DNA of 64,000 nt from a virus (lineage: Duplodnaviria; Caudoviricetes), in the IMG/VR virus record IMGVR_UViG_3300044719_000048, positions 125,545 through 189,544 of that record; one strand, written 5' to 3'. The translations under genes were made by a program, and so were the position numbers. The notes below the pieces were generated by a model. That model had not been told where the DNA came from and ran no database searches. It was given only the letters and a program-made list of their open reading frames with translations. Of the stretch, positions 1-64,000 are shown in pieces; the first letter of the stretch is position 1; each line of letters opens with the position of its first letter.

Positions 1-222
1 ATAGCAGCTTGGGGTTCTTGCAGATGCAGGCCACCATCCTCAACTCAGGCAGACCACGCAGGATGACCTGACAGTGAGCCTTCACTGCGCTAGTCAGGAG
101 CAGAGGGTGCCACGCCACTATATTCGGAGTGACTCGCGTGCCTTGTATCACATCACCACTACTTGTGAGGATCATGATCTTACCTGCCGGTGGATCGCTG
201 TCGATGCCTATGTAGTTCCAGT

Positions 223-435
223 TCATTTGTCACTCCTCTTCAACGCCTGAGCACGTTCCCACGTGATGCACAGCTGCACGGCGGCGAGAAGCATCAATAT
301 GAGAACACCCGGAGCACGATCATCGCCAGCCACGTAATAGGTCAGCTTGACTATCCCAAATACGATGCCAGCTAGGATTGCCATCATCAGCATTCCACCC
401 AGTTCGTAGACCAAAGCCTTGATAAAATACTTCAT
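223..435 (-). CDS. small membrane protein
   Basis: 70-aa ORF with two hydrophobic segments; 4-bp overlap with the upstream gene. Confidence 0.6.
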   Translation of the reverse strand: MKYFIKALVYELGGMLMMAILAGIVFGIVKLTYYVAGDDRAPGVLILMLLAAVQLCITWERAQALKRSDK

Positions 436-713
436 ACCACTCTCCTCAGCAGCTTTGCGTGAATGGTGGGCACCCGTACTGAGCGCACCAGCTTGAAACC
501 AAGTGCATCCAATGCGGCACCGTATTCGTCAGCACGGGTGAGCAGTTGAGCCTCATACATCACACCTACTGCACCGCTCGGATGAGCGTATAGCAGCAGA
601 CCGACGGACTGAATATTTCTGGCGATAGCCCGGTCTCTGCGTACAGAATTGCGCCAGCGATCTTCGACTGCAGTCAGGTCTTCGTTGCAGTGCAGATGGA
701 TTGGTAACTTCAT
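432..713 (-). CDS. hypothetical protein
   Basis: ORF coupled to both neighbours by 4-bp overlaps. Confidence 0.6.
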   Translation of the reverse strand: MKLPIHLHCNEDLTAVEDRWRNSVRRDRAIARNIQSVGLLLYAHPSGAVGVMYEAQLLTRADEYGAALDALGFKLVRSVRVPTIHAKLLRRVV

Positions 714-1273
714 GTGCCCTCCAGTTGAGGCAATGCGAACGGCAGACCAGTGGTCTTGATCTCAACGCCGAGCTCTTTGGTCATCTCCCGCGCCGTCTGA
801 ACGAGCTGCGCAGGGAACTCCAAAGTGGTTGCGCCGTCGAGCCAAGCATTGAAAGCCTTACTCATGCCAGCCATGATGGGCAGGATCTCCGCGCCAGTCA
901 GTACGATTTCTGGCAACGTTGGACCTGGGTAGGCCAATGTGTCCCACCACTCGTCCTCCACGACCCTTACACAATTATGAGCATAGCTGGCATGCCACAG
1001 CTCGAGAGGCCGGTCGAACAATGGCAGAAGATAGAGCTCAACCAACGCCATAAGGCAGAAGTCATCGAACGTTGTGGTCTGCTTTTCTGCGTAGGCACGA
1101 TCCTGCGTGGCCTCGAGCTCAGGCACTTCATACAGGTAGTCGTCGAGTAGATCACCATCGTTGAATCCGTTCTTGCACCAGAGATGATGCCCCACGAGAC
1201 GTATGGGGTAGTTAGGCAAGTCAGACCGCCTCATGAAGGGCTGAAAGTTCACGAGCCTCATATAGCACCCCAC
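710..1273 (-). CDS. hypothetical protein
   Basis: 187-aa ORF in the - strand gene run; the start may be 1261. Confidence 0.65.
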   Translation of the reverse strand: MGCYMRLVNFQPFMRRSDLPNYPIRLVGHHLWCKNGFNDGDLLDDYLYEVPELEATQDRAYAEKQTTTFDDFCLMALVELYLLPLFDRPLELWHASYAHNCVRVVEDEWWDTLAYPGPTLPEIVLTGAEILPIMAGMSKAFNAWLDGATTLEFPAQLVQTAREMTKELGVEIKTTGLPFALPQLEGT

Positions 1274-1656
1274 TCTGATAATTTTTCACCTGGTAGTCGA
1301 ATTACCGTAAGTGAGTCCTCATCATAACCCCCAAGCAGTGCACCCTGAGCCCGACTGTGACACATAACGTAGAGACCATCTCTACGAAGAGCGTCAGCGT
1401 TCTTGTCAACCTCTTCGAGTTTCTCCTGAGCCTTACGACTGAATGACAAACTGTAGAGTGGACTACCATCACAATCTCTACTATGGTGCACGACGAACAA
1501 GCGAAGACCTCGCGTAGGCTCTACGTCAAGGGGATCATCAGCGCTAATAATCTCAACCAGAGCGCCTATAGGTATTTTGTGAGCACGTTCAAGATTGTTC
1601 TGTCGTATAGTTTTGCCGTTTTCTTCGACAATATCACTAGCCATAATGATTTTCAT
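1258..1656 (-). CDS. hypothetical protein (AT-richer)
   Basis: ATG at 1656 preceded by a GGAGG SD; AGTAAATA motif upstream. Confidence 0.7.
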   Translation of the reverse strand: MKIIMASDIVEENGKTIRQNNLERAHKIPIGALVEIISADDPLDVEPTRGLRLFVVHHSRDCDGSPLYSLSFSRKAQEKLEEVDKNADALRRDGLYVMCHSRAQGALLGGYDEDSLTVIRLPGEKLSEWGAI

Positions 1657-1689
1657 ACTTCCTCCCGTTACTCTATTTACTTCCAAACG

Positions 1690-1726
1690 AAAAGAGGGAG
1701 CTACCAATGCGAACGGTAGCTCCCTC
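1690..1726 (-). terminator. intrinsic terminator
   Basis: GAGGGAGCTACC/GGTAGCTCCCTC 12-bp stem followed by TTTT on the - strand. Confidence 0.75.
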
Positions 1727-1730
1727 CTCG

Positions 1731-1928
1731 TTACAGCAAGTTGCTGAACCAACGAGATATGCGCTGCCACCACGTTGGTTTCTTCACGGTCTTCACTTGC
1801 TGGACTGTGCGCTCAGGACCATAGAGCGCAGCTCCTCGCGTGATGCGAACGTGATCGATTGCTCCACTTGAAGGAGCGTCAGTCACTGCTGTGTCGGAAC
1901 GGGAATCCGATGGTTGTACGAAGGTCAT
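1731..1928 (-). CDS. hypothetical protein
   Basis: ORF with an AGGAG SD that ends just before the terminator. Confidence 0.6.
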   Translation of the reverse strand: MTFVQPSDSRSDTAVTDAPSSGAIDHVRITRGAALYGPERTVQQVKTVKKPTWWQRISRWFSNLL

Positions 1929-1940
1929 CTACTTCTCCTA

Positions 1941-2435
1941 TCACAGGTTGTTGACCAACCACTGCAGACGTTGCAGTGAGGTCTTGATGTCGCCGAGATG
2001 ATGAACGGTGAAGCCTCCTGCTGTCTCCCACGCCGCGCAGTTGTCCTCTCGATCATCGATCAGAATGTCGCCGGGCTTGCAGTGGCGCCACTTGTCTTTC
2101 GAGTGCGGGCCGATCAGGACCTCAGGTGGCGAGCCCAGAAAGATCCTGTCCTTGTGATCCAACACCCAGTCCCGCTTGTTGCCCTCCGCAGAGGGCATAG
2201 AGGACTTGCGCGGGATAGCGGTCAGGATCTTACTAGGCAGTGCGTGATGACAGATGGCGGCCCACAGCTGCGCGGCATAAGGCGTGGGCTTCATCATCCT
2301 GAAGACGTTGGGAATCTCCTGGAGCTCGGCCCACATCGTGTCGTCATCCACCTGAGCCTTGGCAGAAAGGTGCTCGCGCTTGAAGCGGTCGAAGTCGACG
2401 AGAACTCCGTCCATGTCGCAGTAGATAGTAGTCAT
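1941..2435 (-). CDS. HAD-family 5'(3')-deoxyribonucleotidase-like protein
   Basis: Motif I IYCDMDGVLVDF, ILTA, K and ILIDD motifs. Confidence 0.85.
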   Translation of the reverse strand: MTTIYCDMDGVLVDFDRFKREHLSAKAQVDDDTMWAELQEIPNVFRMMKPTPYAAQLWAAICHHALPSKILTAIPRKSSMPSAEGNKRDWVLDHKDRIFLGSPPEVLIGPHSKDKWRHCKPGDILIDDREDNCAAWETAGGFTVHHLGDIKTSLQRLQWLVNNL

Positions 2436-2707
2436 TTGTTCACCATGAGGTTGATGGCTTCTTCGATCTCAGCCACTGATTGCTGGGTCTGTTTCAAGGT
2501 CGCGTGCATATCCTTGCCGCTCCACATGCAGAGGCGCCCGTGATTGGTGGTCAGGGCCTTGACCTTGCCGTCTTCGCACTGGACTATCCAGCCCTTGTTG
2601 TCGGCCTCCCAGCCGACGTGCATGATCGTCGCTTCGAGGAGGACCTTGACGATCTTGGTCTTGACGAGACCCTTGCGTAGCGCGGTGTCCTTCTGGAGTT
2701 GATTCAT
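2432..2707 (-). CDS. hypothetical protein
   Basis: ATG at 2707 overlaps the Nudix gene stop. Confidence 0.6.
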   Translation of the reverse strand: MNQLQKDTALRKGLVKTKIVKVLLEATIMHVGWEADNKGWIVQCEDGKVKALTTNHGRLCMWSGKDMHATLKQTQQSVAEIEEAINLMVNK

Positions 2708-3618
2708 CGTGGTCTCATTAAAAGGGTGTTGGCAATGGCATCTCGGTCGGATTGCCACATCTGAGCGGGCAGCATATCGACCTCGAACCACTTGAGATCG
2801 GAGAACTCGTGATGGGCAGTGATCTTTGGCTCTTCGCCTGCCACGTAGGCCGTGAAGTACAGCATGAGGTACTTGCGCGTCGGGTTCTCATTGTTGTAGG
2901 AGAACGAGACCGGGCGCAGACCCACGAGGTTGGAGACTCCGATTTCCTCTCGTGTCTCGCGTCGCACGCAATCCTCTGGCGACTCGTCGGAATTCTGTTT
3001 GCCTCCCGGCAGGACCCAGTGGTCGAAACCCTCTTCTTTCTTGCGCTTGCCAAGCAAGACCTGCGGCGTGCGTGACGAAGGGAACTGGGCTTTGAGTGCG
3101 ACGAGTGCACAGCCGATGAGATCGATGGCCGGCCCCTTCTCAGCAGGCGGCTCATGTAGGACTGGTCCCAGGTAGAGGGGCGTGAACCCCTTCAGACTCG
3201 GGTACAGCAGCTTACCTGGTCGCTGCCAGCACCAGCCTTTGTAGACCTCTATCTCAGGCGGGCAGTCAAGTTGCGGCGTAGTGTATAAGCCGCGCACACG
3301 AGCACTCTCCGTACCAACCTCCTTGGCATAGTTCTCTGGAGTCTGGTACACGTAGTCACCCGGACGCCACTCCAATCTGTAGCCCAAGAGGACAGACCTA
3401 GGTGGTTCAACGTCTTTCGTGATACTCGCAGTCACGAGCTCAGACACGCGCTGCTGGAAGTCAGTATCCTCCGCGGCAGTAATCAAGTCGGTGGCCGGAC
3501 CTGGCTCCGCGCTGAAAATCAGAGGCGCACGAGTGTCGCACTCACCTGTGCCTTTGCAGACATCGCAGTTGGGGTCAACCGTGTACCCGCAGCTAGTGCA
3601 GGCATCTTTTTTGTTCAT
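2704..3618 (-). CDS. Nudix hydrolase with N-terminal Zn-ribbon
   Basis: Nudix box LPGGKQNSDESPEDCVRRETREEIG; N-terminal CTSC...CDVCKGTG. Confidence 0.85.
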   Translation of the reverse strand: MNKKDACTSCGYTVDPNCDVCKGTGECDTRAPLIFSAEPGPATDLITAAEDTDFQQRVSELVTASITKDVEPPRSVLLGYRLEWRPGDYVYQTPENYAKEVGTESARVRGLYTTPQLDCPPEIEVYKGWCWQRPGKLLYPSLKGFTPLYLGPVLHEPPAEKGPAIDLIGCALVALKAQFPSSRTPQVLLGKRKKEEGFDHWVLPGGKQNSDESPEDCVRRETREEIGVSNLVGLRPVSFSYNNENPTRKYLMLYFTAYVAGEEPKITAHHEFSDLKWFEVDMLPAQMWQSDRDAIANTLLMRPR

Positions 3619-3974
3619 TTTCTTTTCCTTGCCGCTCTCGCGGCTTTAGCTTTCTTGCGGTTGAGGGGCTTGGACTTGCTGATTGGTACGGCATTGCCTA
3701 CACGAGAGCGATGTTCGTACTTGCGTAGTACGCCGGCCTTCCATTCAGCTATATCGAAGTCAATAGGATTTACAGTGAGTAAGGATTGCATTGTACACTC
3801 AAGGCTGGTCTTGCCGTTTTCGACGAATGTTTCTCAAGTTGCGTATGTGCTGTGCCCTATGATGCAAGATCAGCAGTAAGGCAAGGAGCAGGACGGCCAG
3901 GGCGATTACGACGAGCACTGACACACCCGCAACGAAGTCAGAAACGCGGTGAGCTGCCCAATACAAGTTGGCTT

Positions 3975-4520
3975 TCATTTTCCCTCCTGCGTTTTGTTCA
4001 AAGCCTCGAAGTACCGATCCTCTGCATGGGCCTTGGCGTCGTCTAGATCGCAGTAGCTCCGCACACCAACGACATCTTGCAACGGGTGCTCGTCGACTGT
4101 GAACCCGGGATCGTCTTTCCAGCCCTTCCACGTGATCAGGATTCGACCGAAAGGGGTTTCAGCAATCACGTGGTTGTACATGATCTCCGAGTTAGCCTTA
4201 GAGGGATTCGACCACTCCAAGGTTCGGCGCTTGGTCGGTTGAGGAGCCGAGGCCTCTGCGGACTTGCGTGCCTCCCGTTTGCGCGTGATCTCTTCCTGTG
4301 CGGCCTCTCGGTTGCCCTTCACGGCCTCCACGATTACGGTGGCGCTGACCTGGGTGAAGCGCGACTCCCACTCGGCTAAAGGGCGATGCCATGTACTGGG
4401 CTCGAACGGCCACACGTGCTCATAGACCACCCAAGTGGACTTATCGACTGTCGATGTCGAGAGCTCCTTGAGACGATAGAGACCACCATCGGTGTGTTGG
4501 AAGAACTGAACGCTACTCAT
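3975..4520 (-). CDS. DUF1653-like phage protein
   Basis: FQHTDGGLY...VVYE...WHRPLAEW pattern; GGAGG SD before ATG 4520. Confidence 0.6.
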   Translation of the reverse strand: MSSVQFFQHTDGGLYRLKELSTSTVDKSTWVVYEHVWPFEPSTWHRPLAEWESRFTQVSATVIVEAVKGNREAAQEEITRKREARKSAEASAPQPTKRRTLEWSNPSKANSEIMYNHVIAETPFGRILITWKGWKDDPGFTVDEHPLQDVVGVRSYCDLDDAKAHAEDRYFEALNKTQEGK

Positions 4521-4632
4521 CGCGTCCTCCCGTGCTGCCAAGCTGTGGCGGATCGCCATGCAGTGGTGAACTGACGCACAGTCTTCCCTTGGTTGCTCAA
4601 GGCTCGACTGAGTGCTTTGTGCAAATCAGGCA

Positions 4633-5790
4633 TCATTGCTGTTCTCCCCTAGTTACTTCGGTTGAGGTCCTTCGCTCTGCGTCGCCTACGTCGAACGACA
4701 GGGACGGCTTGCCGCCAAACCTGTTTTCCTTGAAACGCCACTTCCCGGCGTGACGCTCGATTGGCCACTCAACACCCTGATCGTTGAGAACTAGCAGATC
4801 GGTGGGTATTGGAGCGTTGTAGCCGCTGTGCTTGTCGAAGTCGTATCCGTCATCCATCATATCCGGCTTCTCAGCTCGTTCGCCTATCAGCCAGCGAACA
4901 CGGTCGGCCTCGTATCGCACGCGGTCAGGATATTCAGATCGGTCGATGGTTATGCCTTCGGTGAAGATGTCGAAGCCTTTTGAGCACTTGCGATACAGAA
5001 CTGCCGTAAAGTTCGATTTGCCGTTCGACTCCGGCATCGCACCGTACCAGACTGTCAAGGCAGGTTGCTGTTCACGACTTGCTCTGTCAGGTGCGTCGTC
5101 CTTCGACAGGAGCTTGCCACAATCCGCGCACTTCCAGCCTGTGTTGGTCACAACACCCACAGCAGTAGTGGTAGTCCTCTTGCGCTCGCACTCGGTCTTC
5201 GTCTCAGCAGCTATAGCTGCGCGAATGTCTTCCGCGAGTTCCGTCAGTGTGTCGTGATATTCTCGGCCAGCGTCCCCGTAGTGCCAGATGGTCGAACCGT
5301 CGTCCGGGTCTTCGCTCGTGTTCTCCTGCATGTACTGTTCGGCGCGCTTCTCGATGAACTTGATGGCGAAGTCGCTGGCTCTAATAGGAGCGGTGTACAG
5401 TTTCGTGCCGTCTGGAAGAGGCGGTTCCACAAGACACTGAAATCCTTGTTCATGGTTGACCCATTCTGCTACCGGCGCAGCATCACCCAAGGCGCGGTCG
5501 GCGGATTCAACTTGTGTGAGTGCGAGCTCGCGATACTTGGCGACTATCTCATGAAACACTGAGCTCACGTCTGCGTCGCGGTGGCTGTTAAGCCACTCCT
5601 GAAAGGCACGAACAACTGGCAGTTCTCCGTGGGCGGATTCATCTGTCTTCTCATGTGCCGCCTGGAACTCGAAGGACGAGTCATCCTTTCGGTGCTCAAA
5701 CTCGGCTTGCGAGATCGGCCTCCAGTCAGTCCAGCTCTCATCACCTGCGCAGTGTCTCCGTGCCAGCCACGGCAATTTGGTTTCGCTCAT
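4633..5790 (-). CDS. mosaic hypothetical phage protein
   Basis: 385-aa ORF with an AGGAGG SD; short modules such as LPDGTKLYTAP and WYGAMPESNGK resemble Ead/Ea22-type mosaics. Confidence 0.7.
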   Translation of the reverse strand: MSETKLPWLARRHCAGDESWTDWRPISQAEFEHRKDDSSFEFQAAHEKTDESAHGELPVVRAFQEWLNSHRDADVSSVFHEIVAKYRELALTQVESADRALGDAAPVAEWVNHEQGFQCLVEPPLPDGTKLYTAPIRASDFAIKFIEKRAEQYMQENTSEDPDDGSTIWHYGDAGREYHDTLTELAEDIRAAIAAETKTECERKRTTTTAVGVVTNTGWKCADCGKLLSKDDAPDRASREQQPALTVWYGAMPESNGKSNFTAVLYRKCSKGFDIFTEGITIDRSEYPDRVRYEADRVRWLIGERAEKPDMMDDGYDFDKHSGYNAPIPTDLLVLNDQGVEWPIERHAGKWRFKENRFGGKPSLSFDVGDAERRTSTEVTRGEQQ

Positions 5791-6128
5791 CGGTTGTTCC
5801 TCCTGGCCTTACGTGCGGCCCTCGTCTTCGCTCTGTTCTTCCACTTGCGGACCTTCGGCTTGTTGCCGGACCTGTCGCGCTGACGCCGCTCCATCACCAT
5901 ATCGTATGGACCTGATTGACAGGCCTCCTCGAAGTTGGTTACTGTAGTCGGAAGATCAGTGACCGCAGCGTTTGAGTAGACGACGCTCAGGTCTATAACT
6001 GAATCGGTGACGCTGCCTGCCGCCAAAGGCACATCTAGCCCTCGCATGACCTTCTTGGTCACATCAGAGAGACTCGGTACACCTACAGGATCGAGCTCCT
6101 GCAATTTCTGGAATTGTTCATCTTTCAT
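5787..6128 (-). CDS. hypothetical protein with basic C-terminus
   Basis: ATG at 6128 with GGGAG SD; Arg/Lys-rich tail. Confidence 0.6.
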   Translation of the reverse strand: MKDEQFQKLQELDPVGVPSLSDVTKKVMRGLDVPLAAGSVTDSVIDLSVVYSNAAVTDLPTTVTNFEEACQSGPYDMVMERRQRDRSGNKPKVRKWKNRAKTRAARKARRNNR

Positions 6129-6294
6129 TTCTGCACTCCCCTGTAGAGTTGTTTGTGCAGGACGTCCATGACTGCGTACGCACCTTTCGGCGTCGTGCCC
6201 CATCCGATGACGTAGTCCTTGACGCAGTACCACAGCTTGTGTGTCATGCACTTGCCGATCTTAGGCTTCTCGTTGGTTGGTACAGCAGTTGCGA

Positions 6295-6471
6295 TCATTC
6301 GTCGTCCTTTCGTTTAAAGGGAAATATCAGTTGGTAGGAGGTCACGAAGATGCCCCACATAGAAGTCAGATCGACAGGTAGGTGGTGCTTGAGTTGCTGT
6401 GCTTCCTGTTGGGTCCGTACCTGCTGTTCACGCTTGGCTCGGTATGCTGCAAGGTCAATAACGTTACTCAT
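6295..6471 (-). CDS. small hypothetical protein
   Basis: GGAGGA SD; MSNVIDLAAYR N-terminus; AGTAAATA upstream. Confidence 0.65.
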   Translation of the reverse strand: MSNVIDLAAYRAKREQQVRTQQEAQQLKHHLPVDLTSMWGIFVTSYQLIFPFKRKDDE

Positions 6472-6530
6472 CGTATCCTCCATTTGTCTTGTATTTACTG
6501 GTTGGGTGCAACAGGGCACGGAGTCATAAT

Positions 6531-6667
6531 TTCCGCGTACTAGTATGTTACGAGAGGGAGCAGTGGAGAAATTCCTGATTCGAGAAGCTAGGTCAGTCGT
6601 GAATACGTAATATACCTTTGTATATACATGTACTTATGAATTCTTGGAATCAACCTAGTACGCGGAA
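6531..6667. repeat. 13-bp perfect inverted repeat around an AT-rich core at the strand switch (candidate origin)
   Basis: TTCCGCGTACTAG (6531-6543) and CTAGTACGCGGAA (6655-6667). Confidence 0.7.
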
Positions 6668-6698
6668 CTTAGTAAATATTTGGCAGGAAAGGAGCACC

Positions 6699-9095
6699 AT
6701 GTTTACCACACAAATACCGCACACTTTGGACCCTTCAGAGGGTGAGGAAGACCGGGTAATCTACTACGTCAATGCACTGCCCGGCTCTGGCAAAACCTAC
6801 CAATTCGACCATCACCTGGCTTTACCTCACGTCAAGAACAGACACAACTCTTTGTTGGTCTACGCTGCACCTACTCTTGAACTCCTACAGGAGCGAGAGC
6901 GCTCACTGCTGGATCTAGGAGTGACGAGGAAGAACCTCATGGTCATATCGACCAAGGACTCGACTGTTCCTGTGGTGGAGCAGTTCCGTAATGCAGTGCT
7001 TGGCAAGAAGGGTCAACCCGGGAAGCCCAATGGGTCGATCATCCTGTGTACCCATGAATGCGTTGCCCGGATTCAGGAGACGATGAAGGGTCGTGAGCGC
7101 GTCGTCTTGGTCTACGATGAGGCGCGTGCTTGCCTGCAAGACAACTATGCTTTGCACCTGCCTGATGACGTGTACGCCTACTTGACCGAACCGCGAGAGC
7201 ACCTCACGGAAGGCGGAAAGAAAGTGAAGGTCCAGCTGATAGCGAAGTTGCCGGTCTCGGTTAGCTCATCGGAGAACGACAGCTCTAGCATTTACATTTG
7301 GAACTGGTCGAACTACCGGATACCGCTTCCGACGTTGGCTCAGCTGCAGGAGCATTTGCCCAAGACTACTCGACAGCGTGATCGAGCCCGCAACATCTTG
7401 GACTTTCTGACCAACATCCACTCCTCTGCGTTGGATGTCTACGTCTCCATCGAGCGGAAGAAGTCGGAAGCTGAGTACGTGGTGTCCAACGTCTTCAGCC
7501 CTTCGAGGATGTTCAAGGGCTTTGCGAAAGTTCTGATCCTCAGTGCATTCTTTGAGTCGTCGCAGATGTACCAGTTCCTGACCAAAAGCAATCAGATAGA
7601 CCGGGAACCTTTGGAACTGCGCAATATCACTGCCTCATACATCAACAAGAAGAGGATGGTCTCGTTGCTGGAGCGGATGCGCCATGTCTACCTGACTTAC
7701 ATCTATGATCTTGGTGGCAAGAAACGCACGCTGTCCAAATCGGAGATGCAGCAAGCCGTAGTTGTTCAACGTGCGCTGTCTCCTGCTCAGATAAGAGTGG
7801 TGAACGCCAAGTGGCACGAGCTGTACGAGAAGAAGCCAGAGAGCTATCGCACGATCTACGACTCGTATCTGGAGTACGAGCACCGAGGTGAACGTGCGTC
7901 AGACGCCGAGCGGTCGGCCGCATACGACCTCATGTCTAGGTTGGACGAGAAAGTGACTATCATAGGCGGTGTCATCCCTCACATGGTAGAGACCTCCATT
8001 CGACTACAGCAGGCGTTCATGAAACGCGCCAAGCTCAAGTTGGAAAGTCTTCCGGTGGGCATCAATCCACGATACAACTCGTACAAGGAAGGGGACTCGA
8101 AGATATGGGAAGATGAGAGGTTGGACGATTTCAACAAGCAGACAAAACGCTTCCGGGTCCCCAAAAATGGAAGTATCATCACCCGACTGCCCATCACTGC
8201 TCATGGACTGAACGCGTACCAGCGGTTGCATAGTTGTGCCTTCTTGGCTGCGATGAAGTACAGCAATCGAGAGCGAGATTTCTTGAAGCGCACTATCGAT
8301 GCGTACGAACCCGAGACGGATCGCACACTCGACTACGCTTTGCAGCTACTCTGGCGATGCAACGTGCGGTTGCCTTCCGAAGAGCCCGTGCTGTTGATCG
8401 TCACCGACCGCGCACTGGCTAAACAACTGCAAGCGCGGTTTCACAAGCTGGCCAAAGAATGGCTCGGGGAGTACTACGCCAAGAACGACGAGTTCGACTG
8501 GGACCAACCAGTGCTTCCCATAGTCAGTCCAAAGCGCCTGCTCAAAGACTATGAGCTGCCGACCATTTTGCGGTACACGTTCAACACCAAGGAGGCTCAA
8601 CGTCGAAGCAACGCAAATAGGAAAACGTCGGTTCGAGGCCAAGAGGCTGCGGCTTTACTCAAGGCCTATAGAGCAACTGAGGAAGGCAAGCGGTACTTCA
8701 ACTTGTCGAATCAAATTTCGTACGCCAAGAGGAATGGAAAGGAGTTTGCCGCACTTGAGGCCGAGCGCAAGACTCTCATGACTCTGGCTCAATGGAAGCT
8801 AACGGACGACGGCCGCGAGGCATTCCGCAAACTAACCAAACCCGAAGAGACGATACAGGAGAAGATCAGGCGTGTTTTGCACAGCATAGATATTTCCAAG
8901 ATCGGAGACCGCAACGAGCGACTGAAGATCGTGTCGGCCATCAAGAACGACATGCCTGAGTTGAAGAGGGACGTGAAGCGCTGGTATGAGCAAGTGGGCG
9001 ACAATTTCGAGCACAACTGGAAGACCGCAGAGGTCTATGGCAAGCGATACAATCTTGGCTGGGTCGTCGCTCAGGCCAAGAAGTATCCGAAGTAA
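6699..9095 (+). CDS. SF2-type helicase/ATPase (candidate origin-binding or replication protein)
   Basis: Walker A ALPGSGKT, motif Ia AAPT, CTHE, Walker B VYDEA, ILSA, GLN and QLLWR; AGGAG SD before ATG 6699. Confidence 0.75.
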   Translation: MFTTQIPHTLDPSEGEEDRVIYYVNALPGSGKTYQFDHHLALPHVKNRHNSLLVYAAPTLELLQERERSLLDLGVTRKNLMVISTKDSTVPVVEQFRNAVLGKKGQPGKPNGSIILCTHECVARIQETMKGRERVVLVYDEARACLQDNYALHLPDDVYAYLTEPREHLTEGGKKVKVQLIAKLPVSVSSSENDSSSIYIWNWSNYRIPLPTLAQLQEHLPKTTRQRDRARNILDFLTNIHSSALDVYVSIERKKSEAEYVVSNVFSPSRMFKGFAKVLILSAFFESSQMYQFLTKSNQIDREPLELRNITASYINKKRMVSLLERMRHVYLTYIYDLGGKKRTLSKSEMQQAVVVQRALSPAQIRVVNAKWHELYEKKPESYRTIYDSYLEYEHRGERASDAERSAAYDLMSRLDEKVTIIGGVIPHMVETSIRLQQAFMKRAKLKLESLPVGINPRYNSYKEGDSKIWEDERLDDFNKQTKRFRVPKNGSIITRLPITAHGLNAYQRLHSCAFLAAMKYSNRERDFLKRTIDAYEPETDRTLDYALQLLWRCNVRLPSEEPVLLIVTDRALAKQLQARFHKLAKEWLGEYYAKNDEFDWDQPVLPIVSPKRLLKDYELPTILRYTFNTKEAQRRSNANRKTSVRGQEAAALLKAYRATEEGKRYFNLSNQISYAKRNGKEFAALEAERKTLMTLAQWKLTDDGREAFRKLTKPEETIQEKIRRVLHSIDISKIGDRNERLKIVSAIKNDMPELKRDVKRWYEQVGDNFEHNWKTAEVYGKRYNLGWVVAQAKKYPK

Positions 9096-9116
9096 ATATT
9101 TGAAGAGGAGGAACTC

Positions 9117-9287
9117 ATGTACAAAGACCACGACACTGCATTGAAGCACGCGCAGCTCCAAGCCAAGCGCCGAGCAAAACTGGAAGCCAAAGCAAAGGCC
9201 TTCGATGCCATCAAGGCCCTCGTCGAAGGCGAAGACTATGATGGCGTGCTGGCCCGTATTCGAGAAATCGTTCAGGAGGTCAAATGA
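9117..9287 (+). CDS. small hypothetical protein (56 aa, not in ORF track)
   Basis: GAGGAGG SD; ATGA overlap with the next gene. Confidence 0.65.
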   Translation: MYKDHDTALKHAQLQAKRRAKLEAKAKAFDAIKALVEGEDYDGVLARIREIVQEVK

Positions 9288-9493
9288 AGATCATCAAGCC
9301 CGGCGTGCTCCCGGGAACCACAGAGCTCAAAGGTGAGTGCGGCCACTGCAAGGCCGTTGTTCAGTTCGCGATCTCCGAAGCCCGGTGCCACACGCACCGC
9401 AACGAGACACACTACTCGGTGAAGTGCCCTACTTCTAAGTGCCCGGAAGCCATATCGGTCGAAGACCTCCCACAGAACAGGGTGCAGCAATGA
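9284..9493 (+). CDS. small Zn-ribbon protein
   Basis: CGHC...CPTSKC; GGAGG SD. Confidence 0.65.
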   Translation: MKIIKPGVLPGTTELKGECGHCKAVVQFAISEARCHTHRNETHYSVKCPTSKCPEAISVEDLPQNRVQQ

Positions 9494-10071
9494 CCGAAAC
9501 AGAAATCCAAGCCAATGGTTTCAAGCAACTGGCGAACCTGACTGCACGAGGTGTGCCGCGAATCCAGCTCGTAGAAGCCGTCAACAGGACGCTGACAGAG
9601 TTGGCCGACCATCATTCGCAGCTGTTCGACATTCGGAACGAGCTGGCGCGCACTCGGTTGGTTCGACTGCCTCGCGCGCAATTCGTGTATTGGCCTCACA
9701 AGCAGCACCCACAAATGGTCAATGGTACCTCCGTGACCTATCTGCAAGAGCAGTATGCAGTCTACACTGTGGCGAAGGACGCGGCCTTTGAGTGGATGTC
9801 CAACAACGAGTATGAGCTGTGGCACACCGAGACCGCAGAGGCCAAAGTGTTCTGGCGCGACTGGGTGGTCACTGAGATTGCTGACCAGCAACTGCAGTTC
9901 GCCTGCACCTACTGCGTGGCTTACATCCATGAAGGCAGGGTCTACGCAGACAATAAGATCACGCTCACAGAAGCCTACCGACGTTCCCCTTCGTGGGGAC
10001 CAACTACGGTTCATGAAGACCCGGCGTCCGTATTTAGCAAACCATGGTTGACGCTGGAGGTGACGCGATGA
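9490..10071 (+). CDS. hypothetical protein
   Basis: ATGA-coupled ORF. Confidence 0.65.
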   Translation: MTETEIQANGFKQLANLTARGVPRIQLVEAVNRTLTELADHHSQLFDIRNELARTRLVRLPRAQFVYWPHKQHPQMVNGTSVTYLQEQYAVYTVAKDAAFEWMSNNEYELWHTETAEAKVFWRDWVVTEIADQQLQFACTYCVAYIHEGRVYADNKITLTEAYRRSPSWGPTTVHEDPASVFSKPWLTLEVTR

Positions 10072-10117
10072 TCGTGCTCACTGAGGTCTACCGACGTTCA
10101 ACTTCACGGAGATCAGA

Positions 10118-11041
10118 ATGATTCACACACTAAAGGAAGTAAAGACCTATCTATCAACGTATTTGCAACGTGTTGGCGCCAAGGAGCGCAGGCTGAACGT
10201 GGGGCAGGTACTTGATCCGCTGACCTTCATCAAGGAGGACCACTCGACTTTGGTTGGCAAAGTCGAGACCATCACACTCAGCACGTTGAGTGGCCCTTGC
10301 TGCGGACCAATGAGAAACTATGGGACTCCAGAGCACACGGCCTTAGCCTTGTGGGAAAAGCTGGAACCCCTCATCGCGTTGGTTCCATCTGCTTACGTCC
10401 ACATTTCCAATCCGTACATCGACTACACAAAAGGCACTATCTATCACGAGAATGCCAACTGGACAACTTTGATAGACGTTGCGATCTACAGTTACGACGG
10501 TATGATGTTCAAGACAATACGTAACGCTAATGGATCAGCCTCTGGTCTTTCCTCAGAGCTGACTCCTACTGTCGACTGCGCGACTCATGTTCTTTGCACG
10601 GTTCAGCCTTTTCAGATCAAGGTTTTCGAGCCAAACGTTCTGAGCCAATTGCAGTACACGGTCGACCATGTTATCGGGAAGAACAAGCAACAGTTCTTTG
10701 AGGACCTACGCAATGACTTTGACAGAGCAGTGGAGTACGCGTGGACACAACTATCAAATATTGAGAGCCGGGCGACTCCCGCCAAACAGGAGGTTTCTCC
10801 TGAGGAATCCACTTCTGCCTACGCTAAGGCTGATGACCTACTTCGTGCCGGAAAATATCAAGAGTTTGCCGAGGTAGTTGCCAATCATTTTGATAGCCCT
10901 GTGACCGTTCATTTGAACGCGGGCTTTATTGAGGGGTTTGAACTCAACGGTAAGCACTACCTGTCTACCGAACTTGTTGCTATGATGAAGATAGCAGGAC
11001 AGCCTCAGTCTAAGCTGGAGCCTCAGGGAGACCCAACGTGA
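10118..11041 (+). CDS. hypothetical protein
   Basis: 307-aa ORF overlapping the start of the nuclease gene. Confidence 0.7.
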   Translation: MIHTLKEVKTYLSTYLQRVGAKERRLNVGQVLDPLTFIKEDHSTLVGKVETITLSTLSGPCCGPMRNYGTPEHTALALWEKLEPLIALVPSAYVHISNPYIDYTKGTIYHENANWTTLIDVAIYSYDGMMFKTIRNANGSASGLSSELTPTVDCATHVLCTVQPFQIKVFEPNVLSQLQYTVDHVIGKNKQQFFEDLRNDFDRAVEYAWTQLSNIESRATPAKQEVSPEESTSAYAKADDLLRAGKYQEFAEVVANHFDSPVTVHLNAGFIEGFELNGKHYLSTELVAMMKIAGQPQSKLEPQGDPT

Positions 11042-12045
11042 TTGAATTAGTGGGGATCGGGGATCTGCATCTAACCGACGAAAAGGGGCAAGGAGGACTC
11101 GCCAAATACATCGAAGACCCGAACGGCTATGTCATGAGCGAGGCTCAACGTGTCGTCAACTGGGCGCAGAAGAAGGGTATCAACTTGGTGATCCTCTACG
11201 GTGACATATGCGAGAACGCGCGCATGAGCTACGAGGCCAATCTCGCGTTGGTGAAGTTCTTCCGTCGTAACAAAGATATGGACTTCATCGTCTATCGAGG
11301 CAACCACGACTCGGTGGCTCACGGCGCTGACGAAGGCCACTCGCTGGAGATCTTGATGAGCCATCGCCTGAAGAACGTGCGGGTCTTTGTTGAAGACACC
11401 TACGTGGATGTTGGCAAGCAGCGGATAAAGATCTGCCCGTGGCCTTCGACAGCGTTCGATCCAAAGGTCCTGAACTTCGGTCACATCGAGGTCTATGGAT
11501 CCAAGCTCGACAGCGGCCGCAAGATGGAGTCAGACGAGCTGCCGAAGTCGAAGGCCGTCATCGGCATGGGGCACCTGCACACGAACCACCGGGTACGCAA
11601 CACCTACTACTCAGGCACTCTCTATCAGACGAATTTCGGTGAGTCGCTCCCCAAGTTCTTCCACCACGTGAAGTTTTCATCACCTGATGACTTCGAGTTC
11701 GAGTCCGTGCCCTTCGACCCGAAGTACAAGCTGTTCAACTGCGTAATCGAAACCGCCGAAGACGTCGCGGCTCTACCGACCGATCCACACCACCTGGTCA
11801 AGCTCGTCGTGAAGGACGGCGCCGATGTTGAAGTCCCGGCACGCCCCAACATCGTCATCAACAAGACGTTCAAGACCAAATCCGACTTGGCGCAGATCCT
11901 GACCGAAGACCTGATGCACGGCAAGGAACTGATTCTCAACAGCGCCGAATTCTTCCACGACTGGATCGCCCAGCAGTCTGTGCCTCAACGTCTGAAGAAG
12001 CGCACGACCGCATTGCGCGAACGACTCCTAGGAGCATCGCAATGA
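11038..12045 (+). CDS. Mre11/SbcD (T4 gp47-like) metallophosphoesterase nuclease
   Basis: GDLH, YGD, GNHD, GH and GHLH motifs; YSGTLYQTNFGE. Confidence 0.85.
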   Translation: MIELVGIGDLHLTDEKGQGGLAKYIEDPNGYVMSEAQRVVNWAQKKGINLVILYGDICENARMSYEANLALVKFFRRNKDMDFIVYRGNHDSVAHGADEGHSLEILMSHRLKNVRVFVEDTYVDVGKQRIKICPWPSTAFDPKVLNFGHIEVYGSKLDSGRKMESDELPKSKAVIGMGHLHTNHRVRNTYYSGTLYQTNFGESLPKFFHHVKFSSPDDFEFESVPFDPKYKLFNCVIETAEDVAALPTDPHHLVKLVVKDGADVEVPARPNIVINKTFKTKSDLAQILTEDLMHGKELILNSAEFFHDWIAQQSVPQRLKKRTTALRERLLGASQ

Positions 12046-12572
12046 ACATCTTCAAAGAGCAGCAAGAAGCCGTAGACAAAATGGCGGAAGACCTCAAAGC
12101 CCATCGCTGGTCCTTGGTGAAGTGCGGACAAAGGAGCGGCAAAGGTATCATGGTCTGGACGCTGGTGAAGCAGAGCGACTACGAACGCATAGTGTGGCTT
12201 TCCACTCTTCCTGAGAAGGACCTCAGACAGTCGGTGAGGTCCATGCGTATCATGATGAGCATTCCTGACGAGCTGGAGGTCGTGTATTGGTCACAGCCTG
12301 AGCGCGCATCAAAGCGGACCCTCGTGATCATCGACGAGGCCATGCACATGCCTGATTCTTATTCCGTCCTTGAGCAAGAGCTTTTGAAGGGGTGCGACGT
12401 GGTTGTTATTGGTTCGCGAGGTCCGGAATATGATTTGGACATTCGGTGGACCAAGTTGAAGGGCCATTCCTATCATGCGTGGGAACTGAACCCGCTGGTG
12501 ACACGCGCTAGTCTCCAGCCGTTCTACGCAGAAGACTCCCTGAGAGCAGCGCGTGACTATGAAGGCTACTGA
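12042..12572 (+). CDS. stand-alone terminase-like P-loop ATPase domain
   Basis: GQRSGKG, VIIDEA, WELNP...RDY; only 176 aa. Confidence 0.55.
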   Translation: MNIFKEQQEAVDKMAEDLKAHRWSLVKCGQRSGKGIMVWTLVKQSDYERIVWLSTLPEKDLRQSVRSMRIMMSIPDELEVVYWSQPERASKRTLVIIDEAMHMPDSYSVLEQELLKGCDVVVIGSRGPEYDLDIRWTKLKGHSYHAWELNPLVTRASLQPFYAEDSLRAARDYEGY

Positions 12573-12573
12573 C

Positions 12574-12798
12574 ATGACTCCTGTGATTCTGATTGCCAAC
12601 CCGACTGACGAGCAGGTCGGTCAGATTGAGGCTTCCATTCGAGAGTGGGAGATGAAGGCTGCTCGAGGAGAGTGCAGTTGGATTTGCTCCGACTGTTCGA
12701 TGACCTTCCCGGAAGGCATGCCTGACAAATGCGAGCACGGCCACCAACGCTGCACCGACATCATCCAATCCTATAAGGAGACGGTCAAGGCCAGCTAG
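12574..12798 (+). CDS. small Cys-rich protein
   Basis: CSDC...CEH...C. Confidence 0.55.
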   Translation: MTPVILIANPTDEQVGQIEASIREWEMKAARGECSWICSDCSMTFPEGMPDKCEHGHQRCTDIIQSYKETVKAS

Positions 12799-12821
12799 TA
12801 AATAAAGCACAGGAGGAATCG

Positions 12822-13049
12822 ATGAAGACTTTCTGTGTAGTTGTTGGGCAACCGCTGGTGGTGGCGCGGTGCCCACTACCTAGTGGTGCTTGCGCGTGGC
12901 AGCACCGAGCATCCAACTTCTGCAAGTACACCGACAAGGACCTGACGGTGAGTGAACATGCCGAGCTCGTCGGTTTGCCTCCACCCAAGTCGCAAGATGT
13001 GCAGGCACTGGAACAGCGTTTGATAGAGGCCATCAGGTCCTCAGTTTAA
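12822..13049 (+). CDS. small Cys-rich protein
   Basis: AGGAGG SD; four Cys; AGTAAATA upstream. Confidence 0.65.
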   Translation: MKTFCVVVGQPLVVARCPLPSGACAWQHRASNFCKYTDKDLTVSEHAELVGLPPPKSQDVQALEQRLIEAIRSSV

Positions 13050-13067
13050 TGAGCAATTCGGATTGCG

Positions 13068-13856
13068 ATGAGCAACCACTTTCAACTGCCCTCCGAGGTA
13101 CCCAAAACAATGCCCACTGGGCGGAGGTCACAAATGAAGTTTCTTCCAATCTCGTACTTCGACAAGAACCCGAAATCCACCAAACCGATCTGGGGCGTCA
13201 ACACTGCGTCCGAGTCGGACCTGGGTGTCGTCGGTGAAATCCTGCTGGCTATCCCGGGCCCGAACGGTGGCACCCCGGATCGCCTGCTGATTCCGCAAAC
13301 GTGGTTGCCGCAAGAGCTCACGCGCGTCATCGGGCGTAAGCGATTGCTCAACTCCGTCGAGTTCCGCTCGGCAGTCGACAAGAAGCTGATCGGCCTGATT
13401 TCGGAAGAGGACGCGCAGCGTCTGCTTCGCCAAGATGGTGCCGTCGAGGAGCAGGAGAAGATTCGTGCACGTGCTCGCCAGATTCGTCAGGCCGGCGCCG
13501 CTCGTACTCTGGCCGACTCCAAGACCGAAGTCACTCGCGCTGACGGAGTGGCCGTCGAAGAGGACGACGATCAGGGTGGCCGCAACAAAACGGTCATCAT
13601 CGATCCGAGTGAGCAAGCCAACGCGGCAGAGCTCGCTGCCTCTGGCGTCGAGGACGTGGAGCCCGGCATCTCGGTGCAATTCAAGATGTGGGTCGATCGC
13701 CTGGCGTTGTCGAAAGACGTACTGGCGAAAAACGACATCAAGTCGCGTCGTAAGTTTTCGTCCGCCGAACTTCGCTATCTCCAACGCGAGCTGCCGCGTA
13801 GCTTCACGCAGACGCTCACGATGGTGAATGCTACCCTGTCGAAGATGACGAAGTAA
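13068..13856 (+). CDS. hypothetical protein
   Basis: 262-aa ORF with strong codon bias; start uncertain. Confidence 0.75.
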   Translation: MSNHFQLPSEVPKTMPTGRRSQMKFLPISYFDKNPKSTKPIWGVNTASESDLGVVGEILLAIPGPNGGTPDRLLIPQTWLPQELTRVIGRKRLLNSVEFRSAVDKKLIGLISEEDAQRLLRQDGAVEEQEKIRARARQIRQAGAARTLADSKTEVTRADGVAVEEDDDQGGRNKTVIIDPSEQANAAELAASGVEDVEPGISVQFKMWVDRLALSKDVLAKNDIKSRRKFSSAELRYLQRELPRSFTQTLTMVNATLSKMTK

Positions 13857-13927
13857 CCAGTAGTGCTGTAGCAAACCTGAGCGTGGGCAGGAGACGTACC
13901 CATGCAATCCCTAGTTTTGGACTTTGC

Positions 13928-13959
13928 CCTAGGCCCTAAAAAGCCTAGGGTCTTTTTTT
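13928..13959 (+). terminator. intrinsic terminator
   Basis: CCCTAGGC/GCCTAGGG stem followed by a T7 run. Confidence 0.7.
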
Positions 13960-14135
13960 CGCCCCTCGCATCCTCTGTACATACGCTTGCACGTACTCAC
14001 TCCCCTTTTGACCGCGTTCTTGCGCCAAAAGCGGCTTTCCTTCCCTATTTCCGCCAAACAAGCCTGAAAAGCCACGATTTTTGACGAAAATCAGAGCCAA
14101 AAGGCGTCCAAAAGCCCCACACTGAGCAAAATCCG

Positions 14136-14144
14136 TGTTATACT
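14136..14144 (+). promoter_or_regulatory. extended -10 sigma70-type promoter
   Basis: TGtTATACT with phased A-tracts upstream. Confidence 0.65.
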
Positions 14145-14171
14145 GAAACCGTAACACCCTTCCCTAAACAA

Positions 14172-14186
14172 TCCCTATGAAAAGGA
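14172..14186 (+). promoter_or_regulatory. CUAUGAAAA-loop hairpin over SD (copy 1)
   Basis: TCC-CTATGAAAA-GGA. Confidence 0.8.
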
Positions 14187-14192
14187 AATATC

Positions 14193-14489
14193 ATGGCTAT
14201 CACTACCGAAGAAAAGGCTTTCCGTCAATTCCTGCGCTCGACGTTCAAGGCTCGCATGGCTTGCGACGAATCCGGCAACAACATCACCTCGCTCAAAGGC
14301 AAGACCGCGAAGGCTCAAATCCGCAACGTCGACACGGTGCTGGAGAACCTGCGCGCCAAGGCCAAGGTCCTGAAGGAGACGAATCGTTCGGTGACTTTCG
14401 CCTACCAGCAAGGCAAGAAAGGCCCCTCGGCGGAAATCACGGTGTCGCTGGCTGACGATCGCACGCTGACGATGGTCTCGAAACACTAA
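14193..14489 (+). CDS. basic hypothetical protein
   Basis: AAGGA SD; first gene after the promoter. Confidence 0.75.
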   Translation: MAITTEEKAFRQFLRSTFKARMACDESGNNITSLKGKTAKAQIRNVDTVLENLRAKAKVLKETNRSVTFAYQQGKKGPSAEITVSLADDRTLTMVSKH

Positions 14490-14507
14490 TGCGCAACGTA
14501 CTCTGAG

Positions 14508-14536
14508 GCGGCCCTGCAAAAACGGGGCTGCCTTTT
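14508..14536 (+). terminator. probable intrinsic terminator
   Basis: GCGGCCC...GGGCTGC stem followed by TTTT. Confidence 0.6.
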
Positions 14537-14556
14537 CTCACCTCAGTTCACTCAAT

Positions 14557-14571
14557 CGGCTATGAAAACCG
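14557..14571 (+). promoter_or_regulatory. CUAUGAAAA-loop hairpin containing the start codon (copy 2)
   Basis: CGG-CTATGAAAA-CCG. Confidence 0.75.
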
Positions 14572-14843
14572 CATACGAACTCTTTCTCGAATCTCTGGGC
14601 TTCACTGACGTACGGCAGATCAAGACCTCCGGCGTAGTCGAGCTCTACGTCGGCCAAACGATGAAGGCTGCAAAGAAACTCTTGCGCGGAAAGCGCCTGC
14701 GTTTCCCACTCATCGAGAAAGGGAGCATCGCTAACGCCCAGTTCCAGAAGCTGTACGCCGTACAGGACCAGAGGGTCGTCGGCCAGGTCCAGATTCTCGG
14801 GTACACCACCCACACTATCATCCAACTGGAGAACCTTTCGTGA
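14562..14843 (+). CDS. hypothetical protein
   Basis: 93-aa ORF overlapping the next gene; no SD. Confidence 0.65.
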   Translation: MKTAYELFLESLGFTDVRQIKTSGVVELYVGQTMKAAKKLLRGKRLRFPLIEKGSIANAQFQKLYAVQDQRVVGQVQILGYTTHTIIQLENLS

Positions 14844-15220
14844 GCTTACCCGACGACGTGCGCAGTCAGCTTGAGGCTTTCGTGAGTCGGCCAGTAGGGG
14901 ACATGATGCAGGTCGCGCGGAGCAATCTTGCGATTGACCAGTCGGGCATCAGTGCCTACTTCCGACTCAGCTACCGTTCTATTCGTGGGCTCATCAGTCC
15001 TGCTGTTGACTTTGCGCGCATCAGCATCGACCCTGAGTGCAGGGGACGCGGATACATGAGAGACATCTTGTCGATCTTGGAAAGCAACCCGAACAGGCTT
15101 CCGGTCTACGTCGAGTCGATGATAGACCCCGACCTCATTCCCGTGTTCGAGCGACGCGGGTACATCGTGTGTTCCGACGACGGGTACGGCGTCGTCGACT
15201 TAGTTTATCAACCCAAATAA
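14840..15220 (+). CDS. GNAT-like acetyltransferase
   Basis: ISIDPECRGRGY acetyl-CoA-binding motif; FERRGY. Confidence 0.6.
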   Translation: MSLPDDVRSQLEAFVSRPVGDMMQVARSNLAIDQSGISAYFRLSYRSIRGLISPAVDFARISIDPECRGRGYMRDILSILESNPNRLPVYVESMIDPDLIPVFERRGYIVCSDDGYGVVDLVYQPK

Positions 15221-15240
15221 CCTCTTCGGAGGGAGAAACA

Positions 15241-15555
15241 ATGCAGATCGTAATGTCCAATGGCGCTTCTAAAGAGGCACCGCTCAAACTCAAGACCGTT
15301 TATACGTTCCGCGGTCAGATCGTCAAAGTCACTCGGGGCACCAACCTTTTCGAGGCCGGCCCCAACGTGCAACGCAACTTACAGATCAACAAGTACGGTG
15401 CCAACTACGTGGAGGTCTTGGACGCCGAGACCGACCAACTGTATTACTCGCAGTCCCGCAGCATGAGCGGTAAGATCGGTGCGCCTCACTATGAATGGAA
15501 TCCCGAGGAGACTGAGCGCCGCTACGGCGCCACTGCTCTTCTACTCCCGAAGTAA
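15241..15555 (+). CDS. hypothetical protein
   Basis: GGAG SD before ATG 15241. Confidence 0.65.
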   Translation: MQIVMSNGASKEAPLKLKTVYTFRGQIVKVTRGTNLFEAGPNVQRNLQINKYGANYVEVLDAETDQLYYSQSRSMSGKIGAPHYEWNPEETERRYGATALLLPK

Positions 15556-15689
15556 TCGCAGGTCAGCATAGGCGACGTGCTTTATTAAAGGCCCACTCGA
15601 TTGGGCATAAGTCGCCAATCCATAACTAGAGGAGACCGTGTCCTGATGCCCCAAACTAAACGGTCCATCATCCTGCCCAGGAGTCTACA

Positions 15690-16265
15690 ATGTACACTGC
15701 AATCGAATTCAATGACGCAACTGATCGTGAACTACAGATGGCGGCGAAGTTTGCCGATGCAGGTGAGTGTCCTAAACTTCAGGTAATGGTCGAGCGTCCC
15801 GATCTTCGGGAACGCGACCGAGAAGCGTTGCGTGAGTACTTGGTTGATCGCGGCTACAAAGCGTTGCTGATCGAGACCGCGCGTCTTACTAGCAGTAGTC
15901 GCAACGTGGCATTCAGCACGGCTTTGCCGTTGACGCATAGTGCTGACGTGTCGAACCGAGGCAAAACCTTCTTGAGTGACCTCGGCTTCTTTCGGGTCAC
16001 TCCGATGATGAGCTTCGGTGCCCCGTCGCTGAAATACACGGTGTCTCACTCGTTCGAGGGGACTATCGAGATCCTGCACACACGTCATGATGTGTGGGAC
16101 TTCGAGCTCGCGGACATCAAGCCCAACATCGTGTGCCGGGACGGTCGATACGACGACTACATCTACAGTGTTCGTGCCAGCGGCACTGTGATCGGTCGAT
16201 TGACCGTACGCCGGTTCACTGACGAGCGTAGTGTTACCCATATTGAACTGCACCCACTTAACTGA
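15690..16265 (+). CDS. hypothetical protein
   Basis: AGGAG SD; 191 aa. Confidence 0.7.
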   Translation: MYTAIEFNDATDRELQMAAKFADAGECPKLQVMVERPDLRERDREALREYLVDRGYKALLIETARLTSSSRNVAFSTALPLTHSADVSNRGKTFLSDLGFFRVTPMMSFGAPSLKYTVSHSFEGTIEILHTRHDVWDFELADIKPNIVCRDGRYDDYIYSVRASGTVIGRLTVRRFTDERSVTHIELHPLN

Positions 16266-16276
16266 TCGGAGGACGT

Positions 16277-16615
16277 ATGCTCAATCTTCGCGAAGGCTTC
16301 TTCAAGTCGGAAGCCGAACCTGAGTTGCCCGCAGCTCGTGCACGCACAAAGCCGTGGCGTGGTCGTCGTGTGTTCTTGGAAGCACTAGCCAAAGTGCAGG
16401 CGTCCGAGAAAGTCTCGAAGAAGAAGTTCAAGGGCGCGAGCACCTGCCGGTGCTGTGGCGAAGCCAACGGTTCGGCAGAGTACCACCTCGTCATGGGCGA
16501 TGTTCTGACCGTCGTATGGCCGCAAGGTTTTGAGCACTACGTGCGCGAGCACAACGTCAGACCCGGTCTGATGTTTCATGATCTCATCCTGCAAATGGCT
16601 CAGGATCTCGAGTAG
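16277..16615 (+). CDS. Zn-binding hypothetical protein
   Basis: CRCC...WPQGFEHYVREHNVRP; GGAGG SD. Confidence 0.7.
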   Translation: MLNLREGFFKSEAEPELPAARARTKPWRGRRVFLEALAKVQASEKVSKKKFKGASTCRCCGEANGSAEYHLVMGDVLTVVWPQGFEHYVREHNVRPGLMFHDLILQMAQDLE

Positions 16616-16654
16616 TTTCCCACAACAGTTCCCAAAACAATAACAGAGGTTCTC

Positions 16655-16852
16655 ATGAAGTACCTGACTCTCCCAACTTGGTGTGCCCTGAAACTTCTGA
16701 TTCACGGTATCCCGGAGCACCCTTACGCTACGTGGTACCCGACGTTGGAATCATGGGCAGCTGATTCGCCTTCAGTCTATCGGCTTATCGACTTCGCGCT
16801 GCTCGCTATCATCGGCTCCTTTTTCTACAACTTTTTATCCACCTTCTTTTGA
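16655..16852 (+). CDS. small membrane protein
   Basis: GAGG SD; hydrophobic C-terminus. Confidence 0.55.
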   Translation: MKYLTLPTWCALKLLIHGIPEHPYATWYPTLESWAADSPSVYRLIDFALLAIIGSFFYNFLSTFF

Positions 16853-16863
16853 AAGGATTAGAT

Positions 16864-17622
16864 ATGAACTTTGACAAACGCTTCAACCACGCAATGGAAT
16901 ACCTGCTGTTTTTCAACGCACGTCCCCCGGCGGAAGGCACTCGCGTTGTGCAGCCAGGCGTAGACGTGGAGGCCCGTGAGACTATCCTTGCACTGCAAGC
17001 ACAGATAGAGGCCCTACAGCGCGGCATGGCTACCATTCACGGTTGGTTGATCGCACCGGGTGGTGGCAACATGAAAGGAAGTGAGCTCGACAAGATGCTC
17101 ACCGACGCCACCGACATCAAGCCTGTGGAGTTTCCACAGGCGGTCTTACACATGGCCTCTAAGCCGCACTCTTCTAGAACAACTAGAAACGAAGACCACG
17201 AAGACGACGGCGACGGCATGCCGCGCCTCAGCAAGATCAAACCACGCAAGCCCACGTCGGCAGCCGGGCAGCAACCTGCCCACAGCAGCGGCCGGAAGCA
17301 ACGAGGTCCGAAGCTGGAACAGCCTGCGACACTGAACCAGTGGTTCCGCAAACTCATGGACAGTACTGGGGTGATCCTCGACTTTGATCGGGTCTTGTAT
17401 CGTCATGCTCGATTCGAGCAGCCGAAAATCATCTTGCTTCCAGACTCCGACGAGGATCATCAGAAACTGATCGAGTGGACGCACTCTCATGCCAGCGACT
17501 ACGCCGTGCAGTACGGCACTGAGGAGGGCTCTCAGCAGCATTGGATTTCTATTCCTGTGGCTGCTTTGTCCGAGCTCGGACTCGCAGTCCCCAATGACGG
17601 CGACGGTCTCAGTAAAGGCTGA
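16864..17622 (+). CDS. hypothetical protein (C-terminal domain paralogous to next gene)
   Basis: AAGGA SD; shared W...L....G.....RF..P...AV.YG.EE pattern. Confidence 0.7.
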   Translation: MNFDKRFNHAMEYLLFFNARPPAEGTRVVQPGVDVEARETILALQAQIEALQRGMATIHGWLIAPGGGNMKGSELDKMLTDATDIKPVEFPQAVLHMASKPHSSRTTRNEDHEDDGDGMPRLSKIKPRKPTSAAGQQPAHSSGRKQRGPKLEQPATLNQWFRKLMDSTGVILDFDRVLYRHARFEQPKIILLPDSDEDHQKLIEWTHSHASDYAVQYGTEEGSQQHWISIPVAALSELGLAVPNDGDGLSKG

Positions 17623-17678
17623 ACCGAAGGACGCCGCTTCAATACCGGAGCAGCATTTGAACGAATAAAGGAAAGCAT

Positions 17679-18233
17679 ATGAACATTACCCGTAGCACCC
17701 CGTCATTCGACGCCTGGGCCGAAACCCTATCCGATAAGTGCGGCATCGTCTTCGCGCGCAAGGAAGTGCAGCACCGTACGCAACGGTTCGATGAACCCTG
17801 TTTGGTCTTCCTGCTGGACAGCAGCTCCTATCCCACGTTCACCAAATGGCTGGACGGCCAGGTCAGCCACTTGTGCGCCGTTGACTACGGCCAAGAGGAA
17901 GACACTAGCCAGTTCTACGCGGTCGTGCCTGAGTGGGCCGTCGCCGAAGTCATCGGCGCCCACTTCCCTTATGAGGAAGCGCTGCGTGACTGGAAGACGG
18001 CAGTGTTCGGGCTGACGCCTTTGCGTCACTACGGATTCAACATCTCGTTCTACGAGGACAAGGTCATCTTCACTACTCAATACAGTGCCGTCACTGATTT
18101 GATTCGCAAAATCTTTGCCGAGGCCGGGTTGCCGTATCAGTGTACGAGTGACACCTTCAGCAGTGCGGTTTCGGTGAAGGCCTCCTACCTTAAGGCCCGA
18201 GACCTCATGCCGCCCAAACCACTCGACAAGTGA
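17679..18233 (+). CDS. hypothetical protein
   Basis: AAGGA SD; paralogous N-terminal domain. Confidence 0.7.
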   Translation: MNITRSTPSFDAWAETLSDKCGIVFARKEVQHRTQRFDEPCLVFLLDSSSYPTFTKWLDGQVSHLCAVDYGQEEDTSQFYAVVPEWAVAEVIGAHFPYEEALRDWKTAVFGLTPLRHYGFNISFYEDKVIFTTQYSAVTDLIRKIFAEAGLPYQCTSDTFSSAVSVKASYLKARDLMPPKPLDK

Positions 18234-18240
18234 GCGGAGC

Positions 18241-18561
18241 ATGGACCTGAGACTGAACCACATCAACATCGAGGGCTTGACCACCGAGACCTTGATGGCT
18301 GATATGAAGAAGCGTATGGCGGAGAGCAGAGGTGCACCTGTGCTGTATCCGTACGAGACGGTCGAAGCCCTTCTGGCTAAGATCGACGACCTGGGGACTG
18401 CTATGGTCCTCATACGAAGCCAGCTCGCACAAGCGGCAATGGCACTGCCGGAAGCCACCACCATCGAGAAGCGCCAAAGAGCATTGGCGCACGTTCACGC
18501 CGCTCTTGGCGTGATCAATGTGCAGATCGGCAAACCACCTGGAACTAACTCGACTAACTGA
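18241..18561 (+). CDS. hypothetical protein
   Basis: ORF in the gene run. Confidence 0.6.
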   Translation: MDLRLNHINIEGLTTETLMADMKKRMAESRGAPVLYPYETVEALLAKIDDLGTAMVLIRSQLAQAAMALPEATTIEKRQRALAHVHAALGVINVQIGKPPGTNSTN

Positions 18562-18574
18562 AAAAGGAACTACG

Positions 18575-19378
18575 ATGAAACAAGGAATCGAACACGGCAC
18601 TATCCCCTTCACCAAAGACCGCTATGGTCGCGCTCGCAAGATCATCTTCACGCCGGACAAGGTAGCGGTCGAGTTGGTTGATCCTCTGCCGGGAGTCGAT
18701 CCCGACGTGACGAGTCAGTTGACTCGTGACGAGAGCTTCACAGTGATCACGAAGATCAGCGCGATTCGGTCGCTGTGCAGTCAACTCGCAGACGCTTCCT
18801 CCTCGGAGACCTCGGCGACAGCAGCAACGGCATCCTGTGAGGGTTCGCGTGTTGTAGTTGTTACCGAAGCGATGGTCGACGCGTGCTATGATCATCCAGA
18901 TAAAGTGCCGTTACCCGGCAAGACTCTGATGAGGAAGACGCTGGAGCGGGCGTTGCAGGCCGCGAACGTGGTGACGGTGGACCTGCCGTATCTGCATTTG
19001 CACGCGCGCCTGTCCGGTGACTACCTGATGAAGGCCAAGGCTCATTTGGGTCATCGCTGGACCGGAGCATTGGACGAGGCGCTCAATCACGTCGACTACG
19101 TGAAGACCGCCCTCGATCCGTACGTTGAGGACAAACCGATGGAATCGCCGCCCGACTACAAGAAGTTGTTTGAGGACGCGATGTATCATCTGCGCGTCCT
19201 CAGCGGTTCGCGTAATTCGTTCACGTCTGACGCGACAGACAGGTTGTTCGATCTTGACCAACCGAGAATCGAATTGCGTACACCTGAGGTCGAAAAGATG
19301 CACCGCGAGGCCCATCAATGGCTGACGCAGCACGAGCACTTGATTCCCACTGAACCTGAACCGAAAGAGGAGGACTGA
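18575..19378 (+). CDS. hypothetical protein
   Basis: AAGGA SD before ATG 18575. Confidence 0.7.
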   Translation: MKQGIEHGTIPFTKDRYGRARKIIFTPDKVAVELVDPLPGVDPDVTSQLTRDESFTVITKISAIRSLCSQLADASSSETSATAATASCEGSRVVVVTEAMVDACYDHPDKVPLPGKTLMRKTLERALQAANVVTVDLPYLHLHARLSGDYLMKAKAHLGHRWTGALDEALNHVDYVKTALDPYVEDKPMESPPDYKKLFEDAMYHLRVLSGSRNSFTSDATDRLFDLDQPRIELRTPEVEKMHREAHQWLTQHEHLIPTEPEPKEED

Positions 19379-19379
19379 A

Positions 19380-20243
19380 ATGCCCATTCAATCACCGAAG
19401 TTTGAGGAGCTGCTGACTGGCTTGTGTTTGACATCGCCTGGTCCCGAGCGCGAGGCGGCGACAAGCAAGCTCACGCAGTTCATCGAGGCGCACGTGATGT
19501 TGCGGCGTACTCAGGCCATCAACGCATTCAAGCGCGCCTGCCAAGCACAGGGATTGATCGCCGTACGCAAGGACGGTTTCGAGCAGTTGGTGAAGGACCT
19601 CGAACACCTGCCCGATGGTGACATGGCGGCCGAGGCCCAACAGCTCCGGCACGACGTATTAGACGTTTCCCTGCCCGATGAAGACGGCAAGCCCGAGTTC
19701 ACGGTTGCGGAAGACGAGGACCTCGACCGCCTGCTGAACAGCACAGCTGCCTTGTTGAGTGGCCGCGCCAATCAGGACGTCGGCATGGCATGGTACGAGG
19801 ACTTGCAGGCGGTGCTGCGCAAGCTCTCACAAATACCGCGCGTCGTTGACCCCAATGACAGAATCAATGTCGAAGGCTTCGATTACCCGACTACGTATGC
19901 TGATCTCGCTCGCTTGCCGGTCGAGAAGCTGTGGAATCGTTTCGTTACAGGTCGGCCGTACCCCGATGCGAAGGTCGCGTTCATGGTGGCACGCGCGATT
20001 CCGTTCCTGTACCAGGTGATCACAGTACCAGGTCAGTGGCATTACGACCCTGAATTTCCACCGGACTATAGGCCGGTGTTGGCTGAGTTGGTACCCAAGC
20101 GCAAGAACGCCAAGGAGCCAGTCTACGCGGTCGTCTGCTATCACCGAACGCAGAAGGGCGTGCATGACGCCGAGCCTGGTTGGTTCGATCCTCGCACCGA
20201 TGACACTTGCGAGGTCCTCCGCTGGCAGTACATCAACGCCTAA
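19380..20243 (+). CDS. hypothetical protein
   Basis: GGAGG SD; 287 aa. Confidence 0.7.
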   Translation: MPIQSPKFEELLTGLCLTSPGPEREAATSKLTQFIEAHVMLRRTQAINAFKRACQAQGLIAVRKDGFEQLVKDLEHLPDGDMAAEAQQLRHDVLDVSLPDEDGKPEFTVAEDEDLDRLLNSTAALLSGRANQDVGMAWYEDLQAVLRKLSQIPRVVDPNDRINVEGFDYPTTYADLARLPVEKLWNRFVTGRPYPDAKVAFMVARAIPFLYQVITVPGQWHYDPEFPPDYRPVLAELVPKRKNAKEPVYAVVCYHRTQKGVHDAEPGWFDPRTDDTCEVLRWQYINA

Positions 20244-20307
20244 TTAAGCAAAGTAAATAGGTGTCAGGACCTCCACGTTGGAGGTCCGCTTTCAAGAAAG
20301 TGCAGGA

Positions 20308-20643
20308 ATGAAGAAACGCAAACTCAATGCAGCCCAGCGCCAGTTGCAGGCCGACTGGGAGAAGATGATGAAGCAACACACGAAGCCTTTGGAGAAGGGC
20401 GCCAAGGCCAAATCGCAAGTCTCTAGCGCAGCGCCGCTGTCGAAGAAGCCCATCAAGCTGCTGGAATCCAGTAGGGTCAACAAGCAGCCTTCGCTCGACA
20501 CGGGGTACACGTCAACGGCACCGCGAGCGCAAATGATGTACAGTGGCGATAAGGTACTCGGAGTGGCTCTGATGCACAAGAGCTCGTACGCGCCGGTCTT
20601 CGATACGGAGTCGGCACAGGAAATCGCGAAGATGCGTCGATGA
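20308..20643 (+). CDS. conserved myophage-type hypothetical protein
   Basis: C-terminal YSGDKVLGVALMHKS..PVF...EIAKMRR, recalled from T4-like phages. Confidence 0.65.
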   Translation: MKKRKLNAAQRQLQADWEKMMKQHTKPLEKGAKAKSQVSSAAPLSKKPIKLLESSRVNKQPSLDTGYTSTAPRAQMMYSGDKVLGVALMHKSSYAPVFDTESAQEIAKMRR

Positions 20644-20672
20644 CGCTTAGATGAAATGAAGAGAGGATTATT

Positions 20673-21116
20673 ATGAAGGCCCATGAAGACGACCTCGCAG
20701 TGGCGAGTGAATACCTCAACGCCAGAAACGCTTCGGTCAAGCAGCTCACCGAACTGGCGCTTCGACTGCAGAACCACGCCTCCGAGCTGGAGGGCGATCC
20801 TGATTGCTGCTCATCCACGAGGGCCCACCTCCGGCTTCAAGCCGCGCAGTTGCTGAATCAGGCTGCGCGCATGCAATCAAGCCTTCTCGATGACGTACAG
20901 CGCGTGTCCAACCTGCTGAACGACCGGCGCCTCGCCGACGGCCTGGAGCTGGATGCAAGCACCTTGTCGCGTATGCGCTCTGGTCATCTGCGCATCGGTG
21001 CGACCTTGATCATCAGCATACACGAGCTGACAGGCTGGCCTGTACGCAACATCAAGACACGACTGAATTTGTCGTGCCTGCCTTCGCTGGCCGCGTATCA
21101 GGCGGCCGCCAAATGA
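20673..21116 (+). CDS. Cro/CI-like HTH DNA-binding protein
   Basis: NDRRLADGLELDASTLSRMRSG HTH followed by LIISIHELTG. Confidence 0.7.
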   Translation: MKAHEDDLAVASEYLNARNASVKQLTELALRLQNHASELEGDPDCCSSTRAHLRLQAAQLLNQAARMQSSLLDDVQRVSNLLNDRRLADGLELDASTLSRMRSGHLRIGATLIISIHELTGWPVRNIKTRLNLSCLPSLAAYQAAAK

Positions 21117-21451
21117 GCGCGTCTGAGAAGGGCCATCTGCGTAGGGCATTCGAGAAGGAACTACGCTTGAAGCCCGAGCAGTGTTCAGTGAACGAATACG
21201 GCGAGTACACGCACAAGTTGACGCATGCGCTGTGGGCCGCGTTCAAGGCCGGACACGGATTCATGCACAAGCGGGGCACGTTCGTGGTCGCAGAGATTCA
21301 TGACAACCGACCGCAGTTCAAGCCCTTGCCAGTCACCTATGACTACCTGGATCACGCTCGTGACGCGCAGCGTAGAATAGCGATCCAGACGCAGTCGGTA
21401 ACGGCAGTGTTCCAACGCGTCTCAGCATTCAATCCTGTCAAGCCTGCCTAA
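21113..21451 (+). CDS. hypothetical protein
   Basis: ATGA-coupled ORF. Confidence 0.6.
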   Translation: MSASEKGHLRRAFEKELRLKPEQCSVNEYGEYTHKLTHALWAAFKAGHGFMHKRGTFVVAEIHDNRPQFKPLPVTYDYLDHARDAQRRIAIQTQSVTAVFQRVSAFNPVKPA

Positions 21452-21461
21452 TTTTTGAGCA
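21445..21461. promoter_or_regulatory. 17-bp palindromic operator (copy 1)
   Basis: TGCCTAATTTTTGAGCA. Confidence 0.7.
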
Positions 21462-21482
21462 CATCATATGTCTTTATGGGTG

Positions 21483-21511
21483 TTGCATTGCGTAAAGACA
21501 TATGATATACT
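21483..21511 (+). promoter_or_regulatory. sigma70-type promoter
   Basis: TTGCAT-17 bp-TATACT with an extended TG. Confidence 0.75.
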
Positions 21512-21538
21512 GTAGGCAAAGCAAACCCGCCTCTTAAC

Positions 21539-21555
21539 TGCCTAATTTTTAGGCA
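21539..21555. promoter_or_regulatory. 17-bp palindromic operator (copy 2)
   Basis: TGCCTAA-TTT-TTAGGCA with perfect arms. Confidence 0.75.
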
Positions 21556-21562
21556 ATTTTCC

Positions 21563-21600
21563 AGCGAAACCTGACGTTTCGCTCTCCCTATGAAAAGGAG
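21563..21600 (+). promoter_or_regulatory. tandem hairpin plus CUAUGAAAA hairpin over SD (copy 3)
   Basis: AGCGAAAC/GTTTCGCT stem abutting CTCC-CTATGAAAA-GGAG. Confidence 0.8.
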
Positions 21601-21607
21601 CTACATC

Positions 21608-21769
21608 ATGGCATTGACCCCTGAACAAATTCTCGAACGATTGAACACGCGTGACCCTGACGACAGCTTGCACGACGATTATTTCGTCGATGCCGAAGAC
21701 GAGCAGGCTCGCATGCGTCGCGGTACGCGCACTCCGACCTCGGCTGCTATGAAAGGAGACGCGAAATGA
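21608..21769 (+). CDS. small hypothetical protein (53 aa, not in ORF track)
   Basis: AAGGAG SD; ATGA overlap with the next gene. Confidence 0.65.
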   Translation: MALTPEQILERLNTRDPDDSLHDDYFVDAEDEQARMRRGTRTPTSAAMKGDAK

Positions 21770-22032
21770 GCAAACTCTACGACAATGCAAAGACCGTCAC
21801 CTTGAAAGCTGTGCGCGCTCTGTATCCCGGATGCCGAATCGAAGCCTACTTCGTAGACGAAGAAACGCCCACCAACTACATCGTAGTCGAGCGCCCAGAC
21901 GCTCACGCGTCAGTCTGGGACGTCAAGGTCGTTCCCGAGGAAGCGTGGAAGAATCCGAAAGCACGGCGCGAATACGCTCATCCCAGTTCGCTGAACACCG
22001 ACCGCTGGACGCTGCTCGGCGAAGCGCCTTAA
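21766..22032 (+). CDS. hypothetical protein
   Basis: AAGGAG SD. Confidence 0.7.
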   Translation: MSKLYDNAKTVTLKAVRALYPGCRIEAYFVDEETPTNYIVVERPDAHASVWDVKVVPEEAWKNPKARREYAHPSSLNTDRWTLLGEAP

Positions 22033-22041
22033 CCCAATCCC

Positions 22042-22077
22042 GCCCGGCCAAGCCGGGCTCTCCCTATGAAAAGGAGA
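22042..22077 (+). promoter_or_regulatory. tandem hairpin plus CUAUGAAAA hairpin over SD (copy 4)
   Basis: GCCCGGC/GCCGGGC stem abutting TCTCC-CTATGAAAA-GGAGA. Confidence 0.8.
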
Positions 22078-22081
22078 CATC

Positions 22082-22342
22082 ATGTCTATGTACTTCGGCG
22101 ACATCGCCAAAACCGTCAAGCCCATCCCAAACGTTCGTATAGGGACTGAAGTCCAGATTTCCGCAGTCGGCGTGTACAAAGGAAAGCTCTCGTACACTGT
22201 CGTAGTACGCGACGCAGCTGGAAACCTCGTCGACGAGGTCGGCCCTTACCCTGCCTCTGCGTTCCAGTTCGTCGACCGCTGCACCACTGGCAGCGAGCTC
22301 TTACTTATCGACTGGCTCTCCAAGCACGGAAAGGGTAAATGA
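22082..22342 (+). CDS. hypothetical protein
   Basis: AAGGAG SD. Confidence 0.7.
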   Translation: MSMYFGDIAKTVKPIPNVRIGTEVQISAVGVYKGKLSYTVVVRDAAGNLVDEVGPYPASAFQFVDRCTTGSELLLIDWLSKHGKGK

Positions 22343-22584
22343 TGCGTATCGTCTTCACTCGCGGCAACATGGTCGACACTGGCTGGAAGCTCACCAACAC
22401 GCCACTTGGCTTGTTCGCAGAGCGCGAGGACCCCGAGGGAGGTATAACACTGTTCATGCGCGATCAGGGCGGCGACCGCCTGGAGTTCACCCCTCCGAAA
22501 CTCGAATCGTTCAACGACGGCAAGTTCATGGCCCATCTGTTCGACGTGCTGGCCGAGAACAACACCAACTACACTCTCGTATAG
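22339..22584 (+). CDS. hypothetical protein
   Basis: Coupled ORF. Confidence 0.65.
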   Translation: MMRIVFTRGNMVDTGWKLTNTPLGLFAEREDPEGGITLFMRDQGGDRLEFTPPKLESFNDGKFMAHLFDVLAENNTNYTLV

Positions 22585-22593
22585 GAGTCTCTA

Positions 22594-22809
22594 ATGAATC
22601 TCGGACACTTGCGCGCGTTTCTTGCACGCGCCGATGTGCAAGCGCTGGCTGACGATGTTGAAGTCGGGTGCGTCGGTCACTATGGTGAGCTGTGCCGCTT
22701 CCAAGGAGACGATCCTTCGCTTCAGACGCTGAAGCGTAATACCTTCGACTACACTATGGTTCAGGCCGTCATCTTGCCCGGCATTGATGTTGGACCTGAA
22801 CCCGATTGA
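22594..22809 (+). CDS. hypothetical protein
   Basis: AGGAG SD. Confidence 0.65.
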   Translation: MNLGHLRAFLARADVQALADDVEVGCVGHYGELCRFQGDDPSLQTLKRNTFDYTMVQAVILPGIDVGPEPD

Positions 22810-22814
22810 TCTTT

Positions 22815-22850
22815 CCCGGCTGTGGAAGCCGGGTTCCCTATGAAAAGGAA
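22815..22850 (+). promoter_or_regulatory. tandem hairpin plus CUAUGAAAA hairpin over SD (copy 5)
   Basis: CCCGGCT/AGCCGGG stem abutting TTCC-CTATGAAAA-GGAA. Confidence 0.8.
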
Positions 22851-22859
22851 TTATCTATC

Positions 22860-23186
22860 ATGTCTTTCCGTGACGATCTGGTCAAAGACCACCTCGAACA
22901 GAAGCACCGGGCCTCGCAGCAGCCGCCCTCGTACGTGCTGATGCTGCACATGAATCCGGACGCGTACAATCTCGACCTGCACTTGTGCGTTCAGCACGTG
23001 CTGTTGGACCACCTGAACATCTGTGCGGCCGACGCCGAGAAGGCTATCAAGGGCGCCGCCAACAGTGGCGCTTCGGTAATCAAGCCCGTGACCAAGGACG
23101 TCGGCGAGTCCATGATGCAGCGAGTCGAGACCTGCATGGTATTGCTACTGAGTACCAACTTCAAAGTCGCCCTCGAACTGCTGTAG
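22860..23186 (+). CDS. ClpS-like protein (divergent)
   Basis: PPSYVLMLH...VQHVL...A...GASVI...TKDVGE parallels ClpS. Confidence 0.6.
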   Translation: MSFRDDLVKDHLEQKHRASQQPPSYVLMLHMNPDAYNLDLHLCVQHVLLDHLNICAADAEKAIKGAANSGASVIKPVTKDVGESMMQRVETCMVLLLSTNFKVALELL

Positions 23187-23192
23187 CCTCGT

Positions 23193-23209
23193 TTCCCTAT
23201 GAAAAGGAA
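23193..23209 (+). promoter_or_regulatory. CUAUGAAAA hairpin over SD (copy 6)
   Basis: TTCC-CTATGAAAA-GGAA. Confidence 0.8.
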
Positions 23210-23214
23210 TGACC

Positions 23215-23532
23215 ATGAAGTTCGTCTATGACAAAACGCCTGCTCACCATGCCCTCCGCCTGCGCAAGCTGCAGGAGCAAATCGAGAAGGAGCGCGCCAA
23301 ACTGCGCGACCTCGAAAAGGAGGCCGAGCAACTCAAGACCTTCCTGCTGAAGGTGAATCGTGGTAAATCGTTCGCATTCAACGGCACTCTGTATCAGATG
23401 TGCGTGAAGGTTACGCGGTCGGCGCGCATGGTCCTCGACCAAGAGGAATGCAAGCGCCTGCTGAAATCCAGAACCCCCTACAAACCCGCCAACGTGGTCA
23501 AAGTGGCCATCGATTACGTCTACGAGGACTGA
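23215..23532 (+). CDS. coiled-coil hypothetical protein
   Basis: AAGGA SD with good spacing to ATG 23215. Confidence 0.7.
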   Translation: MKFVYDKTPAHHALRLRKLQEQIEKERAKLRDLEKEAEQLKTFLLKVNRGKSFAFNGTLYQMCVKVTRSARMVLDQEECKRLLKSRTPYKPANVVKVAIDYVYED

Positions 23533-23533
23533 C

Positions 23534-24409
23534 ATGAACAAATACGAACTGTTGAAGAACGACATCATCGAAGTCGACGGCCAGAAGCTGTACCGCATAC
23601 GTGCGTTGCGTACCTTCGGCCACGTTGTCGAGGGAGACGAGGGCGGATACATCGCCACCGAAGACAACCTCTCCCATACAGGTAAGGCGTGGGTTGGCGA
23701 AAGGGCGAAGATCTACGATACTGCCCGTGTCCTCGACAACGCCCACGTCGCCTGGGCTGCCTCTGTCTATGGTGCAGCTACCATAATGGGAGACGCCAAG
23801 GTAGGCGGATTCTCGCGAATCTACGACTCAGCCACCGTGAGTGGAAGGGCTCAGGTTCGTGGCGAGTCACACGTCTTCGGCTCTGCCTCGGTTGCAGGCG
23901 ACGCTCATGTAGCGCTCTCTTCTCGGGTCTATGGTTCTGCCTGCGTTGAGGGTCACGCACGCGTACTCGGTGCTCAGGTCTATCAGCACGCCATTGTTAG
24001 TGGTAGTGCCATTATCCGCGGCTCCGTTACGGTTCGGGGTCACGCTAACATACACGGCAACGCTGAGATTCGACGTGCTGACGCATACGAACCAGTACTC
24101 ACGTGCACTGACGACTGGGTCGTGTTCACCAACGTCGGTTCTGAGAACGGTGCTCTGACCGTCTACAGAGCAAGTTCCAGCATCTTTCTGTGCACGCGCG
24201 GGTGCTTCACTGGCACGGTTGACGACTTCCTCCACGCGGTACGTATGGAACACGGAGCCAGCGTCATCGCACAGGAATACGAACTTCTGATTCAAATGGC
24301 GAAGCTGCGACTGAATCGGCCTAAGCCGGCCGATTCGCCCGCCATTGAAGGCAGCGCGGACCTCAATCCTCTTGCAACTCCGGCCATCGAAGACTGGGAG
24401 GAAGCGTGA
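23534..24409 (+). CDS. left-handed beta-helix (hexapeptide-repeat) phage protein
   Basis: RIRALRTFG.V..GD.GGYI start; repeated [AV].V.G.A hexapeptides; GCFTGT. Confidence 0.8.
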   Translation: MNKYELLKNDIIEVDGQKLYRIRALRTFGHVVEGDEGGYIATEDNLSHTGKAWVGERAKIYDTARVLDNAHVAWAASVYGAATIMGDAKVGGFSRIYDSATVSGRAQVRGESHVFGSASVAGDAHVALSSRVYGSACVEGHARVLGAQVYQHAIVSGSAIIRGSVTVRGHANIHGNAEIRRADAYEPVLTCTDDWVVFTNVGSENGALTVYRASSSIFLCTRGCFTGTVDDFLHAVRMEHGASVIAQEYELLIQMAKLRLNRPKPADSPAIEGSADLNPLATPAIEDWEEA

Positions 24410-24732
24410 TCATCGAGTGCTACGTGTTTATGCCGTACGAAGGCCAACTACGCTTCTCCTACGACACTGAGACCAACCAGATCGGAAAGTCCAATCCTAC
24501 TGCTGACGCGCCTCTCGGCGTCTTCAAGTTGACGGGCCAAAGACCGCCGACCTGCAAGGAATTCATCTATTCGGGAAAGCATCACTTTGATGACAACATT
24601 CGGCTGATCATCCTCCGTTGGATCATTCCACGCCTCGCCAACGAGGTTCAAGTGGAGCTTGGCGACGAACTACTTGGGGCCTTTCCGTTCAGTCAGGGCT
24701 TCAAGTTCACAGCACGCCGCGTTGCTCAGTAA
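24406..24732 (+). CDS. hypothetical protein
   Basis: GGAGG SD; GTGA overlap. Confidence 0.65.
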   Translation: MIIECYVFMPYEGQLRFSYDTETNQIGKSNPTADAPLGVFKLTGQRPPTCKEFIYSGKHHFDDNIRLIILRWIIPRLANEVQVELGDELLGAFPFSQGFKFTARRVAQ

Positions 24733-24746
24733 ATAGTAGTACACAA

Positions 24747-24761
24747 TCCCTATGAAAAGGA
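24747..24761 (+). promoter_or_regulatory. CUAUGAAAA hairpin over SD (copy 7)
   Basis: TCC-CTATGAAAA-GGA, just after AGTAAATAGTAGTAC. Confidence 0.8.
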
Positions 24762-24768
24762 ACTAATC

Positions 24769-25215
24769 ATGGCACTCCAAATCCGGCTCCGCAATCAACT
24801 CGACGAAGACACGGTCCACGCTACAGTGCGTTGCGATCAACACACGTACAAGGCATTGAAGCAGTTCATGCACTGCAACGATCTCGTCGGCATTCGTTTC
24901 CCTCATGGCGTCCGCTTGCTGCCTCGTGGCCGCGGCTGGTATCGTCTGGAGGCGTCGAATTCGCACCGCGCAGCTGAGAAAGTGGAGTTCGCTGTTAAAG
25001 CCATGAAGCGTTTCCAGAAGGAGCAGGAGCGTGGAGTCGATGAAGCCATCAAGCTCTTTGCTCCCGTCATGAAGGATCCCGATCTCAAGATCGTCAGTTT
25101 CAGCAACGCGTACTCGGAAGGCGAGTACGGATATATGGGCGTCCCGCAGCGCAAGCCGGCGTCTCAACACAAACTCAACGCGCTGGTCGCCAAGTTCGGC
25201 CGGCCGCAAAACTAA
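24769..25215 (+). CDS. hypothetical protein
   Basis: AAGGA SD. Confidence 0.7.
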   Translation: MALQIRLRNQLDEDTVHATVRCDQHTYKALKQFMHCNDLVGIRFPHGVRLLPRGRGWYRLEASNSHRAAEKVEFAVKAMKRFQKEQERGVDEAIKLFAPVMKDPDLKIVSFSNAYSEGEYGYMGVPQRKPASQHKLNALVAKFGRPQN

Positions 25216-25224
25216 GGCTAAATC

Positions 25225-25560
25225 ATGGAGCTCGCAATGTCTCTCACCACGCACCAACTGGGTCTGGTCCAAGAACCGACCAAACGAAAGTTCGTCTCCC
25301 GAGCGGAGACCGTGCCGAAAGTCAATACGGTAATCGACATCGACATCAACTTCGTCGTCTTCGAGGACGCTGACGGCAATCCGAAGACGCCGATGACGAA
25401 GGCCCGCTATGACAGCAAGGTCAAGAAGTGGGTGCAAGTGCCCGTGTCGATGGCCGGTCTCATGCTGTTCTTCAACACAACCCCCACCGAGAAGCACACG
25501 AAAGCACGCATTCAGTCAATCATTCCGAATGGCCGCGCGTGCTATGTGGAGCCCGAATGA
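25225..25560 (+). CDS. hypothetical protein
   Basis: ORF in the gene run. Confidence 0.65.
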   Translation: MELAMSLTTHQLGLVQEPTKRKFVSRAETVPKVNTVIDIDINFVVFEDADGNPKTPMTKARYDSKVKKWVQVPVSMAGLMLFFNTTPTEKHTKARIQSIIPNGRACYVEPE

Positions 25561-26321
25561 AGCTCGTACTGTGGCGGCCGCCACTGGATCTTGCAATGCT
25601 GGCGGCCTACAACAAGATGCGAGCGGCAGCGGAGAAGCAGCGCACGTACTATGAGCGCGTCATCAAGCAGGTGGACCACATCGTAGGCCGGTTAGCAAAC
25701 GATTACTGCGAGAAGGAGCTGCTTCACATAGAAGACCTCCAGCGCGAGCTCCGCCTGATCACGAAAGGCACGCCTCTGACGGAGGCCTTGTCACCTGATG
25801 ACAAGGAGCCGATTCTCACATCGACTCCGGGCTTTAGTCAGCGACAGTACGATGCGCACACGGAACTGCTGAAAAAGGCGTACCGCAAGGTGGCAATGCT
25901 GTGTCACCCGGACCGCGAAGGCGGAGATCATTCAGTCTTCCAAGAGGTCGAGATCGCGTATAAGATGCGAGACCTCAATCGCTTGAACGCGATCTATCTG
26001 TCGATCCTGCAGGGCCGCAATTTGTATTGGCAACAATCAGAAGGTGTGTACCACGTCAGTTCTGAGTACCATCGCTACGGCGTGGAGCTTGAACTGCTGC
26101 AACAAACAGCCGGTTGGCGGGCTACACGCCTGTATCTTGCTGGGCAAGTAAATAGTGCTGCGGAGATCGTTCGTGTGTATCTCACGGACAAAGTCGCAGC
26201 ATTGCTTAACGAAATCAACTACGTCATAATCAAAGGACAACCAAATGGCAAAGAAGGAACAGAAGGTCGAGAAATCAGACAAGAAGTCGTCGAAGAAAAA
26301 TTCTTCTACCAAGGGAAGTGA
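25557..26321 (+). CDS. J-domain (DnaJ-like) protein
   Basis: LKKAYRKVAMLCHPDREGG...FQEVEIAY. Confidence 0.8.
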   Translation: MKLVLWRPPLDLAMLAAYNKMRAAAEKQRTYYERVIKQVDHIVGRLANDYCEKELLHIEDLQRELRLITKGTPLTEALSPDDKEPILTSTPGFSQRQYDAHTELLKKAYRKVAMLCHPDREGGDHSVFQEVEIAYKMRDLNRLNAIYLSILQGRNLYWQQSEGVYHVSSEYHRYGVELELLQQTAGWRATRLYLAGQVNSAAEIVRVYLTDKVAALLNEINYVIIKGQPNGKEGTEGREIRQEVVEEKFFYQGK

Positions 26322-26913
26322 CAAAGATCTGACTCCGCTTGAAAAAGCACGATTGGCCCGTGCAGCTGGCAAAGGAAAGGCAAACGGCAAGGCCAAGGCC
26401 GGCAAGAAAAACGCGCTGCCGATCTTTAAGGCCCCCGAAGACTTCAAGCCCCACTTCGTGACCGTCCTGATGAAGGTCGAAAAAGACGGCCTGCTCAGCT
26501 CGTCCGTGAAGATGACGCGCTACCAAGGCCGCTACGACCCGGAGGCCGACGACAAGAAGAAATTCGATGTAGCCACCTACGATCAGAAGACCGTGCAAGG
26601 TGTTCTCTCGCGCTTCGCGATGGTGACCTACGTCACGAACGCCGCCAAGCGTCTTCCGGCTGGCGCCGTCTACCAGGTGCTGCTGCGTATCAATCGCAAG
26701 TCGGCAGACGGCTCGATCTCGGTCCTGTTCAAGGGCATGGAGCAGGCGCAGAAGTCGGCCAAGACCGGCCGAGTCAAGATGGTGGCGCTGGACAAGACCG
26801 ATCCGGTGTATCGCAAGTTCCGCAAAGCCGCGCGCCTGCTGCCGTCGGCCTTCAAGGAAGTGTTGATGCCGCCGAAGCGTACCCGCGGCGCCAACAAGAA
26901 AGAAGATGAGTAA
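26245..26913 (+). CDS. basic protein with Lys-rich N-terminus
   Basis: AAGGA SD; strong codon bias; K/A/G-rich N-terminus. Confidence 0.8.
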   Translation: MAKKEQKVEKSDKKSSKKNSSTKGSDKDLTPLEKARLARAAGKGKANGKAKAGKKNALPIFKAPEDFKPHFVTVLMKVEKDGLLSSSVKMTRYQGRYDPEADDKKKFDVATYDQKTVQGVLSRFAMVTYVTNAAKRLPAGAVYQVLLRINRKSADGSISVLFKGMEQAQKSAKTGRVKMVALDKTDPVYRKFRKAARLLPSAFKEVLMPPKRTRGANKKEDE

Positions 26914-27337
26914 TCCTCCGCTCTTTCCGTACCAGCAGGAGATCGTAGACCGCCTGAAAGCCCTTGGCACAGGCCGCGCTGTCTACGATCTTCCTTTCGG
27001 TAATCGTCTTGGCTTGCGTAGTGCAGATCGTGCACTCGAGCGTGCTACGCTGGCTGTAGACATCGAGGCTTCCGGCCTCAGTGCAGTAAATGAGGTGAAA
27101 ACGCTGGATCTCACGAACGTCGAGCAGCGCATCGCGAAATCCATTTCCAGACGTGATCTGCAGAACGCACTGTTCGGCATTCGCTACGGCAACTCGCGGA
27201 TCAGCACCTACGTGCACGAAGACAATGCCCTCAGGTTCTTCGGTGGCAAAGTCGACACTGGTGCCACTCCGGCATTGTATCTGCGCAAGACCCTGATGTA
27301 CTATCATGTGCAGTCTGCACTGATGAGCTGGAGCTAG
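26906..27337 (+). CDS. hypothetical protein with PolA-like motif fragments
   Basis: DIEASGL, DLTNVEQRI, NALFGIRYG, VHED. Confidence 0.6.
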   Translation: MSNPPLFPYQQEIVDRLKALGTGRAVYDLPFGNRLGLRSADRALERATLAVDIEASGLSAVNEVKTLDLTNVEQRIAKSISRRDLQNALFGIRYGNSRISTYVHEDNALRFFGGKVDTGATPALYLRKTLMYYHVQSALMSWS

Positions 27338-27340
27338 TAA

Positions 27341-27721
27341 ATGAAGATCACAATCGAAGTGCCTGACGAGCAAGGCCCTGCTTTCGAGGAATGGCTACGC
27401 AGTGTCAAGAAGCCAGTCAGTACGACGCACGCCAGAGAAGTATCGCTGGTGATCTCTACGGAGATTCGGCGGTACAAACCAGCGCGTACTACATGGATGG
27501 ATACCAACGCCCTGCGCATTCCGCTGCTCGCAATTACACATGACTACGTTCGTCAGTTCGCGGTCTACGACGTAGTGGAGAACGCGCACTCGGGCGACTG
27601 GGGCGTGGTGACGAAGATCGAAGGCGATGTTCTGACCGTCAAGGCCTCGAAGGAAACAGTCGACAAGACCGGCGCGGCAAAACTGGAGATCCATATTTCC
27701 AATGCGCGTCACCTGGTCTAG
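27341..27721 (+). CDS. hypothetical protein
   Basis: ORF in the gene run. Confidence 0.65.
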   Translation: MKITIEVPDEQGPAFEEWLRSVKKPVSTTHAREVSLVISTEIRRYKPARTTWMDTNALRIPLLAITHDYVRQFAVYDVVENAHSGDWGVVTKIEGDVLTVKASKETVDKTGAAKLEIHISNARHLV

Positions 27722-27745
27722 TAAATGCTCGGAAAGTGAGATCAA

Positions 27746-28084
27746 ATGTTCAAGTGGAAGACCGGGCGGCAAGGGACAGGGTACGAAGTGCTCACGCTCT
27801 TGTGCAGTGAGTGGCTGAAGGCGGATTGCTACATCATCCGCTATCGGGAAGGCTCAAGCATTCCGCAGCACACCGACAAGGTCGAAACTGGCTATAAGCA
27901 CTTTCGCCTGAATCTCGTGTTGCGCGCTGCGAGCGCAGGCGGCGTGCTCCAGTGCGAGCGCTCGATCTTCAGACTAGGGCCATTGAACCTCTTCAGACCG
28001 GACGAGGTGGCGCATTCAGTCACTAAGGTAACAAAAGGCAGTCGGTATGTGTTGAGCATCGGCTGGAAGTGCCGCAGTAAATAG
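27746..28084 (+). CDS. 2OG-Fe(II) oxygenase
   Basis: HTD...HSVTKV..GSRYVLS (HxD...H...R). Confidence 0.8.
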   Translation: MFKWKTGRQGTGYEVLTLLCSEWLKADCYIIRYREGSSIPQHTDKVETGYKHFRLNLVLRAASAGGVLQCERSIFRLGPLNLFRPDEVAHSVTKVTKGSRYVLSIGWKCRSK

Positions 28085-28215
28085 TAGTACGTAGGGCCGT
28101 TAGCTCAGTTGGTTAGAGCAGTTGACTCATAATCGAAAGGTCGCCGGTTCAAGCCCGGCACGGCCTACCAAGCATTCGCAGTAAATAGCAGTACGCACAA
28201 TCGTGCTAGTAAATA
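28076..28215 (+). promoter_or_regulatory. three AGTAAATAG phage-type promoter motifs flanking the tRNA
   Basis: AGTAAATAGTAGTAC (28076), AGTAAATAGCAGTAC (28180), AGTAAATAGTAGTGC (28208). Confidence 0.7.
28094..28170 (+). tRNA. tRNA with CAT anticodon, probably tRNA-Ile2 (lysidine)
   Basis: Cloverleaf with GGGCCGT/ACGGCCT acceptor stem, D-loop AGTTGGTTA, CTCATAA loop, GGTTCAA T-loop and encoded CCA. Confidence 0.9.
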
Positions 28216-28287
28216 GTAGTGCAGCAAGCATCATTGATGATGCATCATCCCGGGTAGTATCTCAATTCATTTTCAAAGGAAATCGCA

Positions 28288-29250
28288 ATGCCTATCAAGA
28301 ACAACGCCAAAGCCGGTAAAAACGCCAAAGCAGGCAAGAAAGCCAAAGCCGAGAAGGATCTGAAAAAGAAGAAAGGCGCGAAAGCCGAGCAGGAAGCGAA
28401 GGGCAAAGGCAAGAAGGGCGCCAAGGCCGAGAAGGAAGTGAAGGGCAAGAAGGGCGCCAAGGCCAACGCCAAGACCGACAAGAAATCCAACAAGAAGGAA
28501 GCACCGGTGAAGTCGTCGAAGAAAGCCAAGAAAGCCGCAGCAACCGAAACCGCGCGCACGCTGTTCCTGAAGACCGTGACAACGACGAGCGCTGAATCGA
28601 TGAAGGACCTGAGCGCTTCGGCCGCCGCCATCACCGTCAACGGCAAGGCAATCCCGCGTTCCTCGATCCTGGCCGTCGTCGGCGCCACCGTTCACCACGA
28701 AGTCCTGCTGCCGCTGGGCGAGATCGCCGAGATCGTGGACGTGAAGGGTGTCGCCTGCTACGTGCTGGCCGACGGCACGAAGGTCTCTCCGTTCGCCCAG
28801 GGCGCACTGCTGGTGTCGGAAGGCGGCGCGGCGCCTGCAGCATCGTCGGATTCGGAAGACGATGACGAGCTGGAAGTGAGCGACGAGGACGAGGACGAAG
28901 ACGGTGACGACGAATCGGATGACGACGGCGACTCCGACGACGATTCGGACGAAGACGGCGACGAGGAGGATGGTGACGAGGAATCGGACGACGAAGACGG
29001 AGACGATGACGAGGAATCGGACGACGACGAAGATGGTGACGACGAAGACGGCGACTCGGACGACGACGAGGAAGAAGAGGAAGAAGAGGAGGAAGAGAAG
29101 CCGAAGAAGGGCAAGAAGGGCGCCAAGGGCAAGAAAGCCAAGAAGGGCAAGAAGTCGAAAGACGACGAAGACGACGACTCGGATGAAGACGAAGACGGCG
29201 ACGACGAGTCGGACGACGGCGAAGACGGTGACGACGACTTCGACTTCTAA
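28288..29250 (+). CDS. Lys-rich and Asp/Glu-rich polyampholyte protein
   Basis: K/A-rich N-terminus, small globular core, long D/E tract, K block, then D/E tail. Confidence 0.85.
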   Translation: MPIKNNAKAGKNAKAGKKAKAEKDLKKKKGAKAEQEAKGKGKKGAKAEKEVKGKKGAKANAKTDKKSNKKEAPVKSSKKAKKAAATETARTLFLKTVTTTSAESMKDLSASAAAITVNGKAIPRSSILAVVGATVHHEVLLPLGEIAEIVDVKGVACYVLADGTKVSPFAQGALLVSEGGAAPAASSDSEDDDELEVSDEDEDEDGDDESDDDGDSDDDSDEDGDEEDGDEESDDEDGDDDEESDDDEDGDDEDGDSDDDEEEEEEEEEEKPKKGKKGAKGKKAKKGKKSKDDEDDDSDEDEDGDDESDDGEDGDDDFDF

Positions 29251-29263
29251 GCAGTAACTCGAC

Positions 29264-29289
29264 GGGAGCACCGCAAGGTGCTCCCTTTT
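29264..29289 (+). terminator. intrinsic terminator
   Basis: GGGAGCACC-GCAA-GGTGCTCCC-TTTT. Confidence 0.85.
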
Positions 29290-29306
29290 CCATATGGGAG
29301 ACAGAT

Positions 29307-29618
29307 TTGGAACTCGAATACTTGGCCCTATACAGCAACGACTGCATGACATGCAAACACCTATGCGAAACGGGGGTTCGGGATTTTCAGGCCTGCCATT
29401 TCAGCAAAGGAAACCGGCTGTGCCCCGCTTCCGAAGTCCGCCTCGTTGTTGTTGGCGAGGCCTTAACCTACGCACGTCGCGTCCTGCGCGCCCGCGATAA
29501 GCGGCAGCCCAAGCGCGAAGCAAAACTCATGAAACACGTCGCCGCGCAGTCTGCGGCCTTCCAATCCCGCTTCTACGAGTATCTCGACAATGGCGGTCGT
29601 TCAAACCTCAAGGGTTAG
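29307..29618 (+). CDS. Cys-rich hypothetical protein
   Basis: GGGAG SD with TTG start; CMTCKHLC...C...CP. Confidence 0.65.
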   Translation: MELEYLALYSNDCMTCKHLCETGVRDFQACHFSKGNRLCPASEVRLVVVGEALTYARRVLRARDKRQPKREAKLMKHVAAQSAAFQSRFYEYLDNGGRSNLKG

Positions 29619-29636
29619 AGTCTATGAAAAGCTCTA
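29616..29636 (+). promoter_or_regulatory. CUAUGAAAA hairpin containing the start codon (copy 8)
   Basis: TAGAGT-CTATGAAAA-GCTCTA, a 6-bp stem with one G-U pair. Confidence 0.8.
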
Positions 29637-30328
29637 CGGTGAAGCTCACCAAAATCAGGCAGTTCTATTTCCCGGTTGACGCGGAAGACTACAAGCTGCT
29701 GCGCGAACACGGCCTTCCTGCAATCCGCATTCACGAAAACCTGTTGCCCACGTTCGGGCTCGTCTTCAAGAAGTACAACATCAAGCCGCAGAACGTCTCG
29801 TTCAACGATGCGATCATGAATCCGTACCTCGATAAGATCGGGGAGACGTGGCAGTCGAAGCCCCACCGGAAAGCCTCGATCACAAAGTCGGTCATGAAGT
29901 TCGAGACCACGCACTCGTCGATCCAGTTGCAGTCGCGTGAGGCCCTCCACAAACTGGAGGCATCCCTGCGCAGATTCTTCCAGCGTTGGGGCTTTGCTGC
30001 CTCGTTCGAGCTCTCGGAGTCGCGTGGCAAGCTCAAGCTCCACGTCAACTACAGGTTCGATCCTGAACGCAGCCCCGTCATACCGTTAGTGGAAGACCCA
30101 ACGAGCCTGCCTTCGGTCAAGATCGATCTTGGCTTCATACGGTTGACCATGACGCTGATGAAACGCGAGATCGAAATCAACATTTCCATCGCAGCAGGCC
30201 CCGGCTGGAATTCGATTCACACGTCGCGCTGCCTCTACTCTCAGGTGTCCGACGTTCGGCCTATGCTTGCGACCTTCGTGGACATCGTTAATCGGGACCC
30301 TCACAACGCAGACAACAAACTGAAGTAG
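29624..30328 (+). CDS. hypothetical protein
   Basis: 234-aa ORF upstream of the topoisomerase genes. Confidence 0.75.
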   Translation: MKSSTVKLTKIRQFYFPVDAEDYKLLREHGLPAIRIHENLLPTFGLVFKKYNIKPQNVSFNDAIMNPYLDKIGETWQSKPHRKASITKSVMKFETTHSSIQLQSREALHKLEASLRRFFQRWGFAASFELSESRGKLKLHVNYRFDPERSPVIPLVEDPTSLPSVKIDLGFIRLTMTLMKREIEINISIAAGPGWNSIHTSRCLYSQVSDVRPMLATFVDIVNRDPHNADNKLK

Positions 30329-30361
30329 ACAATTAAATGTGCCACACATTAAGGAGTAGCG

Positions 30362-32320
30362 ATGGCAAAGGAAAAGAAAGTCGCGGAGTACAGTAGCGGC
30401 TCTATTGAAATCCAAGGCGGTCTCGATGGCGTTCGCAAGAACGCGTCGATGTACATGGGATCGACTGGAGTGGATGGCGTATGGAAGTTCGTCGGCGAAC
30501 TCCTCGACAACGGCGTGGACGAGCATCTGGCGGGCCGCAACAAAGCCGTCATGCTGCACGTCGACTCGGATGGCTCCTACTGGGTGCTCGACCAAGGCAA
30601 GGGCATTCCGCAAGGCGTCAAGGAAGTCCACATGCATGTCAACGGCAAGGACATCGTCAACAAGATTCCGACGATGCAGGCCGTGTTCGGTGAACTACAC
30701 ACGTCCGGCAAGTATCGTTCCGACGCCTACAAGAATTCGATTGGTACTCACGGTATCGGGTCGAAGGGAACGAACGCCACGTCTGAGTTCTTCACCGTAC
30801 ACACGTACTACAAGGAACAGTGGTACACGGTCGGGTTCAAGAAAGGCAAGCTCATCTCACCAGTCCAGAAGCTCAAGAAGGCTCCGAAGGGTCCTGACGG
30901 GAAACCGCTCAAAGGCGGTACGTGCATCCACTGCAAACCTGACCCCACGATCTACTCAGCCAAGGCTTTCCCGCTGTCGATGGCCGTCGAGTGGGCTGAG
31001 ATCACGGCCTACCTGAATCCCGGTCTCGGCATCGTCTTGTCGTCGCCGAAGAGCCGGAAGACCTATCTGTCGAAGAAGGGACCTACCGAGTACGTGAGCA
31101 ACCGCGTCACCAAGCTGAAGGCCGAGTACCTGACCGACAAGATTTTCGAGTTCAAGTCCGACGTTGGTGAAGTCGTGCTGGCATTCACGAATGCCGAAGG
31201 TGTAGACGTGCGAGGCTTCACGAACGGTCTGTCCAACAAGGAAGGCGGCACGCACGTCTCGTCGGCAGTCGACGGCATCTACGATGGCCTATGTCAGGCA
31301 CTGGTGAAGGCAGGGAAAGAGAAGCTGGTCTATGCCAAACAGAAGAAAGGCGAGAAGGGTAAGCGTACGATCTTCAAGGTATCCGACTTGAAGGAAGGCA
31401 TGGTCGGTCTGGTGAATGCAAAGCTGCACAAGGCAGAGTTCTCGTCGCAAGACAAAGCGCGCTTGACCGACGCGCGCATGGGCAAACCCTTCCACGAGCT
31501 GGTGGTGAAAGACGCAATCGCGTTCTTCTCCAAGCACTCGAAGGTAGCGATTCAGCTGGCTGAACGGGCCGGCAAACTCGCGCAGCTGAAGACCAACTTC
31601 GCGCTGTCGAAGAAGACGCTGACCGAGTTGAACAAGTTGAAGAAGAAAGGCATGAGCACCAAGTATGTGCCGCCGTCAAGTGGCAAGGCATCCGAGCGCG
31701 AGATCTTCATCGTGGAAGGTGACTCGGCAGGTGGCCCGGCCAAGCAGGCCCGATTCCCCTACCAAGGCATTCTTCCCATCCGAGGCAAGATCAAGAACGT
31801 GATCGCCGCGAAAGGCGACAAGGGGCTGGATTCGGAGGACATCCTCAACATTCTGGCAGCGATCGGGTACGACCCGAAAGCCAGCGATCCATATGCGAAG
31901 CTGGCCACTGGCAAAATCATCTATCTCGCAGACCCGGACCCTGACGGGCACCACATCAACTGTCTACTGCTCGGCCTGACGTACAAGTTTCTGCCCGAGT
32001 GCTTCGACCGCGGTATGGTCTTCGTTGCGAAGACGCCCGAGTATTACGCGATTCACAAAGGCCGCATGTACACAGCCGACGGTGCACGTGCCCTACGGTT
32101 GAAGATGGACAAGGACAAAGTACCGGCCTCAGTAAATCCGATTCACATAAAGGGCTGGGGTGAGATTGACCCTGCCGTGATGCGTGTGCTGGCAATGAAT
32201 CCCGACACGCGGACGCTGATCAAGATCAATCCTCTCAAGGATTCGGACAGTGCGTTTGCCAATCTCATGGCCGAGTCGGCGGACTCCCGTCGCAAACTGG
32301 CTTGGGGAACTGAAGAATGA
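30362..32320 (+). CDS. gyrB: type IIA topoisomerase ATPase/TOPRIM subunit (GyrB/ParE-like)
   Basis: ELLDNGVDE, DQGKGIP, GTHGIG, EGDSAGG, PIRGKI, DPDPDGHHI. Confidence 0.95.
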   Translation: MAKEKKVAEYSSGSIEIQGGLDGVRKNASMYMGSTGVDGVWKFVGELLDNGVDEHLAGRNKAVMLHVDSDGSYWVLDQGKGIPQGVKEVHMHVNGKDIVNKIPTMQAVFGELHTSGKYRSDAYKNSIGTHGIGSKGTNATSEFFTVHTYYKEQWYTVGFKKGKLISPVQKLKKAPKGPDGKPLKGGTCIHCKPDPTIYSAKAFPLSMAVEWAEITAYLNPGLGIVLSSPKSRKTYLSKKGPTEYVSNRVTKLKAEYLTDKIFEFKSDVGEVVLAFTNAEGVDVRGFTNGLSNKEGGTHVSSAVDGIYDGLCQALVKAGKEKLVYAKQKKGEKGKRTIFKVSDLKEGMVGLVNAKLHKAEFSSQDKARLTDARMGKPFHELVVKDAIAFFSKHSKVAIQLAERAGKLAQLKTNFALSKKTLTELNKLKKKGMSTKYVPPSSGKASEREIFIVEGDSAGGPAKQARFPYQGILPIRGKIKNVIAAKGDKGLDSEDILNILAAIGYDPKASDPYAKLATGKIIYLADPDPDGHHINCLLLGLTYKFLPECFDRGMVFVAKTPEYYAIHKGRMYTADGARALRLKMDKDKVPASVNPIHIKGWGEIDPAVMRVLAMNPDTRTLIKINPLKDSDSAFANLMAESADSRRKLAWGTEE

Positions 32321-33813
32321 AAAAGACAAAGACCAAAAACGTAGAGGCGTCCAAGGGCAAGATCCTCACGCAAAGTATTACCGACTTCGGTTTCGTCTCG
32401 TTGAAGCTGTACGCCGACGAGGTGAATCTGGAGCGCGCGATTCCAGACATCATCGACGGCCTCAAACCCGGCCTGCGGTTGACCATTCACGGCTCTGCTG
32501 AAATCGCGAAGACGCAGTTCGCTAAGGCCGCTCTGATCGTCGGTCACGTCATGGGTAACTACTACCCGCACGGCGACAGTGGCATTTACGGTGCAATGGT
32601 GACGAACGTGCAATCGCTGATTCCTCTGCTGCACGGCAAGGGCAACTGGGGTTCGATCACGGATGGCCCTGCCGCCTATCGTTACACGAACGCGCGGCTC
32701 TCCAACTTCGCGCGACTGGGGTTCGACCCCCACTACGCTAACCCGGAGGTCTCGTCGTACGTACCGAACTATGACGAGCGGTTGACCGAGCCCGTGTCGA
32801 TTCCGTTTCCTCTGCCTGTCATCTTGTTCAGCGGGGCTGAAGGTATTGGCTACGGCGCGGCGTGCTCGATTCCGTCGTTCACTCCTGAGTCTGTTGCGGA
32901 GGTCATCAAGCGCCTCCTAAAGGGCGAGAAGATGAAAGTCGAAGACTTCGCGAAGGCGATGGAGCCCGATTTCAAGTGGGGCGGTCAATTCGTGCGGACA
33001 AAGGAGAACCGCAAGGCGTGGATGGAAATGTTCACGTCCTCGCGAGCCTCCGTGTTGTTCGAGTCGCCTCTTCAAATCGACACGGCCAAGCACATCGTGA
33101 AGATCAACGAATGGCCGAATGGTGTAGACCCCGAGAAGGTCTGCCTGTGGGCGCGCGGCCTGCCTGAGACCCAGCAGGCATTCCCTTCCAAAGGCGGCAC
33201 CGAATTCACCTTCGTGATGAAGAAGGGCTACAACTCGGTGCAGTTCGATGCATGGGTGAAGAAGCTGGCGCAGAAGACTCGCGCGAAATCCAGCTTCAAC
33301 ATAAACGTGACGCGCCGCACTGCAGTGGTGAACGATGGCGTCGTCGGCTACAATGTCAAGCTCATGAGCCTGTCCGTCCCGCAACTGATCATGACGTGGC
33401 TGAAAGAGCGTCTGGCCACTGAGATTCGTTCGCTGGACTACCGGATTCGCAAGCAGCAGGAAGCCATCGCCTACTCTGAACTGCTGATCATGGCGGCCCA
33501 AAAACTGGACATCATCGTCCCCATCATCAAGAAGTCGAAGCAACCAAAGGAGGAGCTCGCCAAGAAACTGAAGATCACGCTGGAGCAGGCGAATCAGATT
33601 CTGGACCTCACGCTGCGCAAACTGACGCGCCTGGATCAGGAAGCCATCGAGCAGAAGCGCAAGGAGCAACTGCAGGAGTTGAAGCAGCTGGAGAAGTGGC
33701 GCAAGAATCCGAAACCCAAGATGATCGAAGACACCGACCGCGCGCTCGAAGCCATCGAAGCCGACCGCAAGTGGTATGCGTCGAAAGACAAACAGGAGCT
33801 CACGCTGTCGTAA
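32317..33813 (+). CDS. gyrA: type IIA topoisomerase breakage-reunion subunit (GyrA/ParC-like, no C-terminal pinwheel)
   Basis: DGLKPG, YYPHGDS, GNWGS and AAYRYT catalytic Tyr; only 498 aa. Confidence 0.95.
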   Translation: MKKTKTKNVEASKGKILTQSITDFGFVSLKLYADEVNLERAIPDIIDGLKPGLRLTIHGSAEIAKTQFAKAALIVGHVMGNYYPHGDSGIYGAMVTNVQSLIPLLHGKGNWGSITDGPAAYRYTNARLSNFARLGFDPHYANPEVSSYVPNYDERLTEPVSIPFPLPVILFSGAEGIGYGAACSIPSFTPESVAEVIKRLLKGEKMKVEDFAKAMEPDFKWGGQFVRTKENRKAWMEMFTSSRASVLFESPLQIDTAKHIVKINEWPNGVDPEKVCLWARGLPETQQAFPSKGGTEFTFVMKKGYNSVQFDAWVKKLAQKTRAKSSFNINVTRRTAVVNDGVVGYNVKLMSLSVPQLIMTWLKERLATEIRSLDYRIRKQQEAIAYSELLIMAAQKLDIIVPIIKKSKQPKEELAKKLKITLEQANQILDLTLRKLTRLDQEAIEQKRKEQLQELKQLEKWRKNPKPKMIEDTDRALEAIEADRKWYASKDKQELTLS

Positions 33814-33832
33814 CTAATTGTCAATGTCGAAT

Positions 33833-33849
33833 TGCCTAAATTTTGTGCA
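33833..33849. promoter_or_regulatory. 17-bp operator (copy 3)
   Basis: TGCCTAAATTTTGTGCA. Confidence 0.6.
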
Positions 33850-33877
33850 TCAGCTTGCCGTTGTTTTTCTGCCTGAC

Positions 33878-33894
33878 TGCTCAAAATTTAGGCA
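33878..33894. promoter_or_regulatory. 17-bp operator (copy 4, inverted)
   Basis: TGCTCAAAATTTAGGCA. Confidence 0.7.
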
Positions 33895-33914
33895 GCATTG
33901 AGCCCCGTCAGAGC

Positions 33915-33944
33915 TTGCTGTTGAGAAACCGCATGTGATATAAT
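33915..33944 (+). promoter_or_regulatory. sigma70-type promoter
   Basis: TTGCTG-18 bp-TATAAT with an extended TG. Confidence 0.75.
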
Positions 33945-33969
33945 GAACACGCAGCGTCTCATTTATCAT

Positions 33970-34007
33970 GCTGCCTAATTTTTGAGCAGCTTCCCTATGA
34001 AAAGGAA
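33970..34007 (+). promoter_or_regulatory. 17-bp operator (copy 5) abutting CUAUGAAAA hairpin (copy 9)
   Basis: GCTGCCTAATTTTTGAGCAGC followed by TTCC-CTATGAAAA-GGAA. Confidence 0.8.
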
Positions 34008-34013
34008 ACCATC

Positions 34014-34214
34014 ATGACTCAACAGGAACTGTATGGCTTGGCTCTGATCTCGCTGGGACACGTTATGTACCGTGAAGGCATCGACGCCGACGCAGCGTGG
34101 TCGTCCGAGTACGAACTCGATCACGTGAAGTACCTGACAGACAAAGGAGTTGACCCGCTCGTCGTGCAAGATCTCCTGAAGCTCACGGCAGCCGGGTTGT
34201 TACGTCGCTGCTAA
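34014..34214 (+). CDS. small hypothetical protein
   Basis: AAGGA SD. Confidence 0.65.
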   Translation: MTQQELYGLALISLGHVMYREGIDADAAWSSEYELDHVKYLTDKGVDPLVVQDLLKLTAAGLLRRC

Positions 34215-34262
34215 TCGCAGGCGCCTCGGCCACTTCGGTGGCCTAACTCTTGGAGTTCCAAA

Positions 34263-34985
34263 ATGATCATCACTCTGAATACCTCCGACAAGCTGGTCGT
34301 CCATTTCGCAGAAGTCAACGGCGAGTTCGAGATCCACTTCGACACTTCGGAGTATCCGAAGCAACTGGTCGTGCGCGAGACCGCAGGATTTCCCGGTAAT
34401 CGAGTCGGCGCCGCGAGTAGTCTGCTGTATCACGAAGACTGGCGTAGCCCGGTCATTCTGCTGGACAAGGAAGCCGAGGTCAGCATCGCCGACAACGCGC
34501 ACAACGCGCAGTTGGAGCAACTGCTTCGCGATCACGATGAGGACCAACGAGTCGACATTCAGCTGCTAACGCTTTTGCGCACTCGCATCGAGGACGGGTG
34601 GGGCGACCGGACAGCGGCCGACAGGGAAGCGCATCAGCGTATCACCGAGAAGGTGCCCGACGCAAGTGTGGACGCAGTGATCTCCAACTGGAAGACGATG
34701 GTGCGGGCGTTCACGCAGATCACCTCCGAAGACGGAGATACGGGCTTCGACGGCGTACTCGCGAAACACGTACGCCTGTACATCCAGGCCGAGGCGAACA
34801 AGATGCCTGAGGCCAAGATCAAGTGGGAGCGCGAAGGCCGCAATCGCCTCGAAGGAAAGTACGGACATGAGTTGGCGGCGCGAGTGTGGGCACGTCTCGT
34901 TGTGTGTCTCGCGGCAACGCAGCCCACCGAAGACGAACCCGACGCCGAGGAAAGTGACGTCGCCCAAGACGACGACAACTCCTGA
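34263..34985 (+). CDS. hypothetical protein
   Basis: GGAG SD; 240 aa. Confidence 0.7.
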   Translation: MIITLNTSDKLVVHFAEVNGEFEIHFDTSEYPKQLVVRETAGFPGNRVGAASSLLYHEDWRSPVILLDKEAEVSIADNAHNAQLEQLLRDHDEDQRVDIQLLTLLRTRIEDGWGDRTAADREAHQRITEKVPDASVDAVISNWKTMVRAFTQITSEDGDTGFDGVLAKHVRLYIQAEANKMPEAKIKWEREGRNRLEGKYGHELAARVWARLVVCLAATQPTEDEPDAEESDVAQDDDNS

Positions 34986-35108
34986 GCAACCGCAATTCCC
35001 AATTTAAGGTTCACCAAAGCGGACAGCGCAGGCCACAGTGTGCAATTTGAAGTCCGTAGTAAATAATGTGGCATCACTTAACAACCCTTCCAAACAGAGG
35101 AAATTGAA

Positions 35109-35576
35109 ATGGCAAAATCGAACGACACCGCTGCAAACCTGAAAGCCGCTGCAAAAGAAATCACCCAACTGCAGTCGCAAGTCGCCAAGCTGACCAAGCA
35201 AGTCGAGTCGAAAGACGAGCAGATCGAGAAGCTGAAGGCCAAAGCCAACGGCGGCAAGGTCGAGAAGAAAGCGGGCAAGAAGGACAAGACCGAAGGCAAA
35301 GGCAAGAAAGCCGACAAGGCCGAGAAGGGCGAAGGCAAGAAGGCCAAAGCCAAAGCCGCCGAGGGCAAGGGCAAGAAAGCCGACAAGAAGGAAGGCAAAG
35401 GCAAGAAGGCCGACAAGGCCGAAGGCAAGAAAGCGCCCAAGGCAGAGAAGGGCGACAAGAAAGCGGGCAAGGCCGGCAAAGAAGGCAAAGCCAAAGCCGC
35501 CGAGGGCAAGGGCAAGAAAGCCGACAAGAAGGAAGGCAAGGGCAAGAAGTCGAGCGGCGACGATTTCCTGCTGTAA
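35109..35576 (+). CDS. Lys-rich histone H1-like repeat protein
   Basis: N-terminal coiled coil followed by EGKGKKADK repeats; AGTAAATA at 35058. Confidence 0.8.
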   Translation: MAKSNDTAANLKAAAKEITQLQSQVAKLTKQVESKDEQIEKLKAKANGGKVEKKAGKKDKTEGKGKKADKAEKGEGKKAKAKAAEGKGKKADKKEGKGKKADKAEGKKAPKAEKGDKKAGKAGKEGKAKAAEGKGKKADKKEGKGKKSSGDDFLL

Positions 35577-35599
35577 TCGAACGGCAAGTGAAATGACGA

Positions 35600-35625
35600 A
35601 AGACGGGGCTTGTGCCCTGTCTTTT
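35600..35625 (+). terminator. probable intrinsic terminator
   Basis: AAGACGGGGC...GCCCTGTCTT stem followed by a T run. Confidence 0.6.
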
Positions 35626-35657
35626 GTCGCTTGTGAACTCTGTTTTGGAGGCTCTAG

Positions 35658-36857
35658 ATGAAACACAATCCGTTGGGAAAGAACAACTTCGATCGACTGG
35701 AGGCCGCCGGCTTGGTTGCTGGTGCCGACGACTCGGAGAACATGAAAGCAAAAACCGAGGCACGCGTCTCGGAACTCAATACGCTCGTCACCAAGATCCG
35801 CAAGGTAGAGGCCTACCTTGCGGAACTGTACGTGTTGCCGAAGCCGCGACAGCTCAAACGGCTGGCCGCTGCCGCTCAGGGCCTGAAAGAGCTGCATCAG
35901 CAGAAGCTGCCAGTCGGTGCCAAGAAACACGTTGAGGCCTGCCTCAACGAAGTGATCAGCTTGCGCGAGGGCGTGTACTCGTCCAACTCCCGCATGGATA
36001 AACAGACGCTGGCGCTTACGGCCTCGGTCAAAGCTCGTAAGGAGCTGACCGCAATGGTCGAGTCTGCACAGCATCGTCTGGAAAAGGTGGTGGCTGATTC
36101 CTCGTCCGAACTGGACATGGAAGAGTTCTACAAGAAGGCTGCAGACGTCATCAAGAAGAACGACGCCGAATCCGCGAAAGTCCTGCCGCTCAGGGACAAA
36201 GCCTTCCTGCTGGAGCGCGTGCCGGTCGTTCCTCTTGGTTCGTCTCTCTCCACGGAGAAACTGCCTCAACTCGGATTCAAGTCCGAGTCTCTCGGGGGTT
36301 ATCCCATCATTCACAACCAACTGGTGCTCGGCATCAACCCGAAGCGGTTGGCGTCGCATGGTGACGCGGAATCGCAGCGATTCGCAGAGCTCCAGCAGAA
36401 GCTGAAAGAGAGCGGAGTCTCGCTGGACGAAATCAAAAAGATTCACGGCAAGATCAAGGACCTGACGCTCGACATTTCGAGGTTGGACCCTGAGAAGGCC
36501 GACAAGGAATACGTTGCCAAAAAGAACGCTGATCTGAATCGTCTTCACGAAGAGGCCAGTCGTCTGATTCAGAAGTCCGGCATCGATCCTGCCGAATACC
36601 AGTCTCTCCAGCAAAAGCTGCGCCGTTCCCACTCGGCGGTCATTCCTGCTGTGCGCGAAGAGGCGGAGCGCATTCGCAAACTGCTGGAGAAGAAAAAGAA
36701 CGTCAAACTACGCTTCGTTTCCGAGACTCCGCACTCCGACAAGAAGAGTGGTGGCATCTGGTTCTGGCTCATGCCCGACAAGGAGCTGGACATGCTGGCC
36801 AAGGCCTCGCACACCAAGCGAGTGGACGTCAAACAGTGGGGCTTCGCTTTCAGCTAA
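35658..36857 (+). CDS. coiled-coil-rich hypothetical protein
   Basis: GGAGG SD; 399 aa. Confidence 0.8.
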   Translation: MKHNPLGKNNFDRLEAAGLVAGADDSENMKAKTEARVSELNTLVTKIRKVEAYLAELYVLPKPRQLKRLAAAAQGLKELHQQKLPVGAKKHVEACLNEVISLREGVYSSNSRMDKQTLALTASVKARKELTAMVESAQHRLEKVVADSSSELDMEEFYKKAADVIKKNDAESAKVLPLRDKAFLLERVPVVPLGSSLSTEKLPQLGFKSESLGGYPIIHNQLVLGINPKRLASHGDAESQRFAELQQKLKESGVSLDEIKKIHGKIKDLTLDISRLDPEKADKEYVAKKNADLNRLHEEASRLIQKSGIDPAEYQSLQQKLRRSHSAVIPAVREEAERIRKLLEKKKNVKLRFVSETPHSDKKSGGIWFWLMPDKELDMLAKASHTKRVDVKQWGFAFS

Positions 36858-36867
36858 AGGAGCAATC

Positions 36868-37386
36868 ATGCTGGTCAATCGCTTATACGTCGTGCCAACC
36901 GAGGAGACTGCCGCCTACTTGAGCGCAGTCATGGCCGGTGCTCCAATCGACATTGACATGACGGAGTTCAAGGTCGAGGTCACCTCAACCGAAGATGCGC
37001 TGGAGATCGATCCGTCTAGGGTCTACACGGCGCAGGCCATCAACGTCAACGTGTTCTACGATTCGTACTTGCAGCGATCCAACCTGATCGCCACAATGGT
37101 CAGTTCCGATCTGCAGGATCGAGCACGTGAGCTGAATCAGGAAGGTGTAGTGCGCGCATTTTACGACTGGTACATCCCGTACATGGTGATTCGTCGTGGC
37201 GTGCCCCCGCTGAGTCGACACTTCCGCACCTGGAAGGTCTCGGTCGCCAACGCTATATGCCAGAACGAGCGGCCGCTGTCTTTCACTGGCGAGCACGTCG
37301 TGCAGGAAGACCTGATGGCCTATCCTGACTTTGACTACATTCAGGCGATGGCTGCCGAGTTGCAGCTGCGGCACAACAGTGGCTAA
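36868..37386 (+). CDS. 2H-phosphoesterase-fold (T4 gp57B/Acb1-like) protein lacking catalytic His
   Basis: AAGGAG SD; SSDLQDR...G....DWYIPYMVI parallels the Acb1 C-terminal half. Confidence 0.5.
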   Translation: MLVNRLYVVPTEETAAYLSAVMAGAPIDIDMTEFKVEVTSTEDALEIDPSRVYTAQAINVNVFYDSYLQRSNLIATMVSSDLQDRARELNQEGVVRAFYDWYIPYMVIRRGVPPLSRHFRTWKVSVANAICQNERPLSFTGEHVVQEDLMAYPDFDYIQAMAAELQLRHNSG

Positions 37387-37837
37387 GAATCACCCTCGCA
37401 GTATCATCCTGCCTCACTGCTGGGTGTGCGAGGTAAAGTTCGTGGGTTCAGGTGGCACCGAGCAGCGACACGATCATCACGTCTTTCCGCAAGCGTACGG
37501 AGGCGTGGACGGACCAGAGGTCAGTGTCTGCGATTCGCATCACTCCAAGCTGCATCGCATTGCTGAATGCCTGATTCACGAAAAGCCGTATCACCAATAC
37601 TTGAGGGGTGAGCCTCAAGAGCGCGTCAAGAAACTTCTGTACTTGGCAACGCGCATTCACCAAATGTACCTGGTGGTGAAGAACGATCCGAACAAGGCCA
37701 CGAGCACCACGCTGACGCTCACGGCCCGTTCTCAGAAAATGATTGATCAGCTCAAGCCCGTGCTTGGCGTTCGATCCCGGGAAGCCGTTTTACTAAAGGC
37801 GCTAGAACTACTCTACAGCCGCCACTTTGTTCGATGA
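37379..37837 (+). CDS. HNH-like Zn-binding protein
   Basis: CWVC...HDHHVFPQAYGG...VCDSHHSKLH. Confidence 0.7.
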   Translation: MAKNHPRSIILPHCWVCEVKFVGSGGTEQRHDHHVFPQAYGGVDGPEVSVCDSHHSKLHRIAECLIHEKPYHQYLRGEPQERVKKLLYLATRIHQMYLVVKNDPNKATSTTLTLTARSQKMIDQLKPVLGVRSREAVLLKALELLYSRHFVR

Positions 37838-37907
37838 AAGGAACAGACCTCATAGTCTCCGCAGTATCAGTACACCCTTCCGATTCCTACAAGCACAATC
37901 AATAAAC

Positions 37908-38612
37908 ATGGCTATCAAAAAAGAAAATCTAGGGAGCCTGTCCTCGGTCTCCCTGTCCGAAACGTACAAATGCAGTGAATGTCTCCACCATGCGAGGCAT
38001 GCCCATCCGCAGTTCAAGACCGTATGCAAAGAGCGCGGCATCAAAGGCGTTGCATTAGCCCCGACGTGCTTTACCCCGGACGTGAGCATCATTGCGTCTA
38101 ACTCTGACGCATTCGTTCAACTGGCAACGTTGGTTGGAGAATACACGCCGCGCCAGCGCCGGATTCTCATCGCTCTCATGAAAGCCAAGCCGATCTCGAA
38201 GAAGCGGTTCACGCGAGCGCTGGCGTTCGGCACCAAGGTGTTTTTCTTGGGTATGGGCGCCGACTACATCAGCAACTACCTTTCAGGGTACGTCGTGGGT
38301 CTGACTTCGACCGGCGAGCTGATTATCACCGGGTCACCTGACCGCAATACGCGGGGCAAGTCGTACATGGCGTACATGACTGATGACGACAACCTGATGA
38401 CGCCCGTGGAGTGGAAGAAAAAGAAGGCGGAGCTCAAATCGCATGGTCGGATCTACGATCCGAAGATGAAGGGGCTGCCGAGGCAGACCGACGTGGAGCA
38501 GGTGCCCACCATTGACAACGCACCGTCTGCTTGGTACGACAAGCAGGAGAAGAAAAAGAAGAAAGGTGTGAAGGATCTGACCGACATGGTCTTCAATGTC
38601 AGTGGGAGGTAA
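37908..38612 (+). CDS. Cys-containing hypothetical protein
   Basis: CSECLH...C...CF; in-frame ATG at 37908. Confidence 0.7.
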   Translation: MAIKKENLGSLSSVSLSETYKCSECLHHARHAHPQFKTVCKERGIKGVALAPTCFTPDVSIIASNSDAFVQLATLVGEYTPRQRRILIALMKAKPISKKRFTRALAFGTKVFFLGMGADYISNYLSGYVVGLTSTGELIITGSPDRNTRGKSYMAYMTDDDNLMTPVEWKKKKAELKSHGRIYDPKMKGLPRQTDVEQVPTIDNAPSAWYDKQEKKKKKGVKDLTDMVFNVSGR

Positions 38613-39612
38613 TGTGCTTACCGAAGTCCTTGGAGTCAAGACACTCAAAGTGGTGCCGCCGTTGTTCGCCTACCTGTTCTACAAGATTGACCAGAAGGAG
38701 TTCCTGGCCTACATCGAAGACAATGGCATCGTGGAGTCCCGAGAGGAGGCGCTGCGCATCAAAGACGCGGCCCGGGTTAATGGATATGTGCTGAAAAACT
38801 GCAAGCTCTATGCGTGGGCGTGCTGGAGTGCCCGCGTGTTGGAAATGCCGCTGCCTAAGGCCAGTGAGTTTGAGGTCGATGCTGCCGATGCGAAGATTCT
38901 CCGGCGTCTGAATCTCCAGCATCTGGAGGAGCGAACGAAGCAAGGGTTCCCGCGCTATCCGGCGTACACTCTCAAGTCGTTCGATCAACTGACGACGAAG
39001 ATGCTGGCCTCCTCAGACTTGAGGAACTACATCGGTAAGTTCGTGACACGCAAGATGACGTTCCTCATGAAGAGGTCGTATGGAGAAACGCGCTACGACC
39101 TCGAAACCCAGCTGCAGGAGAGCGCACTGCTGGCGTGGTACAAACAGTATCCACGATTCGATTCCGATCTGCATATGGTCAACGTGTCGAAGACGCAGAT
39201 ACACAACACCGGCCACACGATGATCACGTCTCTGACTGCCAAGTCGCGCCAGCGTCTGATTCAGAATGCAGACGGCACGTTCGACGCCGTTCAGGTGGAC
39301 ATTGATGTTCTGGCTGACGTGAGCGCGCCGCCTCAGTACGGGCAAGCACTGCAGGATCATCTGCAAGCCTTGTCAGCAATCGAGCACAAGCTGAATCAGC
39401 GTGCGAAGGAATTCCTACTGTGCGCCGCGGGGCAGTATCATGAGGGCCTGTCCCGGTTCCTGAAGGTGCGCAACGATGAGGCTGCGGAAGAGTGGCCGTA
39501 CGCTCGGTATATGGCTCAGTGCCAAAAGTTTTTCGAGACGACTCCTGAGAGAGTTGAGAAGTTGTTTTCATCCATTCGTAGATATGCGTATCACACCAAT
39601 GTAGCGAGGTGA
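38596..39612 (+). CDS. probable divergent sigma70-family factor
   Basis: Region-2-like DLETQLQESALLAW..YPRFD; region-4-like LNQRAKEFL...ETTPERVEKL. Confidence 0.5.
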   Translation: MSVGGNVLTEVLGVKTLKVVPPLFAYLFYKIDQKEFLAYIEDNGIVESREEALRIKDAARVNGYVLKNCKLYAWACWSARVLEMPLPKASEFEVDAADAKILRRLNLQHLEERTKQGFPRYPAYTLKSFDQLTTKMLASSDLRNYIGKFVTRKMTFLMKRSYGETRYDLETQLQESALLAWYKQYPRFDSDLHMVNVSKTQIHNTGHTMITSLTAKSRQRLIQNADGTFDAVQVDIDVLADVSAPPQYGQALQDHLQALSAIEHKLNQRAKEFLLCAAGQYHEGLSRFLKVRNDEAAEEWPYARYMAQCQKFFETTPERVEKLFSSIRRYAYHTNVAR

Positions 39613-39890
39613 TCATGAGCAGCTTGGAGCAACGCCAAACCGAATTCGCTGAGAGCTTCGGCCTTACGCTGGAGCACTACAAGAAGCTGGCGAGTGCGCT
39701 GAATCACACCGAACTTGTCACGTGCTTGGAGCTATTGCGTGCGAAGCGGCATCGATCTGGATTCCGTAGCCACTGCAAAAGCCAAATCCAGCAGTGGCTA
39801 GGCGGCGCGCCTTACCTAAAGCCCTTGTCTCAGCGCCAATTCGAGATGGCGATGCCCAAGTGGCCGATTCACTACACGATACCGACCTGA
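39609..39890 (+). CDS. hypothetical protein
   Basis: Coupled ORF followed by a terminator-like hairpin. Confidence 0.65.
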   Translation: MIMSSLEQRQTEFAESFGLTLEHYKKLASALNHTELVTCLELLRAKRHRSGFRSHCKSQIQQWLGGAPYLKPLSQRQFEMAMPKWPIHYTIPT

Positions 39891-39897
39891 CAAACCT

Positions 39898-39928
39898 AGG
39901 ACAGTGCCTTCGAGTGCTGTCCTTTCTT
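39898..39928 (+). terminator. probable terminator
   Basis: AGGACAG...CTGTCCT stem followed by TTCTT. Confidence 0.55.
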
Positions 39929-39939
39929 CACCTTTGCAA

Positions 39940-39952
39940 GGCTATGAAAACC
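39940..39952 (+). promoter_or_regulatory. CUAUGAAAA motif containing the start codon (copy 10, weak stem)
   Basis: GG-CTATGAAAA-CC. Confidence 0.55.
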
Positions 39953-40129
39953 GTCAAACCCGTAGAGCAGGCAACTGATTCTCAACTGCGTCAGCTTACC
40001 CGTCGCTTTGAAAGCGTCTCGGAATACTCTGGTATAATACAATCGCAGCTACCCCTGGTGACCACTGAGCGAGCGCAGCTGGTCAACCTGTTGAAAGCCA
40101 ACCACATCTTCCAATTCGCAATCCAATAA
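39944..40129 (+). CDS. small hypothetical protein
   Basis: 61-aa ORF starting at the motif AUG. Confidence 0.5.
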   Translation: MKTVKPVEQATDSQLRQLTRRFESVSEYSGIIQSQLPLVTTERAQLVNLLKANHIFQFAIQ

Positions 40130-40143
40130 CAAGAGACCCATAA

Positions 40144-40722
40144 ATGAACATCGACCGACTGCACAACACTCTGCATCTCCTGCGTAACGAAGAAATCGTC
40201 GACTTCGACCTCGCTGGCTTAGTCATCGACGGCAAGCCCGTGTTCGAGATGGGGTCCATCCCTCGTAGCAAGATGCCTCAACTGAAAGGCTTTCCCCGAA
40301 AGGGCTCTATAGCAGAGCATCTGCCCAAAGACAAGCACGGAAAGGTCAACGTCTCTGACGAGTTCCTCAGCTACATGACCAACGTTCAGAAATACGAGTG
40401 CACTTATGATCGGGCACGTGCCTCGCAATTGAGTGGCGCTCAGTCGGAGCTCGTGGCGTTCAAAGTTGCCGCCACAGTGGCGAAGCTCTGGAAGAATCCA
40501 GAGCACAAGAAGTTTCACCAGACCTACATCGTTGACTGCCGGGGCACATTGCTGGATGCGCATCATGGTTGGGCAAGCGTTAGGGTCTACGACCTGCTGC
40601 AAGGCACTGGCGGTGACACCATGCTGACCGTGCTACGGTTCGATTGCTCTATCGAGGAGCTGATCAACGAGGCCCGCAACTTTACTACTATCATCGGTAT
40701 CGAAAACAAGGAGGGTGTATGA
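40144..40722 (+). CDS. ParB/Srx-like domain protein (degenerate)
   Basis: PRSKMPQ, Q.E...KV, and YIVD....LDAHHGWA (cf. DGHHRW). Confidence 0.55.
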   Translation: MNIDRLHNTLHLLRNEEIVDFDLAGLVIDGKPVFEMGSIPRSKMPQLKGFPRKGSIAEHLPKDKHGKVNVSDEFLSYMTNVQKYECTYDRARASQLSGAQSELVAFKVAATVAKLWKNPEHKKFHQTYIVDCRGTLLDAHHGWASVRVYDLLQGTGGDTMLTVLRFDCSIEELINEARNFTTIIGIENKEGV

Positions 40723-41213
40723 CTGGCTTTAACGCGATCGACTTTGACGACCTGGCTGGTGCTCCGAAGATGGACGCGGACGACAGGTGGCCTGAACCTG
40801 AATTGATTCAACGCTTCCACTCCAATTACGAGTATCCGATACTCAACTACCACGCGCAGACCCGTCATTACGAACAGGTGATGAGGCACGCATTCAGAGG
40901 ACTTCGCCTGGAAGTGCTCGATCACGAGCTGAGGCAGCTGACGTTCTATCCGCCGACTGACGAAGTGGACAAGACCACGGGAAGAAGGCTTTCTGTCAAG
41001 AAGACGTTCCCACGCATGTTCCTCAAACTGGAGATGGACGCGTGGATCAAGGAACCGGACCCTATGGTGACTGCTTGGGAACGATTCAAGTTGTGGCTGA
41101 CTCGCAAGCCCCTTCCGAAAGCCGCAGAGCCTGACCGCATAATTGTCTACTACTCGATGTCGCAATTCCAGACAGAAATATTCCGCAGGCTGTGGACCAA
41201 CGACTTCGCCTGA
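40719..41213 (+). CDS. hypothetical protein
   Basis: GGAGG SD; ATGA overlap. Confidence 0.7.
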   Translation: MTGFNAIDFDDLAGAPKMDADDRWPEPELIQRFHSNYEYPILNYHAQTRHYEQVMRHAFRGLRLEVLDHELRQLTFYPPTDEVDKTTGRRLSVKKTFPRMFLKLEMDAWIKEPDPMVTAWERFKLWLTRKPLPKAAEPDRIIVYYSMSQFQTEIFRRLWTNDFA

Positions 41214-41231
41214 CACTTACAAGGACAGAAC

Positions 41232-41567
41232 ATGAGAACAGCAAATTGGGCAGCTGCCGCCGACTACATCAACCAAATGTACGGTCACGGCCTGAACCCG
41301 CCTATGGCGTCACTGGACACTCTGACCATGAGTCAGCCGGGCGTTATCGAGTTCAAGATCAAACGAGGCACGCTCGGCGCCAACACGTTTGTCAGCCTCG
41401 ACCGTCTGGTCAACCGTGTGTCTGCCGTTCACGGAGCGACGCATACGCGGGATCTGCTCCACAACGGGAAGGCCTACATCTGGACCATCACATCAGAGCG
41501 CTCTGTAATCGTGGGCTACCGTAACGGCAAAGGCGTTTATATCCAACTCAAAGACACGGGAAACTGA
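41232..41567 (+). CDS. hypothetical protein
   Basis: AAGGA SD. Confidence 0.7.
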   Translation: MRTANWAAAADYINQMYGHGLNPPMASLDTLTMSQPGVIEFKIKRGTLGANTFVSLDRLVNRVSAVHGATHTRDLLHNGKAYIWTITSERSVIVGYRNGKGVYIQLKDTGN

Positions 41568-41761
41568 AAATGAGACTCGACACTCATCTCTACAATCTAC
41601 TCAAGCAGTACTTCGACGCCAGCTCCATCACCGAAAAGCAACGCCTGCAAGAACTCGCTCTCACACATCTCGAGAAGCGCGATCAGGTGGGCCGCGCCAT
41701 CTCCCTCGACGCATGGGAGACCATCGTCGATGCCTTCGGAACCAACTGAAAGGAAATTCAC

Positions 41762-42046
41762 ATGCAACAGTACATCTTCACCGTGCAGCAACACAAAGAC
41801 GCCCGCTGCCACATTGCAGACGGCAGAGGTATCCCGTTCGAGACGCTCTACTCGTACGCTAACGGCAAGCTCTGCAACGCGGGCTGTGCTTACTTTGAAG
41901 GTGGTCGATGCGCGGCCTACAAGAAACTCGTTGCCGCTGGTGATCGGCCGATCTCGCAAGCACCGACCGAGACCGTACGTCAGCAGGCCGAGCGTATGGG
42001 TATCAGCATCAGCGAAGTCCGCCGTCTTCGCCAACAGCAGAACTGA
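41762..42046 (+). CDS. small Cys-rich protein with HTH-like C-terminus
   Basis: CNAGC...C; VRQQAERMGISISEVRR. Confidence 0.65.
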   Translation: MQQYIFTVQQHKDARCHIADGRGIPFETLYSYANGKLCNAGCAYFEGGRCAAYKKLVAAGDRPISQAPTETVRQQAERMGISISEVRRLRQQQN

Positions 42047-42054
42047 GGACCACT

Positions 42055-42339
42055 ATGAACCGCCCTGAACTCCTGGCCTACACAAGGGCCGTACCGTCCA
42101 CGCCTGCGCTGCGCACCTTGCTGCAAGGTATCGACGAATCTATTGCCGAGGCCAACTCGGCAGTGACTCTCATGAAGACCGTGATCTCGTGCGTCGATAT
42201 GGACGGCGAGAACCTTCGTGAAGCCTCGAACATGGTGCACTATGCTCTCAAGTACGAGAAGGCTCACGCCAAGCTCTCCATTCTGTTCCTGTCTCTCGCC
42301 CAGACTCTGCAAGGTATGGGCCACAACATCGACTACTGA
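42055..42339 (+). CDS. hypothetical protein
   Basis: GAGGA SD. Confidence 0.65.
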   Translation: MNRPELLAYTRAVPSTPALRTLLQGIDESIAEANSAVTLMKTVISCVDMDGENLREASNMVHYALKYEKAHAKLSILFLSLAQTLQGMGHNIDY

Positions 42340-42341
42340 CT

Positions 42342-42671
42342 ATGATTGACACTACTCTCCAAGACTTTCTTCCCAAGACGCTTGATGAGCGTCTGGCCAA
42401 GCTGCGCGAGCGCTTGAATCAAGCCTGGCCTACGTTCTCGACGTGTGGCGGCTATGACAGGAATAGCCTGTATCTCTGTGATCACGAGCAGGGAGCTATG
42501 GTGCGCTTCTATCGTGCAGGTCGACCAATCACGTTCGATCCTGTCGGCGCGGTGAAGCACGGTGCTATGTGGCACCTGAGCGGTCCGATCAACGACGTGA
42601 CGAAATTCAACAACCCGCAGATGCATGCGTATTTGGAATCCAACGAACTGAGCTGGGTGATCATCTTATGA
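42342..42671 (+). CDS. hypothetical protein
   Basis: ORF in the gene run. Confidence 0.65.
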   Translation: MIDTTLQDFLPKTLDERLAKLRERLNQAWPTFSTCGGYDRNSLYLCDHEQGAMVRFYRAGRPITFDPVGAVKHGAMWHLSGPINDVTKFNNPQMHAYLESNELSWVIIL

Positions 42672-42922
42672 AAGACGCAAACGAACTCCTCTACTGGGCC
42701 GCACTCGCGGCAGGCGCACTGGCGTTCCTCGCGTGGCGGCGGCGTCGCAAATCGGATAACCGCGAGTTCAAGGAGGGAGAGGCCGAAGCCAAACGCCTTC
42801 TCAAAGCCGGAGTATTCCCGGCGGCAATCCTGTCCTACATCGAGGTTCAGCGCTCGCGCGGCATGAGTGGTCCGTACGAGATGGGCCTCAAGAAAGCGCT
42901 CTCCAAAGCGGAGGTCGAATGA
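42668..42922 (+). CDS. membrane-anchored small protein
   Basis: N-terminal TM segment followed by RRRRK. Confidence 0.65.
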   Translation: MKDANELLYWAALAAGALAFLAWRRRRKSDNREFKEGEAEAKRLLKAGVFPAAILSYIEVQRSRGMSGPYEMGLKKALSKAEVE

Positions 42923-43404
42923 GTCGCCTGATCTCCGATCAGATCATTGAGCGTTCGCGCTCGATCTGGCGCATGGCCGAAGACCAAGAGCGCTCGGTCA
43001 TTCGGTCGGCGCTACTCGATGTGACTATCGATGCAGCTATGGAGCTGGCGTACAAGTCGATGCAGCTGATCGATCAGTACGCGAGCGTTGGGCCATCACG
43101 CCAGCAACGGGTTATGCGCGATCTCTTGACGCTGTGGCGCAAGCTCGTGCGCAACGTCAAGGCCGTGAACAGCGACCATCCTATAGGCGAGCACCACCTG
43201 TATCTCGTGTTGCTTGACAGCTGGGGCATTCGCATGAACGCCTATGAGAAGTTATTTCCGACGTGCTCCGATGTGAAGCTCCTGTATCACCAGCGCTTTG
43301 GTTTGTGTCAGCCACTCGCTGGACTCGCCGTCGATGCAAAGCGTAAAACACTCGCACGCGCTCGCGTCAGGGAAATCCTTGATGCCTATGCAGGGAACGC
43401 CTAA
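42919..43404 (+). CDS. hypothetical protein
   Basis: GGAGG SD. Confidence 0.7.
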   Translation: MSRLISDQIIERSRSIWRMAEDQERSVIRSALLDVTIDAAMELAYKSMQLIDQYASVGPSRQQRVMRDLLTLWRKLVRNVKAVNSDHPIGEHHLYLVLLDSWGIRMNAYEKLFPTCSDVKLLYHQRFGLCQPLAGLAVDAKRKTLARARVREILDAYAGNA

Positions 43405-43411
43405 ACCTACC

Positions 43412-43460
43412 CAAAAGCCGGGAAAACGATGTGGAAAACCGTCGTTTTCCCGGCCTTTTG
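43412..43460. terminator. long hairpin, possibly a bidirectional terminator
   Basis: CAAAAG-CCGGGAAAACGAT...GTCGTTTTCCCGG-CCTTTTG. Confidence 0.6.
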
Positions 43461-43482
43461 CGCCATATCAGGCGGAAAACTG

Positions 43483-43512
43483 TTGTGTTTCTGGAAAGAG
43501 GTGTGATATACT
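43483..43512 (+). promoter_or_regulatory. sigma70-type promoter
   Basis: TTGTGT-18 bp-TATACT with an extended TG. Confidence 0.7.
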
Positions 43513-43540
43513 GAAAGCGTAGCGTCTCCACAATACAAGC

Positions 43541-43577
43541 TGCTTAAAAATTAAGCAAATTCCCTATGAAAAGGAAT
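43541..43577 (+). promoter_or_regulatory. 17-bp operator (copy 6) plus CUAUGAAAA hairpin (copy 11)
   Basis: TGCTTAA-AAA-TTAAGCA, 1 nt, then ATTCC-CTATGAAAA-GGAAT. Confidence 0.8.
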
Positions 43578-43580
43578 CCC

Positions 43581-44060
43581 ATGAAAATCAAACTGCCCGA
43601 AGGCATCCCCTCTCTCGCCATGTACGAAACCGTATTGCGTCACAGCGTTACCCGCCTCAGTGAACAGCTGGAGGCGGAACGTGCTGAGTTGAAGCGCGTA
43701 CAAACGGCACTTGCCGTTAAGAAGACGCAGGTGCAAGTCAAGGCCAAGAATCCACTGGTCCTCGATTCGTCCAAACCGCTTTCTACCCAAGTGCAAGCCG
43801 TTGCGAAGCACTGCGGCCTCGTGTTCAGTGGTGTCTACAGTGAGAAGACCAAAACCAAAGGTCGCAAGGTCAAGCTGCATATGGTGTATAGCGGCTCGTT
43901 CGCCGGTCCTGTACTCAGCAAAGCAAAGTTCAATGCTTTCGAGGCCGAGCTGCGTAGGGCGATGGAAACATCTGGTGTCACCATCAACTCTGTTGAGTTT
44001 CTTGCGCCGCCAAAAGGGGATTGGCGCAAGACTCCGAGCATCGCCGTCTTCTTCGCCTAA
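43581..44060 (+). CDS. basic hypothetical protein
   Basis: AAGGA SD before ATG 43581. Confidence 0.7.
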   Translation: MKIKLPEGIPSLAMYETVLRHSVTRLSEQLEAERAELKRVQTALAVKKTQVQVKAKNPLVLDSSKPLSTQVQAVAKHCGLVFSGVYSEKTKTKGRKVKLHMVYSGSFAGPVLSKAKFNAFEAELRRAMETSGVTINSVEFLAPPKGDWRKTPSIAVFFA

Positions 44061-44076
44061 CCTACTGGAGTTCATC

Positions 44077-44415
44077 ATGTCTCGTTCTAAATCCCTCACT
44101 GCAAAAACCCATGCCTTCCTGACTCACCTAGGCTTGCATCCAGTAGGCGGCGTCGAGAAGGTCGACAAACTTGAGATCGTGGCTTCCGCCACGCGTGGAA
44201 GCGTTCGGTCCTTCATGAAGACCGCTCTCAGCGGCGGTCAAGGGTCGGTCGGTGACTTTGACCTGCGATTCGGCACTACTGCCATGAGTAGAGGTTATCG
44301 TCGCACGACGGCTACGGTTTATCACAAAGGAACGTGGTTCAAGTTGGGATGGATAACGTTCATCACAGTTCCGCGTTCTCAGGTAGTCAAAGTCATTCTC
44401 AACAACGAGTTCTGA
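44077..44415 (+). CDS. hypothetical protein
   Basis: GGAG SD before ATG 44077. Confidence 0.65.
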   Translation: MSRSKSLTAKTHAFLTHLGLHPVGGVEKVDKLEIVASATRGSVRSFMKTALSGGQGSVGDFDLRFGTTAMSRGYRRTTATVYHKGTWFKLGWITFITVPRSQVVKVILNNEF

Positions 44416-44425
44416 AAGGTATATC

Positions 44426-44653
44426 ATGGCATCCCTCAAACAACACAAAACGACCTCGCGCTTCAAGCGCCGGTATCGCCGCGAAGTCTACAGAGTGATG
44501 CGCGAGTTCCGTCAGAACGAGATGGGCCACTCGCAGAAGATGGTCAGCGACCTGGTGCGTGTGACGCTGCGTCAGCGCTCTGGTCATTTCATGAAGAAAG
44601 GGATTCGTCAGTGCTACGACATGATCCCGGCGGAAGATAAATCGCGTACTTAG
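44426..44653 (+). CDS. Arg/Lys-rich small protein
   Basis: AAGG SD; strongly basic. Confidence 0.6.
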   Translation: MASLKQHKTTSRFKRRYRREVYRVMREFRQNEMGHSQKMVSDLVRVTLRQRSGHFMKKGIRQCYDMIPAEDKSRT

Positions 44654-44662
44654 GAGACTGAT

Positions 44663-44878
44663 ATGCTGAAAGTATATCTGCTGTGCGAAGACATAGACCT
44701 GGGCTACCATGTGCATAACGTGTCGGCCGATGAGAAGCGCATGAACGAGTTGGCTGCCTCCAACAATGAGCGCGACCGCAAGACCTGGACGGGGGCAGAC
44801 GGCATCGAACGCAAGAGCCGCGACATTTGGTGGGTTGACACGCGCGATCTGGAAGACTATCAGAACAAGGGGAAGTAG
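44663..44878 (+). CDS. hypothetical protein
   Basis: GGAG SD. Confidence 0.65.
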   Translation: MLKVYLLCEDIDLGYHVHNVSADEKRMNELAASNNERDRKTWTGADGIERKSRDIWWVDTRDLEDYQNKGK

Positions 44879-44879
44879 C

Positions 44880-45179
44880 ATGGACGTTTTCGATGACGAA
44901 GTTCTAATTGAAAAGAAACCGACGTGGGAAATCGCCTTCGTGGTAATGAATCAACTTCTTTGGGAGTGGGGTCCGGTGGGTGAATTGCTCGGTGAAGTAG
45001 TGACTGGAATCAAATGCCTGCTTCTCCTGACCTTAGCTATTGCTATCCGCACGGCTCTTATTGTGCTGCTTCCTTTGTCGGTTGCATTTCTAACGCACCT
45101 GCAGGTGCGAGCTTACAAGAAGGAAGTGGCTAGGGCCGAACGCGCCCGGAATCTTAATATCAAGGAGTCCCTCAAATGA
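44880..45179 (+). CDS. membrane protein
   Basis: Long hydrophobic segment. Confidence 0.6.
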   Translation: MDVFDDEVLIEKKPTWEIAFVVMNQLLWEWGPVGELLGEVVTGIKCLLLLTLAIAIRTALIVLLPLSVAFLTHLQVRAYKKEVARAERARNLNIKESLK

Positions 45180-45691
45180 AAACCATCATCGAAGTCAAGA
45201 TTGCCGACCTGAACATTAACCGTATCCGGGTCGTTGACGATCCGTCGCACCCACTCACAGCAACTCTGCTGGTGACTGGTCGCGACGGCAAGACGGAAGT
45301 GGCGTTCGCGTGCAAGCGCACGTACGCTGGTGCTCAAGCACTGGAGTTCGCTACCCACTCCTACGCCGACGCCGCAGCACTCATCGACCTGCTGACGTTC
45401 AATCTCACGGCCTTCGATGTCGAGCGGTTGGAAGGCAAGCTCGTGCGCGTGTCTGTGTTGGAGCTCTTGGACAAGGGTTGGACGTTGGTGCGCCGCCCGA
45501 ACGATCTCTTGCGCTGCACCTCGCCGGAGTTCGGCGACTCGGACACTTCGGACATGATGGCAATTTCGCTGGCCTTCGTGAACGATGGCGTGAACCTGTG
45601 GGCCGAGTACGACGGCACCACGCGCTCGGATGCAGACGCCTTCATTGAAGTGCTTGATCGCACGGGCACGAAGCACGAGGTGATCGGATGA
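45176..45691 (+). CDS. hypothetical protein
   Basis: AAGGAG SD. Confidence 0.7.
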   Translation: MKTIIEVKIADLNINRIRVVDDPSHPLTATLLVTGRDGKTEVAFACKRTYAGAQALEFATHSYADAAALIDLLTFNLTAFDVERLEGKLVRVSVLELLDKGWTLVRRPNDLLRCTSPEFGDSDTSDMMAISLAFVNDGVNLWAEYDGTTRSDADAFIEVLDRTGTKHEVIG

Positions 45692-45842
45692 ACAGCACTC
45701 CGACGAACTACACTGAATGGGAACATCATGTTCCCGACCACACGGTTGCCGACGACGGCTTTGGCAATCTCTTGCTGACTAACATTGATACGTTCTGGTT
45801 CAACGTCGAGCGCTCGACCGAAAACCTGCACTGAGGAATATC

Positions 45843-46100
45843 ATGCCTTTCATTGAACTGAATGCCAAGCAACGGCGCGCTTTGTTGAACGAACTCATCG
45901 ACGAGGCGTCCGATCCCGAGCTGTTGAGTATGGTGCGTCTCATCATAACTCGCAGCAATCTGGCCTTTCATAGGCCGTTCAAAGAGCAGGCTTTAGCGCA
46001 CGCGCAAAAGACCTTTAAGTTCTCGATGGCCAAGCCCAAGAAAGTGAAGGCTCCGGGCCTCCCTGTTCACGTTGACGAAGACGATTTCGAGGACGAATAA
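45843..46100 (+). CDS. hypothetical protein
   Basis: GAGGA SD. Confidence 0.65.
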   Translation: MPFIELNAKQRRALLNELIDEASDPELLSMVRLIITRSNLAFHRPFKEQALAHAQKTFKFSMAKPKKVKAPGLPVHVDEDDFEDE

Positions 46101-46375
46101 TGAAATCCGATTTGGGAGAACTCTTGAGCGTCAAGCTACGCCGAGATCAGCAACAGAAGATGCTGCGAATCGGCACTCTTCGTGAACTAGTGATGGCGCA
46201 TCAAGCTCACCAGCGCGCAGTGAACGAGTTCGGAATTGCCCTCGGTGTCGACCTCGACAGCCTGAACAATGCGCAAGCCACTGCAGTCTTTGCACTTTGC
46301 AGTGAAGTCGACCCTCGTGAAGTCTCTGAGGAAACCTTGATCAACCTGATGGAACAACTGGAGGATTTGAAATGA
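46100..46375 (+). CDS. hypothetical protein
   Basis: TAATG coupling. Confidence 0.65.
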   Translation: MKSDLGELLSVKLRRDQQQKMLRIGTLRELVMAHQAHQRAVNEFGIALGVDLDSLNNAQATAVFALCSEVDPREVSEETLINLMEQLEDLK

Positions 46376-46608
46376 ATGTTCTACCCTGCCTGTTTTTCAT
46401 CGGCAGTACCATTGCGCTACTGCCCTCGTGGGCGTTCGCCTCCGTGACTTGGCGCTGCCGACACGGTCGGTGGATATGGCTCCTCCTTGGGAGTACGCGC
46501 GTGCTGCCTACAGCACTCTGAATTGGGTGCTGGTCGTCATCAACAACGTTCTCTGGGTCGGCATCATCTCCGCCTGGGCTATCATCAACTATCTGACAAG
46601 GAACTGAA

Positions 46609-46905
46609 ATGAATCAAGCAATGGACAAGAAATTCGCAGACATGATCCTGAAAGCGATGGAGTATCGCGAGGCCTCCTACGACAAGACAGCAGCAGACGC
46701 AGAAACGGAGAAGGTCGAAGCAACCGGATTGGCCGGATTTGGCATAATCGACTACTCAGAGTTCTATGGGCTGTCGCTGGAGCAGGCCGCAGAGAAAGCG
46801 GCTGTCGAGGCCAACGAACCGAGGATGGCTCCCATCCTCAATTACCTGCTCCATTATGCGTGGAATGATGTGCAGGTCTGGATCAAAGACAACAATCTCG
46901 CGTAA
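46609..46905 (+). CDS. hypothetical protein
   Basis: AAGGA SD. Confidence 0.65.
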   Translation: MNQAMDKKFADMILKAMEYREASYDKTAADAETEKVEATGLAGFGIIDYSEFYGLSLEQAAEKAAVEANEPRMAPILNYLLHYAWNDVQVWIKDNNLA

Positions 46906-46915
46906 GGAACTGAAC

Positions 46916-47116
46916 ATGGACAGGCTGACTCTGACCATCAACGTGGAAGTCTTGGAAGGTGGCGCACTGCGTATCACGTCGCCAGAGTGCAAGTGCGAGG
47001 TCTTCACCGACCGCAGCAAGTTCGCCCTCGAGTGCGCGCAAATCGCGCACAGCTGGGCGGACGCTGAACCGACCGTCACGGCCCTCGACAGCATTAGCAT
47101 TCAACCGAAGGGGTGA
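46916..47116 (+). CDS. small hypothetical protein
   Basis: AAGGA SD before ATG 46916. Confidence 0.6.
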   Translation: MDRLTLTINVEVLEGGALRITSPECKCEVFTDRSKFALECAQIAHSWADAEPTVTALDSISIQPKG

Positions 47117-47119
47117 CGC

Positions 47120-47548
47120 ATGACCGAAGCGTTCCGATTTCTCAAACACCGCAGAGCCACCGAGCAGGAGACCCACGACTTCTACCGCGAGAAGCGTCAG
47201 GCAATGGCCGATGCCGAGGCCAAAGGTCTCACTGGAAAAGAGAAGTTCGCATTCCTCTGCGAGCGCGGTCGCAACTTTCCGTTCTACTACTCTACGCAAC
47301 TGAATTGCGTGATGTATGCACCACCAGACGCAGAAGTGTTCCAGAATTGGTTTCGCCAGCAGGGGTTCTCACCTGACCACTTCGACGTGGCCCATGAAGC
47401 ATGGCAGGCCGCGTGCGCTTACTACCGTGAGTCGAACTACGATGAGCAAACTCATCGTGAGTATCGCGCTGGCGTTGAGCGTCTGCGCAAGATGACACAG
47501 GCACAAATTCGTCAGCAGCGTGCTGACCACGAGAAGCGTTACCCATAA
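47120..47548 (+). CDS. hypothetical protein
   Basis: ORF in the gene run. Confidence 0.65.
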   Translation: MTEAFRFLKHRRATEQETHDFYREKRQAMADAEAKGLTGKEKFAFLCERGRNFPFYYSTQLNCVMYAPPDAEVFQNWFRQQGFSPDHFDVAHEAWQAACAYYRESNYDEQTHREYRAGVERLRKMTQAQIRQQRADHEKRYP

Positions 47549-47749
47549 TTCGCCCTATTGGGCACCAATCGAAGGAGTAAATCATGAGCACCATCTACAA
47601 GGAGATTATCAACCCGTTCATCGAGCAAGGCTGGTCCTAGCTTCGACAACCTGATCTACAACAAGCCCGTTATTAAAGCAGCACCGTATATCCCGACTCT
47701 CTTGCTGTGGGTCGATCTCATCATCCCGTAATCGTTATAGGAGACCGAC

Positions 47750-48016
47750 ATGCTCATTGCTTGGCAAATCTTCGTGGCTGCATCTTCGTTTCTCGGAGCC
47801 TCCTACGTGTGGCTCTTCGCAAAACCTTTGCCGCCTGAGTTCGACAGGTTCGGACTCACCATGTCGACAGTGCTGTTCGCCTTGGTCGGTCTCTACTTCG
47901 CGTACCAGGTCTGCCGAGAAGGCCTGAGGCCGACTCTCTGGTTAATACTGACAGTGATGGTTACGCAAGCCCTTGTTGTCTATCACATACTTCAATCCCC
48001 GTTCTTCAAAATCTAA
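47750..48016 (+). CDS. three-TM membrane protein
   Basis: AGGAG SD; three hydrophobic helices. Confidence 0.65.
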   Translation: MLIAWQIFVAASSFLGASYVWLFAKPLPPEFDRFGLTMSTVLFALVGLYFAYQVCREGLRPTLWLILTVMVTQALVVYHILQSPFFKI

Positions 48017-48027
48017 GGAGTCTCAAA

Positions 48028-48264
48028 ATGAAATCCAACGTGTTCTTGATGGTCTACCAGTACATAGTCGTAGAGTGCAAGAACGGATGCACTGACGCAC
48101 CGTCTACCTTCGAGTGGATCAAGAGGTATCGCCCTGATCTCGTCGATGATTTGGGCGCTCCTCCAGGTCTCGAAGGTCGAGACTTACGCGCGTTTCTGCA
48201 GACCATCAACTTCCATGCAGTGCGTGAAAACTGCGTGATCCTCACCGACGCTGTGGAGTTCTAA
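48028..48264 (+). CDS. hypothetical protein
   Basis: AAGGAG SD. Confidence 0.65.
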   Translation: MKSNVFLMVYQYIVVECKNGCTDAPSTFEWIKRYRPDLVDDLGAPPGLEGRDLRAFLQTINFHAVRENCVILTDAVEF

Positions 48265-48621
48265 ATGATCATCGTTATGACCAAGCTGGTACGCCTCGAA
48301 TACCGTGTGAACGAAGACCTCCACACACTGGCCTACAAACGCGACATCGAGCAATGGATGAAGCAGTGGACGGTAGCCAACAACTTCTCGCCGATCTGCC
48401 ATGTGTACGACGACAGCAGCAGACCCGCCACCAAGGAGGATTATGCACCTATGGTGGAGGCCGCAAAGGACGCGTTGGTTGCGCGACACGTCGCGATTTT
48501 GAAAAAGGTGTTCCCGGAACACACGAAGATCGAGCGCAACTACGCGGAAGACTTCCGCTTCGCGTTCGAGGTCTCCGCAGCACCTCCAGGTGTCCCATTG
48601 AAGCACGTTCCTTTCATGTGA
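48265..48621 (+). CDS. hypothetical protein
   Basis: GGAG SD; abuts the upstream stop. Confidence 0.65.
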   Translation: MIIVMTKLVRLEYRVNEDLHTLAYKRDIEQWMKQWTVANNFSPICHVYDDSSRPATKEDYAPMVEAAKDALVARHVAILKKVFPEHTKIERNYAEDFRFAFEVSAAPPGVPLKHVPFM

Positions 48622-48628
48622 GGATCAG

Positions 48629-48910
48629 ATGAAGAATACGCTCAAGCTGTACAAAGTCATCGTTCACAGCCAGCACTACGCCATAAAGGGATCCGCGAAA
48701 GTGCTGGCTCTCGCGGAGAAGCAAGCGCAGGAGATGGCACTGGTAATCACCATCACTAACGTTCAAGGCTTTCTTGACGGCCCTATTCGTAGCCCGAACA
48801 AGAATCCCGTAAAGATCGACCGCGTTCTATTCGCCAAGGACGCTACCTACGAAACCACGCTGTTGGCCGATGGGCCTACGGTTCTCGACTCCGCGTGGGA
48901 TCGAATCTGA
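48629..48910 (+). CDS. hypothetical protein
   Basis: GAGGA SD. Confidence 0.65.
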   Translation: MKNTLKLYKVIVHSQHYAIKGSAKVLALAEKQAQEMALVITITNVQGFLDGPIRSPNKNPVKIDRVLFAKDATYETTLLADGPTVLDSAWDRI

Positions 48911-48925
48911 GCTAAGGAGCATGAG

Positions 48926-49192
48926 ATGAAGAAAGACTTTCGCACGATCAAAATCGGCCACGGTGCCTATCCACGTGGAGGTTCCAACGCTTTGGCCTTC
49001 GTTGTCGGCAAGGCCGCAGCAGTACGCGAACTGCGCAGTAGGGGCTTCAAGCGCGACGATGCTCGTGCTTTGATCAATCAGGTCAGCAACCAACCTAACG
49101 GTTACGTGGTCGGCGAGGTCGACTACAAGCTGACTGAGGTACAGGCCATGAACACCGAACAGGCATGGGAAGGGTATCCGACCAATGGCTAA
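48926..49192 (+). CDS. hypothetical protein
   Basis: AAGGAG SD. Confidence 0.65.
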   Translation: MKKDFRTIKIGHGAYPRGGSNALAFVVGKAAAVRELRSRGFKRDDARALINQVSNQPNGYVVGEVDYKLTEVQAMNTEQAWEGYPTNG

Positions 49193-49598
49193 GTCGAAGG
49201 AGCAGAAACGCAAGGAGGCCCAAGAGAGGGCTTTGCTCAACATGAGCCAACGAACAGCTGAGCTGATCAGGTGGACGGCGGTTCATCACATGGACCTACG
49301 GAGCTCTAACGATGGGAACACCTGGTCGGAATGGACGGTCAAGCAGTTGCGAACTGCGGTCGCAGGATTCTACGTGCACTTGCGCGACTGCGGCTTGCCG
49401 CATGAAGTCGGCGCATTCTACATCTTGCACGATAAGGTGTTGATCGCTCAGGACGCTGACCGCACTTACCGGAGGCAGGAGCGCAAGTGCCTGTATTGTT
49501 TGCAACACCTGGGCAAGTACCACAAGGCGCCTTGCGCACACTCACAAGGCGGCCGTGTCGCCGACCACGAAGCACTTTACATAGACGAAGGGAAATGA
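49185..49598 (+). CDS. hypothetical protein with C-terminal Cys/His cluster
   Basis: CLYC...H...C. Confidence 0.6.
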   Translation: MAKSKEQKRKEAQERALLNMSQRTAELIRWTAVHHMDLRSSNDGNTWSEWTVKQLRTAVAGFYVHLRDCGLPHEVGAFYILHDKVLIAQDADRTYRRQERKCLYCLQHLGKYHKAPCAHSQGGRVADHEALYIDEGK

Positions 49599-49771
49599 TG
49601 GACCAAGTAAGTGACAAGAAGTTGAAGAAGCAACAGAGGAAGGCACGGCGCAAGGCCGAGGCACGAATCAAACATCGCATGGAAATCAGCCGCACACTCA
49701 CTAGCCTCTTGGGTTTCGTGATGTCTGCGTTGAGCCTGCTTCACGTCTACCATATCACCTAGGAGTCGAGG

Positions 49772-50311
49772 ATGACCAAAGAAGAAATCGATGTCCTCGT
49801 GAGGAAGATGACCCTTGCGGGCTGCCGACCGACCTTACACGGGCACGGCTATGCGAGGTCGGTCCGCCAGCTGTACCTCGAAAGCCGACTCAAGTTGGTG
49901 AACGTCACCGACCTACGGAGCTATAAGCGGGAGGACGATGAAACTGATCTCGCCACCCCTGCGTCGATCTGCACGTACGATGAGCTGGCGGCGGTGCATC
50001 TCAACGAAGACCTAACAGTCACCTTGTACATCAAGGAAAGCATGGTGAGCCTCAACAGCCATCCCAGTAGACCGCGTGTGAACTTCACGCTGTCCGGTGA
50101 GTGGTGGGCCATCAGCAAGCAAGGCGAAGGCTTTCCTCAGGCCATCGACAGGGCGTTCAGTCGGCGTGCGTCCAGTCTCTTCGAGCTGGAAGAAGCAGAG
50201 AAGGCGAAGAGACGTTGCCTCGCAATAGAGGCAGAGCTCCTAGCCGGTACGTACGACTATCCTGAGAGCGCGCTGACGCGAACAACCACTATCGTGGTGA
50301 AGAAAGACTGA
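49772..50311 (+). CDS. hypothetical protein
   Basis: AGGAG SD. Confidence 0.7.
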   Translation: MTKEEIDVLVRKMTLAGCRPTLHGHGYARSVRQLYLESRLKLVNVTDLRSYKREDDETDLATPASICTYDELAAVHLNEDLTVTLYIKESMVSLNSHPSRPRVNFTLSGEWWAISKQGEGFPQAIDRAFSRRASSLFELEEAEKAKRRCLAIEAELLAGTYDYPESALTRTTTIVVKKD

Positions 50312-50373
50312 CGAAGTAAATATAACTAGGGATACAGAAAGAGCGGGATTCCCCGCTATCAAAGGAGGGACCT

Positions 50374-50685
50374 ATGACAGTACGTGAAAGAGCATTCTAC
50401 CAAATGATGGCCTATCTGGAGGGTGATCGCCCAGGTGAAGAGCCGAAGCCGCCAGAAGGATTGCATCCTCTGGCGCTGGAAGAATGGAACAAGGGCGCCG
50501 CGAACGCGAGAACGCTCCACGCCAAGGACAATGACGAGTGGCAGCAGCTGGAAGACCTGATCGTCTACGCCGTGAAGACCGGCCTAATACTGACCATCCT
50601 GGGCGTAGTCTACTGGTGGCACAATCCGTGGGGCCTACTCGGCGGTGGAGTGGGCTGCTCAGTCCTGTTGTGGAGGTGGCTGTGA
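50374..50685 (+). CDS. membrane protein
   Basis: AAGGAGG SD; C-terminal TM segments; AGTAAATA at 50315. Confidence 0.65.
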   Translation: MTVRERAFYQMMAYLEGDRPGEEPKPPEGLHPLALEEWNKGAANARTLHAKDNDEWQQLEDLIVYAVKTGLILTILGVVYWWHNPWGLLGGGVGCSVLLWRWL

Positions 50686-51287
50686 CCGACGATCTTACGC
50701 CAGAGTTCTATACGACAGAACGACTCAACACGGAATCGCCTGCTGAACAGAAGATCGACCTGCCGCCTCCCCTGCGGGTCTTGGAAGGGGGATTCCCAAA
50801 AGATCAGACGGTGACCTTTTGTTCAAAGCCGCACTACGATCCGATGCTCAACTGGATCGCGGTAATGCGGCGTATCGCAGAACAGGGTTCACCTGTGATC
50901 GTTCCTTTAGAAGACTTGCCCTCAACGAGGCACGAAGTTCTGAGAGGTCGCCCTCTTGACAAGATTGGGAGGTTCGTTGTCGACTACTCTGCTGGAGCCC
51001 GTATCTTCACTCCACTGGAGCTCTCGCCCACCGATTGGGAGCCTCCTAGCATACAAGCCGTCGGTCGAGTTGGACGCCGAGTCAACTCGAATGCAGGCCT
51101 TCCCAAGCGCACGTCCTCACGCAATCAACGCGAAGGCGTCTACGGATTCAAAGTCGACGGTCGGCACACAAGAAAGAAAACAAAACCGAAGGTCGAGGTC
51201 GTTGCGTTGGATTCAGCGTCAGCAGCTAGCAAAATTCGGGCCTCAAAACTCGCAAATGTTGACCAAAAACAACACGCAGAGCCCTGA
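50682..51287 (+). CDS. hypothetical protein
   Basis: GGAGG SD with GTG start. Confidence 0.6.
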   Translation: MTDDLTPEFYTTERLNTESPAEQKIDLPPPLRVLEGGFPKDQTVTFCSKPHYDPMLNWIAVMRRIAEQGSPVIVPLEDLPSTRHEVLRGRPLDKIGRFVVDYSAGARIFTPLELSPTDWEPPSIQAVGRVGRRVNSNAGLPKRTSSRNQREGVYGFKVDGRHTRKKTKPKVEVVALDSASAASKIRASKLANVDQKQHAEP

Positions 51288-51291
51288 TCTG

Positions 51292-51300
51292 TGGTATAAT
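51292..51300 (+). promoter_or_regulatory. extended -10 promoter
   Basis: TGgTATAAT followed by GAAAGCGTAG, as at 43507. Confidence 0.7.
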
Positions 51301-51335
51301 GAAAGCGTAGGACCTTCATTTCAAGGAGCGAATTT

Positions 51336-51566
51336 ATGAGCAACGAAATCAACGAAATCAACGGCGACCTGAACGCAATCGACGACGGCACCACTGACGC
51401 TGACTACGCAGACATGCCAAAAGTCGCACGCACGCAAACGACGGCCTCGAGACCGTATTTCGACCCCGCCGCTGACTACACCGAACGCACGGGACGTTAC
51501 CTGAGTCTGTCCGAGCGTATGCAAGAGCGCTCACGCTATTCGCAACAAACCCAAGATCTGATCTAA
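51336..51566 (+). CDS. small acidic protein
   Basis: AAGGAG SD; lies between a promoter and a hairpin. Confidence 0.7.
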   Translation: MSNEINEINGDLNAIDDGTTDADYADMPKVARTQTTASRPYFDPAADYTERTGRYLSLSERMQERSRYSQQTQDLI

Positions 51567-51571
51567 TCGCA

Positions 51572-51604
51572 AGGCAGCCCATTCGTGGCTGCCTCTCTGC
51601 TTTT
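51572..51604 (+). terminator. probable terminator
   Basis: AGGCAGCC...GGCTGCCT stem followed by a pyrimidine run. Confidence 0.55.
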
Positions 51605-51621
51605 CACACACGGACCCCACT

Positions 51622-53496
51622 ATGGACCTCACAACGCTCAGCGCAAAGAAGAAGTTGTACCTGAAGGCCAACAAGGCCTACCATGACGGTGGCAATCCGA
51701 TCATGACCGACGCCCAGTTCGACAAACTGGAAAAAGAGATCGCGAGGGCAGACCCCACCTGGAACCGACTCAAGAAGACCGGGTCGACAGTCAACAAGAA
51801 GGTCTCCGTTGCTCTGCTTGAGCCCATGCCTTCGTTGAACAAGTGCTACCCGGAGACCATCGACAAATGGCTGGCGAAGCGGCGTGAGAAGAAGCTGCTC
51901 GCGCTCCACAAGCTGGACGGGTCTGCCTTGCAGGGCCACTACCGCAAAGGCCGGTGCGTGTTTCTCGCCACTCGTGGCGACGGCAAGACGGGCAAAGACA
52001 TTTCGTTCTTGATTCCGCACTTGCGGCACTCCCTTCCAATCATCGCGGACGAAAGCGATGTCGTGATTCGATTCGAGGCCGTGATCTCGTTGGAGAAGTT
52101 CAAGAAGTGGGCGCGCAAGACCGCTGACGACAAGGACAAGTTCGATAATCCGCGCAACATGGTGAACGGGTTGCTGAACCGACGCGAGGCCCATCCTGCC
52201 ATGCGCGACATCGACATTCTCGTTCTCGGGGTGTATGGCAATCCTATGGAAGCTGGCCTCAAGTGGGCGCACGACCAAGGGCTCAAGATAGCTCCGTATG
52301 ACTTAGTGACACCTGAGGCTGACTTCACGAAACGTCTTCTCAGGGCGCGCGCCGCATCTGAGTACGACATTGACGGCCTCGTGCTGGTGGCGCCCAATCA
52401 AGTGTTTGGCTACGACTCCTATGAGAAGCCGAAGTGGACTACGGCCTTCAAAGTCAACGATGACGACGGTGCCGTGGAGGTCACTGTCTTGGAGATCATC
52501 GAGCAGGTATCGCGCAATGATCGTATCAGTCCTAAGATCAAGATCACTCCGACCAAGATCAAAGGCGTGGAAGTCACGTATGCTACGGCGCACAACGCGC
52601 AGTGGATGGCAGACAGGGGCATTGGCGTGGGAGCCGTGGTCAAGCTCGTGCGCTCAGGTGATGTCATCCCGAAGATCGAGGCCGTGGTCAAGAAGGCGAA
52701 GAAGCCGTGGGTGCCTTCGATACCCTACAAGCAGGTGGGCGCCCACTTCGTTGCCACTCAGCGCCACAAGGAAGCGGACGTGCGCGAGATTCACCACTTC
52801 ATGACCGTTCTCGGCATCGAGAACATTGCTCGCAAGTCGATTGCGAAGTTGTACGATGCAGGGTTCACTTCGGTGCTGTCTCATCTGGAGTCGTTCGGTC
52901 AGCGCATGCGAGGCTATACCGACGCCGGTATCGGAGAAGCAATGACCGGGAAAATCTACAATGAGTTCAACCGTGTACTACACGACGATGGCGTGACGCT
53001 CCTGCAACTGATGCACGCTTCAAACTGCTTCGAGTCGTTCGGCGAGCGCAAGCTCCAGATGATCGAACAGCATTTCATGAAGAAAGGCGACCGCGACCCA
53101 CTGAAGGGCTTCGTCAAGCAGCCTATCGTGCCGCTGAGCAAGATCACGGCAATCAAAGGTATGGGAGAAGTGTCGGCTGATCAATTTCTCCAAGGACTTG
53201 AACGGTTCAAAAAATGGTTCCGTCCTATTCTGAAGACGCGCCTCATCAAGATCAACGATCCCCAATTGGTTCAGAAAAAGAAGGCGGTTAATGGAGACCT
53301 GGCCGGGCAGAGAGTGTCGTTCACGTCCTATCGTGACGCAGCGCATGAGGCCACAGTCGAGGCGCGTGGCGCAGAAGTCGTACCTTACAGCGCGAAGACC
53401 ACGATCCTGTTGTTCAAGAAAGGCGGCAAGGCTTCCAGCAAGATCGAGGCCGCTCGTGCCAAAGGCATCAGGGTCTGCACGTTCGAGGAGTTGTAA
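51622..53496 (+). CDS. ligA: NAD-dependent DNA ligase
   Basis: AYH...MTDAQFD domain Ia, KLDG, TRGDG, NPRN, DIDGLV, RSGDVIP and C-terminal BRCT. Confidence 0.95.
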   Translation: MDLTTLSAKKKLYLKANKAYHDGGNPIMTDAQFDKLEKEIARADPTWNRLKKTGSTVNKKVSVALLEPMPSLNKCYPETIDKWLAKRREKKLLALHKLDGSALQGHYRKGRCVFLATRGDGKTGKDISFLIPHLRHSLPIIADESDVVIRFEAVISLEKFKKWARKTADDKDKFDNPRNMVNGLLNRREAHPAMRDIDILVLGVYGNPMEAGLKWAHDQGLKIAPYDLVTPEADFTKRLLRARAASEYDIDGLVLVAPNQVFGYDSYEKPKWTTAFKVNDDDGAVEVTVLEIIEQVSRNDRISPKIKITPTKIKGVEVTYATAHNAQWMADRGIGVGAVVKLVRSGDVIPKIEAVVKKAKKPWVPSIPYKQVGAHFVATQRHKEADVREIHHFMTVLGIENIARKSIAKLYDAGFTSVLSHLESFGQRMRGYTDAGIGEAMTGKIYNEFNRVLHDDGVTLLQLMHASNCFESFGERKLQMIEQHFMKKGDRDPLKGFVKQPIVPLSKITAIKGMGEVSADQFLQGLERFKKWFRPILKTRLIKINDPQLVQKKKAVNGDLAGQRVSFTSYRDAAHEATVEARGAEVVPYSAKTTILLFKKGGKASSKIEAARAKGIRVCTFEEL

Positions 53497-53708
53497 TGAG
53501 TGCCGAGCTTGTGACTGCGTTGGCGCAATTGCTGAAGACTGCCGACGCTCTGATCAACGACCCTCTCGATTTTGGCCCCTATACTGAGTCGTGCAAGCGC
53601 GAGTACCAGCAGGCCAAGAAGAACGCATCGAAGGCACTCAAGGCCTACAGAAAGGAAAAACAATGGCAAGTCCTGCACCTGAGAAGACCACGTCGGAGCT
53701 CAGTATGA
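53496..53708 (+). CDS. small hypothetical protein
   Basis: TAATG coupling; GAGGAG SD. Confidence 0.55.
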   Translation: MSAELVTALAQLLKTADALINDPLDFGPYTESCKREYQQAKKNASKALKAYRKEKQWQVLHLRRPRRSSV

Positions 53709-53972
53709 CTCTTCTGCTCGGATACATTCCTGACCGTCAACTTCGGTACAGTCAGCACCGGCGAGGTTGGCCTACTTCTGACGTCGGCTTTCATCCGTGC
53801 TGCAACACTTGCGAGGGCTACGGTACAGTCTACGGGTGGGTTATGGAAGGCTTTGATCCACTCACTCAAGTTTTGCCGCGTACTGGCTGGGTCGAATGCA
53901 GCTGCTGTGGTGGAAGCGGTTTTGCTGACCACGTCCTGCAGTTGAATACTCATCTTATGTGGGAGACCTGAA

Positions 53973-54614
53973 ATGATGAACGATTCCCTGAAAGGAAGTG
54001 GTCGCACGTCCCGAATGCTGCGTCATGGGCAGCTGCTCCAAAAGGAAGGTAAGCTGGTCGTCATTGCGGCACTCAACAGGACGCACGCGCATCAGCTATC
54101 CGCCGATCTCGAAGACATACTGGACAATCCAGAGGCACCCCCTATCCGCGTCGTGCCGTTCCGCGAGCTCATATGCGGTAACTGGTATCACCCTGCACGA
54201 GGCTGGTCGCATTACGACTATGCCACGAGTGCTTTCCGGAAAACGGGCGATGCCGTGTGTTTGATCGACCATGCGGCACTTGAACAGCACCTCAAGGACG
54301 TTGATGAGTATTTGAAGATCACTGATCCGATCTCCGATACACGGCAGTGGCTGATAGACACTGCGAGAGTTACCGCTTGGATGGGCCGTCGGGTCTATTT
54401 CGTATCCGATGATGATCACCTAATGAAGGTGGCCAAGGAAGAACTCGCTTCGTACAACGTGTCGGTCGAACGGCCTGAAATGCTCCGCAATCTCGACCTG
54501 CTGTCTCTGACGATAGGTCGAGTACACCCTAATACTCAACTCCTAGTTGACCCTGCAATGATGCACCGCATGTTCGCCGGTGCCCTAAACGAAATGAAGA
54601 GGTGGAACAAATGA
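53973..54614 (+). CDS. degenerate P-loop-like protein
   Basis: GSGRTS near the N-terminus; CLIDH and LLVDP hint at an internal duplication. Confidence 0.55.
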   Translation: MMNDSLKGSGRTSRMLRHGQLLQKEGKLVVIAALNRTHAHQLSADLEDILDNPEAPPIRVVPFRELICGNWYHPARGWSHYDYATSAFRKTGDAVCLIDHAALEQHLKDVDEYLKITDPISDTRQWLIDTARVTAWMGRRVYFVSDDDHLMKVAKEELASYNVSVERPEMLRNLDLLSLTIGRVHPNTQLLVDPAMMHRMFAGALNEMKRWNK

Positions 54615-55096
54615 ACCAAGTGAATCTGCAAGAAATCAAAGACAGCATGGAGAAGGGCGTAATCGTGAGTCGACCAGCTTGGGTCGCTGTCGTGGAGCGC
54701 GCCCTTGTGCTGGAGGATCAGCGTCATCGGATGGCGCGCCTGATTGTCGAGAAGCTGAAGCCTCGCTTTGTCGCAGGTACTACCGGCGTGTGGCAGTGCC
54801 AATGCTGTACCGTCGAGGTCATAGCCGGCCCGGACGAAGCGCCCGAGATGACTCACGACCGCGGCTGTGAATACGTGGAGGCCTACAGGGCCTATGAAGC
54901 CGCCACTGTCCAGCACAGCGGTAATCGGGCATTCCGAATCGATGCCTCAGCGGTTCTCGCAAAGAACCGCTGGGACAGCGAATCAGTGGAGGCACGCTTC
55001 CACAAGCGCATTGTGTTCCTGACGAAGCGCGAGCAAGGCAAAGTTATGGGCGCGTTCCGCGACGCGATCAAAGAGGCCCAAGAGAGTCAATCATGA
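54611..55096 (+). CDS. hypothetical protein
   Basis: CQCC...H...C; coupled ORF. Confidence 0.6.
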   Translation: MNQVNLQEIKDSMEKGVIVSRPAWVAVVERALVLEDQRHRMARLIVEKLKPRFVAGTTGVWQCQCCTVEVIAGPDEAPEMTHDRGCEYVEAYRAYEAATVQHSGNRAFRIDASAVLAKNRWDSESVEARFHKRIVFLTKREQGKVMGAFRDAIKEAQESQS

Positions 55097-55284
55097 GTGG
55101 TTCACTCGAAGACGCAAAGTCAATATTGGAAGAACTGATCGAAAGTTCTTCAACGTCCGAACAGGCCACGCCGAGCGGTTACAGATGGGTGTGCTCCTAC
55201 TGCTCTCAGCCTACCACTGAGCACGATGACACCTGTGTTGTAAAGAGGGCGCAAGACTGGCTCTCCCAAGCCAAGGAGATTTAG
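55093..55284 (+). CDS. small Zn-finger protein
   Basis: CSYC...H...C. Confidence 0.6.
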   Translation: MSGSLEDAKSILEELIESSSTSEQATPSGYRWVCSYCSQPTTEHDDTCVVKRAQDWLSQAKEI

Positions 55285-55285
55285 A

Positions 55286-55585
55286 ATGCAATCCATCCTT
55301 TTGCTGACGCGCGACATCATTCGCTGCACCAAAGTCGTATTGACCGACATCACCTTTTGTCCGAATGTGGACATTGCAACGCAGAAGCTCAGGCCGTTCT
55401 TCACGGCTATTCTCGCAGAGATAAATCCCTCAGAGAAGGACAGGCAAGAGAACACCGACAAGATTTTCCTGTACATATCAGAAGACTTCTCCACCGCTCG
55501 TGTGGATCTCATCCCGCATGAGTCACGCGACTGGGTGACAGATAAATTGTCTTCGTTCGATCTGACCTACTATGTACCAAGCTAA
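55286..55585 (+). CDS. hypothetical protein
   Basis: AAGGAG SD. Confidence 0.65.
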   Translation: MQSILLLTRDIIRCTKVVLTDITFCPNVDIATQKLRPFFTAILAEINPSEKDRQENTDKIFLYISEDFSTARVDLIPHESRDWVTDKLSSFDLTYYVPS

Positions 55586-55594
55586 GGAAGGAAC

Positions 55595-56050
55595 ATGCGT
55601 CTTACTGAAACCTATGTATCGGATCTCGAGGACACTCTCAACAAGATTGCGCAGGCCGTAGGCTGTCCTGTGCATGACCCTGACGCGCTGATCCGCCGCG
55701 TCAAGTACACGGCAGCTGCTGCGGCGTCGGCCTTCTCATCTATCGATGACGAGTCGATCCGAAGGGCTTTTGAGCGCCAGCGGTCCAAAGACCCAGGCGC
55801 TGCCCAGCGTTCGTATCCTCGTCTTCCTGACGGTGAGTACGAATCAAGTCTCCTACAGTACGCGTGGGACGGTTTCCGAGAGGCTCTGCGGAAAGCCCTA
55901 TCGCTACTGGCCGACGTGAGCCTTCCTGAGGAGCAAGCGGTCCAGTGCCTGATAAGCCTGTGTATTCGCCTCGACATAGACGCTCCTCATGTCAAGGCCC
56001 TTGCTCCTTATGACATGCTCATTGCTGTCGTGCGCGAGCTGAGTAAATGA
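55595..56050 (+). CDS. hypothetical protein
   Basis: AAGGA SD. Confidence 0.65.
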   Translation: MRLTETYVSDLEDTLNKIAQAVGCPVHDPDALIRRVKYTAAAAASAFSSIDDESIRRAFERQRSKDPGAAQRSYPRLPDGEYESSLLQYAWDGFREALRKALSLLADVSLPEEQAVQCLISLCIRLDIDAPHVKALAPYDMLIAVVRELSK

Positions 56051-56084
56051 ATTATGCCGAATCCGGCTCTATCGAAAGACTACA

Positions 56085-56579
56085 ATGGAAAAGATTCTCC
56101 TTCTGGACTGGGATGGCCCGGTCTCGAATTCCCGCACCTGGAAGATGCCGGGCTGCGTGGACCCCGTAGCAATCCAGCTGCTGAACGACGCCACGAAGAC
56201 CGGCTGGAAGACCGTGTTGACCTCCACGATCCGCACGCACTTCGACACTGTTGGGGAAGCCACAAAATTCATGAACCTGTTGGGCTTCAATGTCGAATGG
56301 TTCAAGGAATGGCGCACGAACCCTAACTTCAAGGCCAGACGTCACCTGGAAGTCCTACAATGGATGTCTGACACAGAGCTGCATGATGACGCGATCTTTC
56401 TCATCGTCGATGACGAAGAGTTCCCGTACGAAGTACGAGAGAAGGGCCACATGATTCAAATCCATGCCTCTGCACACGCAGGCATCGGCTTCGCCAGCAT
56501 CGCCGAAGCCTACCACATCTTCGAGATGAACAATACCCAGCTGGCCGAGCGCTTCAACCTTTCAACGGACTTTCCATGA
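56085..56579 (+). CDS. HAD-domain protein (RNA-repair-associated HAD-like)
   Basis: LLLDWDGPV, VLTST, LIVDDE. Confidence 0.75.
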   Translation: MEKILLLDWDGPVSNSRTWKMPGCVDPVAIQLLNDATKTGWKTVLTSTIRTHFDTVGEATKFMNLLGFNVEWFKEWRTNPNFKARRHLEVLQWMSDTELHDDAIFLIVDDEEFPYEVREKGHMIQIHASAHAGIGFASIAEAYHIFEMNNTQLAERFNLSTDFP

Positions 56580-56962
56580 ACCGCGACATTCTGCAAGACC
56601 TCAACACGCTGCGTCCACTCATCGCCCAGCTTCGTGCTGGCGAAATCAGTGCAATCGAGTTCGGTGACCCTGAGGTGCCGAAGGGCTTCATGAGTCATCA
56701 CCGCATACGTATCATCGCTACGCCTGCTGGTAGTCAGGTCTGCTTCAAGTACATATCGCGAGGCATGGAAGGCTCCGGCGATTACATGGGTGATGCCACC
56801 GACCGCGAGATCGAGATTCGAGCACAGAGCTACCTCGAACGTTACTTCGCAACCCCTCCGTTCTGGTACGACGGTAACAATGCAGGTCGGCGCGCATTAC
56901 TACAGAGGCTGCGCGAGACGCGGTCAAACGACAAACTCACGTACTTCGGCATCAAGGACTGA
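56576..56962 (+). CDS. hypothetical protein
   Basis: ATGA coupling. Confidence 0.65.
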   Translation: MNRDILQDLNTLRPLIAQLRAGEISAIEFGDPEVPKGFMSHHRIRIIATPAGSQVCFKYISRGMEGSGDYMGDATDREIEIRAQSYLERYFATPPFWYDGNNAGRRALLQRLRETRSNDKLTYFGIKD

Positions 56963-57102
56963 CTATGCTCATCCTAATTTCTGGAGAATATCCAGGGCAT
57001 AAGGAAGGCGCCCCAAGAGCACGCGCCGCAACATGCGGTGGATCGGGGAGGACGCTGTCTTCGCCAATCATCTTCCTCACCCAAATGATCTGAGAGGTTA
57101 AC

Positions 57103-57375
57103 ATGGGCGAAACTATCCGACGCGAGACCACAGACGACCAAGATTTCTGGCCGCGTGACACTGAGACGAAAATCTACAGAGGGGCAGGAATGTTCTCATC
57201 CCCTCTTGACGAGTTGATGGAATTGGCTAAGAAGAAATGGCCTGATGCTGAGCCGATGGACATACAGGTCAACGTAGCGCACGGTAAGTATCTCATGCTC
57301 GAATACAAGCCAGTGCCTGAGCAAGAGAAGATCTGGCGCAAGAAACAGGAGGCAGGTCATGGAAACCTATCGTAA
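57103..57375 (+). CDS. hypothetical protein
   Basis: GAGG SD. Confidence 0.6.
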   Translation: MGETIRRETTDDQDFWPRDTETKIYRGAGMFSSPLDELMELAKKKWPDAEPMDIQVNVAHGKYLMLEYKPVPEQEKIWRKKQEAGHGNLS

Positions 57376-57592
57376 GGTAGGTGAGACAGTCAGTGTGCTC
57401 GTTGGCGAAGGGAGCCAGTTGGCCAAGGCCTTAGCTGCGCCAGCCAAAGTGGCTGCGTCACTAGCACGTGACGTGTACGACGAAACAACCAAGAGGTTCG
57501 TCGCCCTTTATGGCGCGGAAGACGCTGAGTGGTTCATGAACTGGTCCCCCCCCTCTCACGTAAAGGAGCAACCATGGCCGTTGAATACGTAA
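57359..57592 (+). CDS. hypothetical protein
   Basis: GGAGG SD. Confidence 0.6.
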   Translation: METYRKVGETVSVLVGEGSQLAKALAAPAKVAASLARDVYDETTKRFVALYGAEDAEWFMNWSPPSHVKEQPWPLNT

Positions 57593-57634
57593 GGCCCAAC
57601 AGCATCTGGACCTCGGTCAAGCAAAGGTCGAACA

Positions 57635-58048
57635 ATGACTCGCATCAATGTAATAGACCCAGCTGAGCTGCTCAATCTTCATCTGCTGGCCGAATACCGG
57701 GAGCTTCCACGGGTCTTCACGCTGGCAGCGAAAGCCTCTAAGAACGAGGCGTGGCGCAAGAGGCAGCCGAAAGCCTACACCTTCGGACCAGGTCACGTCC
57801 TGTTCTTCTACGACAAACTCAAGTGGTTGTCACGTCGCCATAAGCAGTTGGTCCGAGAGCTCAAGAAGCGGGGCTACAAACCGCAGTACACCGAAAGCCT
57901 GACCGTCAAATGGCGTGACCAGATCCCTGCGTCTTACTGGCGCGACTATAAACCGACCGAAGAGGCGGTGGCTCTGAACTGGGAGCGCATTCACCAGCGC
58001 ATGAAAGGCAAACGCTGGTGGGTCAAAGACGTGCCCTTCATCACCTAA
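57635..58048 (+). CDS. denV: pyrimidine-dimer DNA glycosylase (T4 endonuclease V)
   Basis: MTRIN, HLLAEYRELPRVF, GHVLFFYDKL. Confidence 0.93.
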   Translation: MTRINVIDPAELLNLHLLAEYRELPRVFTLAAKASKNEAWRKRQPKAYTFGPGHVLFFYDKLKWLSRRHKQLVRELKKRGYKPQYTESLTVKWRDQIPASYWRDYKPTEEAVALNWERIHQRMKGKRWWVKDVPFIT

Positions 58049-58060
58049 CCAAGGAACAAC

Positions 58061-58315
58061 ATGCTGCTGAAAATCTCGCCCACCAAGGCCTTCCGTATCG
58101 AACTCATTCGCATGGAGACCAAAGGTCCTGTGTACCTGTCCATCCGGCAGATGTACGCCACCAAGAAGAACCCCGACTACAAGCCCGGACGCCAAGGTCT
58201 GACAATTCCCGTCGAAGACGGCCAAGCCCGCAAGGTCATCAAAGGCTTGATCAAAACCCTCAAGAACGAGAAGGGAGTGAAGCCCAAGCTCGTCGAGCGG
58301 AAGGAAAAAGAATGA
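58061..58315 (+). CDS. PC4/p15-like ssDNA-binding protein
   Basis: YLSIRQMY...YKPGRQGLTIP. Confidence 0.7.
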   Translation: MLLKISPTKAFRIELIRMETKGPVYLSIRQMYATKKNPDYKPGRQGLTIPVEDGQARKVIKGLIKTLKNEKGVKPKLVERKEKE

Positions 58316-58722
58316 CTGACTTCTGGAAATACCCGAACGAGCCGAAGGCTGTTGCAGAGCTAGAGGCGTCTACGCAGCATAAGGCTGAAGCGCTCGGCTT
58401 GTCGCGCGCGTTCTTTTCCGAGCAGCCGATCAAACCAACAGGCGAGATCGTGTGGACGCTTCAGAGCGAAGGTGCGCTTTTCGAGGTCGAACGTCTGATA
58501 ACACCTGTGCTGCGGGGCGCAGGCATGCGAACCCATCGCTTATGGCGCAACGGGCAGCCTGCGACCGGCCATCAGTGGTGCTACACACTAGCAGACGCCC
58601 AGTACTGGGCTGAGTGGATAGCAACACGGGATCTGAAGCTGCAGCTCTCTAAGCTGAAGACTCGCGTTCTCGAACTGGAGTCCAAACTCGCCCGTGAACG
58701 ATTCACTCCTCAACCATTCTAA
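58312..58722 (+). CDS. hypothetical protein
   Basis: ATGA coupling. Confidence 0.6.
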   Translation: MTDFWKYPNEPKAVAELEASTQHKAEALGLSRAFFSEQPIKPTGEIVWTLQSEGALFEVERLITPVLRGAGMRTHRLWRNGQPATGHQWCYTLADAQYWAEWIATRDLKLQLSKLKTRVLELESKLARERFTPQPF

Positions 58723-58730
58723 GGTCGAAA

Positions 58731-58931
58731 ATGAAGAAACCTGTGTTTGGAGTTACCATCTGGCGGTTGCCTGACCTGCTGGTGCACGCGTTCACGTGCA
58801 CGGCGTGGATTAACGACTCGTGGGTGCCGCGTCGTACCATCGGCCTCTACAGCATTCCGCATCGACTCAAAGCTGCGTGGCTGGTCTTCACAGGCAAGGC
58901 CGATGTTGTCGTGTGGCCTGCCGACCAGTAA
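58731..58931 (+). CDS. small hypothetical protein
   Basis: RLKAAWLVFTGKAD; AAGG SD. Confidence 0.6.
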   Translation: MKKPVFGVTIWRLPDLLVHAFTCTAWINDSWVPRRTIGLYSIPHRLKAAWLVFTGKADVVVWPADQ

Positions 58932-58963
58932 ATAGGTGCATCAATCACTCAAAGGAGCAACTA

Positions 58964-59251
58964 GTGAACTTGGCACTGGATTATGACGACACGTACACCC
59001 GAGACCCGGAGGCGTGGAACGATTTCATCAGCCTCATGCAGCAGCGGGGACACAACGTCTACTGCGTAACCATGCGCGCCTCAGCAGAAGGACGTGCAGT
59101 GAAGGAAGCACTGGACAATAAAGTCGATGGCATCTTCTTCACCGCACGCCGCGCCAAACGGGACTTCATGAACGCACGCGGCATCCAGATCGACGTGTGG
59201 GTGGATGACAGCCCGGCATTCGTTCTTATGGACGCGGCGAACGCAGCATGA
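58964..59251 (+). CDS. minimal HAD-like protein
   Basis: ALDYDDT, VTMR, WVDD; AAGGAG SD with GTG start. Confidence 0.75.
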   Translation: MNLALDYDDTYTRDPEAWNDFISLMQQRGHNVYCVTMRASAEGRAVKEALDNKVDGIFFTARRAKRDFMNARGIQIDVWVDDSPAFVLMDAANAA

Positions 59252-59610
59252 AGATCGCCGTCCTTCTTCTCGCAGTCTTGTTGGCGTCCTGCACTAAGGA
59301 GCGTACGCCCGAGCAAAAGGCGGTAGACAACCAGATGGCCCTCGATCATCCTGACGTGGTGGGTCGTCTGCCTGACGGACGGACACTCTATCATTCGGCA
59401 GTCCTGCTGGACGGTATGAACTACGCCCACCACATCTATTACGCAGGTTCTGATCTGACGGTCAACGTCGGCGGCAAAGCACCGACCGCGCGAGTGCTTC
59501 TCAGCGAACCCAAGAACATCGTCATCATCGACGGACAGCACTACGACGCGGACGAGGTCAAACAGGCACTCGTCCGCGACGAAGACCAACGACGCAAAGG
59601 AAGCAAATGA
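59248..59610 (+). CDS. predicted lipoprotein
   Basis: MKIAVLLLAVLLASC lipobox. Confidence 0.7.
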   Translation: MKIAVLLLAVLLASCTKERTPEQKAVDNQMALDHPDVVGRLPDGRTLYHSAVLLDGMNYAHHIYYAGSDLTVNVGGKAPTARVLLSEPKNIVIIDGQHYDADEVKQALVRDEDQRRKGSK

Positions 59611-60119
59611 ACATCGTTCTCGTGAATCTTCAACTGATCCACCCCAACCCTAAGGACGCGGCCGAAGACGGCCTCACCGTCGATCTGTGCTTCAACGAAG
59701 AGCCTACGAAGGAGGCACTCTTCTTGGTCTTCCAAGAAGTTCCTTCGATTCAGCACCACGAGTACTTTGAGGTCTACCGCAGGCGGCTCTTTGAGTGCTT
59801 GGAGACCTACGGTGTTCCGAAGCTCGACAAGTTTTCGATGATTACACCTGAAGGTGCGCCGATCACGGTACCTATGGTTTATGCCTTGTGGCACCTCAAC
59901 CTGGTGGCGCCGACGGGTACCGCGCTGGGTGTCCGTGTAGGCTCGATCCGAGTCAGCCGCCGTCTCGTGCATCAGGTTCATCCCGAAGTACACGACTCTG
60001 ATCCTGACAGCGATGCCACTAAGGAAAGTGGCGCAACCCTGACGACCCTCCGAAAGAACAGGGTCGAGCCATCCAGGCGAATCGCGAAGCCCCGCAAGAC
60101 CAAACCCACCAAGCCCTAA
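59607..60119 (+). CDS. hypothetical protein
   Basis: AAGGA SD; ATGA coupling. Confidence 0.65.
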   Translation: MNIVLVNLQLIHPNPKDAAEDGLTVDLCFNEEPTKEALFLVFQEVPSIQHHEYFEVYRRRLFECLETYGVPKLDKFSMITPEGAPITVPMVYALWHLNLVAPTGTALGVRVGSIRVSRRLVHQVHPEVHDSDPDSDATKESGATLTTLRKNRVEPSRRIAKPRKTKPTKP

Positions 60120-60133
60120 CCAAAGGAAAGACA

Positions 60134-60952
60134 ATGGCAAAACTCGCCCTCTGCATCAAACTCGCCGACGCACCCTCTGAAGTCATCGGTGCGTTCAAGC
60201 ACTCCGACACCGGCAGCCTGATTCCTATCAACTCGGAGTTCTGGAATACGCCTGTTCAACTGGTCGACCGCAGCATCTGCGAAACCGACGAATCGCTTCT
60301 GCAGCTGTTGCCTTACATCACGCTCGAAGACGAAGACAGTGCGTTCTTCATGTACACGCGCGGCGGTGGTGGTGAAGAGGCCCGCCTGCACGGCAACTAC
60401 AGTATCGGCGTCGGTGGCCACGTAGACATTGCGCCTGCCGAAGGCCAGACCCTCCTGGAAGTTCTGCAGGCAGAAGCCGCCCGTGAATATCTCGAAGAGA
60501 CCGGCCTGGTCGCCGATCCGTCGATGTTCACCATTACGCATTTCATCTGCGACCCCACCAACGCAGTCGGCCGCGTACACCTCGGCCTGCTCACGTCGCT
60601 GAAGCTCAGCGCAGATGATCGTGCAGCGTTGGGTTCCAAGCTGGAGGCCGGCGTAATCGAAAACACCTGCATGGCTCGTGCTCCCTACCTGCTTTCCACT
60701 GAGGTCTACGCTCGTCTGGAGAACTGGAGCAAGCTGATCGCCGACACGATGTTCAATCCGGAGACTGCTCAACCTGACGAGGCCAACGACAGCTCGTTCT
60801 CCTTCAACGAGCTGGGAGCTTCAGCGGAAGCGGAGGCTGCGCAAGGTGACGGCGAAGAAGACGATACCTGCTACGAATGCGATCTTCCAGCCGAGAACTG
60901 CGAGTGCCACCAAGGCGAAGAAGCAGGTGATTCCGGGGACGAGGGGCTGTGA
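60134..60952 (+). CDS. Nudix-family phosphoesterase with acidic, Cys-containing tail
   Basis: QLLPY, EARLHG..SIGVGGHV, AAREYLEETG, VGRVHLG. Confidence 0.8.
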   Translation: MAKLALCIKLADAPSEVIGAFKHSDTGSLIPINSEFWNTPVQLVDRSICETDESLLQLLPYITLEDEDSAFFMYTRGGGGEEARLHGNYSIGVGGHVDIAPAEGQTLLEVLQAEAAREYLEETGLVADPSMFTITHFICDPTNAVGRVHLGLLTSLKLSADDRAALGSKLEAGVIENTCMARAPYLLSTEVYARLENWSKLIADTMFNPETAQPDEANDSSFSFNELGASAEAEAAQGDGEEDDTCYECDLPAENCECHQGEEAGDSGDEGL

Positions 60953-61560
60953 TGAACATGCACTCCATTTACGTTGACCGCCGCCTGTTCCCGAAGGTTT
61001 CCGAGCTGACGATCCTCGATGCTTCGACAATCTTCGACTCACGCCTTAAGGGCGCCGAAGACGAACACGCGATTCGCCTCGACATCTACTCGGTAGTGTG
61101 GGACGGCAAGTCCGTTCTCGGCACTGATCAATCGTACATGATCGGCCGGCGCTTGCCTTCGCACAAAGGCGCAACGCGCTTGCGCCATGCATTGAGGCAG
61201 CACGTCAAGGCCTTCAACTACATCGTGTGCGACCCACAAGAGCCGAACGTCGTATCGCTCGTGGGGCCGTCTCCAGTCCCGCAGGGCTATGGCGAAGACT
61301 TCAAGCTCACGCTGGTGGAAGACCTGCTGGCGAGTGAGAAGTTCGCAACGCTCACGACGCCGACCAAGGCCGTCGTAGCCCTACTGAAGTTCGTGAGCAC
61401 CTATGATCCTAGCAGGATCGGTACCTATCTGCTGGGCCTCGGCAATGGGTGGACAATCGAGAGTGTGACGCCTTTCGGCGAGCCTGCCACGTTCTTCGTG
61501 CGCGAGGTATCGCCGGTCGTCAGTGAAGAACAGAATCCTGAGGGGGTACGAGATGAGTAG
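60949..61560 (+). CDS. hypothetical protein
   Basis: Coupled ORF. Confidence 0.65.
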   Translation: MMNMHSIYVDRRLFPKVSELTILDASTIFDSRLKGAEDEHAIRLDIYSVVWDGKSVLGTDQSYMIGRRLPSHKGATRLRHALRQHVKAFNYIVCDPQEPNVVSLVGPSPVPQGYGEDFKLTLVEDLLASEKFATLTTPTKAVVALLKFVSTYDPSRIGTYLLGLGNGWTIESVTPFGEPATFFVREVSPVVSEEQNPEGVRDE

Positions 61561-61741
61561 CGACGGAGACAAGCGGAAGGGCTTTGCGTCAATGACGCCC
61601 GACGAACGCAAGGTCATAGCGTCTCAGGGCGGTAAGACCGCGCACGCCCAGGGCAAGGCCCACAAGTGGACGACCGAGGAAGCCAGCGCGGCCGGTAAGC
61701 GAAGTGCCGAGGCCAGAAAGCGGGCTCGAGAGGAGAACTAA
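61553..61741 (+). CDS. KGG-repeat general stress protein (YciG/GsiB-like)
   Basis: GFASM...IASQGGK...WTTEEASAAGKR. Confidence 0.8.
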   Translation: MSSDGDKRKGFASMTPDERKVIASQGGKTAHAQGKAHKWTTEEASAAGKRSAEARKRAREEN

Positions 61742-61889
61742 ACCACCAGAGGGATTCATGCACCCTATTTTCATTGGGCTGGTAGCACTGGCCCTTATCT
61801 GCTCTCTGTTTCGGCATTTGCATCGGGGCCGGAACCCGGAGTTGTACCTTGCAGTTCATTCTTCAACCACTATAGTGAGATCGCATCAA

Positions 61890-62210
61890 ATGCAAATTCA
61901 AGCCAACATCAATACCACCCAGGTGTTCGACGTTATCGCTCTGGGCACCCAAGGCGAGAACATGAACGTTCCCGTGGACTTCGCGCTGTCCAACCCGGCA
62001 GTTGCAGACGCCGTGTTCGATCAGCAGGCCATGACGCTGACTCTGACCTTCAAGGCTCTCGGCACCTCCGATCTCGTGGAGACGGCTTCGGGCACGTCGA
62101 TCACGACCACGCACCAGATCACCGTCGTCGATGTCGTGGCTTCAGTCGACCTGCGTCCGCATGTGGAAACGGCGCCGACCTCAGCAGCCGACGTGCAGGC
62201 CGGTGCGTAA
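61890..62210 (+). CDS. Ig-like (Big_2-type) domain protein
   Basis: Beta-rich sequence; FALSNPAVA...ALGTS pattern. Confidence 0.55.
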   Translation: MQIQANINTTQVFDVIALGTQGENMNVPVDFALSNPAVADAVFDQQAMTLTLTFKALGTSDLVETASGTSITTTHQITVVDVVASVDLRPHVETAPTSAADVQAGA

Positions 62211-62232
62211 CCCAGTGCGTTAAGTAGTGCCC

Positions 62233-62258
62233 GAGGGAGCCCAGGTGGCTCCCTCTTG
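62233..62258 (+). terminator. probable terminator
   Basis: GAGGGAGCC-CAGGT-GGCTCCCTC followed by TT. Confidence 0.55.
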
Positions 62259-62314
62259 CATCTCTGTACCCAGTTCTGTTGGCCTCAATTTCAAAGAATC
62301 TTAACGAGGTGCTT

Positions 62315-63991
62315 ATGACTACGACACTACTGACTGCAAGCCGTGCAACCGCGTTTCTGGCGCTTATGTACGCGTGTTTTACCGAGCGTTACCAACATCC
62401 TCAGGGCAAGGCCGACGAGGCAACGACGCTGGAGATCTCCAATCTGGCGAAGGAGGTGCTGCCCGTTTGGGGACCCACTGTACCGGGTCTGCGTGATGTC
62501 CTGGTGGACATACTGAAAGGCCGGAACAAGGACGACGCTTTCCAGAAGCTGGGCTTAATGCTCAAGCAGCTAGTGCCGCAAGGCAAGGGTGACCGTGAAG
62601 TTCCGGCCCAGGAGCTAGAGCTCCTGCATGCCATCGGATCATATTTCCGTACCGGCAGCGAAAACATGGCGGCCAAACTCGTCAAGTTCGCTTCCCTCTC
62701 CAAGAATCCTTTCGTGGTTCAACGCCTTGCTCCCAAAGTGGGCGATCAGCAGTCCACCAAGGTGCAACTGGAGAAACTGGTCCAGAAGCTCGTGGGTCGC
62801 GACGACACTGCCATGACTCCTGATGAGGCAGCGCGGGTCCGCGATGTGAATCCAGACGCGTACAGGACCTATCTGGCGCTGCGCCGAGAGTTCAACCAAA
62901 GCTGGAAGGACGCGTTGGCCGCGTACGTCCGCAAGTCGGGCAAACACGTGGTGCCGTTCAAGGACGTCAACGAGTTCCTTCGCCTGAACGGTATCGACCA
63001 TATGCTGCCCGTCGGCTTTACCGGGTTGGTCGACGATCTCGGAAGGTTCTACACCAACAAAGGCAAGCTCATCGAGGGCGTGCCTTCCGCAGTGAACTTC
63101 CCTGCCGTGGAGATGAATCCCAACTATGGCAAGCCCGACGGTGGCGACTGGGTGTTCATGGCTAAACGCCCTGACGGTTCGGCAGGCCCTTATTTCTACA
63201 CGTCCGACTTCAAGAAGTCGCAGAGTGCCGCCAAGTTCGCCAAGGTCGGTGAGCTCGCCAAGAAGATCGATGGCATGCGTCGCAAGTGGCTGACTCAGGT
63301 CAAGAACTTCGACCCCGACAACGTGAATTCGGTCGCCGCAACCATCCTCGAAATCCTGTACGAGTTCAGTGCTCGCATCGGTAGTAGCGGCAACGCGGCA
63401 GCGGGCTCTGCAACGTTTGGCGTTGCTACTCTGCTGGTCAAGCACGCCACGATCACGCCTGATGGCTCTATCACTCTGCGCTATAAGGGCAAGGATGGAG
63501 TCCCCACGACGCACAAGATCACCGCACAGACGCCGGAAGGTCGTCTTCTCATTCGCAACCTCAACGATCTCATGGTCGGCAAAGGTCCTAAGGACCGTCT
63601 GTTCACGGTCAAGAAGGGCAACCGCTTGGTTGCAGTGACTCCGGCCCAAGTCAACCAGATGTTCAAGGCCTGCGGCGCTCCTGCCGACACGACGGTTCAC
63701 AAACTGCGGACCCTTAAGGGCTCCACTCTGTTCAAAGCCGCTATGGACGAACAGTTCGAGAAGCGGAAGCCCAAAGATGAGAAGCAGGCGATGGCACTGT
63801 TCAAAGCTCTTGCCGAGAAGGTGGGGAAAGCCTTGAACCACGTGCGTAATGGCGCGGGCGGTACGAAGGTTACTGGTGCGACGGCTTTGCAAGCCTACAT
63901 CGATCCGATGGTGCAGCTGGAGTACTGGAACACATTGGGTTTCCGTGTGCCCAAGTTCCTCGAAAAATTCGATCAGGCCTTGGCCGACTAA
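62315..63991 (+). CDS. type IB DNA topoisomerase with long N-terminal extension
   Basis: RIG, TFGVATL, YKGKDG, HKLRT, LNH and AYIDP catalytic set; GAGG SD before ATG 62315. Confidence 0.88.
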   Translation: MTTTLLTASRATAFLALMYACFTERYQHPQGKADEATTLEISNLAKEVLPVWGPTVPGLRDVLVDILKGRNKDDAFQKLGLMLKQLVPQGKGDREVPAQELELLHAIGSYFRTGSENMAAKLVKFASLSKNPFVVQRLAPKVGDQQSTKVQLEKLVQKLVGRDDTAMTPDEAARVRDVNPDAYRTYLALRREFNQSWKDALAAYVRKSGKHVVPFKDVNEFLRLNGIDHMLPVGFTGLVDDLGRFYTNKGKLIEGVPSAVNFPAVEMNPNYGKPDGGDWVFMAKRPDGSAGPYFYTSDFKKSQSAAKFAKVGELAKKIDGMRRKWLTQVKNFDPDNVNSVAATILEILYEFSARIGSSGNAAAGSATFGVATLLVKHATITPDGSITLRYKGKDGVPTTHKITAQTPEGRLLIRNLNDLMVGKGPKDRLFTVKKGNRLVAVTPAQVNQMFKACGAPADTTVHKLRTLKGSTLFKAAMDEQFEKRKPKDEKQAMALFKALAEKVGKALNHVRNGAGGTKVTGATALQAYIDPMVQLEYWNTLGFRVPKFLEKFDQALAD

Positions 63992-64000
63992 AAGGAGAAA

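Follow-up and report, generated by a model that had tools for sequence, protein, structure and literature searches.

A phiRSL1-like jumbo phage carries at its translation starts what comparative sequence evidence identifies as a real, selected family of sense-strand RNA hairpins. The hairpins are conserved, their stems covary, and they lie in 5' UTRs on ribosome-binding sites (RBSs). The element is probably an undescribed switch governing the translation of many early genes jointly. As our leading but still tentative explanation, the hairpin in the RBS of the first cistron would be a common operator through which one phage-encoded factor shuts off translation by blocking or cutting the RBS.

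Exact CTATGAAAA was found 11 times, every time on the + strand, against a chance expectation of 0.26, and none of 100 shuffles reached 11. The entire 189,544-nt genome contained the same 11 copies only and none on the - strand. The positions, the restriction to the coding strand and the expectation of less than one copy by chance, all given in the initial annotation, were thereby reproduced. One-mismatch variants occurred at background level (14 on the + and 14 on the - strand); thus, the element class is sharp. A covariance-model search of 765 kb, comprising the genome of this phage (G000), that of a relative from a second clade (G001), G002 and phiRSL1, matched only the 11 copies in G000 and five in G001. 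The distribution of the copies is non-random, as all are on the + strand and at gene starts, and each of the 11 overlaps an RBS. The label 'phage-wide' was nevertheless an overstatement, since the copies are confined to 30 kb within one + strand gene block, where most genes have an ordinary Shine-Dalgarno sequence (SD) and lack the element.

The 9-nt loop begins with a lineage-specific word (CUAUG here) and ends with AAA; the 5' arm, (Y)UCC, resembles an anti-SD, and the SD core GGA(G/A) forms the 3' arm. Inspection of the RBS and open reading frame at all copies bore out the proposed division into eight copies over an SD and three with the start codon in the loop. In the SD-type copies, AAGGA(G/A) spans the loop end and the 3' arm, the ATG follows 5-10 nt past GGA, and the element lies over the SD, 16-22 nt ahead of the AUG. 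These are, all on the + strand, copy 1 (TCC-CTATGAAAA-GGA, 14172..14186, gene start 14193), copy 3 (CTCC/GGAG, 21584..21600, gene start 21608), copy 4 (TCTCC/GGAGA, 22059..22077, gene start 22082), copy 5 (TTCC/GGAA plus two G-U pairs, 22834..22850, gene start 22860), copy 6 (TTCC/GGAA, 23193..23209, gene start 23215, protein beginning MKFVYDK), copy 7 (TCC/GGA, 24747..24761, gene start 24769), copy 9 (TTCC/GGAA, 33991..34007, gene start 34014) and copy 11 (ATTCC/GGAAT, 43559..43577, gene start 43581). Many copies, among them copies 4 and 5, adjoin a GC-rich hairpin on the 5' side.

The three start-type copies (loops at 14560, 29622 and 39942), also on the + strand, lack GGA. They keep the same loop on the start codon, with the arms swapped for other complementary bases, and the downstream reading frame is best started at the loop ATG. 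Copy 2 (CGG-CTATGAAAA-CCG, 14557..14571) has its ATG at 14562, and copy 8 (TAGAGT/GCTCTA, 29616..29636) at 29624, where a gene of 234 aa begins that heads a gyrB-gyrA unit. Copy 10 (39940..39952; ATG at 39944) has the weakest stem, GG/CC only. The pairing of the flanks listed previously was found again, including the single U-G pair of copy 8; in copy 10 it amounts to 2 bp. A terminator-like hairpin with a T run precedes copy 2, and a terminator-like hairpin also precedes copy 10. When a consistent reading frame was looked for behind the loop AUG of the eight SD-type copies, none opened. The loop AUG is not a universal feature of the element, because the loops differ across lineages (CAUCGAAAA in phiRSL1 and AACGAAA in another lineage). 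Among the aligned copies there was no conserved sequence outside the hairpin, either upstream of the 5' arm or as a boxA-like companion.

In the window (the whole 64,000-nt stretch that was analysed), extended -10 promoters of the form TGNTATAMTG occurred five times, compared with 0.17 expected. As had been claimed for a sigma70-type promoter, four copies lie 30-76 nt downstream of one: copy 1 (-10 at 14136-14145, 30 nt upstream), copy 3 (21503-21512, with a palindrome), copy 9 (33936-33945) and copy 11 (43504-43513). A second enriched promoter-like motif upstream of element copies is AGTAAATA, found at 24728 with copy 7 lying 22 nt downstream. Because the copies occupy 5' UTRs downstream of two promoter classes, the element is best classed as RNA and not as a promoter. 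A signal in the DNA itself, whether a promoter read by a phage-specific polymerase or transcription factor or a different protein-binding site, would account for a word that lies upstream of genes and is short, invariant and strand-specific, and the element resembles single-subunit polymerase promoter cores of the CTATA-G(A/G)A type. We consider such a signal highly improbable, as the stems covary and include a U-G pair, the sequence upstream of the 5' arm is not conserved, the copies lie downstream of the two other motifs, and a transcription start inside the element would delete the SD or AUG. Searches of G000, G001 and phiRSL1 yielded no multisubunit RNA polymerase domain, and phiRSL1 is reported to be devoid of RNA polymerase genes and rifampicin-sensitive (PMC5468394).

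The proximity of these four copies to early promoters also bears on antitermination of the nut/boxB kind, in which a phage N-like protein would bind GAAAA or GUAAA in the loop of the nascent RNA and the polymerase would pass terminator-like hairpins. The 3' five loop bases (GAAAA, GUAAA) do match the GNRNA pentaloop pattern, and terminator-like hairpins are frequent in the region. However, the 9-nt loop is not closed around the pentaloop, a conserved boxA-like companion is missing, most copies come after and not before the adjacent hairpin, and all 11 overlap the RBS, which antitermination does not require. We therefore rate this mechanism as very unlikely.

The analysis of pairing drew on nine related phage lineages, which together gave 53 distinct copies. 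Pairing held in 53/53, 53/53 and 50/53 copies at stem pairs 1, 2 and 3, respectively, and pair 4 was UA in 23, CG in 11, GC in three and AU in two. The covariation score was 0.310 compared with 0.094 in shuffles (0/500 reached 0.310), and every slid register scored lower. At pair 4, T faced A (23:0) and C mostly G (11:4), an association with Fisher p = 1e-6, uncorrected for relatedness. Orthologous copies displayed double changes, CTCC/GGAG in G001 versus ATCC/GGAT in L143/L144, and TTCC/GGAA versus CTCC/GGAG before the MKFVYDK gene (copy 6; L146, L151, L152). The 3' arm of the start-type copies belongs to the coding sequence, and the 5' arm changes in step with it (CGG/CCG, AGAGU/GCUCU, GC/GC), and the U-G pair of copy 8 permits pairing in the sense-strand RNA alone. 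These results indicate that the base pairing of the stem is under selection. Conservation with covarying stems in related phages had been named earlier as a check, and it was found; compensatory stem changes around an invariant loop are what marks a protein-binding RNA hairpin operator at the level of sequence. Pairs 1-3 never vary in the SD-type copies, and the covariation signal, as it appears in this alignment, leans mostly on pair 4, a few start-type copies and the orthologous changes. The pair-4 association could partly reflect founder cassettes, if the copies spread by duplication.

A stem of 3-4 bp with a 9-nt loop is on its own thermodynamically marginal. The fold energy was no different from that of shuffles (z -0.3 to -0.8), and the hairpin was often not the minimum-energy fold. 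Since the hairpin alone is weak, the default is probably 'on', with closure requiring a binder.

The loop proved to be invariant within this genome, as the initial annotation had it, but not across lineages, where the loop word differs. It was CUAUGAAAA in the G000 clade (45/45 distinct copies), CUAUGUAAA in the G001 clade (8/8 distinct copies) and CAUCGAAAA in the cultured Ralstonia phage phiRSL1 (5/5 copies). Close lineages differ at loop position 6 (A to U), whereas positions 1-6 are invariant within a genome. The suggested folding of the loop as a CUA bulge with a U-GAAA-A cap agrees with this A-to-U change of the second clade, which falls at the 'N' of GNRA; in phiRSL1 the closing U is a C, which leaves the fold conjectural. 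In L186 the loop is xAACGAAAx, with ten AACGAAA cores on the + strand versus none on the - strand, and its 5' part varies inside the one genome. A loop that is fixed per genome and yet changes by lineage fits co-evolution with a specific reader. Searches of Rfam agreed with the earlier view that the element is undescribed: at gathering thresholds the sole match in the window was a tRNA, at E <= 10 nothing matched at the element in 21400-25000, and the element sequence was not found in the searchable literature.

More distant relatives have RBS hairpins of a similar kind. Those of L185 have 3-4-nt loops with no common loop word, e.g. CCTTT[TC]AAGGAG, and look like plain cis masking of the SD; L183 has CCTC-CAATATTAA-GAGG, and Motura also has an RBS hairpin of the same build. 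The possibility exists that the element acts only in cis, as an anti-SD/SD mini-hairpin whose role would be to adjust or delay translation or to display an extended SD (AAAGGAG), its loop word being fitted to the host ribosome (S1 or 16S rRNA) and hence host-dependent. The last three loop A's with GGA(G) do read simply as an extended SD, the 5' arm is anti-SD-like, L185, L183 and Motura share the build with other or very short loops, and phiRSL1, having no RNA polymerase gene, depends on host machinery (PMC5468394). A cis-only module leaves unexplained why loop positions 1-6 are invariant per genome but changed between close lineages and why the same loop is retained in start-type copies lacking an SD, and most genes of the block have ordinary SDs without it. 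We regard it as distinctly unlikely.

The sole property common to the SD-type and start-type placements is a position inside the 30S binding site. Overlap with either SD or AUG suits a steric repressor or a nuclease that cuts the RBS; an activator would need a fixed geometry. In the operator model, early and middle transcription units of phiRSL1-like jumbo phages have the hairpin embedded in the RBS of their first cistron, and a single trans-acting factor encoded by the phage would recognize it; an RNA-binding protein reading the loop on its short stem is the likeliest candidate. Binding would cover the SD or AUG and turn off translation of the first cistron, translational coupling would silence the genes behind it, and about 11 early units could thus be switched off together, as with T4 RegA. 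We infer that such a factor exists, that the phage encodes it and that its effect is repression. Homologues of RegA (PF01818) and RegB (PF10715) gave no match at E <= 1 in G000 and G001, both records being about 80% complete.

An invariant loop, a presenting stem and overlap with the RBS would be expected equally of a processing or decay site, where a phage or host endoribonuclease reads the loop and cuts in or beside it, so that the RBS is inactivated or the cistrons are separated and the upstream GC hairpin stays as a protective 3' end. The GC-rich hairpin 5' of many copies would stabilize the upstream fragment after such a cut, and RegB shows that early mRNAs can be functionally inactivated at the SD (PMC3014915). 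On the other hand, there was no RegB homologue in G000 or G001 and no nuclease family among the scanned proteins, and RegB sites are unstructured, structure being inhibitory to RegB (PMC3014915). Cleavage is in our estimate unlikely.

A candidate for the trans-acting factor of the operator model, albeit a speculative one, is the 148-aa protein encoded behind copy 7 (24769..25215, + strand), a member of the phiRSL1 ORF317 family with an invariant RGxGWYR. No other element-bearing gene has orthologues both in the G001 clade and in phiRSL1, and in each of the 16 lineages examined the RBS of this gene bears either the element or a hairpin built in the same way. The element is conserved here despite diverged surroundings, as only AGTAAATA and the hairpin align upstream of the gene in 11 lineages; protein identity between the most distant lineages is 31-39%. 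The family comprises about 80 sequence clusters and has no Pfam or PDB relative. It is conceivable, if improbable, that this small protein of a new fold class and its RNA hairpin form a co-evolving pair, with the ancestral copy on its own mRNA serving autoregulation and the operator copied in some lineages onto the RBS or start codon of up to a dozen unrelated early operons. If so, jumbo phages would have an expandable, lineage-coded translational regulon.

To our knowledge, phage post-transcriptional control is understood in detail almost only from T4 and RNA phages, and we know of nothing on early-gene shut-off in jumbo phages, whose genes are mostly 'hypothetical'. About 11 early units have the element at their first cistron, and it is conserved, with lineage-specific loops, across a group of environmental jumbo phages and phiRSL1; the latter is a laboratory-cultivable phage of Ralstonia solanacearum, which makes the question directly testable. 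The element also aids annotation, since it pins down operon heads and the correct start codons in these genomes, and several of them seem to be mis-annotated in phiRSL1. Should a dedicated reader exist, the different loops per lineage would provide naturally orthogonal hairpin/protein pairs, a possible tool for translational control of interest to RNA biologists.

T4 RegA represses about 30 early and middle mRNAs, its own included. It binds the AUG or the bases immediately 5' to it, so that the 30S subunit is blocked, and its SELEX consensus is aaAAUUGUUAUGUAA (PMC3014915). This consensus contains UAUGUAA, the core of the CUAUGUAAA loop of the G001 clade. No RegA homologue turned up in G000 or G001, however, and the sites differ: those of RegA overlap the AUG and are unstructured, AU-rich and poorly conserved, whereas the present element is a hairpin with an invariant loop and a covarying stem, mostly over the SD. 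T4 RegB, whose role is early shut-off, inactivates early mRNAs at the SD (GG*AGRAYARAA) and controls its own mRNA; it requires an unpaired GGAG and ribosomal protein S1 (PMC3014915). Its sites consist of unpaired GGAG/U followed by an A-rich tract, whereas here GGA(G/A) is present in 8/11 copies but within the stem. The boxB of lambda and P22 works together with boxA in antitermination and has a 5-nt GNRNA loop on a closing stem of 5 bp. GAAAA and GUAAA fit GNRNA, some copies are near early promoters and the stems covary, but four unpaired bases stand 5' of GAAAA in the 9-nt loop, boxA is lacking and the element is always on the RBS. In the operators of T4 gp43 and of the MS2, Qbeta and PP7 coat proteins, and in U1A hairpin II, a protein reads a specific loop on a short stem that is free to covary; in the phage operators the SD or AUG lies within the hairpin, and translation is repressed once the protein binds. 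The present element likewise has an invariant loop and a short covarying stem on the SD or AUG. Its loop and stem sequences are unrelated to theirs, and whereas those systems are single-target and mostly autogenous, here 5 to 11 or more copies per genome stand on unrelated genes.

The window contained 11 copies of CTATGAAAA, the loop of the hairpin element, all of them on the + strand, compared with 0.26 copies expected from dinucleotide shuffles. The complete 189,544-nt record (55.7% G+C), of which the window forms the final 64 kb, contained the same 11 copies and no more. The initial annotation, which had reported 11 copies on the coding strand and none on the reverse strand, was thus correct. 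One-mismatch variants of CTATGAAAA numbered 14 on one strand and 14 on the other, showing that the exact sequence is a sharp class and not a fuzzy peak. A covariance model built from all copies recovered nothing beyond them in 765 kb (this genome and three relatives); the covariance model R1 failed to reach the loop variant of the cultured Ralstonia jumbo phage phiRSL1. A scan of viral contigs with the exact 14-mer gave only single chance matches per contig and was uninformative.

When gene starts were taken from codon-usage gene calls made in this analysis, all 11 copies were found at a gene start, in agreement with their earlier assignment to eight Shine–Dalgarno (SD) sequences and three loop AUGs. 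Eight copies had the form (N)TCC-CTATGAAAA-GGA(N') followed after 5–10 nt by ATG, so that AAGGA(G/A) constitutes the SD (SD-type copies), and in the three start-type copies (loop starts 14560, 29622, and 39942) the loop ATG was itself the start of the gene. Each of the 11 element-bearing genes was the first cistron following an intergenic gap, and most of the genes further downstream overlapped by 4 nt or began within about 20 nt, so that translational coupling is probable. The gene caller left 684 nt empty at 25561–26244, where an ORF (25428–26321) exists; at the syntenic place a DnaJ-like protein is annotated in the related contigs L151 and L185 and as gp051 of Achromobacter phage Motura.

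The gyrB/gyrA genes (30362–33813) showed 65–73% nucleotide identity to Ralstonia phage phiRSL1 and Burkholderia phages BCSR5, BcepSauron, and BcepSaruman, and the genome is therefore that of a distant phiRSL1-like jumbo phage, known from metagenomes alone. With the gyrB protein we identified G001 (an IMG/VR contig of 189.7 kb, 67% identity) and the metagenome contigs L143 and L144, a second clade in which TCC-CTATGTAAA-GGA was present in five copies in G001 and three each in L143 and L144, all on the coding strand ahead of ATG. The sole element-bearing gene with an orthologue in these three genomes (24769–25215, + strand; copy 24750) encodes a 148-aa protein of the phiRSL1 ORF317 family, and the orthologue also carries the element. 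Through 22 homologues of this protein at 54–85% identity we reached contigs L146–L154, where CTATGAAAA occurred 3 to 9 times per 5–20 kb, without exception on the + strand and on a ribosome-binding site (RBS); for metagenomic contigs of 184–243 kb the element counts cover 20-kb stretches. phiRSL1 encodes the orthologue ORF317, and the element is found there five times as (N)TCC-CATCGAAAA-GGA(N), invariably on the + strand; an ATG follows four of these copies at SD distance. The phiRSL1 copies at 7840, 43583, and 228395 of NC_010811.2 fall within the annotated ORF019, ORF087, and ORF339, which suggests that the record contains merged genes or wrongly called starts; copy 43583 lacks an ATG within 25 nt.

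A wider search with the 148-aa protein family returned 80 clusters at E ≤ 0.001. In the contig L186 (ENA ERZ926398, 243 kb; 5056–17552), the core AACGAAA[AC] occurred 10 times on the + strand and never on the − strand in 20 kb (1.2 expected), and at least seven of these cores were located on an RBS with complementary flanks; the element takes a looser form in L186, the 5' part of its loop differing between copies in the one genome. The hairpin ahead of the 148-aa orthologue was CCTC-CAATATTAA-GAGG in contig L183 and a single ACCC-ACAGAAAAG-GGGT in BCSR5. In L185 (JGI 3300026456, 184 kb) we found tight CCTTT[TC]AAGGAG hairpins with 3–4-nt loops on the RBS at 4660, 5014, and 9980 (three versus 0.03 expected), and these anti-SD/SD hairpins of a distant relative resemble simple masking of the SD. 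The patterns tried gave no repeated loop word in BCSR5, BcepSauron, PaBG, or the related genome G002.

Some further features of these genomes were observed. In Motura (5647 and 5980), the RBS cassette TAAGGAAAAATCGAAATG is common to two adjacent genes, one of them of the ORF317 family, and its SD sits in the loop of a CGAT/ATCG hairpin. A tRNA-Met (CAT) at 28094–28170 (+ strand), which has a counterpart at the syntenic place in Motura, is not an initiator, given its G1-U72 pair and the absence of the three G-C pairs from the anticodon stem; it could belong to the elongator Met or the Ile2 type. Paralogous genes beginning MK[IL]QAA[AT]RL occupy many sites on the − strand of G002 and also position 797 of the present record.

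In a gap-free alignment of 53 distinct copies, stem pairs 1 and 2 were formed in every copy, pair 3 in 50, and pair 4 in 39 (UA 23, CG 11, GC 3, AU 2), and pair 5 was near chance, these counts being uncorrected for relatedness; more weight was therefore given to double changes between orthologous copies and to the arms of the start-type copies. The covariation score was 0.310 versus 0.094 in shuffles, none of 500 shuffles reached it, and every slid stem register scored below the true one. All 23 copies with T at position −4 had A at +4, and 11 of the 16 with C had G. The orthologous post-promoter copy showed a double substitution, reading CTCC/GGAG in G001 and ATCC/GGAT in L143/L144, as did the copy ahead of the MKFVYDK gene (the target of copy 23197), with TTCC/GGAA versus CTCC/GGAG. 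In the start-type copies the coding sequence serves as the 3' arm and the 5' arm is altered to match it (CGG/CCG, AGAGU/GCUCU, GC/GC). The alignment, the score, and the orthologous double changes thus confirm the covarying stems proposed initially. The hairpin is weak, with fold energies not different from those of shuffles, and RNAfold often favoured other pairings. Its favourite, a register shift to CCU/AGG with a 6-nt loop, was ruled out by the slid controls and the start-type copies. A pairing between UAUGA of the loop and UCAUG of the true start was also considered: TCATG was found in 13 of 47 copies versus an 11% background, but it was unconserved in relatives, and the pairing was dropped.

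Across lineages the loop (CUAUGAAAA, CUAUGUAAA, CAUCGAAAA, UAACGAAAA) read C-NNN-G-N-AAA or near it. The last three A's form an extended SD with GGA(G), so their conservation needs no special explanation. Loop positions 1–6 were constant within a genome and lineage-dependent (CUAUGA, CUAUGU, CAUCGA, UAACGA), with a variable 5' part in L186, and because they differ between lineages, the loop AUG is a fortuitous part of the word of this clade, in which it was exploited three times, with the element set right on a start codon. Reading frames opened by the loop AUG in the eight SD-type copies range from 4 to 164 codons and match the frame of the gene in two copies but not in the other six; a reading as upstream ORFs is opposed by these mixed frames, by the UAA directly after the loop AUG in the second clade, and by the AUG-less phiRSL1 loop. 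For the suggested fold of a CUA bulge plus a GNRA-like cap the outcome was divided: GAAA versus GUAA suits the free GNRA position, whereas phiRSL1 has C at the closing U.

The extended −10 promoter TGNTATAMTG was enriched in the window, with five sites on the + strand (14136, 21503, 33936, 43504, and 51292) versus 0.17 expected. Four lie 30–76 nt ahead of an element, which substantiates the sigma70-type promoters noted earlier for four copies. A conserved start region resembling GAAAGCGTAGC follows each of the five sites, and the same promoter type was present in G001, L143, L151, L153, L182, and L185. AT-centred TGCCTAATTTTTAGGCA-like palindromes at 21452–21607, 33814–34013, and 43405–43580, up- and downstream of the sigma70-type promoters, are probably DNA operators and explain the 'second hairpin' on the 5' side of those copies that follow a promoter. 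A second motif, AGTAAATA, had 14 copies in the window (among them 6671, 20252, 24728, 28180, 28208, and 35058) versus 0.38 expected, on the strand of the local genes; one lies 22 nt ahead of copy 24750, and 9 of 11 lineages retain the motif upstream of the 148-aa gene. The motif probably forms the core of a middle or late promoter and is comparable to T4 TATAAATA. Since the element is downstream of both motifs, it lies inside 5' UTRs from two promoter classes. This location, and the U-G pair of copy 29622, which forms in the sense RNA alone, make a DNA signal most improbable, and the sequence evidence points to an RNA element, not a promoter. Antitermination, another reading of a hairpin in such leaders, is very improbable. 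Multisubunit RNA polymerase domains were found in none of this genome, G001, and phiRSL1; T7-like RNA polymerase families gave no match, but neither did the search control, so this negative is uninformative. phiRSL1 has been reported to be rifampicin-sensitive and without RNA polymerase genes (PMC5468394).

The combination of a loop constant in each genome but lineage-specific, a stem conserved only in its pairing, and a hairpin too weak for action on its own matches the pattern of hairpin operators read by a protein. The SD and AUG placements have in common a position inside the 30S footprint and nothing else, which suits a steric repressor or an RBS-cutting nuclease but not a fixed-geometry activator. 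The element is borne by the gyrase unit and by first cistrons that follow early promoters, and T4 RegA/RegB shut off the same kind of gene set (PMC3014915). On these grounds we favour, with somewhat less than even confidence, a coordinated translational shut-off, in which a predicted phage-encoded factor would read the hairpin and silence the element-bearing early genes together. A nuclease site is unlikely. A module acting only in cis, by SD masking or as an enhancer, is rather unlikely, as SD function explains the last three A's but not positions 1–6, which are constant per genome and lineage-specific. An antisense-RNA partner was rejected: no intergenic locus in this genome held the loop complement, and its 7–8-mer complements lay inside coding sequences at background frequency. 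A family search found no RegA or RegB homologues in these genomes.

As a speculative candidate for the reader in the favoured shut-off scheme, we consider the 148-aa protein. In 16 of 16 lineages (including BCSR5, Motura, and L182–L186), the RBS of its own gene bears the element or a similarly built hairpin, and in the 11 lineages compared, AGTAAATA and the hairpin align upstream of the gene and nothing else does. The protein is present where the element is present, and neither was found in BcepSauron, PaBG, or G002 (65% complete); this co-occurrence may simply follow phylogeny. The protein has an invariant RGxGWYR hairpin and no Pfam family. Pfam and PHROGs searches of the ten genes behind the element and Pfam searches of ten conserved neighbours gave a single Metallophos match and nothing else. 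With an AF2 model (pLDDT 78.5), Foldseek against the PDB returned nothing below E 0.3, with Rpb11-like subunits as top matches; VIA wide gave a best Z of 6.4 and many KH domains at Z 5–6, within the noise range of the tool; an Atlas search gave DUF3378 (the RNase HIII N-terminal domain) at TM 0.5; and BFVD matched its own family alone. None of these structural matches rose above noise.

Rfam contained no match to the element, its motif strings occurred in no paper of the searchable literature, and the searchable phiRSL1 and jumbo-phage literature does not mention it. A reader that autoregulates its own message would have precedents in RegA, RegB, gp32, and gp43. The translational operator regulon is known as a kind of system, and what is new, within the scope of Rfam and the searchable literature, is this family of hairpins, their use in multiple copies, and their lineage-coded loops.
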